Shown one piece after another: positions 1 through 64,000 of a stretch of 64,000 nt of DNA (within the stretch, counting starts at the first letter, position 1; each line of letters begins with the position of its first letter). This stretch comes from Patescibacteria group bacterium. Lineage in GTDB: Bacteria > Patescibacteriota > Microgenomatia > UBA8517. The notes under the pieces were generated by a model that searched no databases, had not been told where the DNA came from, and was given only the letters and a program-made list of their open reading frames with translations. Made by a program: the position numbers and the translations under genes. The stretch lies in the NCBI GenBank assembly GCA_036835125.1, contig DAITMO010000001.1, positions 702,216 through 766,215 on the forward strand. Reading direction: 5' to 3'.

Positions 1-289
1 TGGTCAAACAGCTTTAGTCATTGCAACAGGTGAAGACACAGTAGCACCAATTCAAATCTTAGGAAAATTTGCAAAAGAATTTGAAGTTCCAAAATTTAAA
101 GTTGGTGTTGTAGAAGGATCTTTCCAGGATAGTGAAGCTTTAACCAAACTTTCTACTCTTCCTGGTCGTGATGCTCTTCTTTCTCAGGTTCTTGGAACTT
201 TAATGGGACTTGAATATGGTCTTGTTGGCACACTAAATGGAAATTTACAAAAACTGGTTTACGTTTTAGACCAAGCCAGTAAAAAGTAA
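1..289 (+). CDS. rplJ: 50S ribosomal protein L10, C-terminal portion (5' end lies outside window)
   Basis: Frame-2 translation GQTALVIATGEDTVAPIQILGKFAKEFEVPKFKVGVVEGSF...LLSQVLGTLMGLEY matches the L10 C-terminal region; stop TAA at 287-289; immediately upstream of rplL as in the conserved rplJL operon. Confidence 0.85.
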   Translation, partial: GQTALVIATGEDTVAPIQILGKFAKEFEVPKFKVGVVEGSFQDSEALTKLSTLPGRDALLSQVLGTLMGLEYGLVGTLNGNLQKLVYVLDQASKK

Positions 290-312
290 ATGGAATTGGA
301 GGTGAATATATA

Positions 313-726
313 ATGGCAGACGAAGAAACAAAAAAAGTTAGTAAAAAAGTTGAAGAAGTAGTTGAAGAAGTTTCTAAACTTACCGTTTTGGAACTTTCTG
401 AGCTTGTTAGTGCTTTGCAAGATAAGCTTGGTGTAACAGCAGCTATGCCAGTTGCAGCAGCAGCAGCCGCTCCAGCAGCAGAGGGTGGTGCTCCAGCAGC
501 AGATGCCGATGGTGGCAATAAAACTGTTGTTATGACTGACGCAGGTGCAAATAAAATTGCAGTTATTAAAGCTTTAAGAGAGGTTGATCCAAACTTAACT
601 TTAATGGATGCAAAAGGAATGACAGACAACGTACCAGCTGAAGTTTTAAAGGATGCAAAAGCAGAAGATGCAAAGGTAGCTTCTGAAAAACTTACTGCAG
701 CAGGTGCAAAAGTAGAACTCAAATAA
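313..726 (+). CDS. rplL: 50S ribosomal protein L7/L12
   Basis: 137 aa; N-terminal dimerisation helix, Ala/Pro-rich hinge (AAAAAAPAAEGGAPAA), C-terminal domain IAVIKALREV...GAKVELK; GGAGG RBS at about 298-304. Confidence 0.95.
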   Translation: MADEETKKVSKKVEEVVEEVSKLTVLELSELVSALQDKLGVTAAMPVAAAAAAPAAEGGAPAADADGGNKTVVMTDAGANKIAVIKALREVDPNLTLMDAKGMTDNVPAEVLKDAKAEDAKVASEKLTAAGAKVELK

Positions 727-768
727 TTTAATTAAGTTTAAGTTAACTTGAGTACTACAACAAAAATT

Positions 769-792
769 CCCGCTTAAAAGGCGGGATTTTTT
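769..792. terminator. Rho-independent terminator after rplL (palindromic, could act on both strands)
   Basis: cccgc-ttaaaag-gcggg stem-loop followed by attttttg; on the minus strand the same hairpin is followed by aattttt, downstream of the minus-strand gene ending at 973. Confidence 0.6.
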
Positions 793-972
793 GTGGGTAT
801 AAAAACTCTACAAATATATCAATTTTTATTTCGGTATTAATATGGGATGCAAAAACAATAATGTTTTCACGATATTGAGAGTATAAAAAGTACTTAATAC
901 TACACAAAAAGACCAATTATTTGAACTTTTATTGTAGAGCAATTTATTGTTACCTGGAGAATTATGAGAAAA

Positions 973-1926
973 TTATACCTTAACTTTTTTAAGTTTTGAT
1001 TTAAAATTTGCAACCAATGCTTTCAAGAAATCATCTCTTTTATCCATCTCCCACTTTGGAAAACCCATTTGGTCATTTATTTCAAAAATGTAGGGTGTGC
1101 CATCTTTATTAATTCCAAAATCTAAACTGTAAATTGGATTATCATAATTTGCAGAAAAAATTGTTGAAACCTTTTTTACTACATTTTTTATAGATTCAGG
1201 AACATTACTATATTCAACTTCAGTTAAATTACCACCCTGTGCTGCGTTTGCAAGAAGGCTTCCTTTTGCAGGAACTCTAACGTGGCACCAAACAGGAACA
1301 GAATTTACTAATACTATTCTTAAGTCATGCATCCCTGGAGTTATTCCCCCTATTCCCCCACTTGTATCAACAAATTCTTGGGCAATATAGTGATTGTATT
1401 TATTGTCCAATTTAAATTTCAAAGCATCTTTCTTTGGTCCTATGAAAATACCAATTCCTTTTAAACCATTGAATGGCTTAAGAACTACCCAATCAGTCCT
1501 AATTTTACTAAGTATTTCCTGCAAATCTTCGTTCCCGTTTATATCAAAAGTCTGAGGCATATATTCTCCAATCACTTTTGAAGTTGCCCATTTATCCCAA
1601 GCAAGGGCTTTAAAATCATATTCATTTACAACATGAAGTAAATCTCCTTTTATTGGAAAAGACATTCCACCTGTTCTATCAAAAACTAAGTCTATTTTTA
1701 ATGTATCTTTTGTCAAAACAAATTTCCCCGAGTCAAAAATCCATCCTCCTTCAAAAATTCCTTTTCCTTTGTATGTTTTTCTTGTCAGTATATAAACGTC
1801 CCAACCCTCCTCACTCATAAATTCCATGAGTCTAATGTATACAGGTAGCTTACCAACTATGTGGGATAGCGGTGAGTCCCCCTGAAGTTCTTTTGAAAAA
1901 CAAATCCCTACCTTAATGTTTCCCAT
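973..1926 (-). CDS. ATP-grasp family amidoligase
   Basis: 317 aa; ATP-grasp-like central and C-terminal regions (WVVLKPFNGLKGIGIF, glycine-rich GGIGGITPG loop); first of three co-oriented ATP-grasp genes. Confidence 0.6.
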   Translation of the reverse strand: MGNIKVGICFSKELQGDSPLSHIVGKLPVYIRLMEFMSEEGWDVYILTRKTYKGKGIFEGGWIFDSGKFVLTKDTLKIDLVFDRTGGMSFPIKGDLLHVVNEYDFKALAWDKWATSKVIGEYMPQTFDINGNEDLQEILSKIRTDWVVLKPFNGLKGIGIFIGPKKDALKFKLDNKYNHYIAQEFVDTSGGIGGITPGMHDLRIVLVNSVPVWCHVRVPAKGSLLANAAQGGNLTEVEYSNVPESIKNVVKKVSTIFSANYDNPIYSLDFGINKDGTPYIFEINDQMGFPKWEMDKRDDFLKALVANFKSKLKKVKV

Positions 1927-1928
1927 TT

Positions 1929-2837
1929 TTATTTTGATACAACTTCTCTAAAATATTTTGCAATCTGATCCATTTCTGGAGATATATCAGTATCATATGT
2001 AAAACCTGGACCTCTGTTTACCTCAATAAGGAAGTATTTGCCCGTGTTTATGTCCTTTGCTATATCAACCCCCGCTATTTGGATGTTAAGTTTTTTAGCT
2101 GCATCAACAGCAATTGAGGTTAAATCCTCTGGGATTTTTTCCAAATCCATAAATTCTTCAGTAGCACCCAAAGAGACATTGTGACGAAATTCTCCTTCAA
2201 CTGTTAAAATCTTTTTCTCCCAAACTCCTACTTTTTCTCCCAAAACTAAAACTCTATATTCATCCCCCAAATTTTTAAATTCCTGAAAAAGAAATTCATT
2301 ATCCGAACCTGTATCACCTTTTTTGGGAAGTTTGTCAAAATCTTCCAATGTTTCTATTTTAAAAACTCCCTTACCTTTTTGTGTAGAAAGTTCTTTTGCA
2401 ACAAGAGGAAAACCTAGTTCTTTTGCTATTCTTTCTTTATATTTAATAAGTTGTTTGTAACGTACATAAATACTCTTAATTATCGGTAAATCCAAAGTGC
2501 TTAATTTTACTAATGATGTAAATTTGCTTCCCAAGGGTCCAATTTCGCCCCATGAAGAATCGATAAACTTAATATTTTTAGCTTTTAGACATGTTGCAAG
2601 AGTCGCTGCCATAATTGAAAATCCTCCTCCAGCTCTCCTAAAGTAAACCAAACTGAATTCGGTGATTGGAGTTCCACCTATCTCAACTTCTATATTTTTA
2701 TCAGAAATTGAAAAATATAAATCTGAAAATTCTGCTAAAACAACCTCAATTCCCTCACCAATTCTTTTGGAGATTTCATTTACAAAAATCTCTTTTTTAG
2801 GACCTTTTGTTCCTACCAATACCAATATTTTTTTCAT
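1929..2837 (-). CDS. RimK-like alpha-L-glutamate ligase (ATP-grasp)
   Basis: 302 aa; RimK-type motifs (FRRAGGG, LVAKELSTQKGKGVF, GVDIAKD...YFLIEVNRGPGF); 1-2 bp spacing to the flanking genes. Confidence 0.7.
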   Translation of the reverse strand: MKKILVLVGTKGPKKEIFVNEISKRIGEGIEVVLAEFSDLYFSISDKNIEVEIGGTPITEFSLVYFRRAGGGFSIMAATLATCLKAKNIKFIDSSWGEIGPLGSKFTSLVKLSTLDLPIIKSIYVRYKQLIKYKERIAKELGFPLVAKELSTQKGKGVFKIETLEDFDKLPKKGDTGSDNEFLFQEFKNLGDEYRVLVLGEKVGVWEKKILTVEGEFRHNVSLGATEEFMDLEKIPEDLTSIAVDAAKKLNIQIAGVDIAKDINTGKYFLIEVNRGPGFTYDTDISPEMDQIAKYFREVVSK

Positions 2838-2838
2838 A

Positions 2839-4161
2839 TTATTTTGTACTATCGTCTACTTTAACCAAAAACCCTTGAAGATCACGCCTTCCTATTATAC
2901 AGACTTTTTTGAGACCTTTTCTGTTAGAAACTGAGGCGACTGTATTAATCCTTGTTCCTGCAAGATAAAAACTAAAATTAATAACAGAACGTTCCTCAGA
3001 TCCCAATGAACTTTTAAATACTTTTGTCCAAAGAATGTTTTTTTCCGAAAGTAGTCCATTCTCTTCAGCAAAGCTTTTATCAATAGAGCTTCTCCACGCA
3101 CCCGTGTCAATTTTAGCTTTAACTTCTATTCTCTTTTTCTTTCCTGGAATAACAACCTTGATTATCTCATCATTTCTAATAGTTTTTATTCCTTCAACAA
3201 CTGCTTTCCTGTTTTCAAATCTTCCCGCAAAAAGAGCTTTGGCAATCATTATTCCATGCTCGGCATCACTAATTTCAAGATCTTCAATTCTTTCAAGTCT
3301 CTTTTTCAAACCTGTTTTATTTGCTAATTGTATTTGAAGCCCTGGTTGTGCATTAAGCTCTAAAACCATTGGACCTTTTTCAGGATGAATAACAATATCT
3401 ACCCCCAAATAACCTAGGTAGGACGCTTCTTGTGCTTTTATTGCAGTCTCCAAAACCCTATTCCAGCTGGGTATTTTTATTCCTCGAAGTCTTCTTTCAG
3501 TACCAGGTTTGAATACAATTTCCTCACCATGCCAAATTGAATTTGTAGTGATACCTGTTGCAATATCAATTCCCACTGCTATAGCTCCTTGATGAAGATT
3601 GGCACGTCCTCCCGATTCTTTTGTTGGAAGCCTAAGCATTGCCATAACAGGTACCTTATTGAAAACGATTATTCTTATATCTGGAGTTCCACGATAGGCC
3701 CATTTCCTAAATGCCTCAGCTCTACCTACATATTCTTGAATAAAGGCAACATCTGGAACATTTCCCATTGAAAAAGCTCCCTCCAAAATGTCTAAAGTGT
3801 GAAGCTTCAAGTCTTCTGCTGTAACTCTTTCTTTGTTGGTAGTGATCCAAATTGGACTTTTTGCAGATTTTAATATCTTTTTATCTGTAATCCTTTTTTT
3901 AACAACTACTATTCCTCCTCCTCCCATTCCACGACTAGGTTTAAGAGCAAAGCGATCGGGAAGTTTTCCCCAGTCAAACTCCATAACTTGCCTTGGATCT
4001 GTAAATTTTTTATAAACCTTAGGGTGAGCTATCTCAAATTTTTTTAGTATTCTTGCTGTTTGTATCTTTGAATTGGCTATGTTCTTTCCACGCTTAGTGT
4101 TATATTTGTAAGCAAATAATTGGGTCCTAGCATTTAAACCAAGGATTGATGAGACTTTCAT
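2839..4161 (-). CDS. ATP-grasp (RimK-related) ligase fused to a C-terminal retropepsin-like aspartic protease domain
   Basis: 440 aa; N-terminal ATP-grasp region (ALKPSRGMGGGGIVVV), C-terminal KIDTGAWRSSID carrying the D-T-G-A aspartic protease signature (DUF785/'ATP-dependent zinc protease'-like). Confidence 0.7.
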   Translation of the reverse strand: MKVSSILGLNARTQLFAYKYNTKRGKNIANSKIQTARILKKFEIAHPKVYKKFTDPRQVMEFDWGKLPDRFALKPSRGMGGGGIVVVKKRITDKKILKSAKSPIWITTNKERVTAEDLKLHTLDILEGAFSMGNVPDVAFIQEYVGRAEAFRKWAYRGTPDIRIIVFNKVPVMAMLRLPTKESGGRANLHQGAIAVGIDIATGITTNSIWHGEEIVFKPGTERRLRGIKIPSWNRVLETAIKAQEASYLGYLGVDIVIHPEKGPMVLELNAQPGLQIQLANKTGLKKRLERIEDLEISDAEHGIMIAKALFAGRFENRKAVVEGIKTIRNDEIIKVVIPGKKKRIEVKAKIDTGAWRSSIDKSFAEENGLLSEKNILWTKVFKSSLGSEERSVINFSFYLAGTRINTVASVSNRKGLKKVCIIGRRDLQGFLVKVDDSTK

Positions 4162-4187
4162 ACTTTTGTTGTTTATTTTTTTATACT

Positions 4188-5090
4188 TTAACTTTGTATA
4201 AGTTTTCTGAATCTATAGTATTCCATTACTCTAAGGCCGGTATATTTACCAAGGATAAGATCCAAAAGGGCTGTTAGAATAAGTGAAATTTCTGGGTTTA
4301 AAAGAACAAATTGACGCATTGGTTGCAGAATCAAAACCCCATATGAGATAAGAGAAAGAATTAAAGTTTCAAACGTAAGAGTAACAGCTGTCTTAGCACT
4401 TTTTCCAAGCTGCACCCTTGTAAAATCCTCAGATAAAAGAATAAGAACTAAAACTGCAAAGATTGAGACATTGGCAAGTGACGGAAAGTTAATTACAGGA
4501 GCCAAGAAAAGCACTCCTAAAACTCCAAAAACAACAGCCCAAAGAATAAACGACATTCTGGGTAAATACTGAAGTTTTACCTTTAATTTTCTTAAAATCA
4601 TACGAACCAGTGTTGAAACAGCAACGATTACCAAGAAAAGTCCTATTCCTACAATTGGGCCAGTTGCCACAAACACAACAGAGAGAGCTGCAGGTAAAAA
4701 TATACCGAATCCGCGAATACCAACAACGTTCCTTGAGAAAGCTATAACAAAGGCAACAATTGGCAAAAGAAGTAAAAGTACGATTGTATTAGCAGGTACT
4801 CCAGCCTCAACCGCTCCTCTTATAGCATGCTTAACAGGATTGAATGGCCAGGTTTTCCCAACTGTCTGATTTTTAAGAATTGTCTCAAGAGGTCCTAAAG
4901 ACTCAGTACTTTTTTGAGTGATATCGATAGGTGCAACAGGAGTAGAAACAGGCTCTGCCGAAACTGTAGCTGTAGCAGACTCTGTAGCAATAGGCAGAGG
5001 TGTAACGGTTTTAGCCACGATAGATCCCGGTCCTGTTAAAAGACCAATTCCAATTGCCATAGCAAACAATAAATAAAGTATTTTTCGCAT
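4188..5090 (-). CDS. Polytopic membrane protein (signal peptide, Thr/Ser/Pro-rich ectodomain, about 6-7 TM)
   Basis: 300 aa; N-terminal signal sequence, then multiple hydrophobic helices; co-oriented directly downstream of the ATP-grasp trio, matching the 7TM partner reported for RimK-related amidoligase systems. Confidence 0.5.
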   Translation of the reverse strand: MRKILYLLFAMAIGIGLLTGPGSIVAKTVTPLPIATESATATVSAEPVSTPVAPIDITQKSTESLGPLETILKNQTVGKTWPFNPVKHAIRGAVEAGVPANTIVLLLLLPIVAFVIAFSRNVVGIRGFGIFLPAALSVVFVATGPIVGIGLFLVIVAVSTLVRMILRKLKVKLQYLPRMSFILWAVVFGVLGVLFLAPVINFPSLANVSIFAVLVLILLSEDFTRVQLGKSAKTAVTLTFETLILSLISYGVLILQPMRQFVLLNPEISLILTALLDLILGKYTGLRVMEYYRFRKLIQS

Positions 5091-5243
5091 GGGTAAAACT
5101 TCTTGAAAGTATGTGTATTATATCAAATTTCAAACAAAAAGTCCCTTAAACCTACATATTGAAGAAAGTTAACTCTTAGGTATACAATTAGGCTTCGCCA
5201 ATTAAGATAAAACCCGTGAGGGGTTATTTTATATCGATCATAC

Positions 5244-6974
5244 ATGATTAAAACATTAAAGACGTTTTTTAGATTTATAGCAAAGAAAAAGCTGATCTAT
5301 GGATTAACGCTTATTTCTCTTGTGGCAACAGCCATTCTTCAAAGTGTAATGCCCTATTTTCTTAAACTTTTTGTAAATGAAATTCCAGCGCTTGACTATC
5401 AAGCTTTGATAAATATACTTCTAATTTACATTGCAGTAGTTATGGGCTCATTAATTACTGATGTGGCCAGTAATTGGTTTGGAGATGTAGTTCTTTTGGA
5501 TGCAGCAAGAGATGCCAGGCTCGCAATATTTAAACACGTTCAAAATCTAGATTTCTCTTTTCATTCCAATAAATCCACAGGAAGCATGATTTCTGCATTT
5601 AAAAGAGGTGATGGAGCATTCTTTGATCTTTTCCATACAGTTCATTTCAATATCATAGGGGTAATTGTAACTACTATTATAATGCTCATATTTTTTGGCC
5701 AAATTAATTTTTGGTTGGTTGTTTTTATGTCTATTGCCCTAATTCTTACGTTCATTTCTACAAAAATCTTAATTAAAAACAATGTAGACAAAAGAAATAT
5801 TTTTAATGATGAAGAAGACAATGTCTCAGGAATAATCACAGACAACATGATTAATTATGAGACAGTCAAACTTTTTGCAAAAGAAAAATGGGAGAGTACA
5901 AGACTTACCAATGCTTTCAAGCCTTGGACAAAATCTCTTTGGGGATATGCCAATTCTTTTAGGCTTATCGATATCGTCATTGGGCTTTTGATCAACATAA
6001 GCATTTTTGCAATTATGTTTTTAATGCTTCGCTTCTCAGTATTTGGAAACTTAGGGGTTGGTGATTTTGTACTTATTATAAGCTTTATTGGAATGTTCTT
6101 CCCTAAAATTTGGAATTTGGTCTGGAGTACTAGAAACATTGCTAAAAACTACGCAGATCTTGAAAAATACTTTGGTCTACTTAATGAAAAAGTAGAAGTA
6201 TTAGATCCTAAAAATCCTATTAATATTGGGCATGTATATGGTGAAATTAAGTTCAAAAATGTTAGTTTCTCATATAAAAATAGGGTTAAAAATGCAATAA
6301 ATAACTTTGATCTTGACATCAAGCAAGGAGAATCTGTTGCTTTGGTGGGAAGAAGTGGGTCAGGCAAAACAACCTTAGTAAAACTTCTTATGAGGTTTTT
6401 TGATATTACAAATGGTGAAATTAGTATTGATGGCATAAACATCAAGGATTTTACTAAAAACACATTGAGAGGTTTTATTGGTATGGTTCCTCAAGAACCA
6501 ATTCTTTTCAACAATACTGTTGCCTACAACATTGGTTATGGAAAAGAAAATACAAAATTATCTGAAATTAGAGAAGCTGCTAAAATTGCAAACATTGACG
6601 ATTTTATTCAAAGCCTACCCAAAAAATACGAAACTGAAGTTGGTGAACGTGGAGTAAAGCTCTCAGGTGGTCAAAAACAAAGATTGGCCATTGCAAGAAT
6701 GATCCTAAGCGATCCTGATATAGTTGTATTTGATGAAGCCACATCTCAACTTGATAGCGAATCTGAAAAACTTATTCAAGATGCATTTTGGAAGGCAAGA
6801 GCTGGTAAAACAACTTTAATTGTGGCCCACAGACTCTCAACCATTATGCGTGCAGATAAAATTGTTGTTATGGAAAAAGGAAAGATAAAGGAAATTGGGA
6901 ATCATAAAAGTTTACTTGCCAAAAAAGATTCACTCTACTCACATTTTTGGAACTTACAAATCAAGCTTGATTGA
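5244..6974 (+). CDS. ABC transporter, fused permease/ATP-binding protein (type I exporter, MsbA-like)
   Basis: 576 aa; N-terminal 6-TM domain; Walker A GRSGSGKTT, signature LSGGQKQR, Walker B IVVFDEATSQLD, H-loop AHRLST. Confidence 0.9.
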   Translation: MIKTLKTFFRFIAKKKLIYGLTLISLVATAILQSVMPYFLKLFVNEIPALDYQALINILLIYIAVVMGSLITDVASNWFGDVVLLDAARDARLAIFKHVQNLDFSFHSNKSTGSMISAFKRGDGAFFDLFHTVHFNIIGVIVTTIIMLIFFGQINFWLVVFMSIALILTFISTKILIKNNVDKRNIFNDEEDNVSGIITDNMINYETVKLFAKEKWESTRLTNAFKPWTKSLWGYANSFRLIDIVIGLLINISIFAIMFLMLRFSVFGNLGVGDFVLIISFIGMFFPKIWNLVWSTRNIAKNYADLEKYFGLLNEKVEVLDPKNPINIGHVYGEIKFKNVSFSYKNRVKNAINNFDLDIKQGESVALVGRSGSGKTTLVKLLMRFFDITNGEISIDGINIKDFTKNTLRGFIGMVPQEPILFNNTVAYNIGYGKENTKLSEIREAAKIANIDDFIQSLPKKYETEVGERGVKLSGGQKQRLAIARMILSDPDIVVFDEATSQLDSESEKLIQDAFWKARAGKTTLIVAHRLSTIMRADKIVVMEKGKIKEIGNHKSLLAKKDSLYSHFWNLQIKLD

Positions 6975-6982
6975 AGTTAAAG

Positions 6983-7201
6983 TTACTCTTCCTTGCTTTG
7001 CATTCCAAGAAGCCAAAGAACTGCTTCTTTCTTGTAGCGTCTATCTCCTCTTGAGTTAATTCTGATTGCGGGAAGCTTCCCACGCTTTCCCCATCTTTTA
7101 ATTGTTAAGGGTGAAACTCGAAGTAAGTCACTAACTTCACGAACGGTTAATAGGTCTGGGAGATCTTCTAACTTGATTTTCTTTTTAGTATTTTGATCCA
7201 T
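6983..7201 (-). CDS. Small helix-turn-helix DNA-binding protein, excisionase/MerR-like family
   Basis: 72 aa; LLTVREVSDLLRVSPLTIKRWGKRGKLPAIRI matches the excisionase-family HTH (HTH_17) pattern. Confidence 0.6.
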   Translation of the reverse strand: MDQNTKKKIKLEDLPDLLTVREVSDLLRVSPLTIKRWGKRGKLPAIRINSRGDRRYKKEAVLWLLGMQSKEE

Positions 7202-7303
7202 TTATCTATAGTCCCCTGCCTGACATCTATCTATCTAATGCAGAATATATCGAAGGAGTACATCTCTGTCAAGTACCTATTTAATCGTTGACACTAAAAC
7301 TTC

Positions 7304-7624
7304 ATGAATTATGATGGATATATGGCACTAACAAGGAAAGACTTGACTGATATTTCAAAAATTGTCCAGACAAATATTCAGACTGAGACTAGAAAAATTA
7401 TTAATGGTCAAAGTGCTATGAAGAGTGAACTATTGGACAAAATTGATAAACTAGATAAAAAGTTGACTGGGAGGATAGAGGGTGTTGAGGAAAGACTAAC
7501 CAAAAGAATCGACAAACTAGGATTACAAATTGCAAATCTGGAAGATGATACCCAAACAATTGAGGAATTTGATAAATTAGAAAGAAGAGTATCAAAAGTA
7601 GAACATTCTATAGCTTCAGTTTAG
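7304..7624 (+). CDS. Hypothetical coiled-coil protein
   Basis: 106 aa ORF; heptad-like charged repeats (DKIDKLDKKLTGRIEGVEERLTKRIDKL); no recognisable catalytic motif. Confidence 0.4.
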   Translation: MNYDGYMALTRKDLTDISKIVQTNIQTETRKIINGQSAMKSELLDKIDKLDKKLTGRIEGVEERLTKRIDKLGLQIANLEDDTQTIEEFDKLERRVSKVEHSIASV

Positions 7625-7853
7625 GCCTTATTGAACATTAGTGTTATTATTAATTAGGAGGTGATTACTATCTCATAAACAAACTGTCCTAAATTAGCCT
7701 AAACCTTCAAGGGCCCTGTCTAAATTACTACAATTTCCCTTTTTGGTTTGCCTAACTCCCCATACATAGGTATTGTTTTTGTTTTCTTTAGAATTTTAAT
7801 CAAATATTGCAAGCTTTTTGATATACTTACCATTAATAACATCAAATTTAGAT

Positions 7854-8468
7854 TCAGATAATAATTACTTCCCCATCATGAAGAGTTTTGAATGGTATAT
7901 TATTCTTTTTCAAAAAATCTACACTTTCTCCAACTTTGGCAGATTCAGGATGAATTGACTCAAAATGAGGTATGAAAGAGTAATCAAGAATACCTAAACC
8001 TTCCCAAATAACACTTGATTTATAACCATCCGCTGAAACATTAAGATCATCAACTATTTCCATACCTTTCAAGCTTGGAGAAAGTACACAACAACCTGCA
8101 CTGTATCCACTATATACAAATCTTGGATTGTCTTTTTGATTTATAAGCCACTTATCAAAACCACTCTCAACAAATGCACGGCGAAGCAAAAATACATTTC
8201 CTCCACGAACATAAACTGCCTTAAACCCAGACATTATTCCTGCCAATTCTTCAGGCTTTCCGAAATAATCGCGCAAATCAACTTCTACAGGGTTCAAATC
8301 AATTAATCTTAATTCTTCTAAATTTTCTTGTATCTTTTCTTTCCTTAATCCAGCATCTACAAAATCCATAGCATTCCCTATCACTGCAATTTTGTTTCCC
8401 TTTCCCACCATTTCTGTAAGTTTTTTACTCTCATTTCCCAATCTATATGAAGAAAGATAAAGTTCCAT
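7854..8468 (-). CDS. Peptidase S51 family (dipeptidase E / cyanophycinase-like type 1 glutamine amidotransferase fold)
   Basis: 204 aa; overall S51-like layout with GYSAG nucleophile-elbow-like motif and a later His. Confidence 0.6.
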   Translation of the reverse strand: MELYLSSYRLGNESKKLTEMVGKGNKIAVIGNAMDFVDAGLRKEKIQENLEELRLIDLNPVEVDLRDYFGKPEELAGIMSGFKAVYVRGGNVFLLRRAFVESGFDKWLINQKDNPRFVYSGYSAGCCVLSPSLKGMEIVDDLNVSADGYKSSVIWEGLGILDYSFIPHFESIHPESAKVGESVDFLKKNNIPFKTLHDGEVIII

Positions 8469-8470
8469 AT

Positions 8471-9748
8471 TTAAGCCACCCTTTCTTTAAGTGCTGAATA
8501 GTATTTTTGGAGATAATCCTCTGCCCTATTCCAATGTTCTTCTCCCAATCCTGCAAGTGCAAGGTTCTTTTCAACTCCTGCAAGTACCCTTAGCCTTGCA
8601 GCTTTTGCTGCTTGAAGAAGTGAGATTCTATAGACTTCTGCTAAATGTTTTTGTGCAAGTTCTTCTGCATTTCCTGCGTCTGAGATATTACTCTTCCCAT
8701 CCATTTCTCTATTAAAATCAACTTCCATTGAAGCTACAATTTTAGGTTCAAAAGCAAGTTTCACTTCTTCTTTTATAAGCTCATAGAAGCTCTTCATCTT
8801 CTCGGTTGCCCGATCCCATTTCTCATCATTCTCTTCAACAACAGCCTCAACTAGGTATTTTGCAGCTTCTTTTGCAAGTTTTTTAGAAAGCCCAAATTGC
8901 TCACATACATGGTTGGCTGCATAATCCCTGAGTCTTACCCCTTCTGGAATTTTTGAAAGTCTCCACCAAGAGAGTTCAAGCTTTGCAGTAAGTTTTGGAT
9001 CAAAACAAAAATGGGAAGCTGTATCATTTCCCCCAAATCTGCGTCTACGTCTACTAAAATCCAAAATATCATCTGCCAAACGTCTTGGGGTCATATCCGG
9101 AAGGTTAACTGTTTCCCAAACATATTCAGAATAATTAAGCTGCCAAGGCAGAAAACCACTAGTTCTTTGCTCTCCTGAGGTTCTAATGAACAAATCAACA
9201 TATGGATAGGGTTGATCTTTTGTATCCAAATATGAAGTAAATAGTTTTTCGTCAATCTTTTTGGAAGGGATTTTGTCGTCTACTATTTTTTTAGTAACCC
9301 GAATTATTTCATCATGTCCACCATAATCTAAAGCTACATTAAAAACATGAGACTTGTTATCCTTCGTCTTCTCCTCAACTTCCCTAATATACTTAATTAG
9401 CTCCTTAGGAAGTCTATCTTTTCTTCCCAAATGAATAAACCTAATATCATCTTTTTTAGCTTCATCTTCAACAACTTTAACCATTCTTCTAAAAAGCTTA
9501 AAAAGATATGAAATTTCATCAGGAGATCTATCCCAATTTTCTGTAGAAAAACCCCAAACAGTAAAAGTATGTACTCCCCAACTTCTTGAAGCCCTTGCAA
9601 TTTCCATTCCAGCTTCAAAACCAGCCTTATGCCCTGCTAAAGTTGGTAATCCTTTTGATCTTGCCCAACGTCTATTTCCATCAAGAATTATCGCAATATG
9701 ATTTGGAATTACTGTGTCTTTTGGAAATGTTATTTTACTCTCAGGCAT
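8471..9748 (-). CDS. uppS: Undecaprenyl-diphosphate synthase (cis-prenyltransferase) with about 170-aa C-terminal helical extension
   Basis: 425 aa; HIAIILDGNRRWA, GFSTENW and ...RRRRRFGG hallmarks of the UppS/cis-IPPS family over the first 250 aa; extra C-terminal region with no recognisable domain. Confidence 0.85.
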   Translation of the reverse strand: MPESKITFPKDTVIPNHIAIILDGNRRWARSKGLPTLAGHKAGFEAGMEIARASRSWGVHTFTVWGFSTENWDRSPDEISYLFKLFRRMVKVVEDEAKKDDIRFIHLGRKDRLPKELIKYIREVEEKTKDNKSHVFNVALDYGGHDEIIRVTKKIVDDKIPSKKIDEKLFTSYLDTKDQPYPYVDLFIRTSGEQRTSGFLPWQLNYSEYVWETVNLPDMTPRRLADDILDFSRRRRRFGGNDTASHFCFDPKLTAKLELSWWRLSKIPEGVRLRDYAANHVCEQFGLSKKLAKEAAKYLVEAVVEENDEKWDRATEKMKSFYELIKEEVKLAFEPKIVASMEVDFNREMDGKSNISDAGNAEELAQKHLAEVYRISLLQAAKAARLRVLAGVEKNLALAGLGEEHWNRAEDYLQKYYSALKERVA

Positions 9749-9790
9749 ATTTGTATTATACAGTAAACACCTATCAGGTTAGGTATTGTT

Positions 9791-10585
9791 TTATCCAATA
9801 AATGTTCCTGTAATCTTTTTTTTTCCAACAATCGCACTTTTCAAAATGTCATTCTTTGTACCATTAATTATTTGTATCTTAATCTTTTTTTCTTTGATCA
9901 AAACCAAAGCTTCTTCTACTTTATGAATCATTCCCCCTGTAACGTCTATATTTTTGGCTCCAGTGATAGTTTTTTTTAAACTTTCAAAATTTTTACTCGT
10001 TATTTTTGAAATTGTATTTCCTTTTTCATCATATACCCCATCAACATCCGTTACATAAATAATTCTAACCTTATATTCGTTACTAAGTTTCCTTGCTAAA
10101 ACTGATAAAATTTTCTCAGTTGAAAATATAGTAAAACCTATCTTTCTATCAAAAACTACATCACCATAGACAACAGGCACAATTCCAATTTCCAATGCTT
10201 TTTTGACTGGTTCAATATATGATTTACTATAAACTTTACTATCAGAAATTAAGAAGCTACCTCCTGAAAACGAATAAACTGGCACTTTTTCATTGATAAA
10301 ATTTTTAACAACAATTGTGTTTAACATCTTGGCTGCTTCTTCTGTTACAGACGCCCCAAAAACACTATTCTTGTTTACTAAACCCTCCTTTGTTTTATAT
10401 TTCTTTGCAGGAACATGAGCAAAGCTTCCCGCTCCATGACCAACAATCACTTTAGCCTTAGTTGATTTGAGAGCAAGCTTAATTTCTTTAATAAGCCTCT
10501 TTATATTGTCCTCCCTCAATTGATATTCCTTGCTTTTGTCTGTAATTACGCTTCCACCTAGTTTTATTAGAATTAATTCTTTCAT
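9791..10585 (-). CDS. Isopentenyl phosphate kinase (amino-acid kinase family)
   Basis: 264 aa; MKELILIKLGGSVITDK N-terminal kinase motif and VVGHGAGSFAH, typical of IPK/fosfomycin-kinase-type amino-acid kinase fold; adjacent to the GHMP decarboxylase. Confidence 0.7.
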   Translation of the reverse strand: MKELILIKLGGSVITDKSKEYQLREDNIKRLIKEIKLALKSTKAKVIVGHGAGSFAHVPAKKYKTKEGLVNKNSVFGASVTEEAAKMLNTIVVKNFINEKVPVYSFSGGSFLISDSKVYSKSYIEPVKKALEIGIVPVVYGDVVFDRKIGFTIFSTEKILSVLARKLSNEYKVRIIYVTDVDGVYDEKGNTISKITSKNFESLKKTITGAKNIDVTGGMIHKVEEALVLIKEKKIKIQIINGTKNDILKSAIVGKKKITGTFIG

Positions 10586-11568
10586 TTTTGATTTTTTCTT
10601 CCTACTATTCTTGCCCCTTCCCCCGGTTTATTCACTATTACTTTGAAAACACCAGGAAGCTTCTTGATTGCACCTGAAACTGCTTTTTCATCTTTTCCAA
10701 GGCAAATAATATGTACGTTTGGCCCTGCATCCATCGTAAAATAACAAAGAATCCCTTTTTCTCTCAGCTCAAATATTTTGTGCATTACAGTAAGTGTCCC
10801 ACTATTCCAATAAAACACAGGTGGGTGTGAAGTCATAGCCATTACATGAAGATCAACAGCTTCTTCTTCGAGAATTCTCCCAAACTCTTCAAAGTTTTTA
10901 CTCAATAGTGCTTTTTTAAGTTTCTTTGTTCTTTTTCCAACTTCCCTCACTCTCTTCTCGAAATATGGACTTGTCTTTGCTAGTTCATGACCCTCAGTTG
11001 AACTTGTTTTTTTACCCCCCTCAAGCGTAACTGCAATAATGTCACGCAAGTCCCAAAAGTTTGGTTCTGCAATCTGAAATGCATAGGAAGAACTATCACT
11101 ATTTCCTTTTTTCCAATATGTAAACCCATCAGGAATACTTCGGCAGGCAGACCCTGAGCCCATCCTTGCAAGACTAGAGACTTCTTTTTCTGAAAGTGAA
11201 AGCCCTGCAGCCACACTTCCCGCAAGAGCTAGCGCAGAAAAACCTGATGCAGATGAAGCAATTCCTGCTCCAGTAGGAAAGTTATTTTCCGATTCAACCC
11301 TCGCATATGTTTTTATCTTTGCTTTTTTTCGAATCAAGTCAAGAATTTTAACAACTCTATTCTTTTTATCCCCTTCCATCTTCTTACCATTAATAAAAAC
11401 TGTGTCATTTTTAAAACCTTCACCAAATTCAAAAATTGTCTTTGTTAAACAATTAGAAAGATTCATTGAAATTGAATCGTTAAATGGAATATTTAGCTTT
11501 GAGTTAGCTTTACCCCAGTATTTTATGAATGCAATATTAGCTGGTGAAACTGCTGTAACTTTATTCAT
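10582..11568 (-). CDS. Mevalonate (di)phosphate decarboxylase, GHMP kinase family
   Basis: 328 aa; ANIAFIKYWGK hallmark and GHMP motif GIASSASGFSALA; 4-bp overlap with the downstream IPK gene. Confidence 0.75.
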   Translation of the reverse strand: MNKVTAVSPANIAFIKYWGKANSKLNIPFNDSISMNLSNCLTKTIFEFGEGFKNDTVFINGKKMEGDKKNRVVKILDLIRKKAKIKTYARVESENNFPTGAGIASSASGFSALALAGSVAAGLSLSEKEVSSLARMGSGSACRSIPDGFTYWKKGNSDSSSYAFQIAEPNFWDLRDIIAVTLEGGKKTSSTEGHELAKTSPYFEKRVREVGKRTKKLKKALLSKNFEEFGRILEEEAVDLHVMAMTSHPPVFYWNSGTLTVMHKIFELREKGILCYFTMDAGPNVHIICLGKDEKAVSGAIKKLPGVFKVIVNKPGEGARIVGRKNQK

Positions 11569-12062
11569 GGTTCATCAACATCTCCAGGGACTAAAGGTCT
11601 GTCCATCATCAGTCTTTTCAAATCATCTGCTAATAAAAACACATCTGCAATCAATGGAGCTTCCTTTGTAATGTTTCTATCTCCAATTAATTTTAACATT
11701 GCAATAATTACCTCTGTATCAGTAACAATCCCTGAAGCGACAGCTTGGGCGACAAGCTCATATTTTTTATAATCTGGAGCTTGGGAACAATGCCAGTTTT
11801 TACAAGTTTCTGGTTTTTCTCCCTTTAGATGAAGACTGCAACCCTGTCCATTTTTTGAAAGATTTGGACAAGGTGAATTTTCAGGCTTTTTGAGTGAGAC
11901 AATATTACCCTCAAGTTCAATTTTGGGTAATATACAGCATGCATTACAAAGCAACCCACTTGGAAGTTCACATCCTGGTTTGCCCCAAATATTTTTATTT
12001 TCAATCATTAAAACGTATTCTACATCAACTTGCAAAATAGATATATAATTAGTCTCACCCAT
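11565..12062 (-). CDS. Cysteine-rich hypothetical protein (putative metal-binding)
   Basis: Nine Cys in about 70 aa (GCELPSGLLCNACC...CPNL...CSLH...CKNWHC). The ORF-track start at 12068 is a TTG; the first ATG is at 12062, and an internal Met (MIENKNIW) is an alternative start. Confidence 0.45.
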   Translation of the reverse strand: MGETNYISILQVDVEYVLMIENKNIWGKPGCELPSGLLCNACCILPKIELEGNIVSLKKPENSPCPNLSKNGQGCSLHLKGEKPETCKNWHCSQAPDYKKYELVAQAVASGIVTDTEVIIAMLKLIGDRNITKEAPLIADVFLLADDLKRLMMDRPLVPGDVDEP

Positions 12063-12594
12063 GAACAAAAACCCACAAAAACCTGCTCCTAAATCATTTG
12101 TGGCAATTTATAAAGAACTACTTCTTCCTGTAACTAAATTTGTAATTAAAAGAATGGGGGTTACCGAATCTCTTGCAGAAGAGATTGTTGAAGATACATT
12201 TGTAGCAGCATGGCGTGGTTGGAATGCATTTGAACATAAAAGCAGTTATTTTACTTGGCTTTGTAGAATTTCATTAAATAAAATTTCGGATTACTACCGT
12301 GATCAAATAAACAAAAAGTCAAGAATTGTAGTACCTATTATTGAAGCATTAACAGAAACCGATACAAAGCTCTCTCCCGAGGAGAAACTCGCTTTAAAAG
12401 AGCTTAGAATGTCTGTAAATAAGTGTCTAGACTCTATGCCTCCTGAAAAAAGAAAACTTTTGCAATTTAGATATTGGTACGACCTATCATATTCTGAAAT
12501 TGCAGAAATCTTAAACATTTCTGAGCGCGCTGTTGAGGGAAGACTCTATAGAGCAAAAGAGGAATTTGAAAAAGTGTGGTCGAAAGAAAAATAG
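12061..12594 (+). CDS. RNA polymerase sigma factor, sigma-70/ECF family
   Basis: 177 aa; region-2-like EEIVEDTFVAAWRGW and region-4 HTH LSYSEIAEILNISERAVEGRLYRAKEEF. Confidence 0.75.
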   Translation: MNKNPQKPAPKSFVAIYKELLLPVTKFVIKRMGVTESLAEEIVEDTFVAAWRGWNAFEHKSSYFTWLCRISLNKISDYYRDQINKKSRIVVPIIEALTETDTKLSPEEKLALKELRMSVNKCLDSMPPEKRKLLQFRYWYDLSYSEIAEILNISERAVEGRLYRAKEEFEKVWSKEK

Positions 12595-12597
12595 TGT

Positions 12598-13368
12598 TTA
12601 TTTACCTGAAAGTTTGCTTGATAGTATTTTAACAGGAAAAACAACTACAGACCTAAATATTCTCCAAACTCTTTTTGGTTCTGTAATTACTCTCCAAAGC
12701 CATTCAAATGAATCAGGAAACCATTTTGGAGGAAGAGTGGATTTCCCTGCAATATAGCGAAAAGTCCCTCCTACACACATTGCACCACCAATATTGAGTT
12801 TCTTTAAATGCTCATACACCCAAATCTCTTGTCTAGGGTTCCCAAAGGCCACAAAAAGAAGTTCTGGTTTAAGCTTGTTAATCCTATCTATTACATTTTT
12901 TTCTAGCCCAGCTTCTTTTTCTGTTAATGGAATTCCAACCTCATTTAATTTTGGACCACAATCACGCTCAATCAAAAGTTTGGGAATTTTTATCTTAAGT
13001 TTCATAGCTGCTACTTCAGCTTCATTACCAAGTCCTCCTAAAAGGAAAATACGCCATTTATTTTTTTCAGCAAGTTTTACCAAATCCAAGAAAAGTTCTC
13101 TACCCTTAATTATTTTGAGACTTGGATCTGCAACTTTAAGTCCCACTCCATCCGGAACAGACAAATCTGCCTCATTAAGTGCTTTTTTAAGTTTTTCGTT
13201 ATTCATTGAAGCTAGAATAATCTCAGGATTAGGGGTGACTATATAAAACTTCTTGTTATGGGATATAAAGTCTTTCACTCTTGTTAGCACTTCAGAAGTT
13301 GTTCTGCTAATTACCTTAATTCCCATTATTTTGTCCATCTTTTGGGCATTTTTGTTATTATTTTTCAT
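12598..13368 (-). CDS. WecB/TagA/CpsF family glycosyltransferase
   Basis: 256 aa; family pattern including FYIVTPNPEI, DGVGL, RIFLLGG and GFPKQE-like (GNPRQE) motifs. Confidence 0.7.
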   Translation of the reverse strand: MKNNNKNAQKMDKIMGIKVISRTTSEVLTRVKDFISHNKKFYIVTPNPEIILASMNNEKLKKALNEADLSVPDGVGLKVADPSLKIIKGRELFLDLVKLAEKNKWRIFLLGGLGNEAEVAAMKLKIKIPKLLIERDCGPKLNEVGIPLTEKEAGLEKNVIDRINKLKPELLFVAFGNPRQEIWVYEHLKKLNIGGAMCVGGTFRYIAGKSTLPPKWFPDSFEWLWRVITEPKRVWRIFRSVVVFPVKILSSKLSGK

Positions 13369-13805
13369 CAGTTTTAAGTTCTTTATTTACTACTTTTTCC
13401 TATAATTCTCTTAGTAATCCTGTTTAACCTCACTTTCTCCGCATTACTTTAAAACTTATAGTATTGTTAAAATTTTGTAACAATTATTTCAAATTCTTAA
13501 CAATTCTATAAGATAGAAAATTGTATTTTTCAAATACTATTTATCAAGCTTTTGTGCATATTTTTTATTCAATTTATTAGCTTTAGAATTTAGTCTTTAT
13601 CCTCAAAGAGCTAACAATTTATATCATTTATTTACCTGATTACTATATACACACTCCCCTTCTTTAAACAAAAATCAAAATTTTTGATAATATGTTAAAC
13701 GTTTATATATATTTTAAAGACCCTATATTTCAAAATCTGCCTCAAAATCATTCATAGCCTATATTTTATATTAAGTCTATGTTTTTTATCGAAATATTTA
13801 TACTT

Positions 13806-14813
13806 TTAACCTTTAGTCGAAAGGCTTCTCTTCCAAAGTTCTATGTTTTCTAAAACTAGTCCAGTTCCTCTTACAACACAAAGAAGTGGTTCATCCGCTG
13901 TATGAGATGGAACCCCCGTTTCTTCTGTCATAAGCTTGTCAAAGTTTCTTAGGGAGGAAGTTCCCCCACTCATAATTATACCTTTGTCTATAATATCTGC
14001 TGCAAGCTCAGGTGGAGTATCTTCTAAGACTCCTTTAACTGCCCCTATTATTTGGCCTAGAACCGGTTTTATTGCCTCAGTCACTTCATCTGAAGTTAAA
14101 ACTACTGTTCTAGGAAGACCAAAAACCAAGTCACGCCCAGAAATCTCAAGTTTCTCAGGCTTAGCAAGAGGAGTTGCTGATCCAATTTTTAGCTTGATAT
14201 CCTCTGCCGTTTGATCCCCAATTATTAGATTATGTTTCTTTTTTAGATAGCTTTGAATTGCCTCATCAATTTTATTTCCTGCCACTCTTGCAGATTTATG
14301 TGTGACAACTCCCCCAAGGGATATCACCGCAGCCTCAGTTGAGCCTCCACCAATATCTACAATCATGTGTCCACTGGGTGCTGAAACAGGAATTTGAGCA
14401 CCAATTGCAGCAGCAAGAGGTTCATCTATTAAATATGCGTGAGAAGCTCCAGCAGAAAGTGTAGCATCAAGTGCCGCTCTTCTTTCAACCTGAGTACATC
14501 CTGCAGGCACACAAACCATTACATCAGGCTTAAAAAATTGAAAACGCCCTGTTACTTTACTTATAAAATATTTAAGCATTGCTTCTGTTACATGATAATC
14601 AGCAATTACTCCATCCCTCATTGGACGACTGGCGATGAGGGCCTCGGGTGTCCTTCCAAGCATCTTTTTAGCTTCTTCTCCAACTGCTACAACTTTGCCA
14701 TCTTCAGAAGATATGGCCACAACTGTAGGCTCGTTTACCACCAAACCCTCTCCTGCTACCCAAACGAGAGTATTTGCAGTCCCCAAATCAATTGCTATAT
14801 TTTTACGAAGCAT
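13806..14813 (-). CDS. mreB: Rod shape-determining protein MreB (actin homologue)
   Basis: 335 aa; IAIDLGTANTLVWV phosphate-1, DIGGGSTE phosphate-2, full actin-fold collinearity. Confidence 0.9.
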   Translation of the reverse strand: MLRKNIAIDLGTANTLVWVAGEGLVVNEPTVVAISSEDGKVVAVGEEAKKMLGRTPEALIASRPMRDGVIADYHVTEAMLKYFISKVTGRFQFFKPDVMVCVPAGCTQVERRAALDATLSAGASHAYLIDEPLAAAIGAQIPVSAPSGHMIVDIGGGSTEAAVISLGGVVTHKSARVAGNKIDEAIQSYLKKKHNLIIGDQTAEDIKLKIGSATPLAKPEKLEISGRDLVFGLPRTVVLTSDEVTEAIKPVLGQIIGAVKGVLEDTPPELAADIIDKGIIMSGGTSSLRNFDKLMTEETGVPSHTADEPLLCVVRGTGLVLENIELWKRSLSTKG

Positions 14814-14884
14814 AATATTTTGTTTAGATGATTCGCATTATATCAGATTTCAAGTATCCTTCTAAATTGGTATAATACCTTTAT

Positions 14885-16087
14885 ATGACTAAAGTCAGAG
14901 TGATCTTTTTTATTACAACTCTCATAATAGTAGGCATCCTGGGAATATTTGCCAGCTACTATGCAAGAGGCTACAGGCTTGATCTAAAAAACTTAAAATT
15001 CCAACCAAATGGTATATTGGTTCTCAAATCTGAACCTGATGGAGCCTCGGTCTATATAAATGGAGAGCTTAAAGGGGCAACAAATGCCAATCTTTCAATT
15101 GCTCCAGGTACATATGATCTTGAAATTAAAAAAGATGGATATTTACCCTGGTACAAAAGAATTGTAATTGAAGAGGAAATTGTGACTCAAGCAACAATTT
15201 CCCTCTTTAAGAGTGTTCCCTCACTTTCCCCAACCACATTTTCAGGAGCAAGTAATGTTGTAATATCTGAAGATGGAAGCAAAATCGTGTATAGCGTTCT
15301 ACCTTCTAAAGATTTAACTGAAGATAAAGTTGGACTTTGGGCTTTAGATACATATAGCCTTCCCTTGGGTTTTGGAAATGGACCAAAAAGAATTGCAGAA
15401 GGAGACATGAGTGATGCAACTTACATGTTTTCTCCAGACTCCACTCAGCTTCTATTAACTGTATCAGAAGGTATATTTCTAATAAGTAGTGAATCATTTA
15501 CTTCTCAAAATGAGATGATTAATATTGCTTCAAAAAAGACTCAAACATTGGCTGAATGGAAAAAACAAAAGGATGCAATAAACCTTGGCTTAACCAAAAA
15601 TCTTCCACCAAGCTTGGCAGATATTCTTTCAAGGAAAACCTCTGCGTTTATTTTCTCCCCTGATGGAAATATGATCCTCTATACAGCAAGTGCCACAGCT
15701 ACTCTTGAAAAGGATCTAATTAAACAGCTTCCAGGAGCCTCAACTCAAACTCAGGAGAGAAATATAGAGGCAGGACGCACATATGTATATGACATTAAGG
15801 AAGATAGAAACTTTCTAATAAGCAACCAACCCGTAACAATAAATAATATAGACAAAACAAATACGATAGCTATCCGCTGGATGAGTTCCAGTAGGCACTT
15901 ATTATGGGCAGGACAAGACCAAGCAGTAATAATGGACTATGATGGAACAAATAGACAAACGATATATTCAGGCTCATACGCCATGCCATCAGTTTTTCCC
16001 TATTCCAACACAACAAAGCTCCTGATTTTAACAAACCTAGGTTCAAACAATTCCCCCACAAACCTTTACACTCTAACTGTAAAATAA
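14885..16087 (+). CDS. Membrane-anchored PEGA-domain protein with C-terminal beta-propeller-like region
   Basis: 400 aa; N-terminal TM; PEGA-like GASVYINGELKGATNANLSIAPGTYDLEIKKDGYLPW; repeated SPDG/SPDS blade-like motifs. Confidence 0.6.
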   Translation: MTKVRVIFFITTLIIVGILGIFASYYARGYRLDLKNLKFQPNGILVLKSEPDGASVYINGELKGATNANLSIAPGTYDLEIKKDGYLPWYKRIVIEEEIVTQATISLFKSVPSLSPTTFSGASNVVISEDGSKIVYSVLPSKDLTEDKVGLWALDTYSLPLGFGNGPKRIAEGDMSDATYMFSPDSTQLLLTVSEGIFLISSESFTSQNEMINIASKKTQTLAEWKKQKDAINLGLTKNLPPSLADILSRKTSAFIFSPDGNMILYTASATATLEKDLIKQLPGASTQTQERNIEAGRTYVYDIKEDRNFLISNQPVTINNIDKTNTIAIRWMSSSRHLLWAGQDQAVIMDYDGTNRQTIYSGSYAMPSVFPYSNTTKLLILTNLGSNNSPTNLYTLTVK

Positions 16088-16121
16088 CAAGGCTCCTCAT
16101 GATATAATTCAGAAGTAATTC

Positions 16122-16192
16122 GTCCCCATAGTTCAACGGATAGAACGAGGGTTTCCTAAACCCTAAATCCAGGTTCGATTCCTGGTGGGGAC
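16122..16192 (+). tRNA. tRNA-Arg (anticodon CCT)
   Basis: Cloverleaf: acceptor GTCCCCA/TGGGGAC, D stem GTTC/GAAC, anticodon stem AGGGT/ACCCT with loop TTCCTAA, T arm CCAGG-TTCGATT-CCTGG, discriminator A; no encoded CCA. Confidence 0.8.
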
Positions 16193-16197
16193 ACAAA

Positions 16198-16272
16198 CGG
16201 AGTGTAGGTCATCGGTAGACCGCCGCGTTCGGGACGCGGAAGCAGACGGTCCAATTCCGTCCACTCCGACCA
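16198..16272 (+). tRNA. tRNA-Pro (anticodon CGG), CCA encoded
   Basis: Acceptor CGGAGTG/CACTCCG, D stem GGTC/GACC, anticodon stem CCGCG/CGCGG with loop TTCGGGA, T stem GACGG/CCGTC, discriminator A followed by CCA. Confidence 0.8.
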
Positions 16273-16280
16273 AATACAAG

Positions 16281-16742
16281 TTAAATTTCTTCCTTAGAGT
16301 AAATTAGAAGATCTGTTGCACTATCATAGTCAAATATCTCATCTCCATTAAATATCAATCCTAATTCTTTTTCAGCTGATTCAGGTGAATCTGAAGCATG
16401 AATTATATTTTGACTTCCACTCATTCCAAAGTCTCCTCTAATTGAACCTGCTTCGGCTTCTCTGGCTTTAGTGATCCCCACAATCTTTCTAACTGCATTG
16501 ATAGCTTCTACTCCCTCCCAAACCATAGCTACAACCGGAGTCCATTCCATAAAACTTTTAAGAGTGGCGAAAAAGGGCTTGTCTTTGTGATGGGCATACC
16601 AATTATCCAAAACGTCGTCTGTTAAACGAATCATTTTTACTCCAATTAGTTTTAACCCCTTTCTTTCAAATCTATGAATTATCTCACCAACAAGTCCTCT
16701 TTGAAGTCCATCTGGTTTAACTAAAACTACTGTTCTTTCCAT
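16281..16742 (-). CDS. ndk: Nucleoside diphosphate kinase
   Basis: 153 aa; ERTVVLVKPDG, catalytic-His region NIIHASDS. Confidence 0.9.
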   Translation of the reverse strand: MERTVVLVKPDGLQRGLVGEIIHRFERKGLKLIGVKMIRLTDDVLDNWYAHHKDKPFFATLKSFMEWTPVVAMVWEGVEAINAVRKIVGITKAREAEAGSIRGDFGMSGSQNIIHASDSPESAEKELGLIFNGDEIFDYDSATDLLIYSKEEI

Positions 16743-16763
16743 ATAAGTACTTATTTCTTTTCT

Positions 16764-18035
16764 TCAGACCAATTGTACAAACTTTTTTTCATCCTTAAAA
16801 GGACCAATTACTGCTAAGTTCAAATTTTTAGTAACAAATAGTCTTTTGGCTTCAGCACATACTTCATCTATTGTTACTTCATCAATCTTTTTGAAAATTT
16901 CCTCAGGGGTAAGAGCTTTATTCAAAAATAGCTGGTGTTCACCAAAAAATGAGTTTACGGCCCCTGTATCTTCAAGTGAAAGGGCAAGCTGTCCTTTAAT
17001 GTATCCTTTTGCTTTCTTTAATTCAGCCTCACTAACAGGTAATTCCCCACTTGCAATCTTGTAATACTCTTCAAGCACCACTTTTATTGCCTCTTCAACT
17101 TTCCCCGGGTCTGTTCCAACATACGTTCCAATGTAACCCGTGTCTTGATAGCGTTCAATATTAGTTCTAACTGCATATGCAAGTCCACGTCTTTCCCTAA
17201 CTTCAATAAACAACCTTGAACTCATTCCCCCTCCTAAAACTGCAGACAGAACCGACTGAGTAATTCTCCCTTTATACCCTCTAGAATCTCCTAAAAATCC
17301 CAATATAAAATGTGCCTGTTCACTTTTTTTGTTTAAAACCTTCACTTGGGGACTATTTTGTTTACTCTTAAAAACAGATTCTTTAAAAGTGGACTTTGAT
17401 GATGGAAAAACTGAAAAATATTTTTTAGCAAGACTAACTGCATCACTTTCCGTTATTCCCCCAGCAATCGTTAATAGCATATTTTCTGGGTTATAATGCG
17501 TCTTTCTATATAAAACAAAATCATTTCTTTTAATCCCTTTAACTGTTTTTGGAGTTCCTGCAGTATCTTCCCCAAGTTGATTGCCAGGAAACACAAGGTT
17601 TTCAAACACTTCTCCAATTTTTGCCATTGGCATATCCTCATACATAGCAATTTCTTGAATAATTGTTCCTTTTTCCCTTTCTATCTCTTCATCTTTCAAA
17701 AGAGGGTTTAATACCATGTCAGACAATACATCCATTGCTGTTTCAGCTTTATCTTTAGAAGCTTTAATATAGAAATTTGTCCAATCTTTGCTAGTTGCCG
17801 CATTAAATTCCCCTCCAATTGCATCCACTGCACTTGAAATATCACGAGCTGTGGGGCGCTTCTTACTTCCCTTAAAAACCATGTGTTCTAAAAAGTGGCT
17901 AATACCGGCTACTTTTGGATTCTCATTCCTTGATCCTGTTTTTACCCAAACTGTAGTTGTAACAGATTCCAATGAAGGCATGGGGGTAATAAGAACTTTG
18001 AGCCCTGAGGACAATCTATGAATTTTATAATTCAT
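16764..18035 (-). CDS. Peptidase M16 (insulinase/pitrilysin-like) zinc protease
   Basis: 423 aa; inverted zinc motif HFLEHMVFKG (HxxEH) near the N-terminus, downstream Glu region. Confidence 0.8.
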   Translation of the reverse strand: MNYKIHRLSSGLKVLITPMPSLESVTTTVWVKTGSRNENPKVAGISHFLEHMVFKGSKKRPTARDISSAVDAIGGEFNAATSKDWTNFYIKASKDKAETAMDVLSDMVLNPLLKDEEIEREKGTIIQEIAMYEDMPMAKIGEVFENLVFPGNQLGEDTAGTPKTVKGIKRNDFVLYRKTHYNPENMLLTIAGGITESDAVSLAKKYFSVFPSSKSTFKESVFKSKQNSPQVKVLNKKSEQAHFILGFLGDSRGYKGRITQSVLSAVLGGGMSSRLFIEVRERRGLAYAVRTNIERYQDTGYIGTYVGTDPGKVEEAIKVVLEEYYKIASGELPVSEAELKKAKGYIKGQLALSLEDTGAVNSFFGEHQLFLNKALTPEEIFKKIDEVTIDEVCAEAKRLFVTKNLNLAVIGPFKDEKKFVQLV

Positions 18036-18060
18036 GTTTAAGTACTAATGATAGCCGCAG

Positions 18061-18660
18061 TTGTACTTTCTTGCAACACTATCTTACAATGAATATATGG
18101 CAACTGGTCGTTCAATAAAACCAAGACATATTATTAAAAGTTTTGAAGCACAGGAATCAAAAAGAAGACCAATTTCTGTAAAAATCGCAGATATGTTTGC
18201 TTCCCGCTTTGGCACTCTTGCTTTTTTGATAATAAACATCATATTTTTTGCTACCTGGATCACTATAAACAGCGGATATATAAGGGGTATTGAGATATTT
18301 GACCCATATCCATTCATATTTTTAACAATGACAGTATCTCTCGAAGCCATAATTCTTTCCATTATTGTTCTTATAAGTCAAAACAGAGGTAATCAAATAG
18401 CTAGTCTAAGACAAGAGCTTCAGCTTCAAGTAAATTTGATCACTGAACGCGAAATTACAAAAGTCTTAAAAATCCTTAAAGAAATTAGAGAGGAAGGAAG
18501 AAGGGATTACACCAAGGATATGGAACTTGAAGATATGATAGAAGATATTGACGCAGGCTATATCGAAAGAAAGCTCCAAGAACAGATTGAAAGCTTAGAG
18601 GGAAAACCCATTGCAAAAATTCAAGAAAAGATTAAAGAAACTATAATCGCAAAAAAGTAA
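18061..18660 (+). CDS. DUF1003 family membrane protein
   Basis: 199 aa; two TM helices and the conserved pattern around QNRGNQIASLRQELQLQVNL typical of DUF1003. Confidence 0.55.
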   Translation: MYFLATLSYNEYMATGRSIKPRHIIKSFEAQESKRRPISVKIADMFASRFGTLAFLIINIIFFATWITINSGYIRGIEIFDPYPFIFLTMTVSLEAIILSIIVLISQNRGNQIASLRQELQLQVNLITEREITKVLKILKEIREEGRRDYTKDMELEDMIEDIDAGYIERKLQEQIESLEGKPIAKIQEKIKETIIAKK

Positions 18661-20370
18661 TTACATTTTCTCAAGAGTTTCTATCCCCAATATCTTTAGA
18701 CCATTTTTGAGGACTTGTGCTACCCCACAAGTTAAACCTAATCTAAAATTAGTCACATTCTCATCAGAATTATTCAAAATTGGGCACGAATTATACAAAC
18801 GATTATACTTTCCAGCCAAGTCAAAAAGATAATTGCAAAGAAGGTTTGGTGCGAAATTGAAAGCTGCCTCATCTATTATCTCAGGAAAATGTATAAGAGA
18901 ACGAAGAACTGAAAGCTCATCGTTATTTAAGTCACCTACTAATAAATCCCCAATTTTTTTATGCCCAGACTTTGAAAGAAGAGAATTACATCTTGCAACA
19001 GTGTATTGAAGATATGGACCACTATTACCATTAAGGTTCATCATCTTATCCCAATCAAAAACAACATTGTTCCCCACTGAATGCATGAGGTCAAAATATT
19101 TTACAGCTCCAATACCAACTTCTAGACCTATTTTAGCCTCTTCAAAAGCACTAAGTTTTGTGTGTTTTTTGGACAAATCCATTTTATCTAAAGCTCTTTT
19201 GATGGCTTCATCTAACACCTCTTCCAGTTTTATAGTCTTTCCCTTTCTTGTTGAAAATTTCTTTCCATCAGGTGCCAAATATAAACCGTGAGCGGTGTGT
19301 ACTAGTTTTACATTATCTTTAACAAGTCCTAATAGTTTTGCTGCAGCAAAAAGTTGTTGAAAATGAAGAGTTTGTTCTGCTCCAACTTCATAAATAATGA
19401 TTGATGGATCCCATTTCCTAATTCTGAAAGCAATTGTAGCCATATCACGAGTGGCATAAGTAGTAGCTCCATCACTTTTCAAAAACATTAAAGGAGTATT
19501 GATCCCACTCTTTTCAAGATTAATAACTTTTGCTCCTTCTTCCCCATCTTTCAATAATGATTTAATCTTTGGATATCCCAACATTTGCTTCATTTCACTC
19601 TCGTAGTAACTTTCACCAAAAGCAAAATCGATTGTCACTCCTAGCATTTTGTAAACTCTATCAAATTCTTGCATTGAAACATCCACACATTTTTGCCAGA
19701 TTTCTCGAGCAGTAATGTCTCCATCTTCAAGTTTTTTAAACCAGTTTCTTGCTTTCTCTTCTAAAGAAGCATCTGTTTCAGCTAGTTTATGAAACTCAAC
19801 ATATAGCTTTTCCAAGACATCAATTGATAATTCCTTAGTTTTATTCAAATCAATCATATAAAGAAGCTTTCCAAACTGTGTTCCCCAATCTCCCAAATGA
19901 TTATCCCCAACAACTTCATAACCAAGTGCTTTATAAAGATTATATAAGGCTTGTCCGATAATAGTTGATCGAAGGTGTCCAATACCAAAAGGTTTTGCAA
20001 TATTAGGAGAAGAGTAATCTACAATCACAGTTTTTCCTTTTCCTTTGACACTTTTTCCATAATTTTCTTTCTCTATATCAATCTGTTTCAAAGTATTAAC
20101 TAGAATGTCTTTTTTAAGCCAAAAATTGATAAAACCAGGACCTGCAATTTCAATCTTGTCACAAATTTCTGACAGCTTTTTGTCTTTCTTTAACTTTTCT
20201 ACAAGCTTTACTGCAACTTCTCTTGGGTTATTTTTTTTCTCTTTAGCCAAAATCATAACAATATTTGAACTGTAATCACCAAAAGTTCCATTCTCAGGAG
20301 ATTCTATTAGGACATTCTCTTCTCCACTGGCTTTTTTAATAGCTTCAATAAGCTTTTCTTTTATATCCAT
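18661..20370 (-). CDS. argS: Arginine--tRNA ligase
   Basis: 569 aa; class I HIGH-like SPNIAKPFGIGHLRST, anticodon-binding DALR-type C-terminal domain ending ...GIETLEKM. Confidence 0.9.
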   Translation of the reverse strand: MDIKEKLIEAIKKASGEENVLIESPENGTFGDYSSNIVMILAKEKKNNPREVAVKLVEKLKKDKKLSEICDKIEIAGPGFINFWLKKDILVNTLKQIDIEKENYGKSVKGKGKTVIVDYSSPNIAKPFGIGHLRSTIIGQALYNLYKALGYEVVGDNHLGDWGTQFGKLLYMIDLNKTKELSIDVLEKLYVEFHKLAETDASLEEKARNWFKKLEDGDITAREIWQKCVDVSMQEFDRVYKMLGVTIDFAFGESYYESEMKQMLGYPKIKSLLKDGEEGAKVINLEKSGINTPLMFLKSDGATTYATRDMATIAFRIRKWDPSIIIYEVGAEQTLHFQQLFAAAKLLGLVKDNVKLVHTAHGLYLAPDGKKFSTRKGKTIKLEEVLDEAIKRALDKMDLSKKHTKLSAFEEAKIGLEVGIGAVKYFDLMHSVGNNVVFDWDKMMNLNGNSGPYLQYTVARCNSLLSKSGHKKIGDLLVGDLNNDELSVLRSLIHFPEIIDEAAFNFAPNLLCNYLFDLAGKYNRLYNSCPILNNSDENVTNFRLGLTCGVAQVLKNGLKILGIETLEKM

Positions 20371-20413
20371 ACCCTATTTTAACAGTATTTTAATCTACTT
20401 GTTAAATTAATTT

Positions 20414-20659
20414 TTGAAGCATAGAATAAAACCTTCTATGACTCTTGAAAGAGAAGCTATCGACGAAAAAACTCCACCAATGCCGATTGGTACCAAAAGA
20501 GTAGCTTTTGAATATAAAGGTTTTTTGGGAATTGGAAAATATCAAATAATCCATGAAGTGATTGAATCAAACTCTGGATGGAAAGATACATACCATCGTG
20601 AACCCCCAAATCAAAATCACTGTCACGCTCTTAAGCGTTGCCTCAAATCTATCGTTTAA
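20414..20659 (+). CDS. Hypothetical small protein
   Basis: 81-aa ORF between argS and the comEC beta-lactamase-domain gene; no recognisable motif; may be spurious. Confidence 0.25.
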   Translation: MKHRIKPSMTLEREAIDEKTPPMPIGTKRVAFEYKGFLGIGKYQIIHEVIESNSGWKDTYHREPPNQNHCHALKRCLKSIV

Positions 20660-21533
20660 CCCAGTATTTTTTGCCATCAGTAACTACCTCAACATCTCCT
20701 AGTTCATCTGTTCTTAGTGTCTTTACATCATATTTTGTAAGCATATTTAATATTTCTTCTTTGGGTAATCCCCATTGGTTTTCCCCAACACTAATAACCG
20801 CAATTTTAGGCATGACAATCTTGAGGAGATTTTCAGTTATTCCATTAATACTTCCATGATGAGGTATTTTGATATAGTTTAGGGATTTGACTTCTCTAAC
20901 TCCTGCCAACTCATCACCAACCTCAGGAGGAATATCTCCAGTAAACAGTCCAGTAAAGCTCCCAAACCTGAGCTTATATGTGATTGAATAAAGATTGGCG
21001 TCTTTTGAAAATGCATACATGCTAAGATTGTCATTATCTTTTTCTAAACTCAAAGTACTTAATAATTTATGAGTTGGTGTGAGTATATCCAAATATATCA
21101 AACCCAACCCCAACTTCATACCTGTCTTAGGATTAACTACCCCAATACCCCTACCCCCCACCTCATTTTTTAGCGCTTTATACTCTGAAGTGCCAGGATC
21201 TATTGGATTAATGGCTATAATACCCACCTTGTAGCTTTGAAGTACATCAATAAGTCCTGTAATGTGGTCACTATCTGAATGTGTTGCAATAACAAGCTCA
21301 ATGTTTCTATCCCAAAACGGGATGTAGCGTCCCAGACAATCCATAACACTACTATCTGGCCCCCCATCAGTCAAAATCTGAGTATTTTTATAAGTAATTA
21401 GAATTGCGTCCCCTTGCCCAACGTCACAAGCAATAATATGCAAGTTTTTATCTGGAAATTGAAATATAGCAACAACAAAAGTAGAAAGAGTAAGTATTAA
21501 CAGGATAAAAATGTACTTCCAAAGCTTATTCAT
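20649..21533 (-). CDS. comEC: ComEC/Rec2 C-terminal metallo-beta-lactamase-fold domain protein (split comEC, part 2)
   Basis: 294 aa; MBL motifs IIACDVGQGDA and ATHSDSDHITG; signal/TM N-terminus; 4-bp overlap with upstream membrane part. Confidence 0.7.
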   Translation of the reverse strand: MNKLWKYIFILLILTLSTFVVAIFQFPDKNLHIIACDVGQGDAILITYKNTQILTDGGPDSSVMDCLGRYIPFWDRNIELVIATHSDSDHITGLIDVLQSYKVGIIAINPIDPGTSEYKALKNEVGGRGIGVVNPKTGMKLGLGLIYLDILTPTHKLLSTLSLEKDNDNLSMYAFSKDANLYSITYKLRFGSFTGLFTGDIPPEVGDELAGVREVKSLNYIKIPHHGSINGITENLLKIVMPKIAVISVGENQWGLPKEEILNMLTKYDVKTLRTDELGDVEVVTDGKKYWVKR

Positions 21534-22645
21534 GCAAATATTTCAACTATTTTAGTAAACCAAAGTCCTAAAGGATAACCTATATATAGTATTAGTTTTC
21601 CCAAAAAAGGAAATAATAGTCCGACAGTCCCACCTAAAGCGCCCAAAATCATAATCAAAGGCACAGTCCAAAGCACCAATACATTAACTATTGGAGAAAG
21701 AAGACTAAACTTCCCAAATGTAACAAAGATGATTGGAGCAACTCCAATTTGAGCAGAAAGTGTGGTTGATAAGTCCTGTTTAATTATATCAGGCATAAAT
21801 TTAAAGAAATTTAGGATTTTCTTTGAAAAAATCATAATTGAAGCTGTAGAAACAAAAGAAAGTATAAAGCCAAGGTCTGTTACCCAAAGAGGATTGACTA
21901 CCAACATAACTCCTGCAGTTAATAATAAATTTTTAAAAGAATTAAGAATACGACCTCTACTTTCCACCAAAAAAGATACCCCTGCCATAATAGATGCTCT
22001 TATAAGAGGTGCTTGAAAACCTGACAAAAACAGATACAAAAGAATACTTAATATAACAATCAATATCGATTTTCGCCTTGAAAGAAAAAGTGAAGTGACA
22101 CCAAAAACAAAAATAATGACAAAGGTAACATTGGTTCCTGACGCTACAATTACATGAGCAATACCAGTTTCTTTTGCTTTCTCCCAAAAGTCCAAAGATA
22201 GTGCCCCACTACTACCCAATACAACTCCAGAAAAAAGTCCACTTACTGGCTGTGGTATATTTTTTTCATAAAAATCTATTATCTTTTTTCTAAAACTTGA
22301 CCCAAAACCATAAAACTCATCTTTAGAAAGTAGTTTTGCTTTTTTAATTTTTCCATCTTCCACTACCCCTTCAATTACAATTTTGTCTCCATAATAAACT
22401 TCCGGATATTTTGGCAAATAAACTTTTATTCCCGCGGCGGAAAATGATTGACGACTTCCAAAAACTTTTGGGTCAGAAAAAACTGTTGCAGTTATTCGGA
22501 CTTTGTCTCCATTTTTATAAGTAGGTCTGGTTATAAAAAACCTAACAACAATTAATAAAAATAAAAGTAACCAAATAAAATACTTTTTAAAAGTTTTTGA
22601 AGTTTTCATTATCAAAAAACACCAAAAAATAACAAAATTTAGCAA
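21530..22645 (-). CDS. comEC: ComEC/Rec2 DNA internalisation channel, membrane (competence) domain (split comEC, part 1)
   Basis: 371 aa; N-terminal OB-like segment followed by multi-TM competence domain (GIAHVIVASGTNVTFV). Confidence 0.7.
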   Translation of the reverse strand: MLNFVIFWCFLIMKTSKTFKKYFIWLLLFLLIVVRFFITRPTYKNGDKVRITATVFSDPKVFGSRQSFSAAGIKVYLPKYPEVYYGDKIVIEGVVEDGKIKKAKLLSKDEFYGFGSSFRKKIIDFYEKNIPQPVSGLFSGVVLGSSGALSLDFWEKAKETGIAHVIVASGTNVTFVIIFVFGVTSLFLSRRKSILIVILSILLYLFLSGFQAPLIRASIMAGVSFLVESRGRILNSFKNLLLTAGVMLVVNPLWVTDLGFILSFVSTASIMIFSKKILNFFKFMPDIIKQDLSTTLSAQIGVAPIIFVTFGKFSLLSPIVNVLVLWTVPLIMILGALGGTVGLLFPFLGKLILYIGYPLGLWFTKIVEIFA

Positions 22646-22710
22646 ATAGTTGTTGTCTATATTTTGTAAAAATTTAATTAAAAAATAGACAAATGACAGT
22701 AAATTAAAAA

Positions 22711-23340
22711 CTAATAGACTGTAATACTATCTTTAATTTTTTCGTATAATGTTTGGGTGATTGCCCCACTTTTTACCAGGTCCTCTATTTTTGAGTAAGG
22801 ACGGTGATCAATGATCTTTTGGGCGTAAGTAGGGCCAATTCCGGGCAAAGTATCAAGTTCTGTAAGGCTTCCTGTATTAACATTTATTAAGCTGTTACTA
22901 TCGGATGAATTTGACCCTGATTCACTTTGATATACTACTCCAGAATTAGCACTCAGATTATTTGACTGCTGATTAACAACAGGTATATAGACCTTTTGTG
23001 CATCTTCCAAAACTGATGCACGGTTTAGATATTTATCGGTCCAATTTCTGTCTGCAGACGCTGTTAGACCTCCTGAAACTATTAAAAGGTCATCAATTCT
23101 AGACCCAATTGGTAATTTATAAACTCCAGGTTTTATTACCGCTCCAGCAATTTCTACGGTAATTTCTCCTCCACTATTTTTATCACTAGTAGTTTCTAAA
23201 ATTTCAACCTTTGACCCACCAAAATCCAAAGACTTTTTAAAAAACAAAATTCCCCCACTAACCATTATTAGTCCTAGAACTATCACCAAAAGATAGTAGC
23301 GATACTTTAAAAAAAATTCATTGATATCGAAACCTTGCAT
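22711..23340 (-). CDS. comEA: Competence protein ComEA (SLBB plus tandem helix-hairpin-helix DNA-binding domain)
   Basis: 209 aa; N-terminal TM, SLBB-like GVYKLPIGSRIDDLLIVSGG, C-terminal HhH LTELDTLPGIGPTYAQKIIDHRPYSKIEDL. Confidence 0.75.
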   Translation of the reverse strand: MQGFDINEFFLKYRYYLLVIVLGLIMVSGGILFFKKSLDFGGSKVEILETTSDKNSGGEITVEIAGAVIKPGVYKLPIGSRIDDLLIVSGGLTASADRNWTDKYLNRASVLEDAQKVYIPVVNQQSNNLSANSGVVYQSESGSNSSDSNSLINVNTGSLTELDTLPGIGPTYAQKIIDHRPYSKIEDLVKSGAITQTLYEKIKDSITVY

Positions 23341-23388
23341 TAATTAGTTATATAACAGAAGGTTATTAAAAAGGTAGTCCTTTTTTTG

Positions 23389-25725
23389 TTAATTACCAAG
23401 AACGAAGTTTATAAGTTTTCCTGAAATAAAGATTGTCTTTTTAATTATTTGTCTTTCTAACCATTTAGAAGCTTTTACGTCCTCTTTGGCTAGTTTTGTT
23501 ATTTCTTCTTCATCTTTAGAAATATTTTGATCAACGCTCAACAATCCTCTTACCTTTCCATTGATCTGTACAGTGATCGTAACTATATCATTCACTATCT
23601 TACTATCATCATATTTAGGCCAATTCACTTTGTGAACACTAAAAGAATTTCCTAATATTTCTACCCATACTTCCTCTGCTAAGTGTGGAGCAAAGGGTGC
23701 AATAAGACGACAAAGAATATCAAGGGTTTCTTTTTCTACAAAGTCTTCTTTCTCAAGCACATTTGTCAACTCCATAATAGAAGCTATGGCTGTATTATAC
23801 TTAAAATTATACATATCTTCTGTTACTTTTTTAATTGTTTGGTGTATCTTTGAGGTCACTTTTGAATCTATCTCAATATTTCCTTCAGAAGTTTTATTTA
23901 GTAGCTTCCAAAGCCTTCCTACAAAGCGCTGCATTCCTTCAATTCCACTGTCTCTGAAGTCGGGAGAGGCATCCATGGGACCCAAGAACATAACATAAAG
24001 CCTTAATGTGTCAGCCCCAAACTTAGATACATAATCATCAGGATTAACTACATTGCCTCGAGATTTACTCATTTTGGCTCCATCTTTAATCATAAGTCCA
24101 TGAGCAAAGAACTTTGGAAATGGCTCATCAAAATTAATTATATTAAGATCGAAAAGTACTTTTGTAACAAATCTTGAATACATTAAATGGAGCACTGAAT
24201 GCTCTGCCCCTCCAAAATAAAGGTCTACTGGAAGCCAATTTTTGGTTATTTCAGGATCCATTGCTTCTTTTTCATCCCCAACTGAAGGATAACGCAAGAA
24301 ATACCAGCTTGAATCTACAAATGTATCCATTACATCAGTCTCACGTCTTGCTTCCCCACCACATTTTGGACAAGAGACTTTCCAAAACTCCTCATGATTT
24401 GCCAAGGGTCCTTTTCCTGTGCCTTCAGGTTTATAGTCTGATATGTTTGGAAGTAGTACTGGAAGATCATTCTCAGGTACTGGTACCCATCCACATTTAG
24501 AACACTCTATCATTGGAATTGGTGCTCCCCAGTAGCGCTGCCTGCTTACCAACCAATCACGGAGATGGTAATTAGTGTGTTTCACTCCCCAATCTTCTTT
24601 TTCAATCTTTTCCCAGAGACTCTCATCAGGATCTTTTTCTACTATATCCAAATGATACTTTTTAGCAAAATCCATATCACGTTCATCATGAGCAGGCACT
24701 CCCATAATAGCCCCTGTCCCATAACCGGGAGCAACATAATTTGTTTTCCAGATTGGTAGTTTTTTGCCACTTAGTGGATCAATTGCAAATTTCCCTGTGT
24801 CTTCTCCAAGTTTTTCTTCTGATTTTTTGTTATAAAGCTCCTCATCTGCAAGTGCAATAAAGGAAACTGCGTTTAAAGTGTCAGGTCGAGTTGTAAAAAC
24901 CTCAATATCTCCCTCTTCCCCATCAATTTTGAACTTAATAAGCATCCCAAAACTTCTCCCTATCCAGTTTTTCTGTGCAAGACTTACCCGAGAACTCCAG
25001 TCGATTCTTTCTAAACCTTCAAGAAGTTTATCTGCATAATCTGTAATCTTAAAAAACCATTGTTCAAGCTCTTTTTTCTCAGCTATAGTTCCACACCTCT
25101 CACAAACCTTCATCTCAGGAAACTGCTCTACAACTTCCCCTTGGGCGTTTTTTGGTTCCTTCCCCGCTTGAGCTGGCGTCACAACTTGTTCGTCGGCTAG
25201 TACTGTTTTACAAGAAGGGCAAAAATTAACCTCAGCTTTCTTTTTATATGCCAAGCCCTTCTCCCACATCTTTAAAAACAACCACTGTGTCCATTTATAG
25301 TAATCTGGATCAGAAGTGGTTACTGTATGTGTCCAATCATATCCATGTCCCAAACCTCTCATTTGTTCTTCATAGTGTTTTGTAGTTCTTTTAACTACTT
25401 CATGAGGATCCTCTCCAATTTTTATTGCATAGTTCTCTGAGTGAATTCCAAAAGAATCATATCCGATGGGTTGAAACACATCCCTCCCCTGCATTCTCAT
25501 AAACCTTCCAAAGATATCACTACCTGTTGAAGCATAAGCATGACCTGCATGTAATCCTTCCGCGGAAGGATATGGAAACATCCAAAGATTATAGAATTTC
25601 TCTTTGGAACCTCCTTTATTGTTTCTATTAATCTTTATGTCAGGAGAATATATTTTTTCTTTCTCCCACCTCTCCTGCCACTTTTTTTCAACACTTTTGT
25701 GGTTGTACTTATCCATATTTGTCAA
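23389..25725 (-). CDS. leuS: Leucine--tRNA ligase
   Basis: 778 aa; class I motifs HAGHAYASTGSDIFGRF (HIGH region) and KMSKSRGN (KMSKS); CP1 editing-domain collinearity. Confidence 0.95.
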   Translation of the reverse strand: MTNMDKYNHKSVEKKWQERWEKEKIYSPDIKINRNNKGGSKEKFYNLWMFPYPSAEGLHAGHAYASTGSDIFGRFMRMQGRDVFQPIGYDSFGIHSENYAIKIGEDPHEVVKRTTKHYEEQMRGLGHGYDWTHTVTTSDPDYYKWTQWLFLKMWEKGLAYKKKAEVNFCPSCKTVLADEQVVTPAQAGKEPKNAQGEVVEQFPEMKVCERCGTIAEKKELEQWFFKITDYADKLLEGLERIDWSSRVSLAQKNWIGRSFGMLIKFKIDGEEGDIEVFTTRPDTLNAVSFIALADEELYNKKSEEKLGEDTGKFAIDPLSGKKLPIWKTNYVAPGYGTGAIMGVPAHDERDMDFAKKYHLDIVEKDPDESLWEKIEKEDWGVKHTNYHLRDWLVSRQRYWGAPIPMIECSKCGWVPVPENDLPVLLPNISDYKPEGTGKGPLANHEEFWKVSCPKCGGEARRETDVMDTFVDSSWYFLRYPSVGDEKEAMDPEITKNWLPVDLYFGGAEHSVLHLMYSRFVTKVLFDLNIINFDEPFPKFFAHGLMIKDGAKMSKSRGNVVNPDDYVSKFGADTLRLYVMFLGPMDASPDFRDSGIEGMQRFVGRLWKLLNKTSEGNIEIDSKVTSKIHQTIKKVTEDMYNFKYNTAIASIMELTNVLEKEDFVEKETLDILCRLIAPFAPHLAEEVWVEILGNSFSVHKVNWPKYDDSKIVNDIVTITVQINGKVRGLLSVDQNISKDEEEITKLAKEDVKASKWLERQIIKKTIFISGKLINFVLGN

Positions 25726-25785
25726 TTTTACATCGATAGATGAAAATTATTGTTAATTTTACCACTTTGACGTACACTTTTACTA

Positions 25786-26499
25786 ATGCCTAATAAAAAG
25801 ATACTTACTCATAATGTTCTTGTTGTTGTAGCCTTAGGGTTGGCATATTTTATTGCCCAAACTGAGCTTTCCACTTATAGCCTTCAAATATCAGGTCTTC
25901 TTGTTGCAATTTATATGTTTATTTCTTTTCTTATAAGGAAAAAGTTTTTGACTCCCACTTCCCGAGTAACATTTGATATTTTCGTTTTTTCATTTGCAGT
26001 ATCATTTTTACTCTTTACAACAGGGGGCTTTACTTCCCCAATATTCTTTTTGACATACTTTTTACTTTTTGGAATTGCCCTACTTTCCAAACCCTCTACC
26101 TCAATAGTTGCAGCCGTAGTCTTTGTTGTAATTTTTATACTAACTCCAAGATCCGACTACTGGGCAGAAATTTTACAAATTGCTTCCCTCCTTTCCATTG
26201 CTCCAATTTCTGCTATGTTTGGAAAACAACACATACAAATATTCCAGGATAGTCAGAAAATAAATGTATTAAAAAATATAAGCCAAGACTTTGCCGATGA
26301 AGTCAAAACCCAAAAAGAAGAGGTTAAAAGCTGGACTGACGGGGACTTTAGAGAAAAATTGGTTGAAATGCAAAAACACCTTAAAGAGTTATCAAATGAT
26401 CCTGAGATACCTGAAGAAAAAAAGACAAAAATTAAAGTTCTCAATGAACAAATATATGATCTCTTTCAAAGTGGAAAAAAGATGGAAAAAGAGATATAG
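25786..26499 (+). CDS. Membrane protein (about 5 TM) with cytoplasmic coiled-coil C-terminus
   Basis: 237 aa; hydrophobic helices in first 150 aa, charged helical tail; first + strand gene of the surface island. Confidence 0.45.
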   Translation: MPNKKILTHNVLVVVALGLAYFIAQTELSTYSLQISGLLVAIYMFISFLIRKKFLTPTSRVTFDIFVFSFAVSFLLFTTGGFTSPIFFLTYFLLFGIALLSKPSTSIVAAVVFVVIFILTPRSDYWAEILQIASLLSIAPISAMFGKQHIQIFQDSQKINVLKNISQDFADEVKTQKEEVKSWTDGDFREKLVEMQKHLKELSNDPEIPEEKKTKIKVLNEQIYDLFQSGKKMEKEI

Positions 26500-26506
26500 A
26501 ATAGCT

Positions 26507-27262
26507 ATGTCAAAAAGAGCCTCAAAAATACTTGCTTCTTCACTTCCCCCTTTAATTACCATTTCTTTAATGGCTCTATTTTTTTTCTCTTTTTATACTC
26601 ACACACATGCCCAAGCAACAATTGAGTCTGATAACTTCAAAATTCAAATGCCAAATTTTAATAGTGGAGCAGGAATTCCATCATCAAATAATTACAAATT
26701 GAATACTACGATAGGACAAACCGCTCCTGGTCTTTTTTCATCAAATGGATACTTAGTTAGATCAGGCTTTCAATACATAAACTCAATAATTCCCTTCTCA
26801 TTTTCCATAAGTAACTTCTTAATTAATTTTGGAATACTCACCCCAGGCACACCATCTACTGTCACAAGCACTCTCACTGTTTCTTCAGGTGGAGCAGGAG
26901 GATACAAAGTAACAGCAAGAGAATCTGATTACCTAAAATCAACAGAAAGCTCAATTCCAGACGCAACTTGTGATGATGGCTTTTGTACACAGTCCTCTGC
27001 CACACCCTGGACGCTTGATACAGCCTATGGTTTTGGCTACAACATGCAGGGAGACGACGTCCCTGCTGATTTCACGGACTCAACATACTACCGTCACTTT
27101 GCAAATCAAGCACAATCCCAAGCAGATCAAATTGTTATGTCAAGTGCTGTTGTGGGAAGAGGAAGAGTTTCCACAATTACATATAAAATAAATATCTCAG
27201 GAATCCAAGCAGCAGGACAATATCAAAATAATATACTTTTTACAGCAATACCTAGTTTCTGA
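26507..27262 (+). CDS. Secreted surface protein, possibly WxL-like
   Basis: The ORF track's start at 26291 overlaps the upstream gene; ATG at 26507 gives a 252-aa protein with signal peptide MSKRASKILASSLPPLITISLMALFFFSF...AQA. It contains PWTLD (WxL-like motif) and its C-terminus ...AGQYQNNILFTAIPSF is paralogous to that of the 28320 gene. Confidence 0.45.
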   Translation: MSKRASKILASSLPPLITISLMALFFFSFYTHTHAQATIESDNFKIQMPNFNSGAGIPSSNNYKLNTTIGQTAPGLFSSNGYLVRSGFQYINSIIPFSFSISNFLINFGILTPGTPSTVTSTLTVSSGGAGGYKVTARESDYLKSTESSIPDATCDDGFCTQSSATPWTLDTAYGFGYNMQGDDVPADFTDSTYYRHFANQAQSQADQIVMSSAVVGRGRVSTITYKINISGIQAAGQYQNNILFTAIPSF

Positions 27263-27290
27263 TAATAGAATCAAAAAAACATAAACAAAA

Positions 27291-28265
27291 ATGAGTAAAA
27301 TAATTAAAATTTCACTACTTTTACCTTTATTTATATCTTTAACGTTCCTATTGCCATTTCTATATTCAAACCCAATACATGCTCAAACTCTTGGTCTTTC
27401 AATTACTCCCCCAATTAGCGAAATAGTAATAATGCCAGGAAAAGAAACAGTCCAGAATTTTACAATTTCCAATGATGGAAACGATGGAATTGCAAGTATT
27501 TATTTGATTCCTTTTAGAGCTCAAGGAGAAGAAGGAAGTGTGGCACTTGATGAAGAAAGTATTATTGATGATTCTTCTCTATTCATGCCTTGGTTCAATT
27601 TAGTTTCTCCTGTTGGAAATCTTGGAGAAAAATTCTATATGGCAGGAGGGTCTCAAAAGACTGTGACTCTTTATATTTCTCCCCCATTGGATGCACCCAA
27701 TAAAGACTACTACTTCACTCTTATTTTTGAACTTGATAATGAAATTCCTCAAGGAAGTATAGCAACAGGATCAGAAAGTCGCGCAAGAATTGGAACAAAC
27801 ATTTTAATTTCCGTATCAGACAGAGAAAACCCCTCAAAAAATCTTAACATTACAGAATTCTCAGCCCTCAAAGTAATCGACTCACTTTCCAAACTCAAAT
27901 ACACAGTTCGAATTGGGAATTATGGTTCATACTTTTTAAAAACCATAGGTAAAATATCAATTGATCCAATTATTGGAGAAATCGAAACACTATCACTTGC
28001 CCCACTAAATGTAATATCAGATTCTATAAGAAATATTTCCTGCATAGAAAGTGAGGAAATTGTAAAATGCCAATCATCCAAAAATGTTCTTTTTGGAGTG
28101 TATAAATCAACTATTTCTGTAAGTGCTGATGAGATAGGACAAATTCAGGAAAAAACTATAACAACTGTAGCTTTTCCATTTTCAATTCTTTCTGTAGCTA
28201 TATTGATATTCATAACCTACAGGATAATTAAAAGAAATAATGATAAAAAAATCGCTTCTACTTGA
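27291..28265 (+). CDS. Cell-surface protein with signal peptide and C-terminal TM anchor (DUF916/CscA-like topology)
   Basis: 324 aa; signal peptide, conserved I-P-P-I...PGKETVQNFTISNDGND block, C-terminal TM (FPFSILSVAILIFITY) plus basic tail RIIKRNNDKK. Confidence 0.5.
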   Translation: MSKIIKISLLLPLFISLTFLLPFLYSNPIHAQTLGLSITPPISEIVIMPGKETVQNFTISNDGNDGIASIYLIPFRAQGEEGSVALDEESIIDDSSLFMPWFNLVSPVGNLGEKFYMAGGSQKTVTLYISPPLDAPNKDYYFTLIFELDNEIPQGSIATGSESRARIGTNILISVSDRENPSKNLNITEFSALKVIDSLSKLKYTVRIGNYGSYFLKTIGKISIDPIIGEIETLSLAPLNVISDSIRNISCIESEEIVKCQSSKNVLFGVYKSTISVSADEIGQIQEKTITTVAFPFSILSVAILIFITYRIIKRNNDKKIAST

Positions 28266-28319
28266 CAGTGTTTTTCACAAGTTTGATAATGGTTTTAAGC
28301 CGGTTTTTTTACTGGTGAT

Positions 28320-29771
28320 TTGTTGCTGATGAAAAAGGATAAAATCTGGAAAAGTACTATAGCTGCCTCTATATTTTTATTGGCTTTCTATTTTTTAGTT
28401 ATCTATCCTTCTAAATCCAATGCTTCAACCTTAACTTCTGCTTCAGCAGCCCTTAGTAATCCTAGACTTTCATTTAGAGCTCTTTCTTCTGCAGGTTCAT
28501 CTGGCACATCATCAATAACCATAAGTTCATCTACAAGCTACCCCGATTTCAACACAAACAATCTTTTTGGTGGAGACAATGTTTGTTTTACAAATGAAGG
28601 ATTGGATGGTTGTATTGGAGACACTTATTATTCAGTGGCCACAATTTCAGGAGCAACCACTTTTAGTGTTTCATCTCCTCTTACGAATGATGTTGATGCT
28701 TCAGGTTATGCTATAGCAACCCAATCAGGAAATCTAACTCTAACATTTACACTTGTCAGTGCAATACCTGCAGGTGGAGATATTCTGATAAGAATTCCTG
28801 TTGCATCAACTGGAGACACTAATGATGGATTTCCAGACACAGGAACAACAAACACTACAAACGGGTTTGATTTTAATAAACTAGAGCCCACTAGTGTTCA
28901 GGTCACTACAAGCGGAGGAACTTGTTCAGATGGGTGGGATACTCCTGTTGTTGCATCCGCTAGTGGAACCATAACAATAACAAAATCGACTTCTGTTTGT
29001 ACAGGATCGACTGTGACAATTGTTGTTCCAAATTTAGTAAACCCAACCCCCTACATAACAAACCATACTCAAGGAACTGCTGATACCTATAAAATAGGAA
29101 TAATAACCAGAGATGGGTCAGATAATCAACTTGATACTACAAATGTAATGGTTGCTCCTATTGAAGGAGTTTTTGTTTCAGCAACAGTTGATCAAACTCT
29201 TTCTTTTACAGTTGAAGGGGTTGACACCGGTCAAACCGCCTGTGGAGCAACAACAAATGTTGGAACAACTGCTTTTGCCGTTCCTTGGGGAACCCTCGCC
29301 GTTGCCAACCAATTCTCAAATGCCGCTCAACTTCTAACAGTATCAACGAACGCAGCTAGTGGCTACACTGTAGTTGTTGAACAAAATGATCAAATGGGCT
29401 TAAACGGTAAAGTTTGTACAGGAGCGGCAGGAGAATCTGACAATTGTATTGAAGATACAACTTGTGATGGAGCAAGCTGTAACTATGCAAACTATGGAGA
29501 TTGGGCAACTGCTACAAATAACGGACTCGGGTACTCTCTAGCAAGTGTCTCAGGAACTCCTGCAAAATTCTATTGGGGTGGAGCTAGCTATTTCTACGCA
29601 AGAAGCTTCCCTGATCAGGAAGATTCTCAAGCAAAACAAACAATACTTGAGGCTTCTTCCCCTGTTTCTGAAGATCAAGCAAATGTGTGTTTTAGGATTT
29701 CAATCTCAGCGACTCAACCTGCAGGATACTACTATAACAAAGTTAAATACACAGCAACTGCAAGGTTTTAA
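28320..29771 (+). CDS. Ser/Thr-rich secreted surface protein (WxL-like C-terminus, paralogue of 26507 gene)
   Basis: 483 aa; signal anchor, S/T-rich low-complexity N-half, AVPWGTLAV motif, C-terminus ...AGYYYNKVKYTATARF. Confidence 0.5.
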   Translation: MLLMKKDKIWKSTIAASIFLLAFYFLVIYPSKSNASTLTSASAALSNPRLSFRALSSAGSSGTSSITISSSTSYPDFNTNNLFGGDNVCFTNEGLDGCIGDTYYSVATISGATTFSVSSPLTNDVDASGYAIATQSGNLTLTFTLVSAIPAGGDILIRIPVASTGDTNDGFPDTGTTNTTNGFDFNKLEPTSVQVTTSGGTCSDGWDTPVVASASGTITITKSTSVCTGSTVTIVVPNLVNPTPYITNHTQGTADTYKIGIITRDGSDNQLDTTNVMVAPIEGVFVSATVDQTLSFTVEGVDTGQTACGATTNVGTTAFAVPWGTLAVANQFSNAAQLLTVSTNAASGYTVVVEQNDQMGLNGKVCTGAAGESDNCIEDTTCDGASCNYANYGDWATATNNGLGYSLASVSGTPAKFYWGGASYFYARSFPDQEDSQAKQTILEASSPVSEDQANVCFRISISATQPAGYYYNKVKYTATARF

Positions 29772-29812
29772 AAGTCAAAGCATAAAAAATAATTTAATAT
29801 AAAAAACTGCCC

Positions 29813-30904
29813 ATGATAAACAATAATCAACAAATAAAAGTAGGTAAAATAAAATTGTCTTCTCTATTAACGGTTTTTCTATTTGTTTTTTCTTTTGTTT
29901 ATCTATCCAATCCTTCTTCAATTAGTGCTCAATCAATTATTCCTCTTATTGTTGCACCAGCTAGGCAGTCAATTGAGGCAGACCCTGGCAAGTCTGTTAA
30001 TTTTTCAGTACGTTTTTATAACACCTCAGAGGAACCCATCTCAGGAATATTCAAGGCTTCCGATTTTATTGTGAGTGATAACCTTGGTACTCCCCAATTT
30101 TTAGAAGGCCCAACTGTTTTGTCTGATAAATTTGCAGCAGCCAAATGGACAACATTAAGTATAGAAAAAGGAACAATTTCAGGAGGTGGAATGATTACGG
30201 TCAATGGAACAGTAAGTCTTCCAGAGAATGCTTCTCCAGGCGGAAAATATTTTGCAGTATTTTTTGAACCAGACGTAAGTTTGCCATCAGAAAATGGTGA
30301 GCCTCAACAGGAAGCTTCTCTTGTTTCAACAAGGATCGCAGGACTCATATATTTAAGAGTGTCGGGACCAATCTCTGAAAGCGCAAGTATTGTGAAGTTT
30401 GTTTCTCCAAGCTTTTCTGAATATGGACCAATTACAATCACAACTGAGGTTAAAAATGGTGGAGTCTACCACATCTCTCCAACAGGACAAATCACAATTA
30501 AAAACATTTTTGGGAAAGACGTATCAAAAATAAAAGTAGAAGGCTTTAATATATTTCCTGAGGCTTCCCGTGTAATTGAGGCAAAAGCAGGAGAAAAATG
30601 GATGATAGGAAGGTTTAGTGCAGAGCTTAATCTGTCATACGGAGAGACCGGGAAGATACTCTCCTCTACCCTCTATTTCTGGGTATTTCCTTGGAAACTT
30701 GCTCTCATAATCGCCCTAGGAATTGCAATCATAATTCTTGTTATCAGCATGATTACTAATAGGTTCATTAAAAAAGAAAAGAAACTTGAAGAAGCTTTGG
30801 AAGAAGAAAAAGATGAACTTCAAAAATTAAAAGAAAAATACCAGGACTTAATGAGCTCACACTTTGGATCTACCCCTGATGACCCCGATACACCTAAAGA
30901 GTAA
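29813..30904 (+). CDS. Cell-surface protein with signal peptide and C-terminal TM anchor plus coiled-coil tail (DUF916-like topology)
   Basis: 363 aa; IIPLIVAPARQSIEADPGKSVNFSVRFYNTSEEP block parallels the 27291 gene; C-terminal TM LALIIALGIAIIILVISMI then charged helical tail. Confidence 0.5.
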   Translation: MINNNQQIKVGKIKLSSLLTVFLFVFSFVYLSNPSSISAQSIIPLIVAPARQSIEADPGKSVNFSVRFYNTSEEPISGIFKASDFIVSDNLGTPQFLEGPTVLSDKFAAAKWTTLSIEKGTISGGGMITVNGTVSLPENASPGGKYFAVFFEPDVSLPSENGEPQQEASLVSTRIAGLIYLRVSGPISESASIVKFVSPSFSEYGPITITTEVKNGGVYHISPTGQITIKNIFGKDVSKIKVEGFNIFPEASRVIEAKAGEKWMIGRFSAELNLSYGETGKILSSTLYFWVFPWKLALIIALGIAIIILVISMITNRFIKKEKKLEEALEEEKDELQKLKEKYQDLMSSHFGSTPDDPDTPKE

Positions 30905-30992
30905 ACTTGATTAGGAAGTCCCAAGAACATACAATTTTCTTAATGTATTTTTTATTGAAAAAAATACAAAAAAGTAAATTACATTAAAACGT

Positions 30993-31991
30993 ATGTCACA
31001 TAAAAAAAATACAAAGATACTCTTCTTATTAATTACTGCACTGGGTGTATTTATACTCTATCTTGTAACCTCACTAAATCAATTTAGAAGCCACTCTTTG
31101 GTGGAAGGCGAATCAACTATTGTATCTGATGATATAACTGTTTCAGCGACCATTGGAACAACTGCAAAAATGATTGTTGAGGGATATGCTCCGTCCTCTT
31201 CAAAAGTAATATTAACTGGTGAAGGAATCTTTGAAGAAAGAAGTGCAGAAGTCAGTGGATGGTTTTCATTTGATAATATTCATAAAACAGGAAGTACAGA
31301 TGAGTATCCTGAGCTTTGTCTCATCGCCTACTTAGGAAATTTATCTACTCAACCAACATGTCTTCCTTCTCTTCCCGGAGGAAATAATAGCTATAATATT
31401 GGCCCAGTAATTCTTTCCCCCATAATTTCAATTGAACAAAATGTATTTCTACTCGGAACCCAAGTAGCCCTAAATGGAACAACAATTCCCAACACTCCTG
31501 TAAACATATATTTTGCAGAAAATAGTAGCGCTCTTGCCTTAGTACAAAAAGCTCTTGCATATAATATTCCTGCATATCAAGTAGAGTCAGATAGTAAAGG
31601 AGACTTCCAGCTAAACTTGCCTTCCAATACCATTGCCAAATGGAAAGTATATGCAGCAACTACCTATCTAGATTCATCCTCTCCCAAGAGTAATACCTTA
31701 AATTTCACTGTCCAAAATAATATTAGTTACTATCTTAAAAAGGTCTATGAAACAATAGTAAAAACAACAACCATTATTACCTCTGTTGTTACCGCTAAAA
31801 CAGATGAAGAAGTTCGTCAAGAAAATACAGAAAGATTAACAAATATTCCTATTGAAAAAATTAATATACTTAGATCTAAAATGCCATATTTTGTTATGGT
31901 TTTAGAAGGACTAATACTAGTTCTTTTAATAGTCTTTATAGTCATAAGAAAGAAGAAAAAAAGAAAGAAAAAGGATGTTAATCAAAAGTAA
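30993..31991 (+). CDS. Surface protein with N-terminal signal anchor and C-terminal TM plus poly-Lys tail
   Basis: 332 aa; C-terminus MPYFVMVLEGLILVLLIVFIVIRKKKKRKKKDVNQK; A8 tract in codons 3-6. Confidence 0.45.
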   Translation: MSHKKNTKILFLLITALGVFILYLVTSLNQFRSHSLVEGESTIVSDDITVSATIGTTAKMIVEGYAPSSSKVILTGEGIFEERSAEVSGWFSFDNIHKTGSTDEYPELCLIAYLGNLSTQPTCLPSLPGGNNSYNIGPVILSPIISIEQNVFLLGTQVALNGTTIPNTPVNIYFAENSSALALVQKALAYNIPAYQVESDSKGDFQLNLPSNTIAKWKVYAATTYLDSSSPKSNTLNFTVQNNISYYLKKVYETIVKTTTIITSVVTAKTDEEVRQENTERLTNIPIEKINILRSKMPYFVMVLEGLILVLLIVFIVIRKKKKRKKKDVNQK

Positions 31992-32658
31992 CGGTTACTT
32001 TTTGCGATAAAGATGATCCTCCAACCCCTGCTCCTATTTCATACCTACCGTCTGTTCCTGCAGCAAGATCAAATATGGCTCTACCCATTGAATCTGTTGT
32101 TGCCTGAACCGAAGTCACAGCCAGTAAATCTACTCCCGATAAACTAACAACCTTCCCTGAAACACCAGCTCCAGTGCCATCTAAAATGAATACCGTAACT
32201 CTAATTTTTTCTACATTACCAGTAGCTGCACTCAAAGGAGACGCAAACATATATGAGTTTTCAATTGCAACAGAAGTAGGTGCACTTGTAGGAGTAGCTG
32301 TACTTACTGGAATAGCAATTGTAGAAGAAGTTGTACTAGTTTCAGATGTTGTAGCACTTGTTGTTGCAACTTCAGGAGTTGAGGTCGGTAAAACTGACAC
32401 TAGAGGCTTAGGCGATGATATATTACCCAATTCTCCCGGTAACAATTCCGAAGCAAAATTAAAAAAAGATGTTCTTGTTCCAAGTAAGTAAATTGAAAGA
32501 ACAAGAAATCCTGATAAAAGTAATAGTAGAATAACAGATAATAGTATCGAACGCTTCTTTGGCTTTTCTTCCTTCATACTTGATTGGCCACTACTCACAA
32601 TGTTATATTCGGTAAAAGGATCCACTGGCATATAAGTATAAATTGGCACATTTAGCAC
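31978..32658 (-). CDS. Membrane-anchored Thr/Ser-rich protein with C-terminal Ig-like/carboxypeptidase-regulatory-like beta domain
   Basis: 226 aa; N-terminal TM, TS-rich linker, C-terminal beta-rich domain (VTVFILDGTGAGVSGKVVSLSG...); convergent, 14-bp overlap with upstream gene. Confidence 0.4.
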   Translation of the reverse strand: MLNVPIYTYMPVDPFTEYNIVSSGQSSMKEEKPKKRSILLSVILLLLLSGFLVLSIYLLGTRTSFFNFASELLPGELGNISSPKPLVSVLPTSTPEVATTSATTSETSTTSSTIAIPVSTATPTSAPTSVAIENSYMFASPLSAATGNVEKIRVTVFILDGTGAGVSGKVVSLSGVDLLAVTSVQATTDSMGRAIFDLAAGTDGRYEIGAGVGGSSLSQKVTVTFD

Positions 32659-33102
32659 AAAAAATCAACTTCCTATATACATCAAAAACGAAGTGCCGAA
32701 AGTTCGGTATAAAACAACTCCTAAAATATCTAGCAGATAAGAAGTCTGGTTGCCAAAAAATAGCCTCATAGTAAATTTACCTCACATATAAAACAGCCGA
32801 TCATTTTGATATATTTAATATGATCTATAGTTAATTGATAATTTAGATACATGCTTGTTCTCCGTAACATTATTAACATAGAAATAATTACCGCAATTTA
32901 CCGCATAAAAATAATCGAGGCTAAATTTTTGATCTAAAATATCCAAAAATAGGTCTTATGGGTTACTAATATTTCTATGAAAATGAGTGAAACAAGCGTA
33001 AATAATATGCGGTAAATAAATTACAGGTGCTGTGAAAGAGTCTCAAACTTATTGACTGTCATGTATCAATAATTGATTTACACACTTTATATAAAAGGCT
33101 AT

Positions 33103-33140
33103 TGACAGGCTATCTTCCCTTTATAATAATGTATAATATA
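33103..33140 (+). promoter_or_regulatory. Candidate sigma-70-type promoter for the giant gene
   Basis: TTGACA at 33103-33108 with AT-rich -10-like hexamers (TATAAT/AATAAT) 14-24 nt downstream, about 35-60 nt before the ATG at 33172. Confidence 0.3.
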
Positions 33141-33171
33141 TATAATCCGTATAATCTAGCCTCAATTCAAA

Positions 33172-36100
33172 ATGTTTACTACTGCCGATAAAACCATCAA
33201 AAAATTTATAGAAAATCTTATTCTTCAAGGTAAGAGTAAAGTGTCAATAAAAAACTACAAGTCAGATATTGGTCACTTTTTAGCTTGGATTACACTAAAG
33301 CTTAAAACTCTTGGTACCTACATTGAAGAGGCTTCTGAGATTACCCCTTTTGTAAGCGGTGACATTTTTAACGAATACAAAAACTACATGGTTGATAACA
33401 AGGTAAAAATTAAGACAGCCAATAGACGTCTTTCAACACTACGTAATTTCTCCCGATTCCTCCACTCTGAGGGTTTAACAGATTTTGATTTTATGCAAGG
33501 AATTCAGAATCTTGGAATTGGTGAAGGTAAAACTGTGCAGAAAATAGCCACAGACATTATCGGTAATTTCAGAGATTCCTTAATTACTCAAAAAGTTTCC
33601 CCCAACACCATCAAAAACTATGCTTCCGATATACGAAGTTTTATAGATTGGGCAGGGAAAAAGTCTATTGCCAAAATTGGATCAAACCATATAAAAACCT
33701 ATCGCGAAGAAGTATTAAAAAGCTCTACAGCCTCAACTTTTGACAGAAAAGTATCTTCTCTTAAAAAGTTTTTTGATTGGGCAAGAATAGAAGGACATAC
33801 AGACGGAAATCCAATTGAGGATTTTTTAAAGGAGGAGGCTAAAACGATTCAAGTAAAACTTGGTAAGATTGAAAAAGAAAGAAAAGCAATTAGCCAATCA
33901 TATAATTCCTTTCAGGCACGTATTATCGCAAAACTTGCGGTAAAACCAAGATTACAGAAGTTCTTCTATCACCTTTTCTACACCCGTCCCGAATGGTACA
34001 AAAAATATCACACACTTCCAATTGCAAGCTACTTTAATTATGGAATATTAATCCTTCTCATGTCCGCACTTGGCTTTGGAGTGTATAATCAATTTTTCAA
34101 AGCTACATCAGATTCTCTTGCTTACCCAACAACACTAACTAAAGCGGGTAGATATCTATCTTTTCAAGGAAGACTCACAAGTAAACTTGGAAATCCAATC
34201 ACAACTGCAACAAATTTAGATTTTAAGCTGTATGATGCCTCTACATCTGGTTCCCTTCTCTGGGATTCAAACACTTGTTCTATAACTCCTGACACTGATG
34301 GAATATTTTCTACACTTCTCGGAGATTCTTGTGGAGATGAAATAGGAAGTGATGTTTTTAGTGAAAATGCAGAAGTATGGCTTGGTGTGACGGTTGGATT
34401 AGACGCTGAAGCAACTCCTAGAGTACAAATTGCAACTGTAGCCTATGCCCTAAACTCAGAGACACTTCAAGGATATCCTGCAAGTGAATCAGCAACAGCC
34501 AATACAGTTCCTGTAATGAATAGTAGCGGACAACTAGTACTTGCATACTCTTCCCCCAAAATTCAATCTACAAGCGGAACTTTTGCAATTGAAGGGCAAG
34601 CAACAACAATTTCAACAGCAAACACTTCAAATGGATCAATAACTATCAATCCAGATGGAACTGGAACACTTAACTTAACTTTTGAGGGTGCTGCTCCAGG
34701 TGGTTCTGCTAACGGTTTTGTAAACGCCACAAATGCAAACTTAACAAGTGGAGCTCTTTACTATGGTGAAGTTGCAAGTGATGCTTCAGGCTATAACCTC
34801 ATACAACTTGCAAGCGGTTCAACACCCACTGATAAATTTACAATAAGCTCGGCAGGAAACTTGGTAGCAGCAGGAACAATAAATGGACTAGGAGTAAGCT
34901 CAGGAACAATAAGTAGTGGAACCTGGAATGGAACAGCAATTGGAACTCAGTATGGTGGTACAGGACAAAACTGGAGTGCAGTTTCTCAAGGCTCACTTCC
35001 CTATTTTAATGGAGCCGGAACAATGGCAACTCTTGACCCTGCCACTTCAGGATATGTTCTAACAACCCAAGGAGCAGGAGCAAATCCAACATGGACGGAC
35101 CCTACTACCCTTGGAACAAATTATTGGCAACTTGCAAATCATGTTCTTACTCCAGCCAATGCTTTAGATTATGATCTTGCAGTCGGTGGAAACTCAACAG
35201 CCAGTGCTAAATTCCAGGTGTTTGCAGGAAGCGGGAACATATTAACATCCGGAACAGCTTCAATTTCAGGAAATTTGACACTTGGAAACGGAAGTGCGCT
35301 TCAATCAGCATACGGACCACTCACACTAAATTATAAATCAGGAGCAGATGCCTATACTGCAGGATTAACTCTCACAGATTCTGGATATATAGGAATTGGA
35401 ACTGTAAATCCTGTAGCTAAAGTTTCTATCGTAAGTCCAGGTGATAGTGGCATTAATATGGGTGGCTACTTTGGGTCCGGATATGGAGCTATTTCACTAA
35501 ATAATACAGCTGATTCTACCAATTATAATTTACTATCAGGAAATAGCAGTACTGACAATTCACTTTATCTAAATAGAACTTCGGGAGGGTCAATACACTT
35601 CCGTGAAGCAAATGGAACTTCTCAAATGATAATTGCTTCTGGTGGAAATGTTGGAATAGGAACAGTGTCTCCCACTGCCAAGTTGGATGTAAATGGAAAT
35701 CTAAATATTAGTGGATATGCAACAGCTTCAGCTTCTTTGGCACTTGGTAATACTATAGCAGCAGAAGGACCAGGACACCTTAATATGAGTGGAAATTTAA
35801 CTGCTCTTGGAACTATAAACGGTCTTTCAGTTTCTTCTGGGACAATCTCTTCTGGTACTTGGAATGGAACAGCAATTGGAACTCAGTATGGTGGTACAGG
35901 GGCAGATAACTCAGCTGTTGCACAGTATTCTATCCCCTATTATTCAGCTATTGGAACTTTAGGAGGAGCAGTTTCTCCAGGAACTGCAGGTTATGTTCTT
36001 TCAACAAATGGTGCAGGAGGAGCTCCAACCTGGATCGAAATGAGTGCAGTAAGTGGAGACAACTATTGGCAACTAAACAACAAAATATTATCTCCCGCTA

Positions 36101-39100
36101 ATTCTACATTTGATTTGGTAATTGGAGGAACAGCCACAGGAAGTGCATTTCAAGTCTTTGGACAGGAACTTGCAGCAGGAAATGTGCAGAAGATTACAAG
36201 TTCGGGAGTTACGACTGGTGATGTACTCTCACTAAACTCTACTGCTCTAACAACAGGATCTCTTCTTTACCTTGCTAACAATACAGCAAATAATGCCTAT
36301 TTAATAAAAGCCCAAGCAGGATCCTCTCTTACCGATAGAATGACATTGGACTCTTCCGGATATTTAAAGGTATATGATACAAGTGGATCCAAATATGTCC
36401 AAATAAGACATGATGGAACAAACGGACAAATATCTGCAAGCAGTGGTAATCTTGAACTTGGAAGTGGAGCAGGAAATATGGTTATTGGAGATTCTTCAAA
36501 TGCTGTGAATATTCATTTTGGATATACAGCAGCTCCTGTAGCAATTGAGGGTGAAGCCGGAACTGTAATTAACTTCACACAAGCAGGAGATATAACTCCA
36601 GCAGCTGATGCAACCTATGACTTAGGGGCATCCGGAACCGCCTGGGCAAATATATATGGAACTTCTGTATATCAGGGAGCCTATCAGGTTTGTGATGTTT
36701 CAGGAAATTGCTTGGGAACTGCCGGAGGAAGTAAATGGAAAAGCAATTATGGGGCCATTTCCCCATTCACCGATGATTTAGATGTTCTTATTGGTTCTTC
36801 CGCTACCACTTCTGCAAAATTTGCGTTCATAAATGTGGGAGAAGGTTTACCAACTGCGTCAATTTCTGGAACAACAGCTAACGTAAACACATTTTTAACT
36901 GGAGAGGGAAATCTTGGAGTAACAAATATGGCACACTTGACTCTGGGTGGAGCAACAACAGGACAAGTTGATGTAAGTAATGATTTAAATTTGGCTGACA
37001 GTAAAGGATTAAAAATCAATAACAATTCCATACTTACTTCAACTGCACTCGGATCAACAGTGGTGGGGTCTTCCTTAACCAGTGTTGGAGCACTAACTGC
37101 AGGAAGCATAGGAGGTAGTTTTGGAAGTATCAATGTTGGAAACACAATCACAGGAACAACAATAAACGGAACAACTGGTATTAATACAGGAGCCTCTGCC
37201 GGAACACAAAGAATTGATGCTTCTGGAAACCTAACAAATATTGGTACTACACAATTCCATGGAGTTACTTACACATGGCCGGCGGCAGACGCGGCAAATC
37301 CTGGTTATGTTCTAGCATCCAATGGATCAGGAGGTCTCTCTTGGGAAGCCCCTTCAGGGGGTGGCGGATCCTGGACAATAGGTTCAAACGGTGTAATTTA
37401 TCCAAATAACTTCACGGCAGATGTGGTAATTGGAGCAACAGCAACAACCAGTGCAAAATTTGCGTTTATGAATGTTTTAACAGGAACACCAACTGCTTCA
37501 ATTTCGGGATCAACCGCAAATGTCGCTACATTTGTTGATGGAAACGGAAACATATCAACAACCAACAGACAAGACCTTGTCATAGGAAACTCCACAGCCT
37601 ATGACACAACAGGAAATATTCTCCTAAATCCAAATGGAACAGGAAGAGTCGGAATTGGTACAACTTCTCCAACATACACCCTTGATGTAGTTGGTAATAT
37701 AGGACTTGATCAATATTTATATCACAATGATGACACTAATACTTATCTAAACTTCGAGGCAGATAGGTTACGAGGTTATATTGGAGGCGAATATTTACTT
37801 GATCTTTATGAAGGTACTCAAGATTATGTCAAGTTGGGTGACAATGGAGATGTTGATATAAATTTAAACAACATGCTTTTTGTTGAAGGAAGCTCTGGTA
37901 AGGTTGGAATTGGAACAATAACTCCTACTAATAGACTTTCAATTGTCGCTACATCTGCAAACTCCACAGGTATGGCAGCACTACTAATTGATCAATATGA
38001 AGACCAGGATATTTTTACAGCTTCAGCTTCAGGTCAAACAAAAATGAAACTTGCTAATGACGGTACTCTTTCTCTTTACAACGCAACTTCCTCTATAACA
38101 AACACTGCAGGTGACATAACGCTTGACGCTGCAAGTGATTTTATATCTTTCTCTGGAGATAGCCTTGGAAACATTTTGGATTTATCTATTACAGGAGTAC
38201 TAAATGCTGGAACTTCAGCTGGTGGAGTATATAATTCTTTGGCTGGAGCATCAGACTCCCCTGCCTCTACCGCAATTGCTTCAGGAAACGATCTTTTTGT
38301 TGGAGGAGATATTGAAATAAAAGGAGGTCTATATCTCACAGGACACAATATTTTTAATGTTGTAAGTGGAGTTTCAACTGGTACTATCACTTTTGCTGCA
38401 GATCCAACTCTAGTAAATAGTTATAACGCTTTGAGCTATGGTTCTTGGCTTGTAAACAACAGTGTTAACGATGGAATTGCCTCTCTAATGGTAAATCAAG
38501 CTAAAGCCGGAGATGTTTTTACAGCAAGTGTATCAGGTACAACCAAATTCACAATTCACAATGACGGAAGTTTATATCTTGCTGGTTCAGCATCTGCTCC
38601 AACAGCAAATACCACAGCAGGAACCATATATTTTGATACAGACACTGTGACAGGTTCTGGCACAACAGGAAGTTTATTTATTAGAGGAGAAGATGACGCT
38701 TGGCATAGACTTGCAATGGACATGACTTCATATGCCTCAAGTAGTGCAAACATTGCAAATGGAAGTTATGTTGAAGTTGCTCATAATCAAGATACAAATG
38801 ATATTTCAATTACAGGCTGGTTCTATGACACGATATCTTCTACATGGAAAAATATTTCAGAATTTACTCACAGCATAATTCAAAACTTGCAAAACCAGTT
38901 TGATGAAGAAGGAAATAGCAAAATTAGAACAACGACAAAACTTACAAATATTGAGCTATCTCAATCTATCAATACTGGTACAGGAAGTGATGGAGCAATC
39001 ACAGTTTCAGGAAGTGTTAGTATCAACGATACAGATTTAATTTCTGATAGATCATGTAGTGATGGTGGAGATGCTGTAAATTATTCAATAACAACATTAA

Positions 39101-42100
39101 CACCAACCACTGCTACACTTTCCACTACTCCATCTGCAGGTTGTTTGTCTCCTGGAGATGAAGTGCTTATCATTAACCTTCAAGGAACTAGTACTGCAAC
39201 GACCAATGTTGGAAAGTACGAAACTTTAAGAATTAGCAGTATTTCTACAGATACAATCACTTTTACAACTGCAAAAACTAATTTCTATGGAGACAATGCA
39301 ACTGATGATACAAATATCGGAACAGCCTCTGGTAATCAAAGAGTGATGTTGCAAAGAGTACCCAATTACACAAACGTAACTGTAAATTCATCAATCAATT
39401 TCTATCCAACAGCATGGAATGGAACAAAAGGTGGAGTAATGTTTTTCAGAGCCACAGGTACTGTATCTGTTTCGGGAACGATCCATGCAAATTCTATGGG
39501 TTATAGAGGGGGTGGAACAGCAACAACAGGCGGTAATGGTGGTGAATCATTTTGTAATTTAGATGCTGGAGGAGATGGTGGTTATACTTCTGCTGGTACT
39601 GCAGGCATTTGTGGTGGTGGAGGTGGAGGTGGAAGTCCTGGATCAACTGCAGGAGGAGCAGGTAGCACAAATTATGGTGGTGCAGGTGGGGGAGGTGGAG
39701 GACATACAGGCGCTGGTGGAACCGGTTGGGGTGGTGGTGGTGGAGCTGGAGCTGGATATGGAACAGCAGGAAGCTTCGGATATGGAAGAAGTAATGGTAC
39801 TAGTGGGAGTACAAATGCCAGTGGAAATGGTGGAACAGGAGCAAGCAATGGTGGATCAGGTGGAGGTGGAGGGGGAACATATGTAAATAGTTCAAAACTT
39901 CTCCTTGGTTCTGGTGGTGGATCTGGAGGAAAAGGTGGATACGGTACAGGGTATGGTGGAGCTGGTGGTCAAGGGGGTGGTGTGGTATATATTGCTTCAT
40001 CAAGTATTTCGATTTCTGGTAGTGTGAATGCTGGTGGTCAAAACGGAACCAATGGTGCTAACAGTACTGGAAGTGGTGGAGGTGGAGGTGGAGGTTCTGG
40101 GGGTTCTGTTTACATATTAGCAAACACTGCCTCACTTGGCACCAATCTTGTTTCATCTAGTGGAGGAAGTGGTGGTGCTGGGGGTGTGCAAGCAGAGGCG
40201 GGTTTTGCGGGTGGTGCCGGAGGTTATGGTGTTTCCTATATTTATTACACAACCTCATATACTGGTTCTGCAAATTCACCAACTCCAACATATACAGTTC
40301 AGCCATATTATCCATATGGTATTTATCACTCTGCTCCAATTGCTACAACCAATGCGGTGAGTCTTGATAAAATTAGATGGGAAGCAAGTCCCTCTGCATA
40401 TGGGAAAATTGAATTCCAAACAAGAACTGGAAATTCTACAGACCCAACAGATGGAAGCTGGGAAGCTTGGAAACCTGCTGTAGATGGAACTAACTATACT
40501 CTACTTCAATCCGCAGATACTCATACAGATTGGACGGGAACAAATGCTACAGTTTCAGATGGTTCAGTGACTCGAGACATTGACCAATTTGAAGATGAAG
40601 ATGAGGGAACTGCTGGTAACAATACAAAGTTTGTAAACACTACTGCTGCCAGTGGATATGCTGAAGCCACAATCACATCTGCTGATATTTCTTCTTTTGA
40701 TTATCTTACAGCATGGGTTTACGCCACAGCCAGTGGAAATACTGTTAAGTTTGGATTTGGTGAATCTACTGCTACCGAACAGGAAGAAACGATAACAATA
40801 GATGCAACGAGCACCTGGCAAAAAATATATTGGGATCTTTCTGATGTTCCTACCGCCAGTCGTGATGGGGTAACAAAATTAAGATTTACAAACTTGAATA
40901 ATCCGTGGAATACAATTCATATTGACAACATAAAGGCTGAAAAAGCAATGACAACAAGTACTGGAACTAATATAACCAGTACCCCCAATAACTACATTCA
41001 ATATCGTGCAATATTTACTACAACCAACACTAGTTATTATCCCAAGCTTTACAACGTAAACATTAACTATAATGATGGTTATAAAATAATACAAGCTGAT
41101 ACAAACAATGTCAGACTTTACAATTACACAGGCAGTACTCAAAACCTAAGACTTGACGCAGTAGTATTTGGAGCTGATTTGGCTGAGTGGTATACAGTTG
41201 ACGATGGTTCGATAACAAGCGGAGACGTGGTTGCGATTACTGGTCAAATGGATGAGAATGGAGTTCCAATTCTTAGAAAATCCCAAGGTGCAAGAGATCC
41301 AAATCTAATCGGTGTAATCTCAACCAATGCAGGTCAAACCTTGGGTATAAAAGCAGACAATAGACGCCTTCTTGCGCTCGCAGGACGTGTTCCTGTAAAA
41401 ATTGATCCCTCCTCCCCTGCCATAAAAGCTGGTGATGGAATAACCTCTGGTAATACTCCCGGAATGGCAAAGAAAGCAATGTTTGGAGACATGGTTATTG
41501 GGAAAGCTGCTCAAGACTGGAACCCTGGACAAGGAAACACCCTATTTATAATAGTAAGTAGTTCAGGTTCTACCAGTTCATATCTTGCAAGCATTGAGGA
41601 CTTCCAAATCATTAAAAACCTATCAACAGGTGTTTGGGAAGTTACAAGTAAATCTACAGGAGAAGTACTAAAAGCAGCGGGAGCATTCGGAGATATGATC
41701 GCAGCAAATATTAAAGCAGGATCCATAATTGCAAAGAATATTGTCACAGATAGATTTGAGACAGCCATTGCTACAATTCAAGATTTAACAGCCCCCAAGA
41801 TTACAACTAGTCTTATATCCCCCATTCCCAATGAAAAAGATATAACCATTCAAATTGGAAATGCATCAGAATCAGGAAAACTCATTGTACAAAATAGTGA
41901 AGGACAAGAAGTTTCATCAATTGATAGTCAAGGAAATGCAACATTTTCAGGAGAAATTGCAAGTAACAATCTACAAGTTGCAAATGAAGCTACAATTTCC
42001 GGTACACTATATGCAGATGAAATTAAATCCAAGAGTTTAGATGAAATTAAGTCTCTTCTTGCCGAGGTTGAAACTGATCAAAACTTACTAAAAGAAGCAG

Positions 42101-42870
42101 CAAATTGGGACGTTTTAACCTCAACCAATTCAGCTAGTCTTGACACTCTTGCAATAAGCGATCTATTTGTAACAAATCAGATAGCAGCAAACTCTCTTTC
42201 TGTAACAAATTCTTTAGCTCTTGGAATAGACATGATGTTTGATTCATCAATTGACGAAACAACCAATTTACCAGGAAACAGCATCAATACTCTTTCATCC
42301 CCTCTTAAAATTCAATCTCTTGCCATGGCTCCAGTTGAAATTATGGCAGGGATGTTTACGATAGACACAACAGGAAACGTAAGAATAACAGGCAACCTGG
42401 CAGTTGGAGGAGACTTGAATGTGGGAGGAAGGGTTAACTCATCAGGACTCACACTACATAATAATAGTGAGGATTCTTCCCCATCAGATCTTCTTACTTT
42501 ACAGGCAATAGATGGAGTAAGTGTTGCAACAATTGACTCATCAGGAAGTGCCTCATTTAATCAAATCTCAACCAAAGGACTTGTAATTGCAGGTGCAGTT
42601 GAGGCTACAAATTCTGCTCTTGTAAATGGAGTGATAACAACAAATGCAACAGCGGGATCCGGAACAATTCCAGAGGGAATATCCGAAATAACAATCAAAA
42701 ATCCAAATGTGACAGACTACACACTTGTATATGTCACACCAACCTCCTCTACCTACAACTATGTACTATATGTAAAGAGTAAAAAGAATGGAGAGTTTAA
42801 AGTAGGATTCACAAATGGAATACCAATAGATGTGAACTTTAACTGGTGGATTGTAAAAGTGGGACAATAA
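33172..42870 (+). CDS. Giant (3232 aa) membrane-anchored surface protein: two N-terminal tyrosine-recombinase core-binding (SAM-like) domains, one TM, then a huge repeat-rich ectodomain (tail-fibre-like repeats, glycine-rich block)
   Basis: Uninterrupted 9.7 kb ORF; residues about 10-100 and 130-215 match the XerD/phage-integrase N-terminal pattern (S..TIKNY.SDI..F..W and RRLSTLRNFSRFL); TM at about 290-312; repeated GIGTxxPxxKL.V.GN motifs; about 310-aa tandem units; (GGN)n block at nt 39511-40260. Confidence 0.85.
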   Translation: MFTTADKTIKKFIENLILQGKSKVSIKNYKSDIGHFLAWITLKLKTLGTYIEEASEITPFVSGDIFNEYKNYMVDNKVKIKTANRRLSTLRNFSRFLHSEGLTDFDFMQGIQNLGIGEGKTVQKIATDIIGNFRDSLITQKVSPNTIKNYASDIRSFIDWAGKKSIAKIGSNHIKTYREEVLKSSTASTFDRKVSSLKKFFDWARIEGHTDGNPIEDFLKEEAKTIQVKLGKIEKERKAISQSYNSFQARIIAKLAVKPRLQKFFYHLFYTRPEWYKKYHTLPIASYFNYGILILLMSALGFGVYNQFFKATSDSLAYPTTLTKAGRYLSFQGRLTSKLGNPITTATNLDFKLYDASTSGSLLWDSNTCSITPDTDGIFSTLLGDSCGDEIGSDVFSENAEVWLGVTVGLDAEATPRVQIATVAYALNSETLQGYPASESATANTVPVMNSSGQLVLAYSSPKIQSTSGTFAIEGQATTISTANTSNGSITINPDGTGTLNLTFEGAAPGGSANGFVNATNANLTSGALYYGEVASDASGYNLIQLASGSTPTDKFTISSAGNLVAAGTINGLGVSSGTISSGTWNGTAIGTQYGGTGQNWSAVSQGSLPYFNGAGTMATLDPATSGYVLTTQGAGANPTWTDPTTLGTNYWQLANHVLTPANALDYDLAVGGNSTASAKFQVFAGSGNILTSGTASISGNLTLGNGSALQSAYGPLTLNYKSGADAYTAGLTLTDSGYIGIGTVNPVAKVSIVSPGDSGINMGGYFGSGYGAISLNNTADSTNYNLLSGNSSTDNSLYLNRTSGGSIHFREANGTSQMIIASGGNVGIGTVSPTAKLDVNGNLNISGYATASASLALGNTIAAEGPGHLNMSGNLTALGTINGLSVSSGTISSGTWNGTAIGTQYGGTGADNSAVAQYSIPYYSAIGTLGGAVSPGTAGYVLSTNGAGGAPTWIEMSAVSGDNYWQLNNKILSPANSTFDLVIGGTATGSAFQVFGQELAAGNVQKITSSGVTTGDVLSLNSTALTTGSLLYLANNTANNAYLIKAQAGSSLTDRMTLDSSGYLKVYDTSGSKYVQIRHDGTNGQISASSGNLELGSGAGNMVIGDSSNAVNIHFGYTAAPVAIEGEAGTVINFTQAGDITPAADATYDLGASGTAWANIYGTSVYQGAYQVCDVSGNCLGTAGGSKWKSNYGAISPFTDDLDVLIGSSATTSAKFAFINVGEGLPTASISGTTANVNTFLTGEGNLGVTNMAHLTLGGATTGQVDVSNDLNLADSKGLKINNNSILTSTALGSTVVGSSLTSVGALTAGSIGGSFGSINVGNTITGTTINGTTGINTGASAGTQRIDASGNLTNIGTTQFHGVTYTWPAADAANPGYVLASNGSGGLSWEAPSGGGGSWTIGSNGVIYPNNFTADVVIGATATTSAKFAFMNVLTGTPTASISGSTANVATFVDGNGNISTTNRQDLVIGNSTAYDTTGNILLNPNGTGRVGIGTTSPTYTLDVVGNIGLDQYLYHNDDTNTYLNFEADRLRGYIGGEYLLDLYEGTQDYVKLGDNGDVDINLNNMLFVEGSSGKVGIGTITPTNRLSIVATSANSTGMAALLIDQYEDQDIFTASASGQTKMKLANDGTLSLYNATSSITNTAGDITLDAASDFISFSGDSLGNILDLSITGVLNAGTSAGGVYNSLAGASDSPASTAIASGNDLFVGGDIEIKGGLYLTGHNIFNVVSGVSTGTITFAADPTLVNSYNALSYGSWLVNNSVNDGIASLMVNQAKAGDVFTASVSGTTKFTIHNDGSLYLAGSASAPTANTTAGTIYFDTDTVTGSGTTGSLFIRGEDDAWHRLAMDMTSYASSSANIANGSYVEVAHNQDTNDISITGWFYDTISSTWKNISEFTHSIIQNLQNQFDEEGNSKIRTTTKLTNIELSQSINTGTGSDGAITVSGSVSINDTDLISDRSCSDGGDAVNYSITTLTPTTATLSTTPSAGCLSPGDEVLIINLQGTSTATTNVGKYETLRISSISTDTITFTTAKTNFYGDNATDDTNIGTASGNQRVMLQRVPNYTNVTVNSSINFYPTAWNGTKGGVMFFRATGTVSVSGTIHANSMGYRGGGTATTGGNGGESFCNLDAGGDGGYTSAGTAGICGGGGGGGSPGSTAGGAGSTNYGGAGGGGGGHTGAGGTGWGGGGGAGAGYGTAGSFGYGRSNGTSGSTNASGNGGTGASNGGSGGGGGGTYVNSSKLLLGSGGGSGGKGGYGTGYGGAGGQGGGVVYIASSSISISGSVNAGGQNGTNGANSTGSGGGGGGGSGGSVYILANTASLGTNLVSSSGGSGGAGGVQAEAGFAGGAGGYGVSYIYYTTSYTGSANSPTPTYTVQPYYPYGIYHSAPIATTNAVSLDKIRWEASPSAYGKIEFQTRTGNSTDPTDGSWEAWKPAVDGTNYTLLQSADTHTDWTGTNATVSDGSVTRDIDQFEDEDEGTAGNNTKFVNTTAASGYAEATITSADISSFDYLTAWVYATASGNTVKFGFGESTATEQEETITIDATSTWQKIYWDLSDVPTASRDGVTKLRFTNLNNPWNTIHIDNIKAEKAMTTSTGTNITSTPNNYIQYRAIFTTTNTSYYPKLYNVNINYNDGYKIIQADTNNVRLYNYTGSTQNLRLDAVVFGADLAEWYTVDDGSITSGDVVAITGQMDENGVPILRKSQGARDPNLIGVISTNAGQTLGIKADNRRLLALAGRVPVKIDPSSPAIKAGDGITSGNTPGMAKKAMFGDMVIGKAAQDWNPGQGNTLFIIVSSSGSTSSYLASIEDFQIIKNLSTGVWEVTSKSTGEVLKAAGAFGDMIAANIKAGSIIAKNIVTDRFETAIATIQDLTAPKITTSLISPIPNEKDITIQIGNASESGKLIVQNSEGQEVSSIDSQGNATFSGEIASNNLQVANEATISGTLYADEIKSKSLDEIKSLLAEVETDQNLLKEAANWDVLTSTNSASLDTLAISDLFVTNQIAANSLSVTNSLALGIDMMFDSSIDETTNLPGNSINTLSSPLKIQSLAMAPVEIMAGMFTIDTTGNVRITGNLAVGGDLNVGGRVNSSGLTLHNNSEDSSPSDLLTLQAIDGVSVATIDSSGSASFNQISTKGLVIAGAVEATNSALVNGVITTNATAGSGTIPEGISEITIKNPNVTDYTLVYVTPTSSTYNYVLYVKSKKNGEFKVGFTNGIPIDVNFNWWIVKVGQ
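34873..36750 (+). repeat. Tandem duplication of an about 310-aa (936-nt) unit inside the giant gene
   Basis: GTINGL[GS]VSSGTISSGTWNGTAIGTQYGGTG... recurs at residues about 567 and 879; identical 40-nt stretch ggaatggaacagcaattggaactcagtatggtggtacagg at 34925-34964 and 35861-35900. Confidence 0.7.
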
Positions 42871-42887
42871 TATAAAAGATATCTCTT

Positions 42888-43676
42888 ATGGAAGAAAAAA
42901 ACAAAACCAACAAAAAAAATATATTAATTCTTTCTTTACTAGCAGTTTTGATAATTGCAGGTATTTTTGTGCTCATTACTCTTCTTCCCAAAAATAAGGA
43001 AAAAAATGTATATCTAGTTGCTAACACCAACAAAACTGAATACTTAGTAGGTGAAACAGTAAAAATAGAAATGGCAAAAGTAGATAAAGATGGAAATGCA
43101 GATTGTGATGCAAATTTGAAATTAACAATAAATGGAATAAAAAAGAAAGATATTATTAAATCTTCTGCTTGTAAGTTGGGTATCAACATAATTCCTGACT
43201 ATTTATTTAGCTTCAAACCTGACAAAACAGGAACTTTTAAGATTAAATTAAAAGATCTTGATACTAAAGTTACTACAACGAGATATTTTGATGTAGTTAA
43301 TGAAAAGAGTCTTGATATTACAAGAAAAATGGATTTGAGAATAAATCTAAAAAAAGGAAACACATTTCCTGTAAGAATACATGTAAAAGCAAATAAAGAT
43401 TATTCAGGAGAAATATCAGATCTTGTTCCTAACGGAATAACAATTAAATGGCAGGGAGAAGCAAAAGTAGAGGGAAATAAAATTATCTGGCATGTAAACC
43501 TAAAAGCTGGAGAAACAAAAGATTTTATATATGAATATTCAGTAAATAATCCAATTCCCACCACCTATTCATTTGGAGAAGACAATGAATGGACAGTTAT
43601 AACAACAAACCAAGAACAAAAAATGGAAATAAAAATTCAAGAAATTATAAAAAAACTAAATGAAAAAAATAATTAA
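42888..43676 (+). CDS. Membrane-anchored hypothetical protein (N-terminal TM, Lys-rich ectodomain)
   Basis: 262 aa ORF; TM ILILSLLAVLIIAGIFVLITLL; A7 and A8 tracts in the first 12 codons. Confidence 0.45.
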   Translation: MEEKNKTNKKNILILSLLAVLIIAGIFVLITLLPKNKEKNVYLVANTNKTEYLVGETVKIEMAKVDKDGNADCDANLKLTINGIKKKDIIKSSACKLGINIIPDYLFSFKPDKTGTFKIKLKDLDTKVTTTRYFDVVNEKSLDITRKMDLRINLKKGNTFPVRIHVKANKDYSGEISDLVPNGITIKWQGEAKVEGNKIIWHVNLKAGETKDFIYEYSVNNPIPTTYSFGEDNEWTVITTNQEQKMEIKIQEIIKKLNEKNN

Positions 43677-45303
43677 ACCATTACTAATATTTTTTGCTGT
43701 TGTTGTGTTTTTCACAATAAAAACAAATACTGTTCATGCAGGTAGTTGTAGCTCTCAAACTGATGGAAACTGGAGTTCAGGAAGCACATGGACTGGTACA
43801 TGTGCTGGATCTGGAGGAATACCAACTTCAGGAGACCTTGTTCAAATTACAGAGGGAACAATTGTTACAGTAGACAGTACAGCAGTAGCGTCAAATGTAA
43901 CAATCAATGAAACTGCAACACTTACTTTTGCTGACAATTCAACTCTGGTGATATCAGGTTTTTCCTTTATTGATTACCCAGGATTGATAAATAATGGCAC
44001 TTTCACCTCAGGATCAAATTCAACTGTGGTTGTTAATGATGAAATTGCTATGAATTTAATAGCTGGCGAAATAACCTTTGATAACTTGTTAATAATTGCT
44101 GGTATTACAGTACTATTTTCCCCCATAACAATTAATGGGGATTTAATGATAATAGAAACAGGTTTATTAGTTGATAACGGTAACCAAATAACAGGCAACA
44201 GTACTGGGGAATTAGTCATTACAACAGCAACTTTTGAAGGAGGACTGTTTATAGATTCTGGAATGTTTGCGAATGAATCCGAAACAACTGTTTCACACTT
44301 CCCCACGCTATTTACCAGAGAAAACATATACATTGAGCCTGGAAGTATTATTGGATACGCCTCTGAAAGCACACAGGTAATATCGAGCGTTCCAATTTAT
44401 GGAACTATTTATTTAATGGGGCCAAATAAAACAAATGAAGATGATATCACTCTAACAGGATCATGGGTAATTGACACTGAAAGTGGTGGTGCAGAATTTA
44501 CTGCAGGAGAAGGAACCACCGTATATTTTGCAGGAGGAGATGAAAGTGAACAAGTAATACAAGGAAATAACACATTCTATAATCTAACAGCTACAACAAC
44601 AGATAATTCTACAGGACGAAGTATTTTGTTTGAAGGAGGTTCAACCACCACTGTAACCGGAACTTTTACAATGGAGGGAGAAGCTGGAAAAGTTCTCACT
44701 CTCGGATCAACTGATGAAACAGCATGGACAATTACACCTACATCAACTTCAGTACAATACCTTTCTGTTTCCGATTCCACAAATACTAATGGAACCATAT
44801 GTGCCCCCTATTCAACTGATGGAGGAGGAAATACTGGATGGAGTTTTGAGGAAGGAGCTTGTAATACAACACCAAATACACCAACTCTGGATTTGCCAAG
44901 CAATAGTGCCACCAATCAATCAATCAACCCATCACTTAAAACAACATCAACAGACCCTAATAGTGACTATCTACACTATAAAATCATTCTTTGTGAAGAC
45001 TCAGAAATGTCAGTAAATTGCCAAACATTTGATCAAACCAGCTCTCAAACTGGATGGAGTGGACAAGATGCAGAAAGTGAAACAGCATATGCTTCAGGAA
45101 CACAAGCTGTTTATACACTGCAAACCGAACTCTCTTATTCAAAAATATATTATTGGAAAAGTTATGCAATAGATCCAGGAGGAACAAACGCATGGAGCGA
45201 AACTCAAACTACTCCCTATTCATTTACAACAGGAGCGTCTCAAAATACAGTTTTGAAATATAAAGGAGGGCTTAAGATCTTTGGGAACGTAATCGTGAAA
45301 TAA
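43660..45303 (+). CDS. Secreted beta-helix-like adhesin-type protein with C-terminal FN3-like module shared with the downstream giant protein
   Basis: 547 aa; signal peptide; parallel-beta-helix-like repeats (GDLVQITEGTIVTVDSTAVASNVTI...); C-terminal TPNTPTLDLPSNSATNQ...CQTFDQTSSQTGWSGQD...YYWKSYAIDPGG module. Confidence 0.6.
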   Translation: MKKIIKPLLIFFAVVVFFTIKTNTVHAGSCSSQTDGNWSSGSTWTGTCAGSGGIPTSGDLVQITEGTIVTVDSTAVASNVTINETATLTFADNSTLVISGFSFIDYPGLINNGTFTSGSNSTVVVNDEIAMNLIAGEITFDNLLIIAGITVLFSPITINGDLMIIETGLLVDNGNQITGNSTGELVITTATFEGGLFIDSGMFANESETTVSHFPTLFTRENIYIEPGSIIGYASESTQVISSVPIYGTIYLMGPNKTNEDDITLTGSWVIDTESGGAEFTAGEGTTVYFAGGDESEQVIQGNNTFYNLTATTTDNSTGRSILFEGGSTTTVTGTFTMEGEAGKVLTLGSTDETAWTITPTSTSVQYLSVSDSTNTNGTICAPYSTDGGGNTGWSFEEGACNTTPNTPTLDLPSNSATNQSINPSLKTTSTDPNSDYLHYKIILCEDSEMSVNCQTFDQTSSQTGWSGQDAESETAYASGTQAVYTLQTELSYSKIYYWKSYAIDPGGTNAWSETQTTPYSFTTGASQNTVLKYKGGLKIFGNVIVK

Positions 45304-45305
45304 AT

Positions 45306-48300
45306 ATGTCAAGAATTGATTTAGGAAACCATATTAGTACATACTTAAAACTAGTTATAAAAATGACTACATCAAAACTGTCCAAAATAGTCAGAAAGAT
45401 AAATTACTATATCAAATATTTTGTGGTTAATAGCCACATATTATCTAGAAAAGCAAAAAGAAAACTAAATCACATCCCCCCACTTAGTAAACTTCCACAA
45501 ACAATTAAAGAGGAATTAATTGTTTTTTTTAAAAAGTTCACTATCTTTGTTAAAAAGTTACCTAAATTTATAAGAAACTTTCCACCCTTAGTTAAAAGGA
45601 AAGTTCCAACATATATAAAATTAATAAAAAAACATAAAAATGGTATTGCAATCACAATAACAGCAATCCCTGTAGCAGTTATCTGGGGACTACTATTATA
45701 TAAATGGATTACCACTCCCCAGCCCGCAATAGTAACTAATTCAAAAAATAGTGACTATCATTTTCAAGGAAAATCAAAACTCTATAAATTTAGTATTGGG
45801 GATACTAAAACAAATGAACCAAAAGTTGAATTCTCTCTTTCCAAAGAAGGAAATAAAAAAATTATCTTCTACCCTGCAAGCGGTAACACAGGAAGGGATA
45901 AACCGGAAGAAAAAGGAAACAAAATTACTTTTAAAGATGTGTATGGAAATACTGACATAGTCTATACACCAATCAAAAACGGAATCAAAGAGGAAATAAT
46001 AGTTAAAAAACCAAATGAATATCATGTCTATCCATTTTTCTTAGAATTAGAAGGGGTAAACATAAATCCAACATTCAACATTTCAAATGGAGTCTTCTAT
46101 GACAGTGATGGCAACTATCTATTTAACTTTGAAAAACCATTTGCGATAGATGCAAAAGGAAACAGAACTGACAATGTTGGAATATCCATAAAAACAGATT
46201 CAAACAGCGGCAAACTAGTAGCCCTTCTAACAGTAGATAAAAACTGGATTAGTGACCCTGCCCGCACCTACCCTATTACAATTGATCCAACAATAGTACA
46301 TGACACCAATGCAGAACTTGATACCGGACAATTAAACAGAATTCTTTCAAAAACAGCTCCCACATCCCCCGCAACTGGAGGAACCATCACATATAAAGAT
46401 GGCTATACAATTCATACTTTTACGTCATCTGGAACTTTTACACCCACAACATCGATGAATGTAGAAATATTAGTTGTGGGTGGTGGTGGAGGTGGAAATG
46501 ATGGATCTGGTGGAGGTGGTGGTGGAGGTGGTGGTGGAGTTGTATATCAACCTTTATATGCTGTTACTGCACAAGAATACACCGTTACGGTTGGAGATGG
46601 TGGTGCCAGAAATACAAGTGGAAATAATTCTGTTTTTGACACTATTACTGCAGTTGGAGGAGGTAAAGGAGGAGGATATGCCGCAGCGGGTTCAGCTGGT
46701 GGTTCTGGAGGAGGATCAGGACGTGATACAACCTCAGCTGCCGGAGGAAGTGGAACAGCTGGCCAAGGATATAACGGAGGTAGAGCTACAGCAGCAAGTT
46801 ATGGTTCAGCTGGTGGTGGAGGTGGTGCAGGACAAGTTGGTTATAATGGAGGAACAGATTCAGGTACTCTTTCTGGAACCTACTCCAGGGGTGGAGATGG
46901 TATTGGATATTCAATTTCAGGAACTATAACATATTATGGTGGTGGAGGTGGGGGTTCTTGGCATTCAGGAACAGTCATGTCTTCAGGTGGTCTAGGAGGA
47001 GGAGGTAAAGGAGGAGGATATCTTAATTCGGGTGGATACAATGGTACTGCGGGTACTGCAAATACTGGTGGTGGAGGTGGGGCTGCAGATTCTAGAAGTG
47101 GAACGGCAGGAGCTGGTGGTTCCGGTATTATTATTATTCGCTATCCAACCTTCCCCACTCTTGAAACATATTATCAAGAACTTTCAACAGATCCATATAC
47201 TGTTGGTCTTTGGCATATGAATGAAACTTCTGGCACCACAACCGTATCTGATTCATCAGGAAATTCTAACACAGGAACGTCTGTATCTAGTACTAATGTA
47301 ACTACTGGAGTTTTAGGAAATTCCAGAAGTTTTAATGGGAGTAGCGATTCTATATCCACTTCTCTAAATGGTCTTCCTTCAAGCACTAATACTGTTACAG
47401 TTGAATTTTGGGCATATATGGCTTCTGGACTTACTAATTACCAAGCCATACAAGCAAGTGCCGATGATGTAGCCAATAGATTTAATATTCACTTAAATTG
47501 GGGAGGAACTACTTATTGGGATTTTGGTGCATATGATGGTGGTGGAAGACTTACTGCAACATGTGATAGTAGCTTATTAAACAAATGGGTGCATTGGGCA
47601 TTTGTTTCTGAAGGAGGTGTTGGTCAAAAAATATATATTAATGGAGTGTTAGTTGCTAGTGACAACACTACATCAACTTTTACTAAAGGAGCAAAAACAC
47701 TATATATCGGTAGGGATACAACAACGAATTTCTTTAAAGGAATGATTGATGAATTTAAAATTAGTAATAATGCTCGTACTCCAGAAGAAATAAAGCTCAA
47801 CGCCTCCCGTCGTCCCTATTCTACCTATACATCCGATGTAATTGATCTAACAAATGTTGCCTCATGGAATTCTTTATACTGGAATGGTCTTGGTTTCACA
47901 ACGGCAGATGGAGAAACTGCAACTGCTTCAGCAACAAGCTCCCTAGTAGCCCAATGGAATTTTAATGAAACTTCTGGAACAACAGCAGCTTCAGGAGGAA
48001 CTTGTGGTACCTCTTGTAATGGAACACTAACAAGCTTTGCCTCTACAGGTTCCCAAGATGCAGCAGCAGGAACAGGCTGGACTTCTAACAATAAACGTTG
48101 GGGTGCAGGAGCTTTAATGTTTGATGGAAGTAACGACTATATGAGTGTATCAAGCTCAGGAATTATTGATCCAACCTCTGAATACACAATAGAATCATGG
48201 ATCAAACCCACATCTACTGGTCCTTATACAATTTATGGACAAGGAAATACAGGAAACAATACAGTTATGCTTGTGTTGAATGTTTATAACGGCAACTTAT

Positions 48301-51300
48301 TCTACAACATCAGAAATGATGCTGGAACAGAAATAAGCAACTCAGGATCATCAATACCTATTGGGCAATGGTCTCATGTTGTTTTAACAAAAAGTGGTTC
48401 AACATATTCACTCTTTGTCAACGGAAAGATGACATCTTTTACTAGTACAACTCCATCAGCACCATATACATTCAATACATCAACAATTGGTCTATACAAT
48501 CGTTTGTCTCCTGCTAATTATTTCAATGGTACCATTGATTCCACCCGTATTTATAACCGTGCCCTCACTACCACTGAAATTCTTAGTAACTACAACTCCT
48601 CCCGTATTGAACTCCAAACCAGAGTTGGTGCCTCAACCGATCCTAACGATGGAACGTGGGAAGCATGGCGCCCAACAACTTCTGAAACAGTAATTGATAA
48701 TATGGACAACCCTCTTGATTGGGCCACTCCTTCTGCAACAATTTGGTCGGCAGGAGCTCTTGTTGCAACCTCTTCTTCCACTTTTCCTTTAGCAGAAGGA
48801 ACAAAAAGTATGAAGGTCCAAACTGGACAAAACACTTCCATGACTAGTGTTGTTGGTATGTGGCACCTGGATGAAACCGGAGGAACTGGAGCATATTTGA
48901 AGGATTCAACAGCAAATGCAAATAACGGCACTCCGACAGGGACTACCATTGTCAATGGAATTTCTAATAAAGCCAGAAAGTTTACCGGTGCAACTAATTA
49001 TGTTCATATCGGAAGTACTGCTCTACTTGCTAATTCATCAACTAATTCAATTGAAGCTTGGGTATATTTGACCACCACTGGAGTTAATCAATCTATTTAC
49101 GGTGAAGGTAATTCTGCTGGAGCACATTACTATTTTTTGTATGTGACCAGTGGTAACGTTGCTAGATTTGATATGAGTAACGGAACACAATGTAATGCTG
49201 TTGGTTCTACGACACTTGCTGCTAATAAATGGTATCACCTCGCTGGTGTTAGAAATGCAGGAAATTGTTACGTTTATGTCAACGGCGTCCAAGACGGGAC
49301 AGGAGCGGGAAATCCTGGTGCCTTTACATTAAACTCTGTTGATATCGGAGATTTATCGAATAATGGTTCCCATTTTTATTTTAATGGATACATCGACGAA
49401 GTACGTGGTAGTAATATTGCTCGTTCTGCCGAAGAAATTGCAGAAAGTTACCGTATGGGCAGAGACCATAGAATAAGTAAGACTGTTTCTTCAACAGATT
49501 TATCCTCCTCCACCAAACTCCCCTTCTATGTTGCGAGCGACCGCTTGGGAACTTTTATGCAAATGACATATGGAGAGTCTAATTTTGCAAACTATGAATC
49601 TGACGCCTATACATCTGGCTTTTGGCACATGGATGAACAATCGGGTTCAGGTGCCTATATAAAAGATGCCTCAGGTACAGGAAACAATGGAACACTAACT
49701 GGAACAACGTTTACGCAGGGACAAATTGGAAAAGGAAGATATTTTAATGGTACAAGCAGTGACTATTTAACTGTTCCAAATACTCTTGATACTCCACTAA
49801 AAACAGGAACTTTCAGTGTAAGTGGTTGGGTTAAAGCCTCAGCTTTTACAAACGAGGTAGTTTTGATAAACAGAGGCATTGTATCGTCTGGAGGCAATTA
49901 CTATGGAATGGGGCTGTATTTTACAAGTACCGGATTAACGTTTAATAGATATATTGGAAATACAACAACCACCGCTGTTACTTATTCTTTTACTCCAACT
50001 GTTGGTACGTGGTATTTTGCTGCAGTAACTTATGATGTAAGTACAGGAGCTACAAATCTATATCTTAATGGGCAACTTGTTGCGTCAGGCACCCTATCGA
50101 CCAGCAATGTCTCCTATCATGCAAGCTACGATCTGGGGTATGCCATAGGAGCCTTGAGAAGAAATATTTCTGACAGATATTCAAACGCAATTATAGACGA
50201 AGTTCGTATTGATAATACCGTCCGTACTGCTGACCAAATCCGCCAAGCATATGAAGTAGGAAAAAGAACCCACAACATAACAATTGATTTTAAAGCAAAA
50301 CTAGATTCAGGAAATTTAATTGCTGACTCTTCAGATAAAAGCTTCATTGTTGATGAAACTGCCTATGGCTCCACCTACATGGCAAGCCATTTATTCTTGG
50401 GAGATAAAATTATTGTTAAAGAAAACTATGATGGAACAGAATATATAGCTCAAGGAACAGTGAGTGCTGTAAACATGACTACAGGAGCAGTTAGTGTGAC
50501 TTCCTGGGATACAGGAAGTACTTTCCCTTCAGGGGGATTCACGGTAAACGCAACAGTATTTAAATGGCAAAGAGAATATGTGAGCTTGACAGGTTCACTT
50601 TCTACTCATAGGGATGCTGTAACAAAGCTTACTTATAAAATAAACGATGGATCTATCGGAGCAAACATCTGGCTTGATGACTTGCGAAGCACAACCGGAT
50701 ATTTAGATACACCAGAAGGCTCTACTATTACATCTTCAATTGGAAATAGATATTTCCAATATCGAGCAATCATTGATTCCAGTGATCCTGCAGTTTCTGC
50801 CTCACTAACATCAGTAACACTAGATTATGTAAGTAACTCTGCACCAAACACCCCAACACTTGATAGCCCATCAGATACAGCAACAAACCAAAGTCTAACT
50901 CCACAATTAAAGACCACAACAACTGACAGTGATTCTGATTATGTACGATATAAAATATTACTATGTAAAGATTCTGATATGAGTGTCTCATGTCAAACAT
51001 TTGATCAAACTAGCTCTCAAACAGGATGGAGTGGGCAAAACACTGAAAGTAACACTGCTTATACTTCTGGAACACAAGCTACATATACTATACAAAGTGC
51101 TCTCGATACAGGTACAACGTATTATTGGAAATCATATTCAATTGACCCTGCAGGAATAAATATGTGGAGTTCGACTCAGAGCTCACCATATTCTTTTGCA
51201 ACAACTCGCGCCCCTTCTGCCCCAACTTCCCCAGAAACCCAGGGGCAAACAAATCCAACAGGACTAACAACCACCACACCATACTTTTCAGCAATTCATA

Positions 51301-52262
51301 ACGATTTAGATGGAGATAGTGCAAATTACTACCAAATACTAGTCAACACAGCTTCAGATTTTTCTGGAACATCTATGTGGGATAGTGGAAAAACTGGTAT
51401 GACGACAACAACAAACACTTCAAGATCCCCAAATCTTACATATGCAGGAAATTCTCTTTCCTTGGGCCAAACATATTATTGGAAAATAAAATTCTGGGAT
51501 ACAATCGGAGTTGAGGGAGAGTATTCTAACACTGCTCAATTTTCTCTAAATGGAGTCCCTGATATTCCAACTCTTGATTTGCCAACAAACGGAGCAACAG
51601 GACAAATTTTTGTTCCAGTTCTTAAAACAACAACATCAGATGACGATTCTGACTATCTAAGATATAAAATCCAGATTTGTTCAAACATAGGAATGACTAC
51701 TGATTGTCAAACATTTGATCAAACTAGCTCTCAAACAGGCTGGAGTGGGCAAAACACTGAAAGTAACACTGCTTATACTTCTGGAACACAAGCTACATAT
51801 ACTATACAAAGTGCACTCGAAGTGGGAACAACTTATTTTTGGAGATCATATGCAACAGATCCTGGTGGAACTAATACTTGGAGTTCTACTCAATCCTCAC
51901 CATATAGTTTTTCAACACTTACTGCTCCTATTGCCGCTTCTCAGTGTCGTATATTGGAAAGCAGGGATGATAGCAGCTTAACTTTAGTTTGGACAGACAA
52001 TGCTACAAATGAAGATTATTATGAAGTTCAAAGATCAGTTGATGGGGGTGCGTTTGCCGTACTTGAAACTGCAATCGCTGCAAATACAACAAGTAATGTA
52101 GACACTTCTGTGTCTGATGGTCACACTTATCAATATAAAGTGGCTCCTTATTTTTCTACTGGACCAGCCTATTCATCGTGGTGTACAACTTCTACTCTTA
52201 ATTTACAACTTGGAACATTTTCCATCAAAGGACTTGATTTGAAAGGATTAATATTAAGATGA
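45306..52262 (+). CDS. Giant (2318 aa) membrane-anchored surface protein: basic cytoplasmic N-terminus, TM, Gly-rich block, four LamG/ConA-like lectin domains, FN3-like modules
   Basis: Uninterrupted 7.0 kb ORF starting 3 nt after the upstream stop; TM IAITITAIPVAVIWGLLLY; (GGN)n block nt 46474-47150; four LamG-like repeats each starting G[LMF]WH[ML][ND]E[TQ][SG]G and ending with an I[DS]E[FV][KR]I-type strand; three FN3-like modules with a conserved Cys pair; classic FN3 at the C-terminus. Confidence 0.85.
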   Translation: MSRIDLGNHISTYLKLVIKMTTSKLSKIVRKINYYIKYFVVNSHILSRKAKRKLNHIPPLSKLPQTIKEELIVFFKKFTIFVKKLPKFIRNFPPLVKRKVPTYIKLIKKHKNGIAITITAIPVAVIWGLLLYKWITTPQPAIVTNSKNSDYHFQGKSKLYKFSIGDTKTNEPKVEFSLSKEGNKKIIFYPASGNTGRDKPEEKGNKITFKDVYGNTDIVYTPIKNGIKEEIIVKKPNEYHVYPFFLELEGVNINPTFNISNGVFYDSDGNYLFNFEKPFAIDAKGNRTDNVGISIKTDSNSGKLVALLTVDKNWISDPARTYPITIDPTIVHDTNAELDTGQLNRILSKTAPTSPATGGTITYKDGYTIHTFTSSGTFTPTTSMNVEILVVGGGGGGNDGSGGGGGGGGGGVVYQPLYAVTAQEYTVTVGDGGARNTSGNNSVFDTITAVGGGKGGGYAAAGSAGGSGGGSGRDTTSAAGGSGTAGQGYNGGRATAASYGSAGGGGGAGQVGYNGGTDSGTLSGTYSRGGDGIGYSISGTITYYGGGGGGSWHSGTVMSSGGLGGGGKGGGYLNSGGYNGTAGTANTGGGGGAADSRSGTAGAGGSGIIIIRYPTFPTLETYYQELSTDPYTVGLWHMNETSGTTTVSDSSGNSNTGTSVSSTNVTTGVLGNSRSFNGSSDSISTSLNGLPSSTNTVTVEFWAYMASGLTNYQAIQASADDVANRFNIHLNWGGTTYWDFGAYDGGGRLTATCDSSLLNKWVHWAFVSEGGVGQKIYINGVLVASDNTTSTFTKGAKTLYIGRDTTTNFFKGMIDEFKISNNARTPEEIKLNASRRPYSTYTSDVIDLTNVASWNSLYWNGLGFTTADGETATASATSSLVAQWNFNETSGTTAASGGTCGTSCNGTLTSFASTGSQDAAAGTGWTSNNKRWGAGALMFDGSNDYMSVSSSGIIDPTSEYTIESWIKPTSTGPYTIYGQGNTGNNTVMLVLNVYNGNLFYNIRNDAGTEISNSGSSIPIGQWSHVVLTKSGSTYSLFVNGKMTSFTSTTPSAPYTFNTSTIGLYNRLSPANYFNGTIDSTRIYNRALTTTEILSNYNSSRIELQTRVGASTDPNDGTWEAWRPTTSETVIDNMDNPLDWATPSATIWSAGALVATSSSTFPLAEGTKSMKVQTGQNTSMTSVVGMWHLDETGGTGAYLKDSTANANNGTPTGTTIVNGISNKARKFTGATNYVHIGSTALLANSSTNSIEAWVYLTTTGVNQSIYGEGNSAGAHYYFLYVTSGNVARFDMSNGTQCNAVGSTTLAANKWYHLAGVRNAGNCYVYVNGVQDGTGAGNPGAFTLNSVDIGDLSNNGSHFYFNGYIDEVRGSNIARSAEEIAESYRMGRDHRISKTVSSTDLSSSTKLPFYVASDRLGTFMQMTYGESNFANYESDAYTSGFWHMDEQSGSGAYIKDASGTGNNGTLTGTTFTQGQIGKGRYFNGTSSDYLTVPNTLDTPLKTGTFSVSGWVKASAFTNEVVLINRGIVSSGGNYYGMGLYFTSTGLTFNRYIGNTTTTAVTYSFTPTVGTWYFAAVTYDVSTGATNLYLNGQLVASGTLSTSNVSYHASYDLGYAIGALRRNISDRYSNAIIDEVRIDNTVRTADQIRQAYEVGKRTHNITIDFKAKLDSGNLIADSSDKSFIVDETAYGSTYMASHLFLGDKIIVKENYDGTEYIAQGTVSAVNMTTGAVSVTSWDTGSTFPSGGFTVNATVFKWQREYVSLTGSLSTHRDAVTKLTYKINDGSIGANIWLDDLRSTTGYLDTPEGSTITSSIGNRYFQYRAIIDSSDPAVSASLTSVTLDYVSNSAPNTPTLDSPSDTATNQSLTPQLKTTTTDSDSDYVRYKILLCKDSDMSVSCQTFDQTSSQTGWSGQNTESNTAYTSGTQATYTIQSALDTGTTYYWKSYSIDPAGINMWSSTQSSPYSFATTRAPSAPTSPETQGQTNPTGLTTTTPYFSAIHNDLDGDSANYYQILVNTASDFSGTSMWDSGKTGMTTTTNTSRSPNLTYAGNSLSLGQTYYWKIKFWDTIGVEGEYSNTAQFSLNGVPDIPTLDLPTNGATGQIFVPVLKTTTSDDDSDYLRYKIQICSNIGMTTDCQTFDQTSSQTGWSGQNTESNTAYTSGTQATYTIQSALEVGTTYFWRSYATDPGGTNTWSSTQSSPYSFSTLTAPIAASQCRILESRDDSSLTLVWTDNATNEDYYEVQRSVDGGAFAVLETAIAANTTSNVDTSVSDGHTYQYKVAPYFSTGPAYSSWCTTSTLNLQLGTFSIKGLDLKGLILR
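50994..51102 (+). repeat. 109-nt near-identical intragenic direct repeat, copy 1 (second copy at 51708-51816)
   Basis: caaacatttgatcaaactagctctcaaacagg[a/c]tggagtgggcaaaacactgaaagtaacactgcttatacttctggaacacaagctacatatactatacaaagtgc; a single mismatch over about 109 nt; a more diverged third copy at about 45016 in the upstream gene. Confidence 0.8.
51708..51816 (+). repeat. 109-nt near-identical intragenic direct repeat, copy 2
   Basis: See copy 1; 714 nt (238 codons, in frame) apart. Confidence 0.8.
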
Positions 52263-52334
52263 TGCTGTATGATCTCATTGACACTAAATTTTTCACAATC
52301 GATACTGTATAGATAGTATTGTTAGTTTTTTGAT

Positions 52335-54278
52335 ATGCAAAAAGCTCTAGACAAAATACAAAAATTTATAATTATCTTGGGAGTTGTTTTATTCCCTGTT
52401 TTTATACTTCCAGGATTTTCTTCACCATACTTTGTTCCAAAAGAGATATTTCTTGCCGGAATTGTGTCTATTGCTTTAATTGCCGGACTTCTTAAATCTA
52501 TTATTAATGGTGAAATAAAATTCTCATACGGTAAGTTTGATTTTGCATTAACTCTACTAACTCTGGTTTATATACTTTCTGCCATTATCAAAACTCCCAA
52601 TAAAATGGAGGCATTTTTTTACCCAGGCACAGCTACTTTTGCAATACTTGCATTAGTTTTATATTTACTTATTAATCAGTTTACAAAGTATAGTAAAAGG
52701 AACACTTTAGTAGCAGTCTTTGTGTCTGGAATTCTTCTTTCCATATTTATGCTCTTTACAGAACTTAAAGTCTTTTCTTTCATCCCCCAACTACCAAGTT
52801 TTATGAGTAGTATTAATTTCAATTCAATGGGTTCTACTATTGGTTCTATTGTTTTTCTATTAGCAGTACTTTCTATTGGAATTATCTATGTTATTAAAGA
52901 AAAAGATATCGTCAAAAAAGTATTTTTTAGTATTTCCAGCTTGATAATAGTTGCAACAATAGTACTAACAGGAACCAAACTATTTACTCAAAAATCTCAG
53001 GAATTAATACTCCCCTCTTGGCAAACAAGTTGGATAATAACAATAGAATCGTTTAAAAACAGTCCCATATTCGGAGTTGGGCCAGGTAACTATATTACAG
53101 CTTTTAACATATATAGACCTCTCTCATACAACCAAACAGATTTATGGCAAACAAAATTCTCAAGCGCAAACAATTTCTATTTCACTCTATTTACAGAACT
53201 TGGTTTAGCAGGCACTATTGCTATTATCATTCTTTTAATTGCAGTTTATAGAAAAATATCCTTTGATATGACAAAAAAGAAGTCTAATTGGGAAATAGTT
53301 TCTTTAATCATCCTTCTTTTAGCACTTTTTTTCATACCAATAGCACCAGCTCTTTTGGTTCTATTAATGATTCTTCTTTCAATTTTCTCAAGTTCTGAAG
53401 AGAAGTATGTTGTAATTGCAACAAATAAAATATCCTCTCTTATTGTTTCTGCTCCTGTCATTATTGCAATAATTCTAACAGCATTCTTTGGAGCCAAGGC
53501 AGTTGCTGCAGAAATGAATTATAAGAAATCCCTTGATGCACTAACCAAAAATGATGCCAGAGGAACATATGATTATATGACCAAGGCTGCTACCCAAAAC
53601 CCATACGTTGACCGCTATCGCGCTTCGCTTGCTCAAGTTAACCTTGCTCTGGCAAATTCTATAGCAACCAAAGAAGAACTTACAGATATTGACCGCTCAA
53701 CTATAAGCCAACTTGTTCAACAAGCAATATCTGAAGGGAAAGCAGCAGTTACCTTAAATATTGGAAGGTCTGCTAATTGGGAAATTTTGGCACAAATCTA
53801 TAGAAGTATTCTTGCTTTTGCTCAAGGAGCTGATCAGTTTGCAATCCAAACTTTTTCCCAAGCCGTGGCATTAGACCCAATAAATCCTGAACTTAGAGTT
53901 TCTCTTGGTGGTGTCTATTATGCTTTGGGAGACTATGACAATGCCATAACTTCTTTTCAACTCGCTGTTGCTGCAAAGAATAACCTTGCCAATGCGCATT
54001 ACAATTTAGCTGCAGCCTATGCAGCCAAGAAAGACTATGATAAAGCAATAAAAGAGATGAATACTGTTCTTTCTTTAGTAGATGAAAACTCTGAAGATTA
54101 TAAAACTGCACAAACAACTTTATTAGAATACCAAACACAAAAACCTGTAAATACAGAAAATCAGATTTCTGAAAATTCTTCTGCTACCTTGACCCAACCA
54201 GAAACAGTTGAGGAACCTATAATCAAACCACCAATTGAGCTACCTGAGGAAGCTACCCCACCCGCTGTTACTGAATAA
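52335..54278 (+). CDS. O-antigen ligase (Wzy_C) family membrane protein with C-terminal TPR repeats; candidate O-oligosaccharyltransferase
   Basis: 647 aa; about 10-12 TM with a large periplasmic loop (Wzy_C-like, NSPIFGVGPGNY); C-terminal TPR-like repeats (AHYNLAAAYAAKKDYDKAIKEM). Confidence 0.65.
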   Translation: MQKALDKIQKFIIILGVVLFPVFILPGFSSPYFVPKEIFLAGIVSIALIAGLLKSIINGEIKFSYGKFDFALTLLTLVYILSAIIKTPNKMEAFFYPGTATFAILALVLYLLINQFTKYSKRNTLVAVFVSGILLSIFMLFTELKVFSFIPQLPSFMSSINFNSMGSTIGSIVFLLAVLSIGIIYVIKEKDIVKKVFFSISSLIIVATIVLTGTKLFTQKSQELILPSWQTSWIITIESFKNSPIFGVGPGNYITAFNIYRPLSYNQTDLWQTKFSSANNFYFTLFTELGLAGTIAIIILLIAVYRKISFDMTKKKSNWEIVSLIILLLALFFIPIAPALLVLLMILLSIFSSSEEKYVVIATNKISSLIVSAPVIIAIILTAFFGAKAVAAEMNYKKSLDALTKNDARGTYDYMTKAATQNPYVDRYRASLAQVNLALANSIATKEELTDIDRSTISQLVQQAISEGKAAVTLNIGRSANWEILAQIYRSILAFAQGADQFAIQTFSQAVALDPINPELRVSLGGVYYALGDYDNAITSFQLAVAAKNNLANAHYNLAAAYAAKKDYDKAIKEMNTVLSLVDENSEDYKTAQTTLLEYQTQKPVNTENQISENSSATLTQPETVEEPIIKPPIELPEEATPPAVTE

Positions 54279-54327
54279 AAGATCTTCTTCCTGAAATGCT
54301 ATAATTCTGTAACCAAGGGTAACTTAT

Positions 54328-54398
54328 GGGCTGTTAGTACAGTGGTAATATACCTCATTCGCATTGAGGAGACGCCGGTTCGATTCCGACACAGTCCA
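54328..54398 (+). tRNA. tRNA-Ala (anticodon CGC)
   Basis: Acceptor GGGCTGT/ACAGTCC with G3:U70 Ala identity pair, anticodon stem CCTCA/TGAGG with loop TTCGCAT, T loop TTCGATT, discriminator A; one C-A mismatch in the T stem; CCA not encoded. Confidence 0.7.
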
Positions 54399-54515
54399 CT
54401 ATTCAATTTCTTTAATCAATACCTATATACAATACTAAAAATAGTAAGTATTAATTGGTAACAAGATGTATTTTTGAAGAAATATGTACGACAACACTAC
54501 AAAGAGGAATTTTTA

Positions 54516-55607
54516 TTACCTCAAATAGCTCAAAGGGTTAACCCTCACCCCATTTAGATATATTTCAAAGTGTAAATGTGGTCCAGTTGAACGGCCTGTT
54601 GAACCCATTCTCCCTATTGCCTGCCCTCTTCCGATGGTTTGACCTGATATAACCATTATCTGAGAAAGATGTCCATAGCGTGTTCTATAACCGTTTCCAT
54701 GATCAATCATTACCATGTTTCCATATCCAGTTGTATCCCAGCCTGCATAGACAACTCTCCCTGAATCTGCAGCAACAATTGTTGGAAGAGAACGATTCGC
54801 AATATCGATTCCAGGGTGGTACCAAGAGAAATATTGAGAGAGCGTTCCTTGTGCGGGCCAGACAAATATTCCAGATGCACTAACCGCTCCAGCACTTGGA
54901 GTCATTTGACGAACTCTAGATGTTGTAGTCGCAGTAGGCATAACTCCATCAGGAACAATTACAGTTTGACCTATTGCTAACTCAAACGTTTCGTCGTTTG
55001 TAAAAGTATTGAAAGGAAAATCGATTATGGCTTGAGCTTCAGAATCATACTTTTTGGCAATTGAATAAACAGTGTCTCCCTTAATAACTGTATGAGCAAC
55101 ACCAGTAACAGGAAGTATTTTCAAAGTCTGACCAATTTTAATTTTATCTCCACTAAGATTATTTGCCCATCGTATTGTTTCTAATGATATTCCAAATTTA
55201 TTAGCAATTGTAGCAACTGTATCTCCACTTTGTACTTTATATTCAACAACGCTGTCTCGTACCTTGTTTGAAACCAGAGTACCAATTCCAGGATCCTCTG
55301 TTGAGGCCGAAACTATACCAGGTGCCGCTGAAATCGCCCAAGGATTAAGAGACTTGCCAGGAAACTCCTGTGCTAATAAAGGAGCCAACATTACACCTAA
55401 TGCCGCAATAGCTGCCATTCCGGAGTGACTCAATGTTCTTGAAAGCTTTCCTCTTTTTCTATAAAGAGCTGTCACAACAATTCCTTTTCTTTCTTCAATC
55501 TTTAAAAAACTAATATGAAGACTTTTCAATATAAAGTTTCCTAATTCAAAAAAGAAAGTTTTTAACTCTTCCCAAATATCTATAAATATTTCAAAGTTTT
55601 TTTCCAT
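54516..55607 (-). CDS. LysM-domain M23 family metallopeptidase (peptidoglycan hydrolase)
   Basis: 363 aa; two LysM repeats (YKVQSGDTVATIANKFGISLETI, HTVIKGDTVYSIAKKY), C-terminal M23 motifs HPGIDIA and GPHLHFEI. Confidence 0.85.
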   Translation of the reverse strand: MEKNFEIFIDIWEELKTFFFELGNFILKSLHISFLKIEERKGIVVTALYRKRGKLSRTLSHSGMAAIAALGVMLAPLLAQEFPGKSLNPWAISAAPGIVSASTEDPGIGTLVSNKVRDSVVEYKVQSGDTVATIANKFGISLETIRWANNLSGDKIKIGQTLKILPVTGVAHTVIKGDTVYSIAKKYDSEAQAIIDFPFNTFTNDETFELAIGQTVIVPDGVMPTATTTSRVRQMTPSAGAVSASGIFVWPAQGTLSQYFSWYHPGIDIANRSLPTIVAADSGRVVYAGWDTTGYGNMVMIDHGNGYRTRYGHLSQIMVISGQTIGRGQAIGRMGSTGRSTGPHLHFEIYLNGVRVNPLSYLR

Positions 55608-55734
55608 AACAAACAGGTTTAGCTAAGTCTTGATGATAACCTATGAAAAGTACCGAATCAAATTTAGGTGGGGTTCACAAAATGTACCCTTTTGAAAGAT
55701 ATTGAATACTCTCAACCTTCTGTCATAATAAATT

Positions 55735-57558
55735 ATGGCCAATGAAAAAAAATTCAATGGACAAAAAGGGTTTGTAGGACTTGCAAGCCTAATTGGTGTC
55801 ACATTTCTTCTAATTGCCACTGTAGTTGGAGTTAATGTTGTAACCAATAGGGGTTTGAGTTTAAGTATTTTAGAACAGGCTGAAGATGTATATTTAACAG
55901 ACTCCTCTTCTCCCAGTCCAACTCCTGCACTTAAAGTATGTGTAACTAGAGTGTGTCAAGAAAGTTCATGTATTGGTAGTACTTCAATGGTTCCTAACTC
56001 TGAAGCGTGTCCTTTTTCAAATTGTACAAGTAATAGTGATTGTAGAATAACTCCAACTCCAAAACCAACATCAAGCCCAACTGCAACTCCAATTACTTCT
56101 TGTCAGTGTGTAAATGGTAGGTATGAGGGTTCTTGTGGACATTCATCAGGATATCCTTGTGGAACAACAGTTAAAACATCAAGCCCAACTGCAACTCCAA
56201 TTACTTCTTGTCAGTGTGTAAATGGTAGATGGAACAGTGCCTGTGGGCATTCAACTGCTGGTACTTCTTGTGGAACAGGAACTACAACAGAGAATAAAAC
56301 TACAACAGAAGGGTGTTCGTGTGTTAATGGTAGGTATACAGGAACTGTGGCAACGTGTGGACATTCATTGGGGTATCCTTGTGCAAACATGGGTAAAATA
56401 TGTGATTCTGTATCTTGTAACAACAGTTGTGGATCAGGATTTGTTGGTACATGTTCAGGTGGAGATTGTACATGTACTGCATCATCAACAACATCAATAT
56501 ACAATACTCCAAATTGTGCATTTCCAGGTTCATGTCCTGGAAAACCATCAGAAGAATACATTGCAGGTACAACTGCATGTCAAAACAATCCAAACAGCAA
56601 TGAATGTAAAGAGTGGAACAAAAAACTAACAACTGAGGCTGCAATTGTTGGAGCTACATTACTAACTCCATATCTAATTCCTGAAATTGGGACTGCTGCA
56701 TTTGCATATGGAAGCGCAGGTCTCACCACAGCTTTAGCAAGCTCTCCATTATGGCTACAAAACATGTTAAAAACAATTCAGCCATTTATAGAACCTGTTA
56801 TTAATACTTCTGTTGTGGGTAGTGCAGTTTCGGCTTGCAGTAAAGATCCTTCTTCTTTAGCCTGTGCTTCTGCACTAGCAGGAACAGATCTTGCTTTGAG
56901 TAATTATTACAGTGGGTTGTCAACAAAAAATTATGTGCCAAAAAATACAAATAATACAAAGAATTACACTACTGTTTATCGAGGAGTTAAAACTGCAAAC
57001 CAGGAGTCAGCTTACAACCAAGTATCCAACATGTTAAGATCAACACCTGATAATAATCTAGGAGTATTGGCTCCAGAAAACTCCAATCTTGCAATCCAAT
57101 CTAATGAAAAGTTGCAACAAGCCGTAATAAATCTTGGAGAGAATCCAACAAAGGCAAACTTCCAGGAAGTAATTAATAATGCAGTATCTCCAATTCAAAA
57201 GCAGGAACTCGAGTTAACTCTACGTAGTATTGAAAATTATCAAAGCAGGCTTGGAGTGGATTTTGACACAGCATTAATGAGAACACACGTCGATACGATC
57301 AATGGTGCACTTAATACTTCTCCATATGTCTCTGTATCAACAAGTTTAAAAGAAGCATTTGGTTATTCTTCTAATGGAAGTGGTGGCATAGTTGTAGCGA
57401 ACGTCCCAAACTCCAGAATTACACCAGTTTTTCCCTCAATGCCTGAGGTCGCCGTGCAAGGATTGATATTACCAGAAGAAGTAGTTGGTTTCATTTCCAC
57501 ATCAAATATGTCTTTTGAACAAATACAAAACGCCATCAATCTACTTATTTTGCAATAG
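55735..57558 (+). CDS. Secreted Cys-rich repeat protein
   Basis: 607 aa; signal anchor; three repeats of TSSPTATPITSCQCVNGR[YW]..[SA]CGHS...CG; Cys-rich tail then Ala/Ser-rich C-half. Confidence 0.5.
   Translation: MANEKKFNGQKGFVGLASLIGVTFLLIATVVGVNVVTNRGLSLSILEQAEDVYLTDSSSPSPTPALKVCVTRVCQESSCIGSTSMVPNSEACPFSNCTSNSDCRITPTPKPTSSPTATPITSCQCVNGRYEGSCGHSSGYPCGTTVKTSSPTATPITSCQCVNGRWNSACGHSTAGTSCGTGTTTENKTTTEGCSCVNGRYTGTVATCGHSLGYPCANMGKICDSVSCNNSCGSGFVGTCSGGDCTCTASSTTSIYNTPNCAFPGSCPGKPSEEYIAGTTACQNNPNSNECKEWNKKLTTEAAIVGATLLTPYLIPEIGTAAFAYGSAGLTTALASSPLWLQNMLKTIQPFIEPVINTSVVGSAVSACSKDPSSLACASALAGTDLALSNYYSGLSTKNYVPKNTNNTKNYTTVYRGVKTANQESAYNQVSNMLRSTPDNNLGVLAPENSNLAIQSNEKLQQAVINLGENPTKANFQEVINNAVSPIQKQELELTLRSIENYQSRLGVDFDTALMRTHVDTINGALNTSPYVSVSTSLKEAFGYSSNGSGGIVVANVPNSRITPVFPSMPEVAVQGLILPEEVVGFISTSNMSFEQIQNAINLLILQ
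56068..56228 (+). repeat. Two perfect 53-nt direct repeats 108 nt apart inside the Cys-rich protein gene
   Basis: acatcaagcccaactgcaactccaattacttcttgtcagtgtgtaaatggtag at 56068-56120 and 56176-56228 (in-frame 36-codon period). Confidence 0.8.
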
Positions 57559-57637
57559 ATTTTTTTGTTTATAGAAGTTGGTACCAATACAATCTAGACC
57601 AGTAACCTTCACAAAATAAACATAAAATTAAGAAGTA

Positions 57638-58390
57638 TTACCACAATTTATATGAAACTGTTACGGATTTAGTGATTTCAAATACCCCATTTGTGGCAGC
57701 TAAATCATTTTTAATACTTGTTGTTGTATCAGCTTTTGAGGTTGTGGTTGAGGTTGTATCACTTGTTGATTCATACATTGCAGTTGCTTTTCTAATTAGC
57801 TTCAAGTTCTTTAAAGCAATTTTTGAAACTTGTGACTTTGCATCTTTCAAAGCCATATTGGAAGCTTCAGATTCTATTTGATTTTGATTCTCAACATTCA
57901 AAACAGGTTGTGCAACTAAAGAAGCTCCAGCAGCATAGAGACTGGCAACCAAATCCCCAACCGTTGAAACATGAACTGTCTTTGATGTAATTTGAACAGC
58001 TGCCTGATATCCTGTGGCACCAGTTGTAACAAGAGCTGCCGGATATGATGTTATTTGAGAAATTGAAATATCTGACTCTGCTATTCCACTTGCTACAAGA
58101 ATAGATTTGATACCTTCAACTCTTGTTCTTACTCCCAATAGTGCATTTTGGGCTGTGTCTGAATTAACAGAAACTGTGGTTGTAACTGTAGCACTTGTTG
58201 CAGGAACAGATGCTTTCCCGGTTCCTGTAACTGTTACAACCATTGGAGAGGAAATATACTGCCAAAGAATAAGGACTGAAGCAACAACCCCCAAAAGCAT
58301 CAAAAATCTTTTCCAAGTAAACTTTCCTATACAACACATTTTACCTTGAGGCTCGGGAACTTCAACTTTTTGAGTAAATGTAGGCTCCAT
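57638..58390 (-). CDS. SIMPL-domain (DUF541) protein, membrane anchored
   Basis: 250 aa; N-terminal TM then alternating beta/alpha pattern resembling SIMPL/26 kDa periplasmic protein family; moderate confidence. Confidence 0.5.
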   Translation of the reverse strand: MEPTFTQKVEVPEPQGKMCCIGKFTWKRFLMLLGVVASVLILWQYISSPMVVTVTGTGKASVPATSATVTTTVSVNSDTAQNALLGVRTRVEGIKSILVASGIAESDISISQITSYPAALVTTGATGYQAAVQITSKTVHVSTVGDLVASLYAAGASLVAQPVLNVENQNQIESEASNMALKDAKSQVSKIALKNLKLIRKATAMYESTSDTTSTTTSKADTTTSIKNDLAATNGVFEITKSVTVSYKLW

Positions 58391-58445
58391 ACTTTTAATA
58401 TGAAGATTTTCTAAATGATTGTCAATGAGAAGACCTTTTAAAAGT

Positions 58446-59804
58446 TTATGCAGTTTTTAGAGAATCCAAAAACTCATCATTTGTTTCATACTTAAGAAGC
58501 TTGTCTGTTAAAGTTAAGGTCTTTTCGTCATCATTCATTAAGTCAATCATTCGCCTTAGAGTATTAACTTTCCTTAATTTCTCCATTCCAAAAAGAAGCT
58601 CATCTTGTCTTGTTCCACTTCTTCCAACATCAATTGCCGGGAATATTCTTCTCTCTGCAAGCTTTCTGTCCAAGTGAAGTTCCATATTTCCAGTTCCTTT
58701 AAACTCTTCATAGATAAGATCATCCATCCTGCTTCCCGTATCTACAAGACATGTTCCTATGATAGTCAAACTCCCACCATTCTCAATATTCCTTGCTGCC
58801 CCAAAAAACTTCTTTGCTGGGAAAAGGGCCATTGGATCAAATCCTCCTGATAGTGTTCGACCGCTTGTTGGAAGAGCTAAGTTATAAGCTCTTGCCATTC
58901 TGGTGATTGAGTCCAAAACAATTACAACATGATGTCCCATTTCAACCAATCTCCTTGCTTTCTCAAGAGCCAACTCTCCAACTCTAGTTTGATCACTTGG
59001 TGCTTCATCAAAGTTACTTGCTGCAACTTCTCCCTTTCCTCCTGTAACAGTTTCCATTGTTCTTATTATGTCAGTAACTTCTTCAGGTCTCTCACCAATA
59101 AGAACTGCCATTATATGAACTGGCCGTTCTTTACCATTTACTTCGCGGATTTTCCCCTCTTCAGGAAAGTTCCCAGCAATCCCTTTAATAATATCTTTTA
59201 CAAGCCAAGTTTTCCCTGCTTTTGGTGGAGAAACTATTAAAGCACGCTGTCCAAAACCAATTGGAGCTACTAAATCTATCATTCTGGTAGTTAATGTATC
59301 TTTATCGGTCGAAAGTATAATTTGTGCATCAGGATACACGGCTGTCATATCATCAAAGTTTGGTCTTGGGCCTACTTTATCAACATCCATGCCATTAACT
59401 TTCTCAACCTTCAAAAGACCCCAATATCTTTCATTCTCTTTTGGACGTCTTGCCTGTCCTGTTATTGTGTCCCCAACCCGGAGATTAAATCGTCTTATCT
59501 GGGATGCTGAAATATAGATATCGTGATCGCTTGGACCAAACCTTTCTGGTCTTAAAAGACCACTACCCTCATTTGCAATATCCAAAACTCCTGTGACACT
59601 TTCAGTTGGAAGCCCTGCATCAGGAATAAGTCTGTCATCAACTACAAGAGGTTTGTCGGTAACTGGAGCCATAGCTACACCACTAGACTCATCCCCAACA
59701 CTTTCTGCCACAGCAGAAATCTCCTCTTTGTCTTGAGGAGCACCAACAAAAGACTTTATGTCTTCATTATCTTCTTTAATTTTACTCACAGTTTTCTTTA
59801 ACAT
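58446..59804 (-). CDS. rho: Transcription termination factor Rho
   Basis: 452 aa; N-terminal extension, cold-shock-like RNA-binding domain (FGPSDHDIYISASQIRRFNLRVGDTITGQ), Walker A PPKAGKT, Q and R loops. Confidence 0.9.
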   Translation of the reverse strand: MLKKTVSKIKEDNEDIKSFVGAPQDKEEISAVAESVGDESSGVAMAPVTDKPLVVDDRLIPDAGLPTESVTGVLDIANEGSGLLRPERFGPSDHDIYISASQIRRFNLRVGDTITGQARRPKENERYWGLLKVEKVNGMDVDKVGPRPNFDDMTAVYPDAQIILSTDKDTLTTRMIDLVAPIGFGQRALIVSPPKAGKTWLVKDIIKGIAGNFPEEGKIREVNGKERPVHIMAVLIGERPEEVTDIIRTMETVTGGKGEVAASNFDEAPSDQTRVGELALEKARRLVEMGHHVVIVLDSITRMARAYNLALPTSGRTLSGGFDPMALFPAKKFFGAARNIENGGSLTIIGTCLVDTGSRMDDLIYEEFKGTGNMELHLDRKLAERRIFPAIDVGRSGTRQDELLFGMEKLRKVNTLRRMIDLMNDDEKTLTLTDKLLKYETNDEFLDSLKTA

Positions 59805-60069
59805 TTATTTAATTTAACAAATTGAATTTAGAATTATGAATTACGGGACTCGGGCAAACTCGAAGTTAACAAGTATTAGTATAGCCTACTTACTATGGAT
59901 GTCAAGTTCTATGTTGTTTATTGCCGTGCGGTAAAGATTGTACTAATTTTTTAGATTGGTATTTTCTCTACCGCACAGGCAAATCTTCATGACGAAAACA
60001 GGTTTTTATTTTTGTAGTGGCAAGCCAATACTTTTTATTATCTGTTTTGCCAGAAGTGTTCGAACAAAA

Positions 60070-60795
60070 TTACAGAGGTTTGGATGAAATGCAGCCGAAA
60101 TGTTTGGCGGTTAACCAAAGTGCGGAATTGACCAAGGCATCGGGCCCAGGAGGAAAATCCCCAAGGGGGTAAACGCCACCGGGCAAAACCCGATCGTGTG
60201 TACCATCTGCGGTTGGATCAACTTTGCGTTTGAAAATTGCCACATACACTTCATTGCAGGTCTCGACCCAGGCGCGATTGGGATTATGAATTCCAACAAG
60301 TGTGATAGAACTTTCTTCTACTTCAATGCCAGAATCTGCCAATACGCCGTTAAGGGCTGTTTCAGCCGGGTTTGCACCCACTGATTTTGCCCATTTGCCT
60401 GTCACTCCAATGACGATCATGCTTTTGATGCCCGATCTATGATCGTACATAAAAGGACGTACTTCTTCCACAGAGTGAACCAGCAAGGTGCCATCATTGC
60501 TTTGTTCCAAAACAACTGCCATGGCGTTGGGTGTGGCATGACCCCAAGGATCATTAACATCCATCCGTCCATCGGTACGTTCCATCTGATCGAAGTCAAA
60601 TCCGACAATCTCACCGGATTCATTAACATCAACCTGGGCTACATGCCGCGTTGCGGAAAACGGACTTACGAACCCAGCAACCTGGCCGTCCGGTGAATTA
60701 AACGGATGATGTCCGTTCATTTCCAATTGGTCACGCTTGGCGTCCAGTAACGATTGTGGTACTTGATAAAACGGGACAATTTTTTTTAGGTTCAT
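60070..60795 (-). CDS. Hypothetical protein in a compositionally atypical (about 50% GC) segment
   Basis: 241-aa ORF with clearly higher GC and different codon usage from all neighbours; no recognised catalytic motif. Confidence 0.5.
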   Translation of the reverse strand: MNLKKIVPFYQVPQSLLDAKRDQLEMNGHHPFNSPDGQVAGFVSPFSATRHVAQVDVNESGEIVGFDFDQMERTDGRMDVNDPWGHATPNAMAVVLEQSNDGTLLVHSVEEVRPFMYDHRSGIKSMIVIGVTGKWAKSVGANPAETALNGVLADSGIEVEESSITLVGIHNPNRAWVETCNEVYVAIFKRKVDPTADGTHDRVLPGGVYPLGDFPPGPDALVNSALWLTAKHFGCISSKPL

Positions 60796-60963
60796 TCTGC
60801 ACCTCCATGCAGTGTTTCAAAATAAATTAAATTTTTTGTTTTAATCAAACAGTGTTTGTTCGAACACCTCTAAAATGAATTTAGGGTGTATTTTAAAGAA
60901 AGATTTAAAAGAACTAGCTAACAGAAACGGAATGTTACCATCTTTGAGGCTAAATGTCAAGAA

Positions 60964-63777
60964 TTATGGGGTATTTTTATTCTTTTTCAACACCAGAATT
61001 AGAAGTGTTGTAGTACCCAAAACCATCCCTCCCCACTCCAGAACTTGAGGCCAAAACAAAATATAATAGGTTCCTCTCCCTGGAATAAACCACCCATTTG
61101 CCCATGAGTTTACTTTTATGTGCTTTAGAGTCTTAATATTAATAATGTCTTTTGTCTCAAATGCTATCCAGCCTTTCTCATAGCCCTGTCCTAAACTCAT
61201 TAGACCCTCTCCTTTAACCTCTACTCTATATCCCCACGTTCCATATTTTTTAACATCAAGAATTTGAATGTTGTTTAAAACACTCTTTACTACATCAGTC
61301 GATTGCCTATTTGAGCTACTTTTGTAAGTTGACAAAAGTCCATAATCAACTGGATAAAATTCAACTTTTGAAATTAGATTTTCGGAAGCAATTCTTCCAT
61401 AAGAACGAGTTTCAAAATCAAGTGTATAGCCTTCTTCATTTAATATGGTTGGATAAATAAAATATGTTTTGTCAAATTTTCCTTCAGGTAACAATTCCTC
61501 CAAATCTGTTCTATACGTATTGTGGTTGATCAGATATATTTTCAAGCTCCTTCCTTCTAAATTTTCCCCCGTTATATGTAGGACATATCCTTGTGAATAC
61601 TTCAAATCAGGAAAATTAATGTAGTCACAGGACACTCCACCATCTTCAGCACGATACATTATTCCTTCTGAAATAAAATCTCTAAAAACTTTTCCCTTCC
61701 CTTTCAGATCACAGTTTTTAGCCTCAGAAAATCCACTTCTTACACCCAAGTCGACTTTAATACCTTTTGATGTATTTAGATCTACTTCATCATTTGTTTT
61801 TACATTTTCAAACCTTAACCCATTTTCAGTAACTGAAATTTTTACATTTCCCCTTTCATCGAGGTTAACAAATGGAAAGCTTAAATCCCCCACCTCAACA
61901 TAGTCACCATATGTAGCAAAGATAGGATCAACTTTTGCATATGTCATGTCTGAATTAATCTTTGAATAATTACTTGGGACAAAAATAAATTTATCTCCAA
62001 TATCAACATTTGTCTCATAAATGGTAATAAAACCAAATTTTGCAGACTCATGAATAAATCCAGAAGATAAATCAACCATTTCCTTTAATTGTTTGTTATA
62101 TAGAATTCGAGCATTTCCTCCAGCATTAATTACTGATTCATCTAATAGTAAATATTTGACTTGGTATTTCTTTAAAACATTGTAGAAGGCCTCACTATTA
62201 CCTGAATATAACGCATTTGAGGCTTCAAAATAAAAATCCTCATTGTAAAGACCCCAACGATCAAACTCACGATCCAGTGTTGGTTGAGCAATTCCAAACC
62301 AAGTAAACCCAGCTCCCTGGTATTCCCAATCATAGTAAACCCAGTTCCAAAAAGACTGTATTGGGAACTTTGCAACCCTTGCATTTGGATCTTGTTTTTT
62401 AAACCATTCAAAAGTCTGAAAATACTCATTTGGAATTTTAACTTTCATAAATGAATCTACAAAGTTACCTTTAAATGCTGGCAGCATGTAATAGACTAGG
62501 GATAAGGTAAAGAGAATAACAAAAATAAATTGAAGTTTAATCTTGGCAAAAATTCTTAATATAAACTGAGCTGAAAATGAAAGAAATATAGAAAGACAAA
62601 AAATTAAGATGATAGAAAACTTGGTAAATGGGAATCTTAAGGCTTCTGCAAAAAGAGGAATATTTTGTCTCAAGTAGGCAAAAATGCCCGTAAAAGGAGG
62701 GTTTTCGTTAATCCAAAAAATTCCACAAACAAAAACTAATGGAAGAAGAGATATTGCGTATTTCGATTTCCGGATTAAGGCGACTGCAACACCAATAATT
62801 GCCAGTCCCATCAAAACATATCCCATCACAACTATATGGGATTGGTTCAGGTGAGAAATCCAAGGACTTAGTTGATCCTCAAAAGACCCCTTTGTAAAAT
62901 CAAATTCCCTCCAGTTAAATGGAAAGTTTTTTAATAAAGCTAGATTCTTAGTGTCTCCAAAAGCTCTACTTTGTAAAAATGCTTCTGTAGAAAATGTCCT
63001 ACTTACCTGCGAATTTGATACAGTTGAGGACTCACTCATTACATAATAAATATTTGGAGCAAGCCAAAATAGATTAAGAATAACTGTCAAAATAATCAAA
63101 AGCATTCCCCTCTTTGTCTTCCCCTTGTTCCTATTCAAAAGAATTGTTGTAACAATAAACAGAGAAAAGAGTCCAAAGTAAACATAAAAAAGAGTGGCAG
63201 TATGAGCAATTGATGAAGAAAAAATAGTAATAATGCTAAACCAGAGGATATTTTTCTTCTTCCCCTCCCGTAAATATTTTATTCCCATCAAGAATATCCA
63301 AGGAAGTGTCGCGTAATGCACTGTAAACATTTCTAATGGGTTATAGAACTGTTGGAGAGTAACAAGGTTCAATATATAAAAGGTGGATGCTAAAAATGCA
63401 GCAGGTTTAGTTGATTTGTTTAAAGAAATTGAAAGGATGTAATTGGTAAGAAAATATATCCCCAAGCCCCCAACTCCCAGCAATAAAAACATAAAAACAT
63501 ACCTAACCATAGAAAGCGGAAGGATAAGAGATAGCAAATAAGGAAAAATGATTCTTGTTAGCTCCCCCGCGTGAGCTTGAGCAGCAACTGCCCCTACCCC
63601 CTGATGTTCCTGCCAAACACCCAATATACGATTCAAATAAAGATGAAAATTAAATTCAGGATGAAGTGTATCCCAACCTGATAGAAAAGTGCCAGGAACG
63701 TAATTTTTGAAAGCCAATAATACTACAAGAAGAACAATCAAAATGGGAAAAATGAGGTTTAGGCAGTGTTTTTTCAT
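60964..63777 (-). CDS. Large polytopic membrane protein, putative GT-C-type glycosyltransferase (YfhO/AftD-like)
   Basis: 937 aa; more than 12 TM helices in N-terminal 450 aa followed by about 480-aa soluble beta-rich domain and a final TM; family assignment tentative. Confidence 0.45.
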   Translation of the reverse strand: MKKHCLNLIFPILIVLLVVLLAFKNYVPGTFLSGWDTLHPEFNFHLYLNRILGVWQEHQGVGAVAAQAHAGELTRIIFPYLLSLILPLSMVRYVFMFLLLGVGGLGIYFLTNYILSISLNKSTKPAAFLASTFYILNLVTLQQFYNPLEMFTVHYATLPWIFLMGIKYLREGKKKNILWFSIITIFSSSIAHTATLFYVYFGLFSLFIVTTILLNRNKGKTKRGMLLIILTVILNLFWLAPNIYYVMSESSTVSNSQVSRTFSTEAFLQSRAFGDTKNLALLKNFPFNWREFDFTKGSFEDQLSPWISHLNQSHIVVMGYVLMGLAIIGVAVALIRKSKYAISLLPLVFVCGIFWINENPPFTGIFAYLRQNIPLFAEALRFPFTKFSIILIFCLSIFLSFSAQFILRIFAKIKLQFIFVILFTLSLVYYMLPAFKGNFVDSFMKVKIPNEYFQTFEWFKKQDPNARVAKFPIQSFWNWVYYDWEYQGAGFTWFGIAQPTLDREFDRWGLYNEDFYFEASNALYSGNSEAFYNVLKKYQVKYLLLDESVINAGGNARILYNKQLKEMVDLSSGFIHESAKFGFITIYETNVDIGDKFIFVPSNYSKINSDMTYAKVDPIFATYGDYVEVGDLSFPFVNLDERGNVKISVTENGLRFENVKTNDEVDLNTSKGIKVDLGVRSGFSEAKNCDLKGKGKVFRDFISEGIMYRAEDGGVSCDYINFPDLKYSQGYVLHITGENLEGRSLKIYLINHNTYRTDLEELLPEGKFDKTYFIYPTILNEEGYTLDFETRSYGRIASENLISKVEFYPVDYGLLSTYKSSSNRQSTDVVKSVLNNIQILDVKKYGTWGYRVEVKGEGLMSLGQGYEKGWIAFETKDIINIKTLKHIKVNSWANGWFIPGRGTYYILFWPQVLEWGGMVLGTTTLLILVLKKNKNTP

Positions 63778-63864
63778 TTTTGTTCGGCTAAATTAATAAT
63801 AATCGATATTCTTAACTTAGTCGAACGGCCCTGCACAATCTCTTTTTTTAAACATACCTTTTTA

Positions 63865-64000
63865 GGGGTAGAGAGAAAGTGCAGAGCCAGAATCGAGGCG
63901 AAAATTACTTAACTTGTGCCCAAGTTGACAGGTCACTTGATTGAACAGCGAAACGCTGTTCAAAATGAGTGTCCACGTCAAAAAGGACAACTGTCACATG
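63865..64000 (+). ncRNA. Candidate structured ncRNA, truncated by window end (tmRNA- or RNase-P-like features)
   Basis: ORF-free, GC elevated relative to flanks; starts GGGGTAG...GAATCGAGGCG (reminiscent of the tmRNA 5' GGGG...GGAUUCGAC); 8-bp hairpin GAACAGCG-AAA-CGCTGTTC at about 63951-63969; long-range helix GGCCCTGCAC/GTGCAGAGCC; highly uncertain. Confidence 0.2.

What the first reader, a model, noticed from the sequence alone, without database searches (positions are those of the whole stretch)
25786..54398. About 28 kb cell-surface island on one strand, ending at tRNA-Ala
From 25786 to 54278 almost every gene (14 of 15, all but one on the + strand) encodes a signal-peptide or TM-anchored protein. 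These include two giants of 9.7 kb and 7.0 kb, and the block ends in a Wzy_C/TPR membrane glycosyltransferase followed immediately by tRNA-Ala(CGC). Surface-protein genes therefore occupy about 44% of the window. The content fits an attachment apparatus for an obligate episymbiont, and the tRNA boundary suggests it could be an exchangeable genomic island.
Basis: inference. Interest (0 to 1): 0.7.

Follow-up and report, generated by a model that had tools for sequence, protein, structure and literature searches.

The report
Conserved CPR pilus and giant-adhesin locus
The 28-kb block is not a mobile island but a conserved chromosomal locus of a Microgenomatia (CPR) bacterium that encodes a recently described "Pam"-type pilus, two giant adhesin-like surface proteins and a glycan ligase-like enzyme, most likely the cell's apparatus for contacting other cells.

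Summary
The observation mostly holds. Positions 25786-54278 carry 12 genes (not 15), 11 of them on the + strand. All 12 have a signal-like or transmembrane segment. They include genes of 9.7 kb and 7.0 kb and a Wzy_C/TPR gene, and tRNA-Ala(CGC) follows 49 nt later.

The island reading fails. The block lies on the 5' side of the tRNA. It has no recombinase catalytic domain and no copy of the tRNA 3' end. Its synonymous codon usage matches the flanks. In relatives with 75-77% identical LeuRS it sits in the same place, between LeuRS and tRNA-Ala/M23 peptidase/Rho. Only the interior, the giant genes, varies.

Genes 26495-31991 match the Pam pilus operon of CPR bacteria (bioRxiv 2026). They encode a PamT-like small subunit, a two-domain pilin whose inter-domain linker is its most conserved segment, two PapD-like chaperones with C-terminal membrane helices, and a membrane-anchored terminal protein. 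A second unit with its own conserved promoter follows. It encodes a tail-fibre-like giant with a cytoplasmic integrase-N-terminal-like domain, a LamG/FN3 giant and the Wzy_C/TPR protein.

This is a new member of a known kind. The chaperones' closest solved structure is WxLIP of Firmicute WxL clusters, a link the Pam preprint does not mention.

The parts
25786..26499 (+). 237-aa protein with 5 hydrophobic segments and a charged, coiled-coil-like C-terminal tail. It is the first gene of the locus and its function is unknown.
   Evidence: KD profile. No Pfam or NCBIfam family. An ortholog directly precedes the PamT-like gene in L007, L008 and L016 (66-70% identity) and in L017/L018 (29-30%).
26495..27262 (+). 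PamT-like small pilus subunit: signal peptide plus a Pam-type C-terminal pilin domain. Gene callers start it at 26507 (251 aa).
   Evidence: NCBIfam NF058579 CPR_pilus_PamT at E 9.7e-13 over model positions 7-241 of 241 (48 bits, cut-off 240). NF058581 CPR_Pam_pilin_C at E 2.8e-9 (37 bits, cut-off 55). Its C-terminal 129 aa are 29% identical to the C-terminal domain of the 483-aa pilin (E 4e-15).
27291..28265 (+). Membrane-anchored chaperone 1: signal peptide, beta-rich body, C-terminal transmembrane helix.
   Evidence: Hydrophobic segments at 7-25 and 290-308. It is a paralog of chaperone 2 (25% identity over about 300 aa, E 1e-11).
28320..29771 (+). Major two-domain pilin (483 aa; gene callers give 480 aa).
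   Evidence: AF2 model with pLDDT 81 shows beta domains at 39-278 and 294-481 joined by a low-confidence linker. The best Foldseek PDB hit is the CfaE tip adhesin of chaperone-usher CFA/I fimbriae (E 1.3e-4). The linker 278-292 is the most conserved 15-aa window of the diverged family. 16/26 and 17/46 family members hit NF058581, and no other family is hit. An 11/12 promoter-like site lies at 28262-28290.
29813..30904 (+). Membrane-anchored chaperone 2 (363 aa).
   Evidence: AF2 model with pLDDT 81 shows two beta-sandwiches (45-153, 175-291) plus a helix at 294-350. Foldseek PDB hits: WxLIP 9i1y/9i25 at E 2e-13, then the chaperone-usher chaperones CfaA, CsuC, CupB2, FimC, Caf1M and DraB at E 5e-10 to 5e-7.
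30993..31991 (+). PamR-like terminal/anchor candidate: N-terminal hydrophobic segment, about 270 aa outside the membrane, C-terminal transmembrane helix and a poly-Lys tail.
   Evidence: Segments at 9-27 and 300-318. Its position after the second chaperone is conserved in all loci. No sequence match to any family or PDB chain. The fold was not tested.
31978..32658 (-). Membrane-anchored Big_1 (bacterial Ig-like group 1) protein with a Ser/Thr/Pro-rich stalk. It is the only gene of the block on the - strand.
   Evidence: Pfam Big_1 at E 1e-9, 38.8 bits against a cut-off of 34.9. Position and orientation are conserved in L007, L008, L009, L016, L017 and L018.
32659..33171 (.). 513-nt divergent intergenic region. 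It holds a conserved promoter for the giant-gene unit (TTGACA-17-AATAAT at 33102-33130) and TTACCGCA repeats (32888-32895, 32898-32905; inverted copy 33008-33015).
   Evidence: Spacer length is 508-569 nt in 7 loci. TTGACA is invariant, and the -10 region is nearly identical in the 4 closer relatives. The promoter scan scores it 11/12. The motif count is 5 against 0.8 expected. No Rfam family.
33172..42870 (+). Giant 1 (3232 aa): two cytoplasmic integrase-N-terminal SAM-like domains (aa about 10-220), one transmembrane segment (282-300), and about 2900 aa outside the cell that are Gly/Ser/Thr-rich and tail-fibre-like.
   Evidence: Phage_int_SAM_1 at E 1.3e-20 with 2 stretches, and no catalytic domain. 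Transmembrane segment. Its N- and C-terminal parts are orthologous to giants in relatives that carry Peptidase_S74. The window copy itself has no S74.
42888..43676 (+). 262-aa protein anchored by an N-terminal transmembrane segment.
   Evidence: Segment at 12-30. Only sub-threshold Pfam hits. Its homolog forms the N-terminal part of a 1341-aa ORF in L013.
43660..45303 (+). 547-aa secreted protein whose C-terminal module is shared with Giant 2.
   Evidence: Signal-like segment at 4-22. Residues 400-535 are 57-69% identical to Giant 2 residues 1844-1966 and 2080-2220. DNA repeat families D3/D4.
45306..52262 (+). Giant 2 (2318 aa): N-terminal transmembrane anchor, a Gly-rich domain, four Laminin_G_3 (concanavalin-like lectin) domains and FN3/Ig-like modules.
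   Evidence: Pfam Laminin_G_3 at E 5e-93 (4 stretches), Gly_rich_2 at E 1e-21, Ig_Rha78A_N. Transmembrane segment at 113-131. Present in L013 and L010, absent from L011.
52335..54278 (+). Polytopic Wzy_C (O-antigen ligase / O-oligosaccharyltransferase family) protein with C-terminal TPR repeats.
   Evidence: Pfam Wzy_C at 39.9 bits (cut-off 31.7) plus TPR families. At least 10 hydrophobic segments. It is the last gene of the locus in L009, L010, L011, L012, L013, L014 and L015.
54328..54399 (+). tRNA-Ala(CGC), a conserved neighbour and not a junction.
   Evidence: ARAGORN and Rfam. An orthologous tRNA follows the Wzy_C/TPR gene in L012 and L015. No copy of its 3' end occurs elsewhere in the window.

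Best explanation
The block is a vertically inherited chromosomal cell-surface locus of a Microgenomatia (Woesebacteria-like) CPR bacterium. It is organised as two + strand transcription units separated by a short divergent gene.

Unit 1 (25786-31991) is a Pam-type pilus operon. The proposed pathway is as follows. Subunits are exported by Sec. Two PapD-like chaperones, tethered to the cytoplasmic membrane by C-terminal helices, cap the incomplete Ig-like C-terminal domain of each subunit. The small PamT-like subunit starts the fibre. Copies of the 483-aa pilin are added when the conserved inter-domain linker of one subunit inserts as a donor strand into the C-terminal domain of the next. The last gene product, anchored by a C-terminal helix, ends and tethers the filament.

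Unit 2 (33172-54278) has its own conserved promoter. It encodes a tail-fibre-like giant anchored by one transmembrane segment with a cytoplasmic integrase-N-terminal-like domain, two smaller surface proteins, a LamG/FN3 giant, and a Wzy_C/TPR enzyme. That enzyme most likely transfers lipid-linked glycans onto these Ser/Thr-rich surface proteins or onto a wall polymer.

Together these products form the outermost layer with which the cell contacts other cells. The tRNA-Ala is only a conserved neighbour.

Shown here: gene content, folds, homologies, conserved synteny, native composition, and absence of island hallmarks. Inferred: donor-strand assembly, filament formation, the glycan-transfer role, host attachment, and functional coupling of the two units.
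For: Pilus operon:
- NCBIfam PamT and Pam_pilin_C hits on ORF 26495-27262 (E 1e-12 and 3e-9).
- The 483-aa pilin shares that C-terminal domain (E 4e-15). Its family hits only NF058581 (16/26 and 17/46 members).
- The AF2 pilin model has two beta domains and a disordered linker. That linker is the most conserved segment of the family, as the Pam preprint reports for the donated strand.
- The chaperone model has two beta-sandwiches plus a transmembrane helix. It matches WxLIP and the chaperone-usher chaperones CfaA, CsuC, FimC and Caf1M.
- The gene order (small subunit, chaperone, pilin, chaperone, C-terminally anchored protein) mirrors the published pam operon. The preprint also reports a tail fibre-like protein at the centre of pam neighbourhoods and homologs in Microgenomatia.

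Not an island:
- The order M16-ArgRS-MBL-ComEC-ComEA-LeuRS-[locus] recurs in L007, L008 and L016 (LeuRS 75-77% identical).
- The order [locus]-tRNA-Ala-M23-(SIMPL)-Rho recurs in L012 and L015.
- L008 and L013 lie on one contig and give a 27.7-kb block.
- GC3 is 0.224 against 0.252 in the flanks. Synonymous codon usage correlates at 0.967 against a flank-to-flank baseline of 0.974. The extra GC sits at codon position 2, reflecting Gly/Ser/Thr/Ala-rich proteins.
- No repeat of the tRNA 3' end and no flanking repeats.
- No recombinase catalytic domain among the 42 ORFs scanned.
- No pilin or chaperone relative in 2.9 million viral contigs.

Family size: 1391 cluster representatives at 50% identity.

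Wzy_C role: the Pfam hit is above threshold. It is the last gene of the locus in 7 loci. PglL-type O-oligosaccharyltransferases belong to the WaaL/Wzy_C family and are often encoded next to their targets (PMC3643930 abstract). An unexplained modification on Ser356 of PamA is reported in the preprint.
Against: - The NCBIfam Pam models match below their curated cut-offs, and the 483-aa pilin itself gives no direct hit.
- No Pam structure was in the PDB copy, so no direct structural comparison with PamA-E, PamC/D or PamR was possible.
- The PamR-like fold was not tested.
- The best structural match of the chaperone is WxLIP, from clusters that are not known to make filaments.
- ATP synthase genes, reported as conserved neighbours of pam operons, are not in this window.
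- Linkage of unit 2 to the pilus could be inherited gene order without functional coupling.
- No expression or imaging data exist for this organism.
Confidence: 0.75

Rival explanations
1. This is the first reader's view: a tRNA-Ala-linked, exchangeable genomic island carrying surface-protein genes.
For: A tRNA gene abuts the block. Giant 1 begins with integrase-type SAM-like domains, and truncated homologs are annotated 'site-specific integrase, partial'. Two relatives (L011, L013) lack the tRNA and the right-flank synteny after the Wzy_C/TPR gene. The interior gene content differs between genomes.
Against: The block lies 5' of the tRNA, whereas tRNA-integrating elements lie 3' of it (established knowledge). 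There is no catalytic recombinase domain and no tRNA 3'-end or other boundary repeat. Codon usage is native. Position and gene order are the same next to LeuRS in three relatives and next to tRNA-Ala/M23/Rho in two. Block proteins are orthologous, with divergence comparable to or somewhat greater than that of the flanking genes.
Confidence: 0.04
2. Unit 1 builds a WxL-type surface complex rather than a filament. Small and large subunits would be held on the wall or membrane by membrane-anchored WxLIP-like proteins, as proposed for the WxL clusters of Firmicutes.
For: The top Foldseek hits of the chaperone model are WxLIP 9i1y/9i25 (E 2e-13), ahead of the chaperone-usher chaperones. 12 of 29 family members weakly match Pfam PF06030 WxLIP_PGBD (best E 0.0033). 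The cluster logic is the same: a small and a large protein sharing a C-terminal domain, plus a two-Ig-domain protein of 324-363 aa with a C-terminal helix.
Confidence: 0.12
3. The block is a neighbourhood of functionally unrelated surface genes. The pilus operon, the giants and the Wzy_C/TPR gene would be adjacent only through inherited gene order in a small genome.
For: A separate conserved promoter serves unit 2. The content of the giant region is variable. The right flank also holds unrelated envelope genes. ComEA/ComEC are interleaved with the pilus genes in L017/L018.
Against: The order pilin-chaperone-anchor-Big_1(-)-SAM/giant is kept in 7 loci down to 48% pilin identity, including lineages where the left flank has changed. 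The Wzy_C/TPR gene always closes the locus. The Pam preprint independently finds a tail fibre-like protein central to pam neighbourhoods in other CPR classes.
Confidence: 0.15
4. The block is a degenerate prophage or a tailocin-like element, given its tail-fibre-like giant, integrase fragment and PHROG matches.
For: Giant 2 matches PHROGs that include a 'virion structural protein'. Orthologs of Giant 1 carry Peptidase_S74. SAM-like integrase domains are present.
Against: There are no capsid, terminase, portal, sheath or baseplate genes. The PHROG matches cover only the LamG and Gly-rich modules. No relative of the pilin or the chaperone occurs in viral contigs. Composition is native and chromosomal position is conserved.
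Confidence: 0.02

Closest known systems
Pam pilus system of CPR bacteria (PamA/B/E pilins, PamT tip, PamC/D chaperones, PamR anchor; Ca. Mycosynbacter amalyticus; bioRxiv 10.64898/2026.03.03.709456)
   Same: It is restricted to CPR and all components are Sec-exported. A small single-domain subunit and a two-domain pilin share a C-terminal Ig-like domain. Two PapD-like chaperones carry C-terminal membrane helices. A terminal protein with a C-terminal helix follows. A tail-fibre-like gene lies nearby, and the conserved linker is the candidate donor strand.
   Different: Sequence similarity is remote, and the NCBIfam Pam models score below their cut-offs. Only one large pilin gene is present (L017 has two). 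Extra conserved genes not described for the Saccharimonadia operon are present: a 5-TM protein, Big_1 on the opposite strand, a giant fused to a SAM-like domain, a LamG giant and Wzy_C/TPR. No ATP synthase, CorB or MFS neighbours are present, and the neighbours here are LeuRS and ComEA/ComEC.
WxL clusters of Firmicutes (small WxL, large WxL, WxLIP = DUF916 + DUF3324 + TM helix; PMC10599100; PDB 9i1y, 9i25)
   Same: WxLIP is the best structural match of the chaperone. Size (about 340-365 aa) and topology match: signal peptide, two Ig-like domains, C-terminal helix. Both have small and large subunits sharing a C-terminal domain, and both occur in monoderm envelopes.
   Different: Neither subunit has a Pfam WxL domain. 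PF06030 is hit only weakly, by 12 of 29 relatives and not by the window proteins. Two chaperone paralogs are present here instead of the typical one. WxL proteins are described as peptidoglycan-bound, not filament-forming.
Chaperone-usher pili, especially class 5 CFA/I (CfaA chaperone, CfaE tip adhesin)
   Same: The chaperone has the PapD-like fold. The pilin is a two-domain Ig-like subunit. Assembly is presumed to be donor-strand complementation and exchange.
   Different: There is no outer membrane and no usher. The chaperones are membrane-anchored. The donor strand is an internal linker rather than an N-terminal extension.
Wzy_C family enzymes (WaaL O-antigen ligase, PglL/PilO pilin O-oligosaccharyltransferases)
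   Same: The protein is polytopic with a Wzy_C domain above the Pfam threshold, and it is encoded next to Ser/Thr-rich surface proteins.
   Different: It has a C-terminal TPR domain and sits in an organism without LPS. The substrate is unknown and the catalytic residues were not examined.
Phage tail fibres/spikes with the Peptidase_S74 intramolecular chaperone
   Same: Orthologs of Giant 1 in relatives have an S74 domain with the SDxRLK motif. Giant 1 contains repeated GIGTxxP...L.V motifs.
   Different: The window's Giant 1 has no detectable S74. It is a cellular membrane-anchored protein with a cytoplasmic SAM-like domain. The locus has no virion genes.

Membership tests
Pam pilus system (CPR) | Subunits carry the Pam C-terminal pilin domain (NCBIfam NF058581) | tested here: inconclusive
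   ORF 26495-27262 scores E 2.8e-9 and 37 bits against a cut-off of 55. The 483-aa pilin gives no direct hit, but 16/26 close and 17/46 diverged family members hit NF058581 and nothing else. The two window subunits share the domain (E 4e-15).
Pam pilus system (CPR) | Single-domain tip subunit PamT (NF058579, equivalog) | tested here: inconclusive
   E 9.7e-13 with alignment over model positions 7-241 of 241, but 48 bits against a cut-off of 240. This makes it a homolog, not an equivalog by NCBI's threshold.
Pam pilus system (CPR) | [quoted passage not shown] | tested here: met
   The AF2 model shows domains at 39-278 and 294-481 with the linker 284-289 at pLDDT below 50. The linker window 278-292 ranks first for conservation in the diverged alignment, and the C-terminal strand ranks second. 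Conserved cysteines are present.
Pam pilus system (CPR) | Two PapD/FimC-like chaperones, each with a C-terminal transmembrane helix | tested here: met
   Model and Foldseek hits to CfaA, CsuC, CupB2, FimC and Caf1M (E 5e-10 to 5e-7) and to WxLIP. Helix at 294-350. The paralog at 27291-28265 has the same topology.
Pam pilus system (CPR) | PamR: RbmA-like tandem FnIII protein with a C-terminal helix that terminates and anchors the pilus | tested here: inconclusive
   ORF 30993-31991 has the right position and a C-terminal transmembrane segment with a basic tail. No sequence match was found anywhere.
Pam pilus system (CPR) | Forms extracellular filaments by donor-strand exchange | not testable with these tools
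   This needs multimer modelling, cryo-EM or cryo-ET.
tRNA-integrated genomic island | Integrase (catalytic domain) at the island edge | tested here: not met
   Only Phage_int_SAM N-terminal domains are present, inside the 3232-aa membrane protein. No PF00589-type domain occurs in any of the 42 ORFs scanned.
tRNA-integrated genomic island | Direct repeat of the tRNA 3' end at the distal boundary, with the island on the 3' side of the tRNA | tested here: not met
   The 23-mer search allowing 3 mismatches found only the tRNA itself. No k-mer of 12 nt or longer from the tRNA occurs elsewhere, and there are no boundary repeats. The block lies upstream of the tRNA 5' end.
tRNA-integrated genomic island | Atypical composition and presence/absence among relatives | tested here: not met
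   GC3 and synonymous codon usage match the flanks. The block is present at the same site in L007/L011, L008/L013, L016, L012 and L015. Only the interior giants vary.
WxL cluster (Firmicutes) | WxL domain on the small and large subunits | tested here: not met
WxL cluster (Firmicutes) | WxLIP (PF06030 + PF11797 + transmembrane helix) | tested here: inconclusive
   The fold is the best match (9i1y, E 2.3e-13). The window proteins give no Pfam hit. 12 of 29 relatives hit PF06030 weakly (best E 0.0033). A profile search of the PDB found no WxLIP at E <= 1.
Chaperone-usher pilus | Outer-membrane usher | tested here: not met
   No usher family appears among the ORFs of the block or the flanks. CPR cells lack an outer membrane (established knowledge).
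Wzy_C family (O-antigen ligase / O-OTase) | Wzy_C domain above the Pfam gathering score in a polytopic membrane protein | tested here: met
   39.9 bits against a cut-off of 31.7 at residues 157-298, and at least 10 hydrophobic segments. The activity and the acceptor are not testable here.
Tail fibre with S74 intramolecular chaperone | Peptidase_S74 domain with the SDxRLK cleavage motif | tested here: not met
   Absent from the window's Giant 1. Present in the orthologous giants of L009, L011, L016 and L017.

The most novel reading that the evidence does not exclude
Two linked ideas survive the evidence.

(1) The Pam pili of CPR bacteria and the WxL clusters of Firmicutes are one ancient monoderm chaperone-subunit system. 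Both have a membrane-anchored PapD-like protein (PamC/D or WxLIP) and small and large subunits sharing a C-terminal domain. WxL clusters might then also polymerise by strand insertion, and Pam chaperones might also bind the wall.

(2) In Microgenomatia this pilus is coupled to a giant tail-fibre-like protein whose cytoplasmic integrase-N-terminal (DNA-binding type) domain acts as a membrane-tethered contact sensor or regulator. It would act on the conserved TTACCGCA repeats in its own promoter region.
Probability: 0.2. Interest if true: 0.7.

Novelty: new member of a known kind. Interest (0 to 1): 0.45.

Why it matters
Microgenomatia have no cultured representative, and how they contact hosts is unknown. 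This window shows that a large and widespread pilin family (1391 cluster representatives) belongs to a complete Pam-like operon at a fixed chromosomal site. That operon is always followed by giant adhesin-like genes, which vary, and by a glycan ligase-like gene.

This yields concrete targets for proteomics, cryo-ET and glycoproteomics. It suggests where host specificity may reside, in the variable giants. It flags a recurrent misannotation, 'site-specific integrase', that can suggest mobile elements where none exist.

The structural link to WxLIP could connect a new CPR pilus to a long-known but poorly understood surface system of Gram-positive bacteria.

Tried and rejected
- Island hallmarks were all negative: tRNA 3'-end repeats, whole-window direct and inverted repeats (only coding repeats inside the giants and p607), and composition and codon usage.
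- Sequence searches of the PDB with the pilin profile, the chaperone profile, Giant 1 and the PamR-like protein gave nothing useful. Giant 2 and the Wzy_C/TPR protein gave only LamG and TPR hits.
- PHROGs gave only the integrase N-terminal domain for Giant 1, and LamG/Gly-rich module hits for Giant 2.
- A search for an S74 site in Giant 1, using the S74 regions of two orthologs, was negative.
- Rfam on 25000-56000 found only the tRNA, and nothing in the GC-rich ORF region 59700-61100.
- The homolog search with the Giant 1 N-terminus returned only 22 mostly truncated proteins.
Taxonomy therefore rests on the names of the nearest relatives: Woesebacteria, Shapirobacteria and Microgenomates.
- Viral-contig scans for the pilin and the chaperone were negative.
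- The promoter and terminator scans were not enriched over shuffles overall. Only the phylogenetically conserved site at 33102-33130 is given weight.

Full report
**Observation**

The window has a near-continuous + strand run of ORFs from 25786 to 54278. My ORF list and independent gene calls on the source metagenome contig (ENA ERZ724080 NODE_43) agree on 12 protein-coding genes. Their lengths are 237, 251-255, 324, 480-483, 363, 332, 217-226 (- strand), 3232, 262, 547, 2318 and 647 aa.

- The giants are 9699 and 6957 nt.
- The block is 28,493 nt, or 44.5% of the window.
- The last gene has Pfam Wzy_C above threshold plus TPR repeats.
- tRNA-Ala(cgc) follows after 49 nt.
- All 12 products have at least one hydrophobic signal or transmembrane-like segment, against 14 of 30 in the flanks (p = 0.0009).

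This enrichment does not end at the tRNA. The next three genes (M23/LysM peptidase, a 607-aa Cys-rich protein, SIMPL) are also anchored. So are ComEA, ComEC and an MBL-fold protein on the left.

**Is it an island? No.**

1. Geometry. The block lies upstream of the tRNA's 5' end, whereas elements that integrate into tRNA genes lie downstream of the 3' end (established knowledge).
2. Repeats. No copy of the tRNA 3' end exists elsewhere in the window, even with 3 mismatches. The whole-window repeat search finds only coding repeats inside the giants and the 607-aa protein.
3. Recombinase. No catalytic recombinase domain occurs in any of the 42 ORFs scanned. The only integrase signal is two N-terminal SAM-like domains at the start of the 3232-aa membrane protein. 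Truncated homologs of that N-terminus are annotated 'site-specific integrase, partial' in public records, which is a misannotation.
4. Composition. The slightly higher GC of the block comes from codon position 2 (0.468 against 0.367), because the proteins are Gly/Ser/Thr/Ala-rich. GC3 is 0.224 against 0.252. Synonymous codon usage correlates with the flanks at 0.967, against 0.974 between two halves of the flanks.
5. Synteny.
   - Loci from relatives with 65%, 51% and 64% pilin identity (L007, L008, L016; LeuRS 75-77% identical) show M16-ArgRS-MBL-ComEC-ComEA-LeuRS followed by the same genes in the same order.
   - Loci anchored on the Wzy_C/TPR gene show tRNA-Ala(cgc)-M23-(SIMPL)-Rho downstream in L012 and L015.
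   - L008 and L013 lie on one 482-kb contig, which gives a block of about 27.7 kb.
   - Two relatives (L011, L013) have lost the tRNA and the right-flank synteny, so the right edge is a rearrangement point in some lineages. No junction repeats are involved.
   - Deeper relatives (L017, L018; pilin 48-51%) have a different left flank (SecE-NusG-L11-L1), and ComEA-ComEC-MBL sits between the first three genes and the rest. They still keep the full gene set.
6. Viral contigs. No pilin or chaperone relative occurs in 2.9 million viral contigs.

**What varies**

The interior varies between genomes.
- L011 has a single 2314-aa giant between the pilus genes and Wzy_C/TPR.
- L009 has proteins of 806, 1122 and 237 aa.
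- L012 and L013 have other combinations.
- The N-terminal (aa 1-850) and C-terminal (aa about 2700-3232) parts of Giant 1 are orthologous across loci, and its middle is not.
- Giant 2, the 262-aa protein and the 547-aa protein are absent from L011.
- Modules are shared between genes. The C-terminal module of the 547-aa protein is 57-69% identical to two modules of Giant 2, and both giants share a Gly-rich block.

**Unit 1 (25786-31991) is a Pam-type pilus operon**

NCBIfam gave the lead. ORF 26495-27262 matches CPR_pilus_PamT (E 9.7e-13 over the whole model) and CPR_Pam_pilin_C (E 2.8e-9), both below the curated cut-offs.

The source is a 2026 preprint (10.64898/2026.03.03.709456). It reports cryo-EM of the filaments of the CPR parasite Ca. 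Mycosynbacter amalyticus. [quoted passage not shown] The operon also encodes PamE, a single-domain tip subunit PamT, two PapD/FimC-like chaperones with C-terminal membrane helices (PamC, PamD), and PamR, a C-terminally anchored terminator. Homologs were reported in Saccharimonadia and Microgenomatia. A tail fibre-like protein was central in the neighbourhood network.

The window reproduces this layout gene for gene: small subunit, chaperone, large pilin, chaperone, C-terminally anchored protein.

Tests:
- Pilin family. The 483-aa protein belongs to a large, well-conserved family. There were 627 hits in the word-indexed search, named Woesebacteria, Shapirobacteria and Microgenomates. A full HMMER scan found 1391 representatives at 50% identity.
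- Pilin structure. The AF2 model (pLDDT 81) has two beta domains and a low-confidence linker. Its best Foldseek hit is the two-domain tip adhesin CfaE of chaperone-usher CFA/I fimbriae.
- Shared domain. Its C-terminal domain is homologous to that of the PamT-like ORF (E 4e-15). Family members hit only NF058581 in NCBIfam (16/26 and 17/46).
- Linker conservation. In a diverged alignment (22% mean column identity), the most conserved 15-residue window is the linker 278-292, followed by the last strand of the C-terminal domain. The preprint describes the same pattern for the donor strand and its groove.
- Chaperone. The model (pLDDT 81) has two beta-sandwiches and a long C-terminal helix. It matches WxLIP (E 2e-13) and then the chaperones CfaA, CsuC, CupB2, FimC, Caf1M and DraB. 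The second chaperone gene is a 25%-identical paralog with the same topology.
- PamR-like protein. It has the right position and topology, but its fold was not tested.
- 5-TM protein. It always precedes the small subunit, even where the locus is split. It is therefore a candidate extra component of unknown role.

**Unit 2 (33172-54278)**

A 513-nt spacer, whose length is conserved in seven loci, separates the - strand Big_1 gene from Giant 1. It contains a conserved TTGACA-17-AATAAT promoter (TTGACA invariant in seven loci) and TTACCGCA repeats.

- Giant 1 has two cytoplasmic SAM-like domains. In relatives the first is a separate 172-179-aa ORF. One transmembrane segment and about 2900 extracellular residues follow. 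Its orthologs carry Peptidase_S74 with the SDxRLK motif, the hallmark of tail fibres, but the window copy does not.
- Giant 2 is anchored N-terminally. It carries a Gly-rich domain, four LamG-type lectin domains and FN3/Ig-like modules.
- The Wzy_C/TPR protein closes the locus in all seven loci where the end is visible. Wzy_C enzymes include the PglL/PilO pilin O-oligosaccharyltransferases, which are often encoded next to their targets (PMC3643930). The preprint notes an unidentified modification on a PamA serine. I infer, without a test, that this enzyme glycosylates the Ser/Thr-rich products of the locus or ligates a wall glycan.

**Mechanism and confidence**

Shown: content, folds, homologies, conserved position, native composition. 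Inferred: Sec export, chaperone capping, donor-strand polymerisation from the PamT-like tip to the PamR-like anchor, surface display of the giants, glycan transfer by Wzy_C/TPR, and use in contacting other cells. I put 0.75 on this overall picture and about 0.9 on 'not a tRNA-linked island'.

**Comparison and novelty**

The pilus part is a distant new member of the Pam system. The preprint had already detected pilin homologs in Microgenomatia by language-model search, but it analysed neighbourhoods only for close PamA homologs. The Microgenomatia locus architecture appears undescribed there. It comprises the 5-TM protein, Big_1, the SAM-fused tail-fibre-like giant, the LamG giant, Wzy_C/TPR, and linkage to ComEA/ComEC and LeuRS.

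One unanticipated result is that the chaperone's nearest solved structure is WxLIP of Firmicute WxL clusters. Those clusters have the same logic of small and large subunits plus an anchored two-Ig-domain protein. There is also faint recurrent sequence similarity to PF06030. The preprint does not mention WxL, and no paper in the library links WxL to donor-strand assembly beyond a review. This remains a lead, because the WxL domain itself was not detected.

**Verdict**

The island reading is refuted. The finding is of moderate interest, as a well-resolved example of a newly described CPR pilus system with a conserved but internally variable adhesin region.

Noticed in passing
window 60070-60795 (- strand): A 241-aa ORF has GC 0.48 and GC3 0.44, against about 0.20-0.29 in every other gene. 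It has no Pfam, NCBIfam or Rfam match. It is absent between Rho and the 937-aa membrane protein in relative L015. It is the only gene in the window that looks recently acquired.
   Followed up: partly
window 32659-33171: The spacer is long and its length is conserved (508-569 nt in 7 loci). It holds two direct TTACCGCA copies (32888-32905) and an inverted copy (33008-33015). The window has 5 copies against 0.8 expected, and TGCGGTAA is conserved in 6-7 loci. This may be an operator, possibly for the SAM-like domain encoded just downstream.
   Followed up: partly
window 33172-34191 (Giant 1 N-terminus); L007 14552-15070, L008 14693-15232, L016 15041-15559, L017 16171-16704: Integrase-type SAM-like domains occur without a catalytic domain, fused to or encoded just before a giant surface protein. 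Truncated homologs are annotated 'site-specific integrase, partial' in public records.
   Followed up: partly
window 20649-23340; L017 6433-8764; L018 about 6850-9050: ComEA-ComEC-MBL (DNA uptake) is always next to the pilus genes. In deeper relatives it lies between the first three pilus-locus genes and the pilin.
   Followed up: partly
L016 12659-13024; L017 16966-17250: Small PF05635 (23S_rRNA_IVP, four-helix-bundle) ORFs are inserted inside the locus in two relatives. The window has none.
   Followed up: no
window 973-5090 (- strand): Three consecutive ATP-grasp genes (RimK-like and ATPgrasp_ST, one with a Zn_protease-like C-terminus) lie next to a 7TM_transglut membrane protein. This may be a peptide-modification or ligase cassette.
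   Followed up: no
window 55735-57558: A 607-aa membrane-anchored protein has tandem Cys-rich repeats (CQCVNGR...CGHS; DNA repeats at 56067-56282). It has no family match and no homolog in L012 or L015. It is another variable surface gene beyond the tRNA.
   Followed up: partly
window 27291-28265 and 29813-30904; alignment A2: 12 of 29 members of the chaperone family weakly match Pfam PF06030 WxLIP_PGBD (best E 0.0033). The top structural hit is E. faecium WxLIP. This hints at homology between CPR Pam chaperones and Firmicute WxL-interacting proteins.
   Followed up: partly
window 8471-11568 (- strand): A 425-aa UppS-type prenyltransferase, an amino-acid-kinase-fold protein and a diphosphomevalonate decarboxylase-like gene lie in a row, followed by WecG/TagA at 12598-13368. 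These are lipid-carrier and wall-glycopolymer genes that could feed the Wzy_C/TPR enzyme.
   Followed up: no

What the first reader, a model, noticed from the sequence alone, without database searches (positions are those of the whole stretch)
33172..42870. Giant 3232-aa surface protein with two cytoplasmic tyrosine-recombinase core-binding domains and no catalytic domain
The first about 215 residues contain two tandem copies of the N-terminal SAM-like core-binding domain of XerD/phage integrases (S..T[IL]..Y..D[IL]..F..W, then RRLSxLRxF.xFL). The RHRY catalytic domain is absent. A single TM helix at about residues 290-312 follows, then about 2900 extracellular residues. A DNA-binding recombinase module placed on the cytoplasmic side of a giant adhesin-like ectodomain is an architecture I do not recognise from characterised proteins. 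It could tether the nucleoid or mobile DNA to a cell-cell contact site, or act as a membrane-anchored regulator. In an epibiotic CPR-type organism a contact-dependent function (attachment, DNA or nutrient acquisition from a host) is plausible.
Basis: partly seen in the sequence, partly recalled or inferred. Interest (0 to 1): 0.85.

Follow-up and report, generated by a model that had tools for sequence, protein, structure and literature searches.

The report
Giant surface protein with recombinase-derived tail
A 3232-residue membrane-anchored surface protein of a tiny uncultured (CPR/Microgenomates) bacterium carries, on its cytoplasmic side, two copies of the DNA-clamping domain of XerD-type recombinases without the enzyme part; this turns out to be the rule in a large undescribed protein family, and in the closest relatives the same module is split between two separate genes.

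Summary
ORF 33172-42870 encodes 3232 aa. It has two tandem tyrosine-recombinase core-binding (CB) domains (Pfam E=1.6e-23; modelled fold matches lambda Int and XerD CB domains at about 2 A) and no catalytic domain. One TM helix (aa 284-306) follows, then an acidic, Gly/Ser/Thr/Asn-rich ectodomain of 2926 aa.

It is not a one-off. Of 149 representative relatives (up to 6346 aa), 146 have CB domains N-terminal of the same TM helix and Ig-like juxtamembrane domain: 63 have two, 44 have one and 38 begin with half a domain.

In the closest relatives (Woesebacteria- and Shapirobacteria-like) the module is split exactly in the loop between helices 2 and 3 of CB2. A 177-188-aa soluble protein is followed by a giant protein, with overlapping, coupled ORFs. 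The window's gene is a secondary re-fusion caused by a 16-nt deletion.

A conserved CCGCA-N5-CCGCA element lies 270-400 nt upstream in the window and 11 of 19 related loci.

The most likely role (inferred) is a non-catalytic, membrane-tethered DNA-binding or partner-docking tail on a surface fibre, with ToxR-like or anti-sigma-like logic. I found no description in the literature searched. Function is untested.

The parts
32887..32905 (+). Tandem direct repeat TTACCGCAATTTACCGCA (CCGCA-N5-CCGCA, 10-11 bp period). Candidate operator.
   Evidence: It is the only match in the 64-kb window, against 0.01 expected. One copy occurs in 11 of 19 related loci, always on the + strand and 270-400 nt upstream of ORF1. 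It is conserved in alignment A2.
32996..33017 (+). Inverted copies GCGTAAATAATATGCGGTAAAT. These include the right arm of a perfect 12-bp inverted repeat (ATTTACCGCATA / TATGCGGTAAAT, 98 nt apart).
   Evidence: I7, I3. Conserved in the window, L001-L005 and L002.
33102..33156 (+). Conserved promoter-like region: TTGACA, 17 nt, AATAAT, followed by further TATAAT boxes up to the start codon.
   Evidence: Promoter scan gives 11 of 12 matches. The block AAAAGGCTATTGACAGGC and the TATAAT boxes are conserved in six loci, and TTGACAG is conserved in more distant loci.
33172..42870 (+). Whole gene: 3232-aa type-II (N-in) membrane-anchored giant surface protein.
33184..33498 (+). CB domain 1 (aa 5-109), a four-helix SAM-like core-binding domain with an extended loop between helices 2 and 3.
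33547..33819 (+). CB domain 2 (aa 126-216).
33655..33681 (+). Fusion junction (aa 162-170), the loop between helix 2 (aa 144-161) and helix 3 (aa 171-184) of CB2. In the closest relatives ORF1 stops here and the giant ORF2 starts here.
33820..34020 (+). Helical cytoplasmic linker (aa 217-283), ending in the conserved juxtamembrane motif YTRPEWYKKYH.
34021..34089 (+). Single transmembrane helix (aa 284-306).
   Evidence: Highest hydropathy in the protein; modelled as helix 284-310.
34108..34521 (+). Family-defining extracellular juxtamembrane domain (aa 313-450; LAYPT...LSFQGRL...), an Ig-like beta-sandwich.
   Evidence: It is the best-conserved stretch across the 150 representatives. The AF2 model has pLDDT >=90 for aa about 328-410. 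Only generic Ig-like fold matches were found.
36169..41571 (+). Variable, mosaic central ectodomain (aa about 1000-2800). It contains internal repeats and a Gly-rich tract (aa about 2100-2400, nt 39469-40371).
   Evidence: Internal repeats; composition; orthologues align only at the two ends; weak PHROG tail-fibre matches; no Pfam domain.
41584..42867 (+). Conserved C-terminal ectodomain module (aa 2805-3232), ending ...NYVLYVKSK..G.F.VGF...DV.FNWW.
   Evidence: 41-55% identity to the C-termini of P0036, P0038, P0039, P0040, P0053 and P0060.
31978..32658 (-). Divergently transcribed Big_1 (bacterial Ig-like) membrane protein. Conserved neighbour.
   Evidence: Pfam; the same neighbour is present in L001, L002 and L020.
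42888..52262 (+). Downstream genes on the same strand: 262-aa TM protein, 547-aa secreted protein, and a second giant protein (2318 aa; Laminin_G_3 x4, Gly_rich_2). A second giant ORF is also present downstream in relative L002.

Best explanation
SHOWN
- The gene encodes a bitopic membrane protein. Its basic N-terminal 283 aa consist of two complete tyrosine-recombinase core-binding (CB) domains plus a helical linker, and they lack any catalytic domain.
- One TM helix follows, then an Ig-like juxtamembrane domain, then about 2800 aa of acidic, Gly/Ser/Thr/Asn-rich sequence. The two ends of this sequence are conserved and the middle is mosaic.
- It belongs to a large Microgenomates (CPR) family in which 0.5 to 3 CB domains precede the same TM helix and Ig-like domain.
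- In the nearest relatives the module is encoded by two overlapping genes. The first is a soluble protein (CB1 plus helices 1-2 of CB2). The second is the giant protein, which begins with helices 3-4 of CB2.
- The window's version is a secondary in-frame fusion.

INFERRED
- The ectodomain is a cell-surface fibre or adhesin.
- The CB module stays in the cytoplasm and works without recombination, as a DNA-binding or partner-docking tail.
- The reading I favour is a membrane-tethered, ToxR-like DNA-binding device. Its most plausible target is the conserved CCGCA-N5-CCGCA / TGCGG element upstream of its own conserved promoter, so that expression of the surface-protein locus is coupled to the amount or state of the fibre in the membrane.
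- In the split relatives, the soluble CB protein would be docked on the giant protein's tail by reconstituting CB2 in trans. That is a sequestration logic like the one used by sigma / anti-sigma pairs.
For: Anatomy:
- Domain hits.
- Fold.
- Internal duplication.
- TM helix and charge asymmetry.

Family:
- 1977 representatives with E<1e-10 and 513 with E<1e-30; the top 150 are mostly proteins of 2000-6346 aa.
- CB-domain counts among 149 representatives: 63 with two, 44 with one, 38 starting with a half domain, 3 with none.

The split is real and functional:
- About 25 independent clusters of 176-201-aa ORF1 proteins all end just after '..IKNYxSDxRxFLxW'.
- The giant ORF2 starts 0-17 nt from the ORF1 stop, in varying frames (+1, -1, same frame, or after a gap).
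- A conserved AAAGGAG lies 9 nt before the ORF2 ATG, in a lineage where only 3 of 33 genes have a Shine-Dalgarno sequence.
- Both half-domains stay conserved at 24-60% identity.
- The break maps to the helix 2 / helix 3 loop of a confidently modelled CB2.

Re-fusion: the window nests among split forms in the tree and lacks 16 nt, including the ORF2 ATG and the ORF1 stop.

Retained recombinase-type motifs: helix 2 'KNYxSD..F..W' and helix 4 'T.NRRLS.LR.F', with R85 invariant. They align with XerD-type CB sequences.

Candidate operator:
- Expected 0.01 per 64 kb, observed once in the window and once in each of 11 of 19 loci, at a fixed upstream position.
- It lies next to a conserved promoter.
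- No Rfam family matches and there is no pattern suggesting an RNA stem.

Locus context: a conserved cluster of secreted and membrane-anchored proteins.
Against: - DNA binding by these CB domains is not shown. In real recombinases the isolated CB domain binds DNA weakly (general knowledge, not tested here).
- Nothing links the CCGCA element to this protein other than position. Another regulator could bind it.
- The Levyibacteria-type fused relatives lack the tandem repeat and have only a single TTACCGCA about 48 nt before the ATG.
- Tandem direct repeats are not the inverted arrangement that recombinase core sites have.
- An ectodomain of about 2900 aa is far larger than any known sensor domain, so the tail may serve assembly rather than signalling.
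- Topology is inferred from composition only.
Confidence: 0.4

Rival explanations
1. The CB domains no longer bind DNA. They have been recruited as a cytoplasmic protein-protein module: a helical bundle for oligomerisation or clustering of the giant fibres, or for docking an assembly or secretion factor. The split forms simply show that the bundle can be built from two chains.
For: - The number of CB domains varies freely, from 0.5 to 3, and three relatives have none. This is easier to tolerate for a scaffold than for a sequence-specific DNA binder.
- The reconstitution in trans implied by the split is itself a protein-protein function.
- CB domains contribute subunit contacts in recombinase tetramers (general knowledge).
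- Inter-domain geometry is not fixed in the model (pTM 0.47).
Against: - The motifs that the family conserves best are the same helix 2 / helix 4 motifs conserved in true recombinases, including invariant R85.
- The module is strongly basic (pI 9.4-9.8).
- A conserved repeat element sits upstream of the gene.
Confidence: 0.3
2. The module is a structural DNA tether. It would anchor the nucleoid, or incoming or mobile DNA, to the membrane at the base of the surface fibre, for example at a host-contact site or for DNA uptake, without regulating transcription.
For: - The cytoplasmic CB module is basic and sits next to the membrane.
- The genome region also encodes ComEC.
- CPR cells are tiny, so the membrane and nucleoid are close to each other (general knowledge).
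Against: - There is no link to competence genes beyond loose proximity (about 11 kb away, on the opposite strand).
- The split forms make the main DNA-binding part soluble, which suits a releasable factor better than a fixed anchor.
- The specific conserved element upstream of the gene points to a local target rather than a genome-wide one.
Confidence: 0.15
3. In the relatives the two ORFs are translated as one polypeptide by programmed frameshifting or read-through. The fused protein of the window would then be the universal product and there would be no split domain.
For: - In most split loci ORF2 is in the +1 frame and overlaps the ORF1 stop.
- L003 has CTT TAG, which resembles the prfB shift site.
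- An SD-like AAAGGAG lies upstream.
Against: - Frame relations differ between loci: +1, -1 in L010, the same frame with TAA in L002, and a gap of about 47 nt in L017.
- The SD-like element is 9 nt from the ORF2 ATG, which is the spacing for initiation. It is 14 nt from the codon before the stop, which is wrong for prfB-type stimulation.
- Every split locus has a start codon at the head of ORF2.
Confidence: 0.05
4. The N-terminus is an accident: a decayed integrase gene, or an assembly join, fused to a surface-protein gene.
For: The closest relatives have a gene boundary inside the module.
Against: - The same 3232-aa protein is found on 5 contigs.
- CB domains precede the same TM helix in 146 of 149 divergent representatives.
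- Both CB domains are intact and confidently folded.
- The region is chromosomal, lies among housekeeping genes and is syntenic in relatives.
Confidence: 0.01

Closest known systems
Core-binding (CB, SAM-like) domain of tyrosine recombinases (XerD, XerC, XerA, lambda Int; Pfam PF02899/PF13495)
   Same: Same four-helix fold: rmsd about 2 A to 1z19, 1a0p, 5hxy, 2oxo and 3nrw. Same sequence motifs in helices 2 and 4.
   Different: There is no catalytic domain, so no recombination chemistry is possible. The domain is duplicated in tandem. It is attached through a TM helix to a giant ectodomain. In relatives it is split between two polypeptides.
ToxR / CadC / TcpP-type bitopic membrane-bound transcription regulators
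   Same: Same order of parts: an N-terminal cytoplasmic nucleic-acid-binding-type domain, a single TM helix, then a C-terminal extracytoplasmic domain. ToxR-type proteins bind direct repeats upstream of their target promoters (general knowledge), and a candidate direct-repeat element lies upstream here.
   Different: The DNA-binding fold is CB, not OmpR-type winged helix. The outside part is about 2900 aa of fibre-like sequence rather than a small sensor domain. Neither DNA binding nor regulation has been shown.
Membrane anti-sigma factors with extracellular sensor domains (e.g. RsgI-SigI)
   Same: In the split relatives, a short N-terminal cytoplasmic segment of a bitopic protein would hold a soluble DNA-binding partner encoded by the adjacent, translationally coupled gene.
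   Different: There is no sequence or fold relation. Docking here would occur by completing a single domain from two chains, not by an anti-sigma domain. This is an inference only.
Giant bacterial surface adhesins and fibres (Ebh, LapA/SiiE-type RTX adhesins, Bap) and phage tail fibres
   Same: Size, acidic low-complexity composition, internal repeats, a mosaic variable middle with conserved ends, and weak PHROG tail-fibre matches.
   Different: There is no Sec signal peptide, no LPXTG or T1SS signal at the C-terminus, and no Pfam Ig, cadherin or RTX repeats. The protein is anchored by an N-terminal signal-anchor preceded by a folded 283-aa cytoplasmic domain.

Membership tests
Tyrosine recombinase / phage integrase (XerC/XerD type) | N-terminal core-binding (SAM-like) domain | tested here: met
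   Two copies are present. Pfam PF02899 E=1.6e-23; Foldseek matches to CB domains of lambda Int, XerD and XerA.
Tyrosine recombinase / phage integrase (XerC/XerD type) | C-terminal catalytic domain (PF00589) with the R-H-R-Y active site | tested here: not met
   No PF00589 hit in the 3232 aa at E<=1. NCBIfam Xer models match only positions about 5-100 of 290-300, at 75 bits against cut-offs of 279-335. Database names such as 'site-specific integrase' and 'XerD' for relatives are therefore misleading.
ToxR/CadC-like membrane-bound one-component regulators | Bitopic N-in topology with a cytoplasmic N-terminal domain and a single TM helix | tested here: met
   One hydrophobic helix at aa 284-306, a basic N-terminal part and an acidic C-terminal part. 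This is a prediction only.
ToxR/CadC-like membrane-bound one-component regulators | OmpR-type winged-helix DNA-binding domain | tested here: not met
   The cytoplasmic domains are CB-type four-helix bundles.
ToxR/CadC-like membrane-bound one-component regulators | Sequence-specific binding to repeats at regulated promoters | not testable with these tools
   Only a candidate site was found: CCGCA-N5-CCGCA, conserved upstream.
Giant adhesins (LPXTG / RTX-T1SS / Bap-Ebh types) | N-terminal Sec signal peptide, or C-terminal LPXTG sorting signal or T1SS signal, with tandem Ig/cadherin/RTX repeats | tested here: not met
   The N-terminus is a folded basic domain. The C-terminus ends ...FNWWIVKVGQ, with no LPXTG motif and no hydrophobic tail. 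No Pfam repeat families were found in overlapping 450-aa pieces.
Phage tail-fibre proteins | Significant similarity to tail-fibre families | tested here: inconclusive
   Only local PHROG matches were found (phrog_18345 E=6.4e-8, phrog_9942 E=2.1e-5), over about 130 aa of the ectodomain.
New family: Microgenomates 'CB-tail giant surface proteins' | CB domain(s), then the juxtamembrane motif (Y.RP.WY..YH), the TM helix, the Ig-like LAYPT...LSFQGRL domain and a long ectodomain | tested here: met
   The window protein has all of these elements. 146 of 149 representatives carry CB domain(s) N-terminal of the homologous TM helix and juxtamembrane domain.

The most novel reading that the evidence does not exclude
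The family is a previously unrecognised kind of transmembrane coupling device. A giant surface fibre has a cytoplasmic tail that holds, or itself is, a recombinase-derived DNA-binding factor. In the split versions the factor is docked by completing one protein domain from two chains. Events at the cell surface, such as host contact, tension or fibre loss, could then release or activate the factor to control the surface-protein locus through the CCGCA operator.
Probability: 0.2. Interest if true: 0.9.

Novelty: new variant of a known kind. Interest (0 to 1): 0.7.

Why it matters
CPR/Patescibacteria depend on contact with other cells, yet most of their large surface proteins are unannotated.

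This work shows three things:
- Hundreds of divergent giant surface proteins in Microgenomates share a cytoplasmic tail made of catalytic-domain-less recombinase CB domains.
- Public databases label these proteins 'hypothetical', 'integrase' or 'XerD', which inflates counts of mobile-element genes in these genomes.
- Nature repeatedly tolerates, and conserves, a break inside one of these domains, so that a soluble protein and a membrane giant share a single fold.

If the tail binds DNA, this would be a new family of membrane-tethered DNA-binding proteins and a handle on how ultra-small bacteria couple their surface to gene expression. If it does not, it is a clear case of a DNA-binding domain recruited as a protein scaffold. 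Either outcome can be tested with small recombinant fragments.

Tried and rejected
- **Pfam on nine overlapping 450-aa pieces of the ectodomain:** no credible domain. PHROGs gave only weak local tail-fibre or unknown-function hits.
- **Single-sequence search of aa 1-220 against PDB sequences:** nothing. A profile search was needed to reach 2key, 3nrw, XerA and XerD.
- **Foldseek on the juxtamembrane domain:** only generic Ig-like sandwiches, with no functional lead.
- **Rfam on 32400-33400:** no RNA family. I rejected an RNA-stem reading of the inverted repeats because Shapirobacteria-type loci keep the motif as direct copies instead of compensating pairs.
- **Inverton reading** (inverted repeats flanking an invertible promoter): not supported. 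All seven loci compared have the same orientation, and the conserved promoter lies outside the repeat-flanked segment.
- **Metagenome scan for TACCGCAWTTYNCCGCA:** 119 of 120 stretches were chance matches in unrelated, mostly GC-rich DNA. One (L045) was a family locus with the motif 282 nt upstream of ORF1. No information on a regulon was obtained.
- **Second word-index protein search, with the TM helix and juxtamembrane domain:** it returned only short fragments, useful only for taxon names.
- **Seven literature searches:** no paper on this architecture.
- **Programmed recoding at the junction:** considered and rejected as the general explanation.
- **Other CB-domain genes or a Xer recombinase in the window:** none.
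Full report
**1. The observation**

The + strand carries an uninterrupted ORF from 33172 to 42870 (ATG start, 3232 aa). Exactly the same protein is encoded on five contigs of public assemblies. A sixth record, P0035, is identical for 2142 aa and breaks off in the Gly-rich tract. The reading frame is therefore not an assembly accident.

Pfam finds two stretches of the integrase SAM-like core-binding (CB) domain within aa 1-220: PF02899 at E=1.6e-23 and 83 bits against a cut-off of 22.3, and PF13495 at E=2.6e-17. It finds no catalytic Phage_integrase domain anywhere in the protein, even at E<=1. NCBIfam XerD, XerC and XerA models match only with their first ~100 positions, far below their cut-offs.

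The two copies are recognisably duplicates of each other: aa 5-109 against 126-216, 29% identity, E=1.4e-5. An AlphaFold2 model of aa 1-330 is confident (mean pLDDT 85.9) and shows two four-helix bundles. Its best PDB matches are all CB domains of tyrosine recombinases: lambda Int 1z19/2oxo, XerD 1a0p, XerA 5hxy and 3nrw, at about 2 A rmsd over about 90 columns and TM-score up to 0.79 on isolated CB domains.

The only strongly hydrophobic segment is aa 284-302, modelled as helix 284-310. The part before it is basic (pI 9.8). The 2926 aa after it are acidic (pI 4.35), poor in K/R and rich in G/S/T/N/A. An N-in/C-out topology is the natural reading, but it remains a prediction.

**2. The protein belongs to a large family**

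I ran an exhaustive HMMER search with aa 1-450 against 1.84 billion cluster representatives. It gave 1977 proteins with E<1e-10 and 513 with E<1e-30. The best 150 are mostly giants, with a median length of 2079 aa and a maximum of 6346 aa.

The stretch they all share is the TM helix plus the following ~140 aa (LAYPT...LSFQGRL...). This stretch models as an Ig-like beta-sandwich and has no specific structural relative.

I located that domain in each protein and searched the region in front of it with CB profiles. Among 149 representatives:
- 63 have two CB domains;
- 44 have one;
- one has three;
- 38 begin with the second half of a CB domain;
- three have none.

Titles and names place the family in Candidatus Woesebacteria, Shapirobacteria, Roizmanbacteria, Levyibacteriota and other Microgenomates. 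The databases call these proteins 'hypothetical protein', 'site-specific integrase' or 'site-specific recombinase XerD'.

The window itself is ordinary chromosome. It carries LeuRS, ArgRS, MreB, UppS, Rho and ComEC. No other CB-domain gene or recombinase is present in it.

**3. The module is split in the nearest relatives**

Most homologues of aa 1-320 are small proteins of 176-201 aa. They align with aa 1-165 and stop right after the helix-2 motif of CB2 ('..IKNYxSDxRxFLxW'). The closest homologues of the rest begin at aa ~167 ('MEFRKITSDHIKKYR...').

In syntenic loci the small ORF is followed immediately by a giant ORF. The shared gene order is LeuRS, six secreted or anchored proteins, a divergent Big_1 gene, the small ORF and then the giant ORF.

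tblastn and a junction script show the same break in L001, L003, L004, L005, L007, L010, L013, L014, L017, L018 and L002. The details differ from locus to locus:
- overlaps of 4-17 nt in the +1 frame in most loci;
- the -1 frame in L010;
- the same frame, separated by TAA and three bases, in L002;
- a gap of about 47 nt in L017.

In the Woesebacteria-like group the ORF1 tail 'KGELPNG*' encodes AAAGGAG, nine bases, and then the ORF2 ATG. Only 3 of 33 genes in the window have any Shine-Dalgarno-like sequence, so this element stands out. It fits independent, coupled initiation of ORF2. Its spacing is wrong for prfB-type frameshift stimulation, and the varying frame relations argue against a common recoding mechanism.

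The break maps to the loop between helix 2 (aa 144-161) and helix 3 (aa 171-184) of CB2 in the model. Both halves remain conserved down to 24-30% identity. The simplest inference is that CB2 is assembled from two chains, which would dock the soluble protein on the tail of the giant one.

In a neighbour-joining tree of the TM-proximal domain, the window's protein sits inside a clade of split forms. At the DNA level it lacks 16 nt relative to L004, including the ORF2 ATG and the ORF1 stop. The window's single gene is therefore a secondary re-fusion. Fused two-CB forms also occur in other branches: L006, L008, L015, L016, L019 and P0040-42.

**4. The upstream region**

The 513-bp intergenic region is conserved in blocks across the window, L001-L005 and L002. 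The blocks are:
- a tandem direct repeat TTACCGCAATTTACCGCA (32887-32905);
- about 90 nt later, inverted copies GCGTAAATAATATGCGGTAAAT (32996-33017), including a perfect 12-bp inverted repeat;
- AAAAGGCTATTGACAGGC with TTGACA-17-AATAAT (33102-33130);
- further TATAAT boxes up to the ATG.

CCGCA-N5-CCGCA occurs once in the 64-kb window, where 0.01 is expected. It also occurs once in each of 11 of the 19 related loci, always 270-400 nt upstream of ORF1. This includes Shapirobacteria-type loci whose proteins are only 24-30% identical. Levyibacteria-type loci have only a single TTACCGCA near the start codon.

No Rfam family matches the region, and the way the motif varies does not look like a conserved RNA stem. 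I read it as a protein-binding operator. Nothing but its position links it to the CB module.

**5. The ectodomain**

No Pfam family matches the ectodomain. There are weak local matches to phage tail-fibre PHROGs and several internal repeats. A Gly-rich tract lies around aa 2100-2400.

Orthologues align at aa ~166-1000 and at aa ~2805-3232. The latter is a conserved C-terminal module ending ...NYVLYVKSK..G.F.VGF...DV.FNWW. The middle ~1800 aa are mosaic.

There is no signal peptide, LPXTG motif or T1SS-type C-terminus. A fibrous surface protein or adhesin is a reasonable inference, not a demonstrated fact.

**6. How it most likely works**

The shown parts are the anatomy, the family, the split and the conserved upstream element. 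My preferred inference (confidence about 0.4) is as follows.
- The CB tail is a non-catalytic, membrane-tethered DNA-binding module. Its order of parts resembles ToxR/CadC.
- It acts on the operator of its own surface-protein locus.
- In the split relatives the soluble CB protein is held at the membrane by domain completion, which resembles the logic of a sigma / anti-sigma pair.

Support comes from three observations:
- the recombinase-type helix-2 and helix-4 motifs are retained, including invariant R85;
- the module is basic;
- the operator-like element lies upstream.

The main rival (about 0.3) is that the bundle now serves only protein-protein functions. The free variation in CB copy number favours that view. 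A purely structural nucleoid or DNA tether (about 0.15), universal recoding (about 0.05) and an accidental fusion (about 0.01) are less likely, for the reasons given under each rival.

**7. Comparison with known systems and novelty**

The protein is not a tyrosine recombinase, because the defining catalytic domain is absent. It is not a ToxR-family member, because the DNA-binding fold is different. It lacks the defining signals of known giant adhesins.

Seven full-text searches found no description of CB domains fused to membrane or surface proteins in CPR or elsewhere. The library is limited to open-access papers, so an existing description cannot be excluded.

I rate it a new variant of known kinds (bitopic membrane-tethered DNA-binding-type proteins and giant surface proteins), built from known domains in an undescribed combination. 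It has an unusual natural split-domain form.

Interest is 0.7. The finding is real, widespread and surprising for both recombinase and CPR specialists, and it can be tested directly. Its function is unknown, and this particular gene is one member among hundreds.

Noticed in passing
window 32660-33171 (also L001-L005, L002 and L007-L018 upstream regions): The intergenic region is conserved in blocks: tandem CCGCA-N5-CCGCA, inverted TGCGG copies, complementary GAGGCTAAAT (32917-32926) and TAGCCTC (33157-33163) blocks, a TGTGAAA block, a TTGACAG promoter and three or four TATAAT boxes running up to the ATG. The gene has no Shine-Dalgarno sequence and may have a very short leader.
   Followed up: partly
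window 26291-31991 (+), and the syntenic genes in L001 and L002: There is a conserved run of five or six genes with no Pfam hit. They encode proteins with signal peptides. Two of them (27291-28265 and 29813-30904), and also 30993-31991, end in a TM helix plus a Lys/Arg tail. Two others end in ...Y.N...FTAIPSF and ...Y.NKVKYTATARF. This looks like a cell-surface complex cluster that sits next to the giant gene in every relative examined.
   Followed up: partly
window 45306-52262 (+): A second giant protein (2318 aa) has a long, very basic N-terminal tail of about 120 aa and a TM helix, but no CB domain. It also has a Gly_rich_2 domain, four Laminin_G_3 domains and a Rha78A-like Ig domain. It shares two short segments with the first giant (48% over 50 aa; 32% over 97 aa). 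The relative L002 also has a second giant ORF downstream.
   Followed up: partly
window 39469-40371 (aa about 2100-2400 of the giant protein): This is an extreme Gly-rich low-complexity tract (56-63 Gly per 200 aa). Another public assembly of the same gene (P0035) ends or diverges inside it, so it is probably a hotspot for assembly breaks.
   Followed up: no
window-wide (33 gene starts): Only 3 of 33 genes have a Shine-Dalgarno-like motif within 20 nt of the start. This organism seems to initiate translation largely without SD pairing, which makes the strong AAAGGAG at the ORF1/ORF2 junction of its relatives conspicuous.
   Followed up: partly
window 20649-22645 (-): A ComEC 'Competence' domain protein of only 371 aa (21530-22645) is followed directly by a 294-aa ORF (20649-21533). 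ComEC may be encoded in two pieces here. I did not examine this.
   Followed up: no
window 25786-26499 and 26291-27262 (+): Two listed ORFs overlap by 209 nt. The TTG start of the second is probably wrong, and an internal start nearer its signal peptide is more likely.
   Followed up: no
PDB 9i5v chain 14 (not in the window): The best PDB sequence match of the family profile is the N-terminus of a 400-aa Porphyromonas gingivalis protein deposited as ribosome-associated inhibitor RaiA. Only 34 residues of it were modelled on the ribosome (PMC12123416). Its first ~100 aa look like a recombinase CB domain. This may be another case of a CB domain outside a conventional recombinase, or a naming problem.
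   Followed up: partly

Follow-up and report, generated by a model that had tools for sequence, protein, structure and literature searches.

The second of two giant genes in the window, the 64,000-nucleotide stretch of DNA analyzed here, is a real gene of an ultrasmall bacterium (Patescibacteria/CPR). Its product, giant 2 (G2), is anchored in the membrane at the cell surface and belongs to a large family that is annotated in databases and unstudied. Our best reading, to which we give about even odds, is that G2 is an N-terminally anchored, multivalent surface adhesin. The phylum of the source organism is epibiotic, and finding a surface protein with several LamG units in a CPR genome is in itself to be expected. 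What is newly found for G2 is a confident Gly_rich_2 model, the size and conservation pattern of its family, a mobile cassette, an apparently split beta-sandwich and a recurrent gene order.

The open reading frame had been read from the sequence as a single giant gene, and it is genuine: ENA holds a protein identical to G2 (P0001). The gene and its N-terminal features are the following.

45306..52262, + strand: giant 2 (G2), whole gene, ATG start, 2318 aa plus stop (open reading frame list and translation)
45306..45638, + strand: basic N-terminal tail, aa 1-111, presumed cytoplasmic (28 K/R against 3 D/E)
45639..45713, + strand: single transmembrane or signal-anchor segment, aa 112-136 (Kyte-Doolittle 19-mer mean 2.26)
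45714..46421, + strand: conserved N-terminal beta-rich domain (NTD), aa 137-372 (AF2 model and homologue comparison)

When Kyte-Doolittle hydropathy was computed over the whole protein, residues 112-136 were the only hydrophobic segment, and a hydrophobic segment is found at the N terminus of 110 of 120 homologues. Together with the positive-inside tail, this supports the membrane anchor that the earlier note had proposed. The sequence of the tail is not kept among homologues, whose tails are much shorter (their hydrophobic segment begins at a median residue of 16.5), and at 111 residues the tail of G2 is unusually long for the family. The NTD is all-beta, with AF2 pLDDT mostly 82-95, and 58 of 59 homologues have it, at a median identity of 36%; it has no Pfam match. 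At the other end of the protein, the C-terminus (...LQLGTFSIKGLDLKGLILR) carries neither an LPXTG motif nor a hydrophobic stretch with a basic tail, the features of a sortase-anchored (LPXTG) Gram-positive adhesin. Pfam searches with whole G2 and with its pieces returned no SLH, S-layer or cell-wall-binding domain of the kind that marks S-layer or SLH-anchored proteins.

Four LamG units lie in the central part of the protein.

47202..47801, + strand: LamG unit 1, aa 633-832 (Pfam core 677-830), Laminin_G_3 E 5.3e-26
47955..48599, + strand: LamG unit 2, aa 884-1098 (Pfam core 940-1092), Laminin_G_3 E 2.2e-27
48846..49460, + strand: LamG unit 3, aa 1181-1385 (Pfam core 1228-1379), Laminin_G_3 E 4.3e-26, also phrog_3545
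49614..50270, + strand: LamG unit 4, aa 1437-1655 (Pfam core 1484-1645), Laminin_G_3 E 1.1e-22

Each unit is a separate match to Laminin_G_3 (PF13385) of 81-96 bits, above the gathering score of 27.6 bits, which bears out the four units that had been placed at about nt 47205-50260. The start motif proposed for them, G[LMF]WH[ML][ND]E, is present in units 1, 3 and 4 (aa 636, where it reads GLWHMNETSG, 1186 and 1440) but not in unit 2, which has AQWNFNETSG instead. The end strands of units 1 to 4 are IDEFKI (at aa 814 in unit 1), IDSTRI, IDEVRG and IDEVRI. Unit 4 also matches Toxin_R_bind_N (E 7.7e-10). AF2, with an alignment of 31 sequences as input, modeled aa 833-1840 at pLDDT 76.9 and pTM 0.68; a loop of unit 2 at aa ~915-934, which is a cassette insertion site in homologues, has low pLDDT. 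Foldseek searches with this model gave alpha-neurexin LNS2-6 as the best PDB match (E 8e-18), followed among the top matches by laminin LG, the lectin-like domain of tetanus/botulinum Hc and the lectin domains of trans-sialidases, with the jelly-roll matches to neurexin LNS, laminin LG and tetanus Hc spanning E 1e-11 to 8e-18. Profile and predicted-structure matches together thus confirm a lectin (ConA/LamG) fold four times over.

Laminin_G_3 is a fold-level superfamily that includes protein-binding and many non-lectin members, and the likeness of G2 to eukaryotic LG/LNS arrays is one of fold only. Alpha-neurexin LNS1-6 and laminin alpha LG1-5, the top structural matches of G2, also carry tandem LamG jelly rolls on one chain and serve as extracellular binding platforms, but they share about 10% sequence identity with G2, which lacks EGF spacers, has other scaffold domains and comes from another kind of organism. 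Among archaea, the LamG-tipped TafC structure of haloarchaeal Tat-fimbriae has been proposed to be adhesive (PMC11821415), and LamG-containing secreted proteins occur in DPANN archaea (PMC9563170); the likeness to G2 lies in a surface-exposed LamG domain with a proposed adhesive role. The NCBIfam TafC model (NF052521) matches LamG unit 2 at the domain level (E 2e-20), with the LamG part alone aligning. At 73 bits against a curated cutoff of 410 bits, G2 is not a member of the TafC family, and it differs from TafC in having neither a pilin-like donor-strand domain nor a Tat signal.

Between the NTD and the first LamG unit lies a module of another kind.

46422..47144, + strand: Gly_rich_2 domain (TNF-like sandwich plus glycine-rich lattice), aa 373-613, Pfam PF21722 E 1.2e-21

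The PF21722 match scores 78.3 bits against a gathering score of 24.3 and covers profile positions 1-225 of 226, and the domain also matches phrog_2295 (E 1e-50). Its AF2 pLDDT is about 90 (85 over aa 137-640) with few DSSP elements; high pLDDT with almost no such elements suggests that the modeled fold contains a glycine lattice. The sole PDB match by Foldseek at E<=1e-3 was a fibre of cyanophage Pam3 (7ypx_A, E 8e-5, 22% identity), the ALK ligand-binding region (7nx4) ranking 19th at a non-significant E of 0.19. Of viral 'glycine-rich domain' models, 181 matched at E<=1e-3 with 35-46% identity, and many lie at about 3 A rmsd. A PDB sequence search with the domain returned antibody-linker artefacts only. 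The Pam3 protein, gp24 (PDB 7YPX), is related to gp38 of Salmonella phage S16 and to the ALK/LTK ligand-binding region, and its TNF-like plus glycine-rich module has been proposed, from its structure, to serve as the receptor-binding tip (PMC9608196). G2 is like gp24 in its Pfam match and in a predicted fold closest to 7ypx_A. The settings differ: G2 is a cellular giant, anchored in the membrane and monomeric-looking, that carries the module internally as a cassette, whereas gp24 forms a trimeric fibre that has a dedicated chaperone and bears the module as its C-terminal tip; no chaperone-like gene was recognized adjoining G2.

The position of the Gly-rich cassette differs among G2 orthologues, between defined sites. 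In G2 it directly follows the NTD. In seven homologues the alignment breaks at G2 aa 920-923, within the loop of LamG unit 2 (site at aa ~921), where about 245-265 residues are inserted, and in six of the seven, those with computed domain maps, the insert was identified as a Gly-rich cassette. A different kind of movement had been suggested in the earlier note, which saw a Gly-rich block in common between G2 and its partner.

33172..42870, + strand: giant 1 (G1), 3232 aa, syntenic partner gene, whose C-terminal region lies near G2 homologues elsewhere

A shared block of 480 residues does appear in BLAST without composition correction (E 2e-29), but no significant similarity is left with composition-based statistics, and the Gly region of G1 matches neither Gly_rich_2 nor any other Pfam family nor any PHROG. 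On both grounds we reject the shared block as compositional. Shuffling of it between the giants is unsupported, and the actual shuffling occurs among G2 orthologues, where the cassette moves.

What the two giants do have in common is found in scaffold segments of G2.

40312..41070, + strand: contiguous sandwich in giant 1, aa 2381-2633 (three collinear BLAST matches to G2)
47802..47954, + strand: scaffold segment S1, aa 833-883, proposed first strands of a split beta-sandwich (median 58% identity to homologues)
48600..48845, + strand: scaffold segment S2, aa 1099-1180 (ELQTRVGASTDPNDGTWEAWRP...; 48% identity to G1 2412-2461, E 3e-10, composition-corrected)
49461..49613, + strand: conserved linker L34, aa 1386-1436 (59 of 59 homologues, median 55% identity)
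50271..50810, + strand: scaffold region X, aa 1656-1835 (median 59% identity to homologues)

Two modules that had been described as common to both giants, QTR..WEAW and YRAI, hold up in composition-corrected BLAST, the first at 48% identity (E 3e-10) and the second, G2 aa 1745-1841 against G1 2541-2633, at 32% identity (E 1e-5). In addition, aa 837-859 of S1, a segment with strands predicted in the AF2 model, give a weak alignment with G1 2381-2403 (E 0.02 when G1 is the sole target searched). Region X, which has no Pfam match, is made up of a small beta domain, the terminal part of a CBM-like domain and the final strands of the split sandwich (..RYFQYRAI..LTSVTLDY). The pieces of G2 that match G1, aa 837-859, 1100-1146 and 1745-1841, are collinear, and judging from these alignments giant 2 appears to have nested LamG insertions in a beta-sandwich that giant 1 has in one piece; we infer that the domains of G2 are physically nested. 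Neither an artificial splice of S1, S2 and YRAI nor its G1 counterpart gave anything significant against Pfam, and a PDB sequence search with the G1 sandwich region found no match. The scaffold segments are 55-61% identical to those of homologues and the LamG units 36-41%, showing that the LamG units diverge faster than the scaffold.

The C-terminal part of G2 consists of four modules.

50811..51221, + strand: Cys-pair module FA, aa 1836-1972 (67-74% identical to FC)
51222..51524, + strand: module FB, Ig_Rha78A_N type, without Cys, aa 1973-2073 (Pfam PF25788 E 1.5e-11)
51525..51935, + strand: Cys-pair module FC, aa 2074-2210 (self-BLAST against FA, E 3e-53)
51936..52259, + strand: terminal FN3 domain FD (family profile against PDB FN3 domains)

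Three Cys-pair modules had been counted here. Two of them stand, FA and FC, which alone carry the Cys pair and the CQTFDQTSSQTGWSGQ motif, but the middle one, FB, is Cys-free and matches Ig_Rha78A_N at 44.9 bits against a gathering score of 27.4. In the Cys-pair module C52 and C61 are invariant (20 sequences), and a third copy, 69% identical, is found in the upstream gene at 43660..45303. The FA and FC pieces have no Pfam match, and a PDB search with the Cys-pair module profile gave nothing significant. The sole tie of these modules to Ig_Rha78A_N is an hhalign comparison of their family with the FB family (probability 88%, E 3e-6); the same comparison with the terminal FN3 family showed no relation. 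The assignment of FD as FN3 holds for the family, since a profile built from 20 orthologues matches solved FN3 domains, but G2's own copy (aa 2211-2318) has no match to Pfam fn3 (PF00041) even at E<=1; five of the 20 orthologues do match. The profile's PDB matches are titin chains (whole-sequence E 2.9e-14 and 7.8e-11, each the sum of many weak FN3 repeats of which none passes alone), a two-FN3con fusion (9ot8_A, 3.7e-7), the Fn3-like protein 3mpc (E 3e-4) and single FN3con chains (1.5e-3 to 5.8e-3). FD has an invariant Cys pair of its own in the orthologue alignment (C2214/C2293) and ends in a conserved C-terminal tail, L.L.LG.F...G....G...., and a similar tail ends the neighboring secreted protein p547. 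The Pfam match of FB, the family profile of FD and the alignment of FA with FB by hhalign support the FN3/Ig-like nature of the C-terminal modules.

For the family-specific X+FA scaffold there are 967 cluster representatives, and the family is essentially confined to Patescibacteria MAGs; we found no description of it in CPR/Patescibacteria in the literature. Its members appear under the NCBI name 'LamG domain-containing protein' (P0013, P0061, P0077, P0080, P0110) and are uncharacterized, with related records from Dojkabacteria/WS6 and from Gottesman-, Collier-, Roizman- and Woesebacteria. They have the backbone of G2 (NTD, LamG1, S1, LamG2, S2, LamG3, L34, LamG4, X, FA, FB, in some cases FC, and FD) at 33-62% identity, and their N-terminal anchor and gene neighbors are alike. 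Other homologues carry matches to Fibrinogen_C, Pentaxin or 3keto-disac_hyd (PF06439), unlike G2, which is without extra cassettes. Other genomes repeat the gene order giant 1, giant 2, Wzy_C/TPR, LysM-M23. In at least 12 of the loci fetched, the C-terminal region of giant 1 is found within ~10 kb upstream of the G2 homologue; in L001 and L011 it directly adjoins the point where the match starts. The conserved downstream neighbor has tblastn matches in 17 loci.

52335..54278, + strand: Wzy_C (O-antigen-ligase-like) and TPR membrane protein (Pfam)

As an adhesin, G2 would be a type-II (N-in, C-out) protein with an extracellular part of roughly 2180 residues, held in the membrane by one transmembrane helix and the basic tail, which would lie in the cytoplasm. 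On the outside, a conserved scaffold of NTD, S1/S2/X split sandwich, L34, FN3/Ig-like modules and terminal FN3 with conserved tail would display the faster-evolving binding modules, namely four LamG/LNS lectin-fold domains and one TNF-like/glycine-rich domain of the type found in phage-fibre receptor-binding tips. Divergence of the LamG units, together with the relocation or exchange of cassettes at fixed loop positions, would presumably tune the specificity. Surface glycans or glycoconjugates of another (host) cell would probably be the ligands. The adhesin reading draws on the likeness of the Gly_rich_2 domain to phage receptor-binding fibre tips, on the faster divergence of the LamG units, on the lectin-type cassettes (Fibrinogen_C, Pentaxin) inserted in homologues and on the epibiotic life of the phylum, in one cultivated member of which, a Saccharibacterium, Tn-seq found lectin-like/FN3 surface proteins (SEML1_0890/0891) to be essential for epibiotic growth (PMC10633639). 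These proteins share with G2 the phylum-level lifestyle and the idea of glycan-binding surface modules for epibiotic growth, but they consist of other domain types (VCBS, dockerin), and the parallel with G2 is one of description. Of the earlier picture of a membrane-anchored lectin array, the fold, the anchor, the FN3/Ig-like C-terminal modules and the two modules shared with giant 1 are retained, and the Gly-rich shuffling between giants is given up.

Conservation in G2 is highest in the FN3-like modules and the tail, at the end remote from the membrane anchor, which reverses the layout of a classical stalk-plus-tip adhesin, and the distal position of the conserved C-terminus hints at docking on a conserved partner, perhaps giant 1 or the envelope of the cell itself. 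Wzy_C/TPR and LysM-M23, the conserved neighbors, are envelope-biogenesis genes and would equally fit a role in the cell's own envelope, which also speaks against an adhesin. G2 could accordingly help to build or organize the cell surface, as a scaffold resembling a coat or S-layer or by tethering membrane, wall and outer layer to one another, with its lectin-fold domains binding the wall or surface polysaccharides of the cell itself. Such a role would suit the synteny with an O-antigen-ligase-like protein and a peptidoglycan hydrolase, the resemblance between the distal FN3 tail and that of p547, which suggests a common docking signal, a family that is widespread and single-locus in many Patescibacteria, as a housekeeping envelope part would be, and the T/S/G/N-rich composition of G2, seen in many surface-layer proteins. 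We nevertheless consider it somewhat unlikely: besides the lack of SLH, S-layer and cell-wall-binding Pfam domains, close relatives differ strongly in their LamG units and cassettes, which is more typical when the target is external and variable, and the phage-receptor-binding-type Gly-rich module has no known role in structural coats.

Quite improbable, in our view, is an anchored carbohydrate-binding array that holds environmental or host polysaccharide for scavenging, like the CBM arrays on glycoside hydrolases. ConA-like/LamG domains are often CBM-like modules in glycosidases, the Foldseek matches include GH43 arabinanase and sialidase lectin domains, FB has a match to the Ig domain at the N terminus of rhamnosidase Rha78A, and some homologues have precomputed GH130 and 3keto-disac_hyd matches. 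The GH-type matches of homologues are, however, sporadic and fall in ConA-like or beta-sandwich folds; Pfam detected no catalytic domain in G2 or its immediate neighbors, and a transporter or PUL-like context is absent. Finally, a structural protein of a prophage or virion, such as the tail-fibre-like gene of an integrated phage, is suggested by the virion structural family phrog_8510 (E 2.6e-40), phrog_2295, the 181 viral structural matches and integrase SAM-like domains at the start of giant 1, but we reject it as most improbable on genomic context and synteny: the locus lies among housekeeping genes (Rho, LeuRS, tRNAs), its gene order recurs across many different Patescibacteria genomes, capsid, terminase, tail and integrase catalytic domains were not seen, GC shows no island-like boundary apart from the higher GC of the giant genes themselves, and G2 has an N-terminal membrane anchor.

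Returning to G2 as an adhesin, a bolder and unlikely extension is that giants 1 and 2 together form a conserved, Patescibacteria-wide host-attachment apparatus, in which a fixed scaffold of nested domains carries interchangeable recognition cassettes at loop sites. The cassettes would then be phage-fibre-tip-type glycine-rich, LamG, fibrinogen-like and pentraxin-like domains; their position and content would set the host range of the epibiont, as tail-fibre tips do for phage, and modules could be exchanged between Patescibacteria and their phages. To our knowledge, host recognition and attachment in Patescibacteria are largely obscure beyond a few Saccharibacteria, and cultured members are lacking in most classes. 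As a large, widespread family with a conserved scaffold and variable modules of lectin-fold and phage-receptor-binding type, the G2 family is a concrete candidate for host-specificity determinants. The cassette sites offer defined spots for host-range correlates in metagenomes, and the individual domains are small enough for expression in binding assays. At the G2 locus itself, unlike in relatives, two extra genes (p262 and p547) stand between giant 1 and giant 2.

Giant 2, the 2318-aa protein encoded at 45306..52262 on the forward strand, is an N-terminally anchored extracellular giant that carries four lectin-fold domains, a phage-fibre-tip-type domain and FN3/Ig-like modules. The window has a GC content of ~35%, and its tRNA, Rho and LeuRS genes indicate a cellular chromosome; a protein identical to giant 2 is recorded in an ENA metagenome assembly. 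The genes of giant 2 and of giant 1, a 3232-aa protein at 33172..42870, have a GC content of ~0.39-0.41 (window 34000-42000 and 46000-52000) compared with ~0.32-0.37 elsewhere in the window, which probably stems from their Gly/Thr/Ser-rich composition and not from foreign origin. The surrounding features are as follows (window coordinates, strand, description).

31978-32658, -, small ORF of 226 aa just upstream of giant 1, with a Big_1 bacterial Ig-like domain (E 1e-9)
33172-34080, +, giant 1 N-terminus (aa 1-302), two XerC/XerD-type integrase N-terminal SAM-like (core-binding) domains
39500-40310, +, giant 1 Gly-rich region (aa ~2110-2380), very glycine-rich, not detectably related to Gly_rich_2
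42888-43676, p262, 262 aa, between the giants
43660-45303, +, p547, 547 aa, between the giants; secreted, its N-terminus resembling a signal peptide and its middle part a beta-helix
45306-45638, +, giant 2 basic N-terminal tail, 111 aa, far longer than in homologues
52197-52259, +, conserved tail behind FD, the terminal domain of giant 2 (~21 aa; ~25 residues), L.L.LG.F...G....G...., in most listed orthologues
52335-54278, +, Wzy_C (O-antigen-ligase-like) and TPR membrane protein, near a giant 2 homologue in 16-17 other loci
54328-54398, tRNA gene between the Wzy_C/TPR and LysM-M23 genes
54516-55607, -, LysM-M23 peptidase, near a giant 2 homologue in 16-17 other loci

The membrane anchor proposed in the earlier note was supported by a single hydrophobic segment (aa 112-136) behind a tail with 28 K/R and 3 D/E, and by the same arrangement in 110 of 120 homologues, where the segment starts at a median residue of 16.5. 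The basic side of a membrane segment stays in the cytoplasm (the positive-inside rule), which would place the other ~2180 residues outside the cell. Sequence and hydropathy searches of the whole protein found neither an LPXTG motif nor a second hydrophobic segment. The ATG of the ORF may lie ahead of the true start codon. The N-terminal tail is weakly similar (E 0.02) to aa 172-278 of giant 1, immediately ahead of giant 1's own hydrophobic segment.

A whole-protein Pfam scan matched Laminin_G_3 in four stretches (E 5e-93) and Ig_Rha78A_N at aa 1974-2080, with weaker matches to the ConA-like relatives Toxin_R_bind_N, Laminin_G_1/2 and the sialidase N-terminal domain. When scanned piecewise, the LamG cores (aa 677-830, 940-1092, 1228-1379 and 1484-1645) each reached E 1e-22 to 2e-27 and scored three times the gathering threshold; the four matches are far beyond chance and coincide with the four lectin-like units noticed at nt 47205-50260. 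Units 1, 3 and 4 have the opening motif ascribed to every unit, whereas unit 2 has AQWNFNETSG, and the closing strands read IDEFKI, IDSTRI, IDEVRG and IDEVRI in units 1-4. This motif lies ~40 residues ahead of the Pfam core, an offset that fits an extra N-terminal jelly-roll strand. An AF2 model of aa 833-1840 (1008 residues, 31 sequences in the alignment) gave a pLDDT of 76.9 and a pTM of 0.68, and its Foldseek matches were alpha-neurexin LNS2-6 (8e-18), laminin LG arrays, tetanus/botulinum Hc and trans-sialidase lectin domains. Pfam and AF2/Foldseek thus both clearly returned a lectin fold.

Ahead of these units, Pfam placed Gly_rich_2 at aa 373-613 (E 1.2e-21). In an AF2 model of aa 137-640 (29 sequences, pLDDT 85) the NTD (aa 137-372) is all-beta, and the Gly-rich domain is modelled with confidence and contains hardly any DSSP elements, as would be expected of a glycine lattice. 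The sole significant PDB match of this model in Foldseek, fibre protein gp24 of cyanophage Pam3 (7ypx_A, E 8e-5), likens the predicted fold of the Gly-rich domain to a fibre tip; the ALK TG domain appeared lower down the same list and was not significant. Among viral models there were 181 matches at E<=1e-3, many of them "glycine-rich domain-containing proteins" (35-46% identity, ~3 A rmsd) from cyanophages, pelagiphages, haloviruses and prasinoviruses. In Pam3, a TNF-like plus glycine-rich unit forms the distal fibre tip, for which receptor binding was proposed from structure, and this unit was noted as similar to S16 gp38 and ALK (PMC9608196).

At the C-terminus, two of the three Cys-pair modules counted by the earlier note were found, FA (aa 1836-1972) and FC (2074-2210), which share 67-74% identity and a Cys pair that is invariant in an alignment of 20 sequences, whereas FB, between them, has no Cys and matches Ig_Rha78A_N instead (E 1.5e-11, Pfam). 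FA and FB are kin at the profile level only (hhalign probability 88%, E 3e-6), and hhalign detected no relation between FA and FD. A third Cys-pair copy, 69% identical to FA, is the one such module of the upstream p547, whose C-terminal tail (..KGGLKIFGNVIVK) resembles that of giant 2. The FN3 assignment of FD held at the family level and not for the window copy, in which Pfam fn3 had no match. A profile of FD built from 20 orthologues and searched against the PDB matched a two-FN3con fusion (9ot8_A, E 3.7e-7), the Fn3-like protein 3mpc (3e-4) and single FN3con chains (1.5e-3 to 5.8e-3), while its whole-sequence E values against titin chains (2.9e-14 and 7.8e-11) are sums of many weak repeats, none passing alone. 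Together with direct fn3 matches in FD of 5 of the 20 orthologues, these PDB matches indicate that the label is right for the family. FD also carries an invariant Cys pair, separate from that of FA and FC. No established motif was seen in the conserved tail behind FD, which might serve as a signal for docking or for sorting.

Three elements had been proposed as common to both giants. Composition-based BLAST confirmed the QTR..WEAW module (48% identity, E 3e-10) and the YRAI module (32% identity, E 1e-5) as homologous. Homology of the Gly-rich blocks was not supported: their apparent similarity disappeared under composition-based statistics, and the Gly region of giant 1 matched neither Gly_rich_2 nor any other Pfam or PHROG family. 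In BLAST, the contiguous giant 1 stretch aa 2381-2633 has three collinear matches in giant 2, at aa 837-859 (weak), 1100-1146 and 1745-1841. LamG2 lies between the first and second of these, and LamG3-L34-LamG4 with part of segment X between the second and third. The simplest reading would be one beta-sandwich with a CBM-like subdomain and LamG domains inserted in its loops; the high pTM over 1008 nominally multi-domain residues fits such a compact nested assembly.

A word-indexed search gave 934 relatives at E<=1e-10. Those with names come from the Patescibacteria group, Dojkabacteria/WS6, Gottesmanbacteria and Woesebacteria, and several are titled "LamG domain-containing protein"; the weakest listed (P0120) is by name a Lentisphaerae DUF5123 protein covering just 4% of the query. 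Species-representative genomes yielded 71 loci, nearly all in Patescibacteria MAGs and the closest 62% identical, so that the window's own genome is absent from that set. The family-specific X+FA scaffold matched 967 of 1.84 billion cluster representatives at E<=1e-3. Giant 2 clearly belongs to a database family that already exists but is uncharacterised, and its domains fall within known Pfam families. Some automated MAG titles read Pseudomonadales, Gammaproteobacteria or, once, TM6 (L001, L008, L010, L023, L027 and others); with close homologues and the same synteny, these look by gene content like mislabelled Patescibacteria bins. Two loci, L002 and L005, are paralogues adjoining on one contig.

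Mapping 15 giant 2 segments onto 60 homologues revealed a fixed backbone of NTD, LamG1, S1, LamG2, S2, LamG3, L34, LamG4, X, FA, FB, (FC) and FD. Variable inserts occur behind S2 and L34, and Gly-rich cassettes occupy sites after the NTD (as in giant 2), within LamG2, after S2 or before LamG4. The LamG2 alignment is interrupted at giant 2 residues 920-923 in seven homologues by ~245-265 residues, a Gly-rich cassette in all six with computed domain maps, and the position coincides with a low-confidence model loop (aa 915-934). Further domains in homologues, from precomputed Pfam matches, are Fibrinogen_C, Pentaxin, COLFI, 3keto-disac_hyd and GH130, several of which are lectin-type or beta-sandwich folds. 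Across 59 homologues, S1, L34, X, FA and FC have median identities of 55-61%, but the LamG units and NTD only 36-41%. Most of the variation falls in the putative binding modules, and the cassettes move between sites.

To assess synteny, the genes neighbouring giant 2 in the window were compared by tblastn with all 71 loci. A giant-1-like C-terminal region was matched in 17. At least 12 of these have it at most ~10 kb upstream of the giant 2 homologue, directly next to the start of the match in L001 and L011 and at distances of up to ~3 kb in others. Matches to the Wzy_C/TPR protein, to the LysM-M23 peptidase and to Rho turned up in 15-17 loci apiece, mostly downstream of the giant 2 homologue, and p262 and p547 separate the giants only in giant 2's lineage.

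The favoured reading, which we hold at roughly even odds, is that giant 2 would act as a multivalent adhesin toward the surface of another cell, with glycans its most plausible ligands. Cultivated Patescibacteria are epibiotic, and lectin-like and FN3 surface proteins are essential in Southlakia (PMC10633639, PMC11665869), both of which point toward adhesion. The main rival, a role in the cell's own envelope, draws on neighbouring envelope-biogenesis genes and on the conservation of the C-terminus, which lies far from the anchor; it seems to us rather doubtful. Substrate capture is improbable, and we give almost no credence to a prophage origin.

Literature searches, with incomplete coverage and hence offering absence of evidence only, returned no paper describing the giant 2 family. 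Three features seem to be previously undescribed, namely the cassette sites, the proposed split beta-sandwich and the pairing of giant 2 with giant 1; we consider them refinements and not a new kind of system.

No integrase catalytic domain was found in giant 1, in which a hydrophobic segment (aa ~282-302) precedes ~2900 extracellular-looking residues. A giant surface protein joined to a presumably cytoplasmic domain of DNA-binding type is an odd combination, and related N-termini are present in loci L023 and L003.
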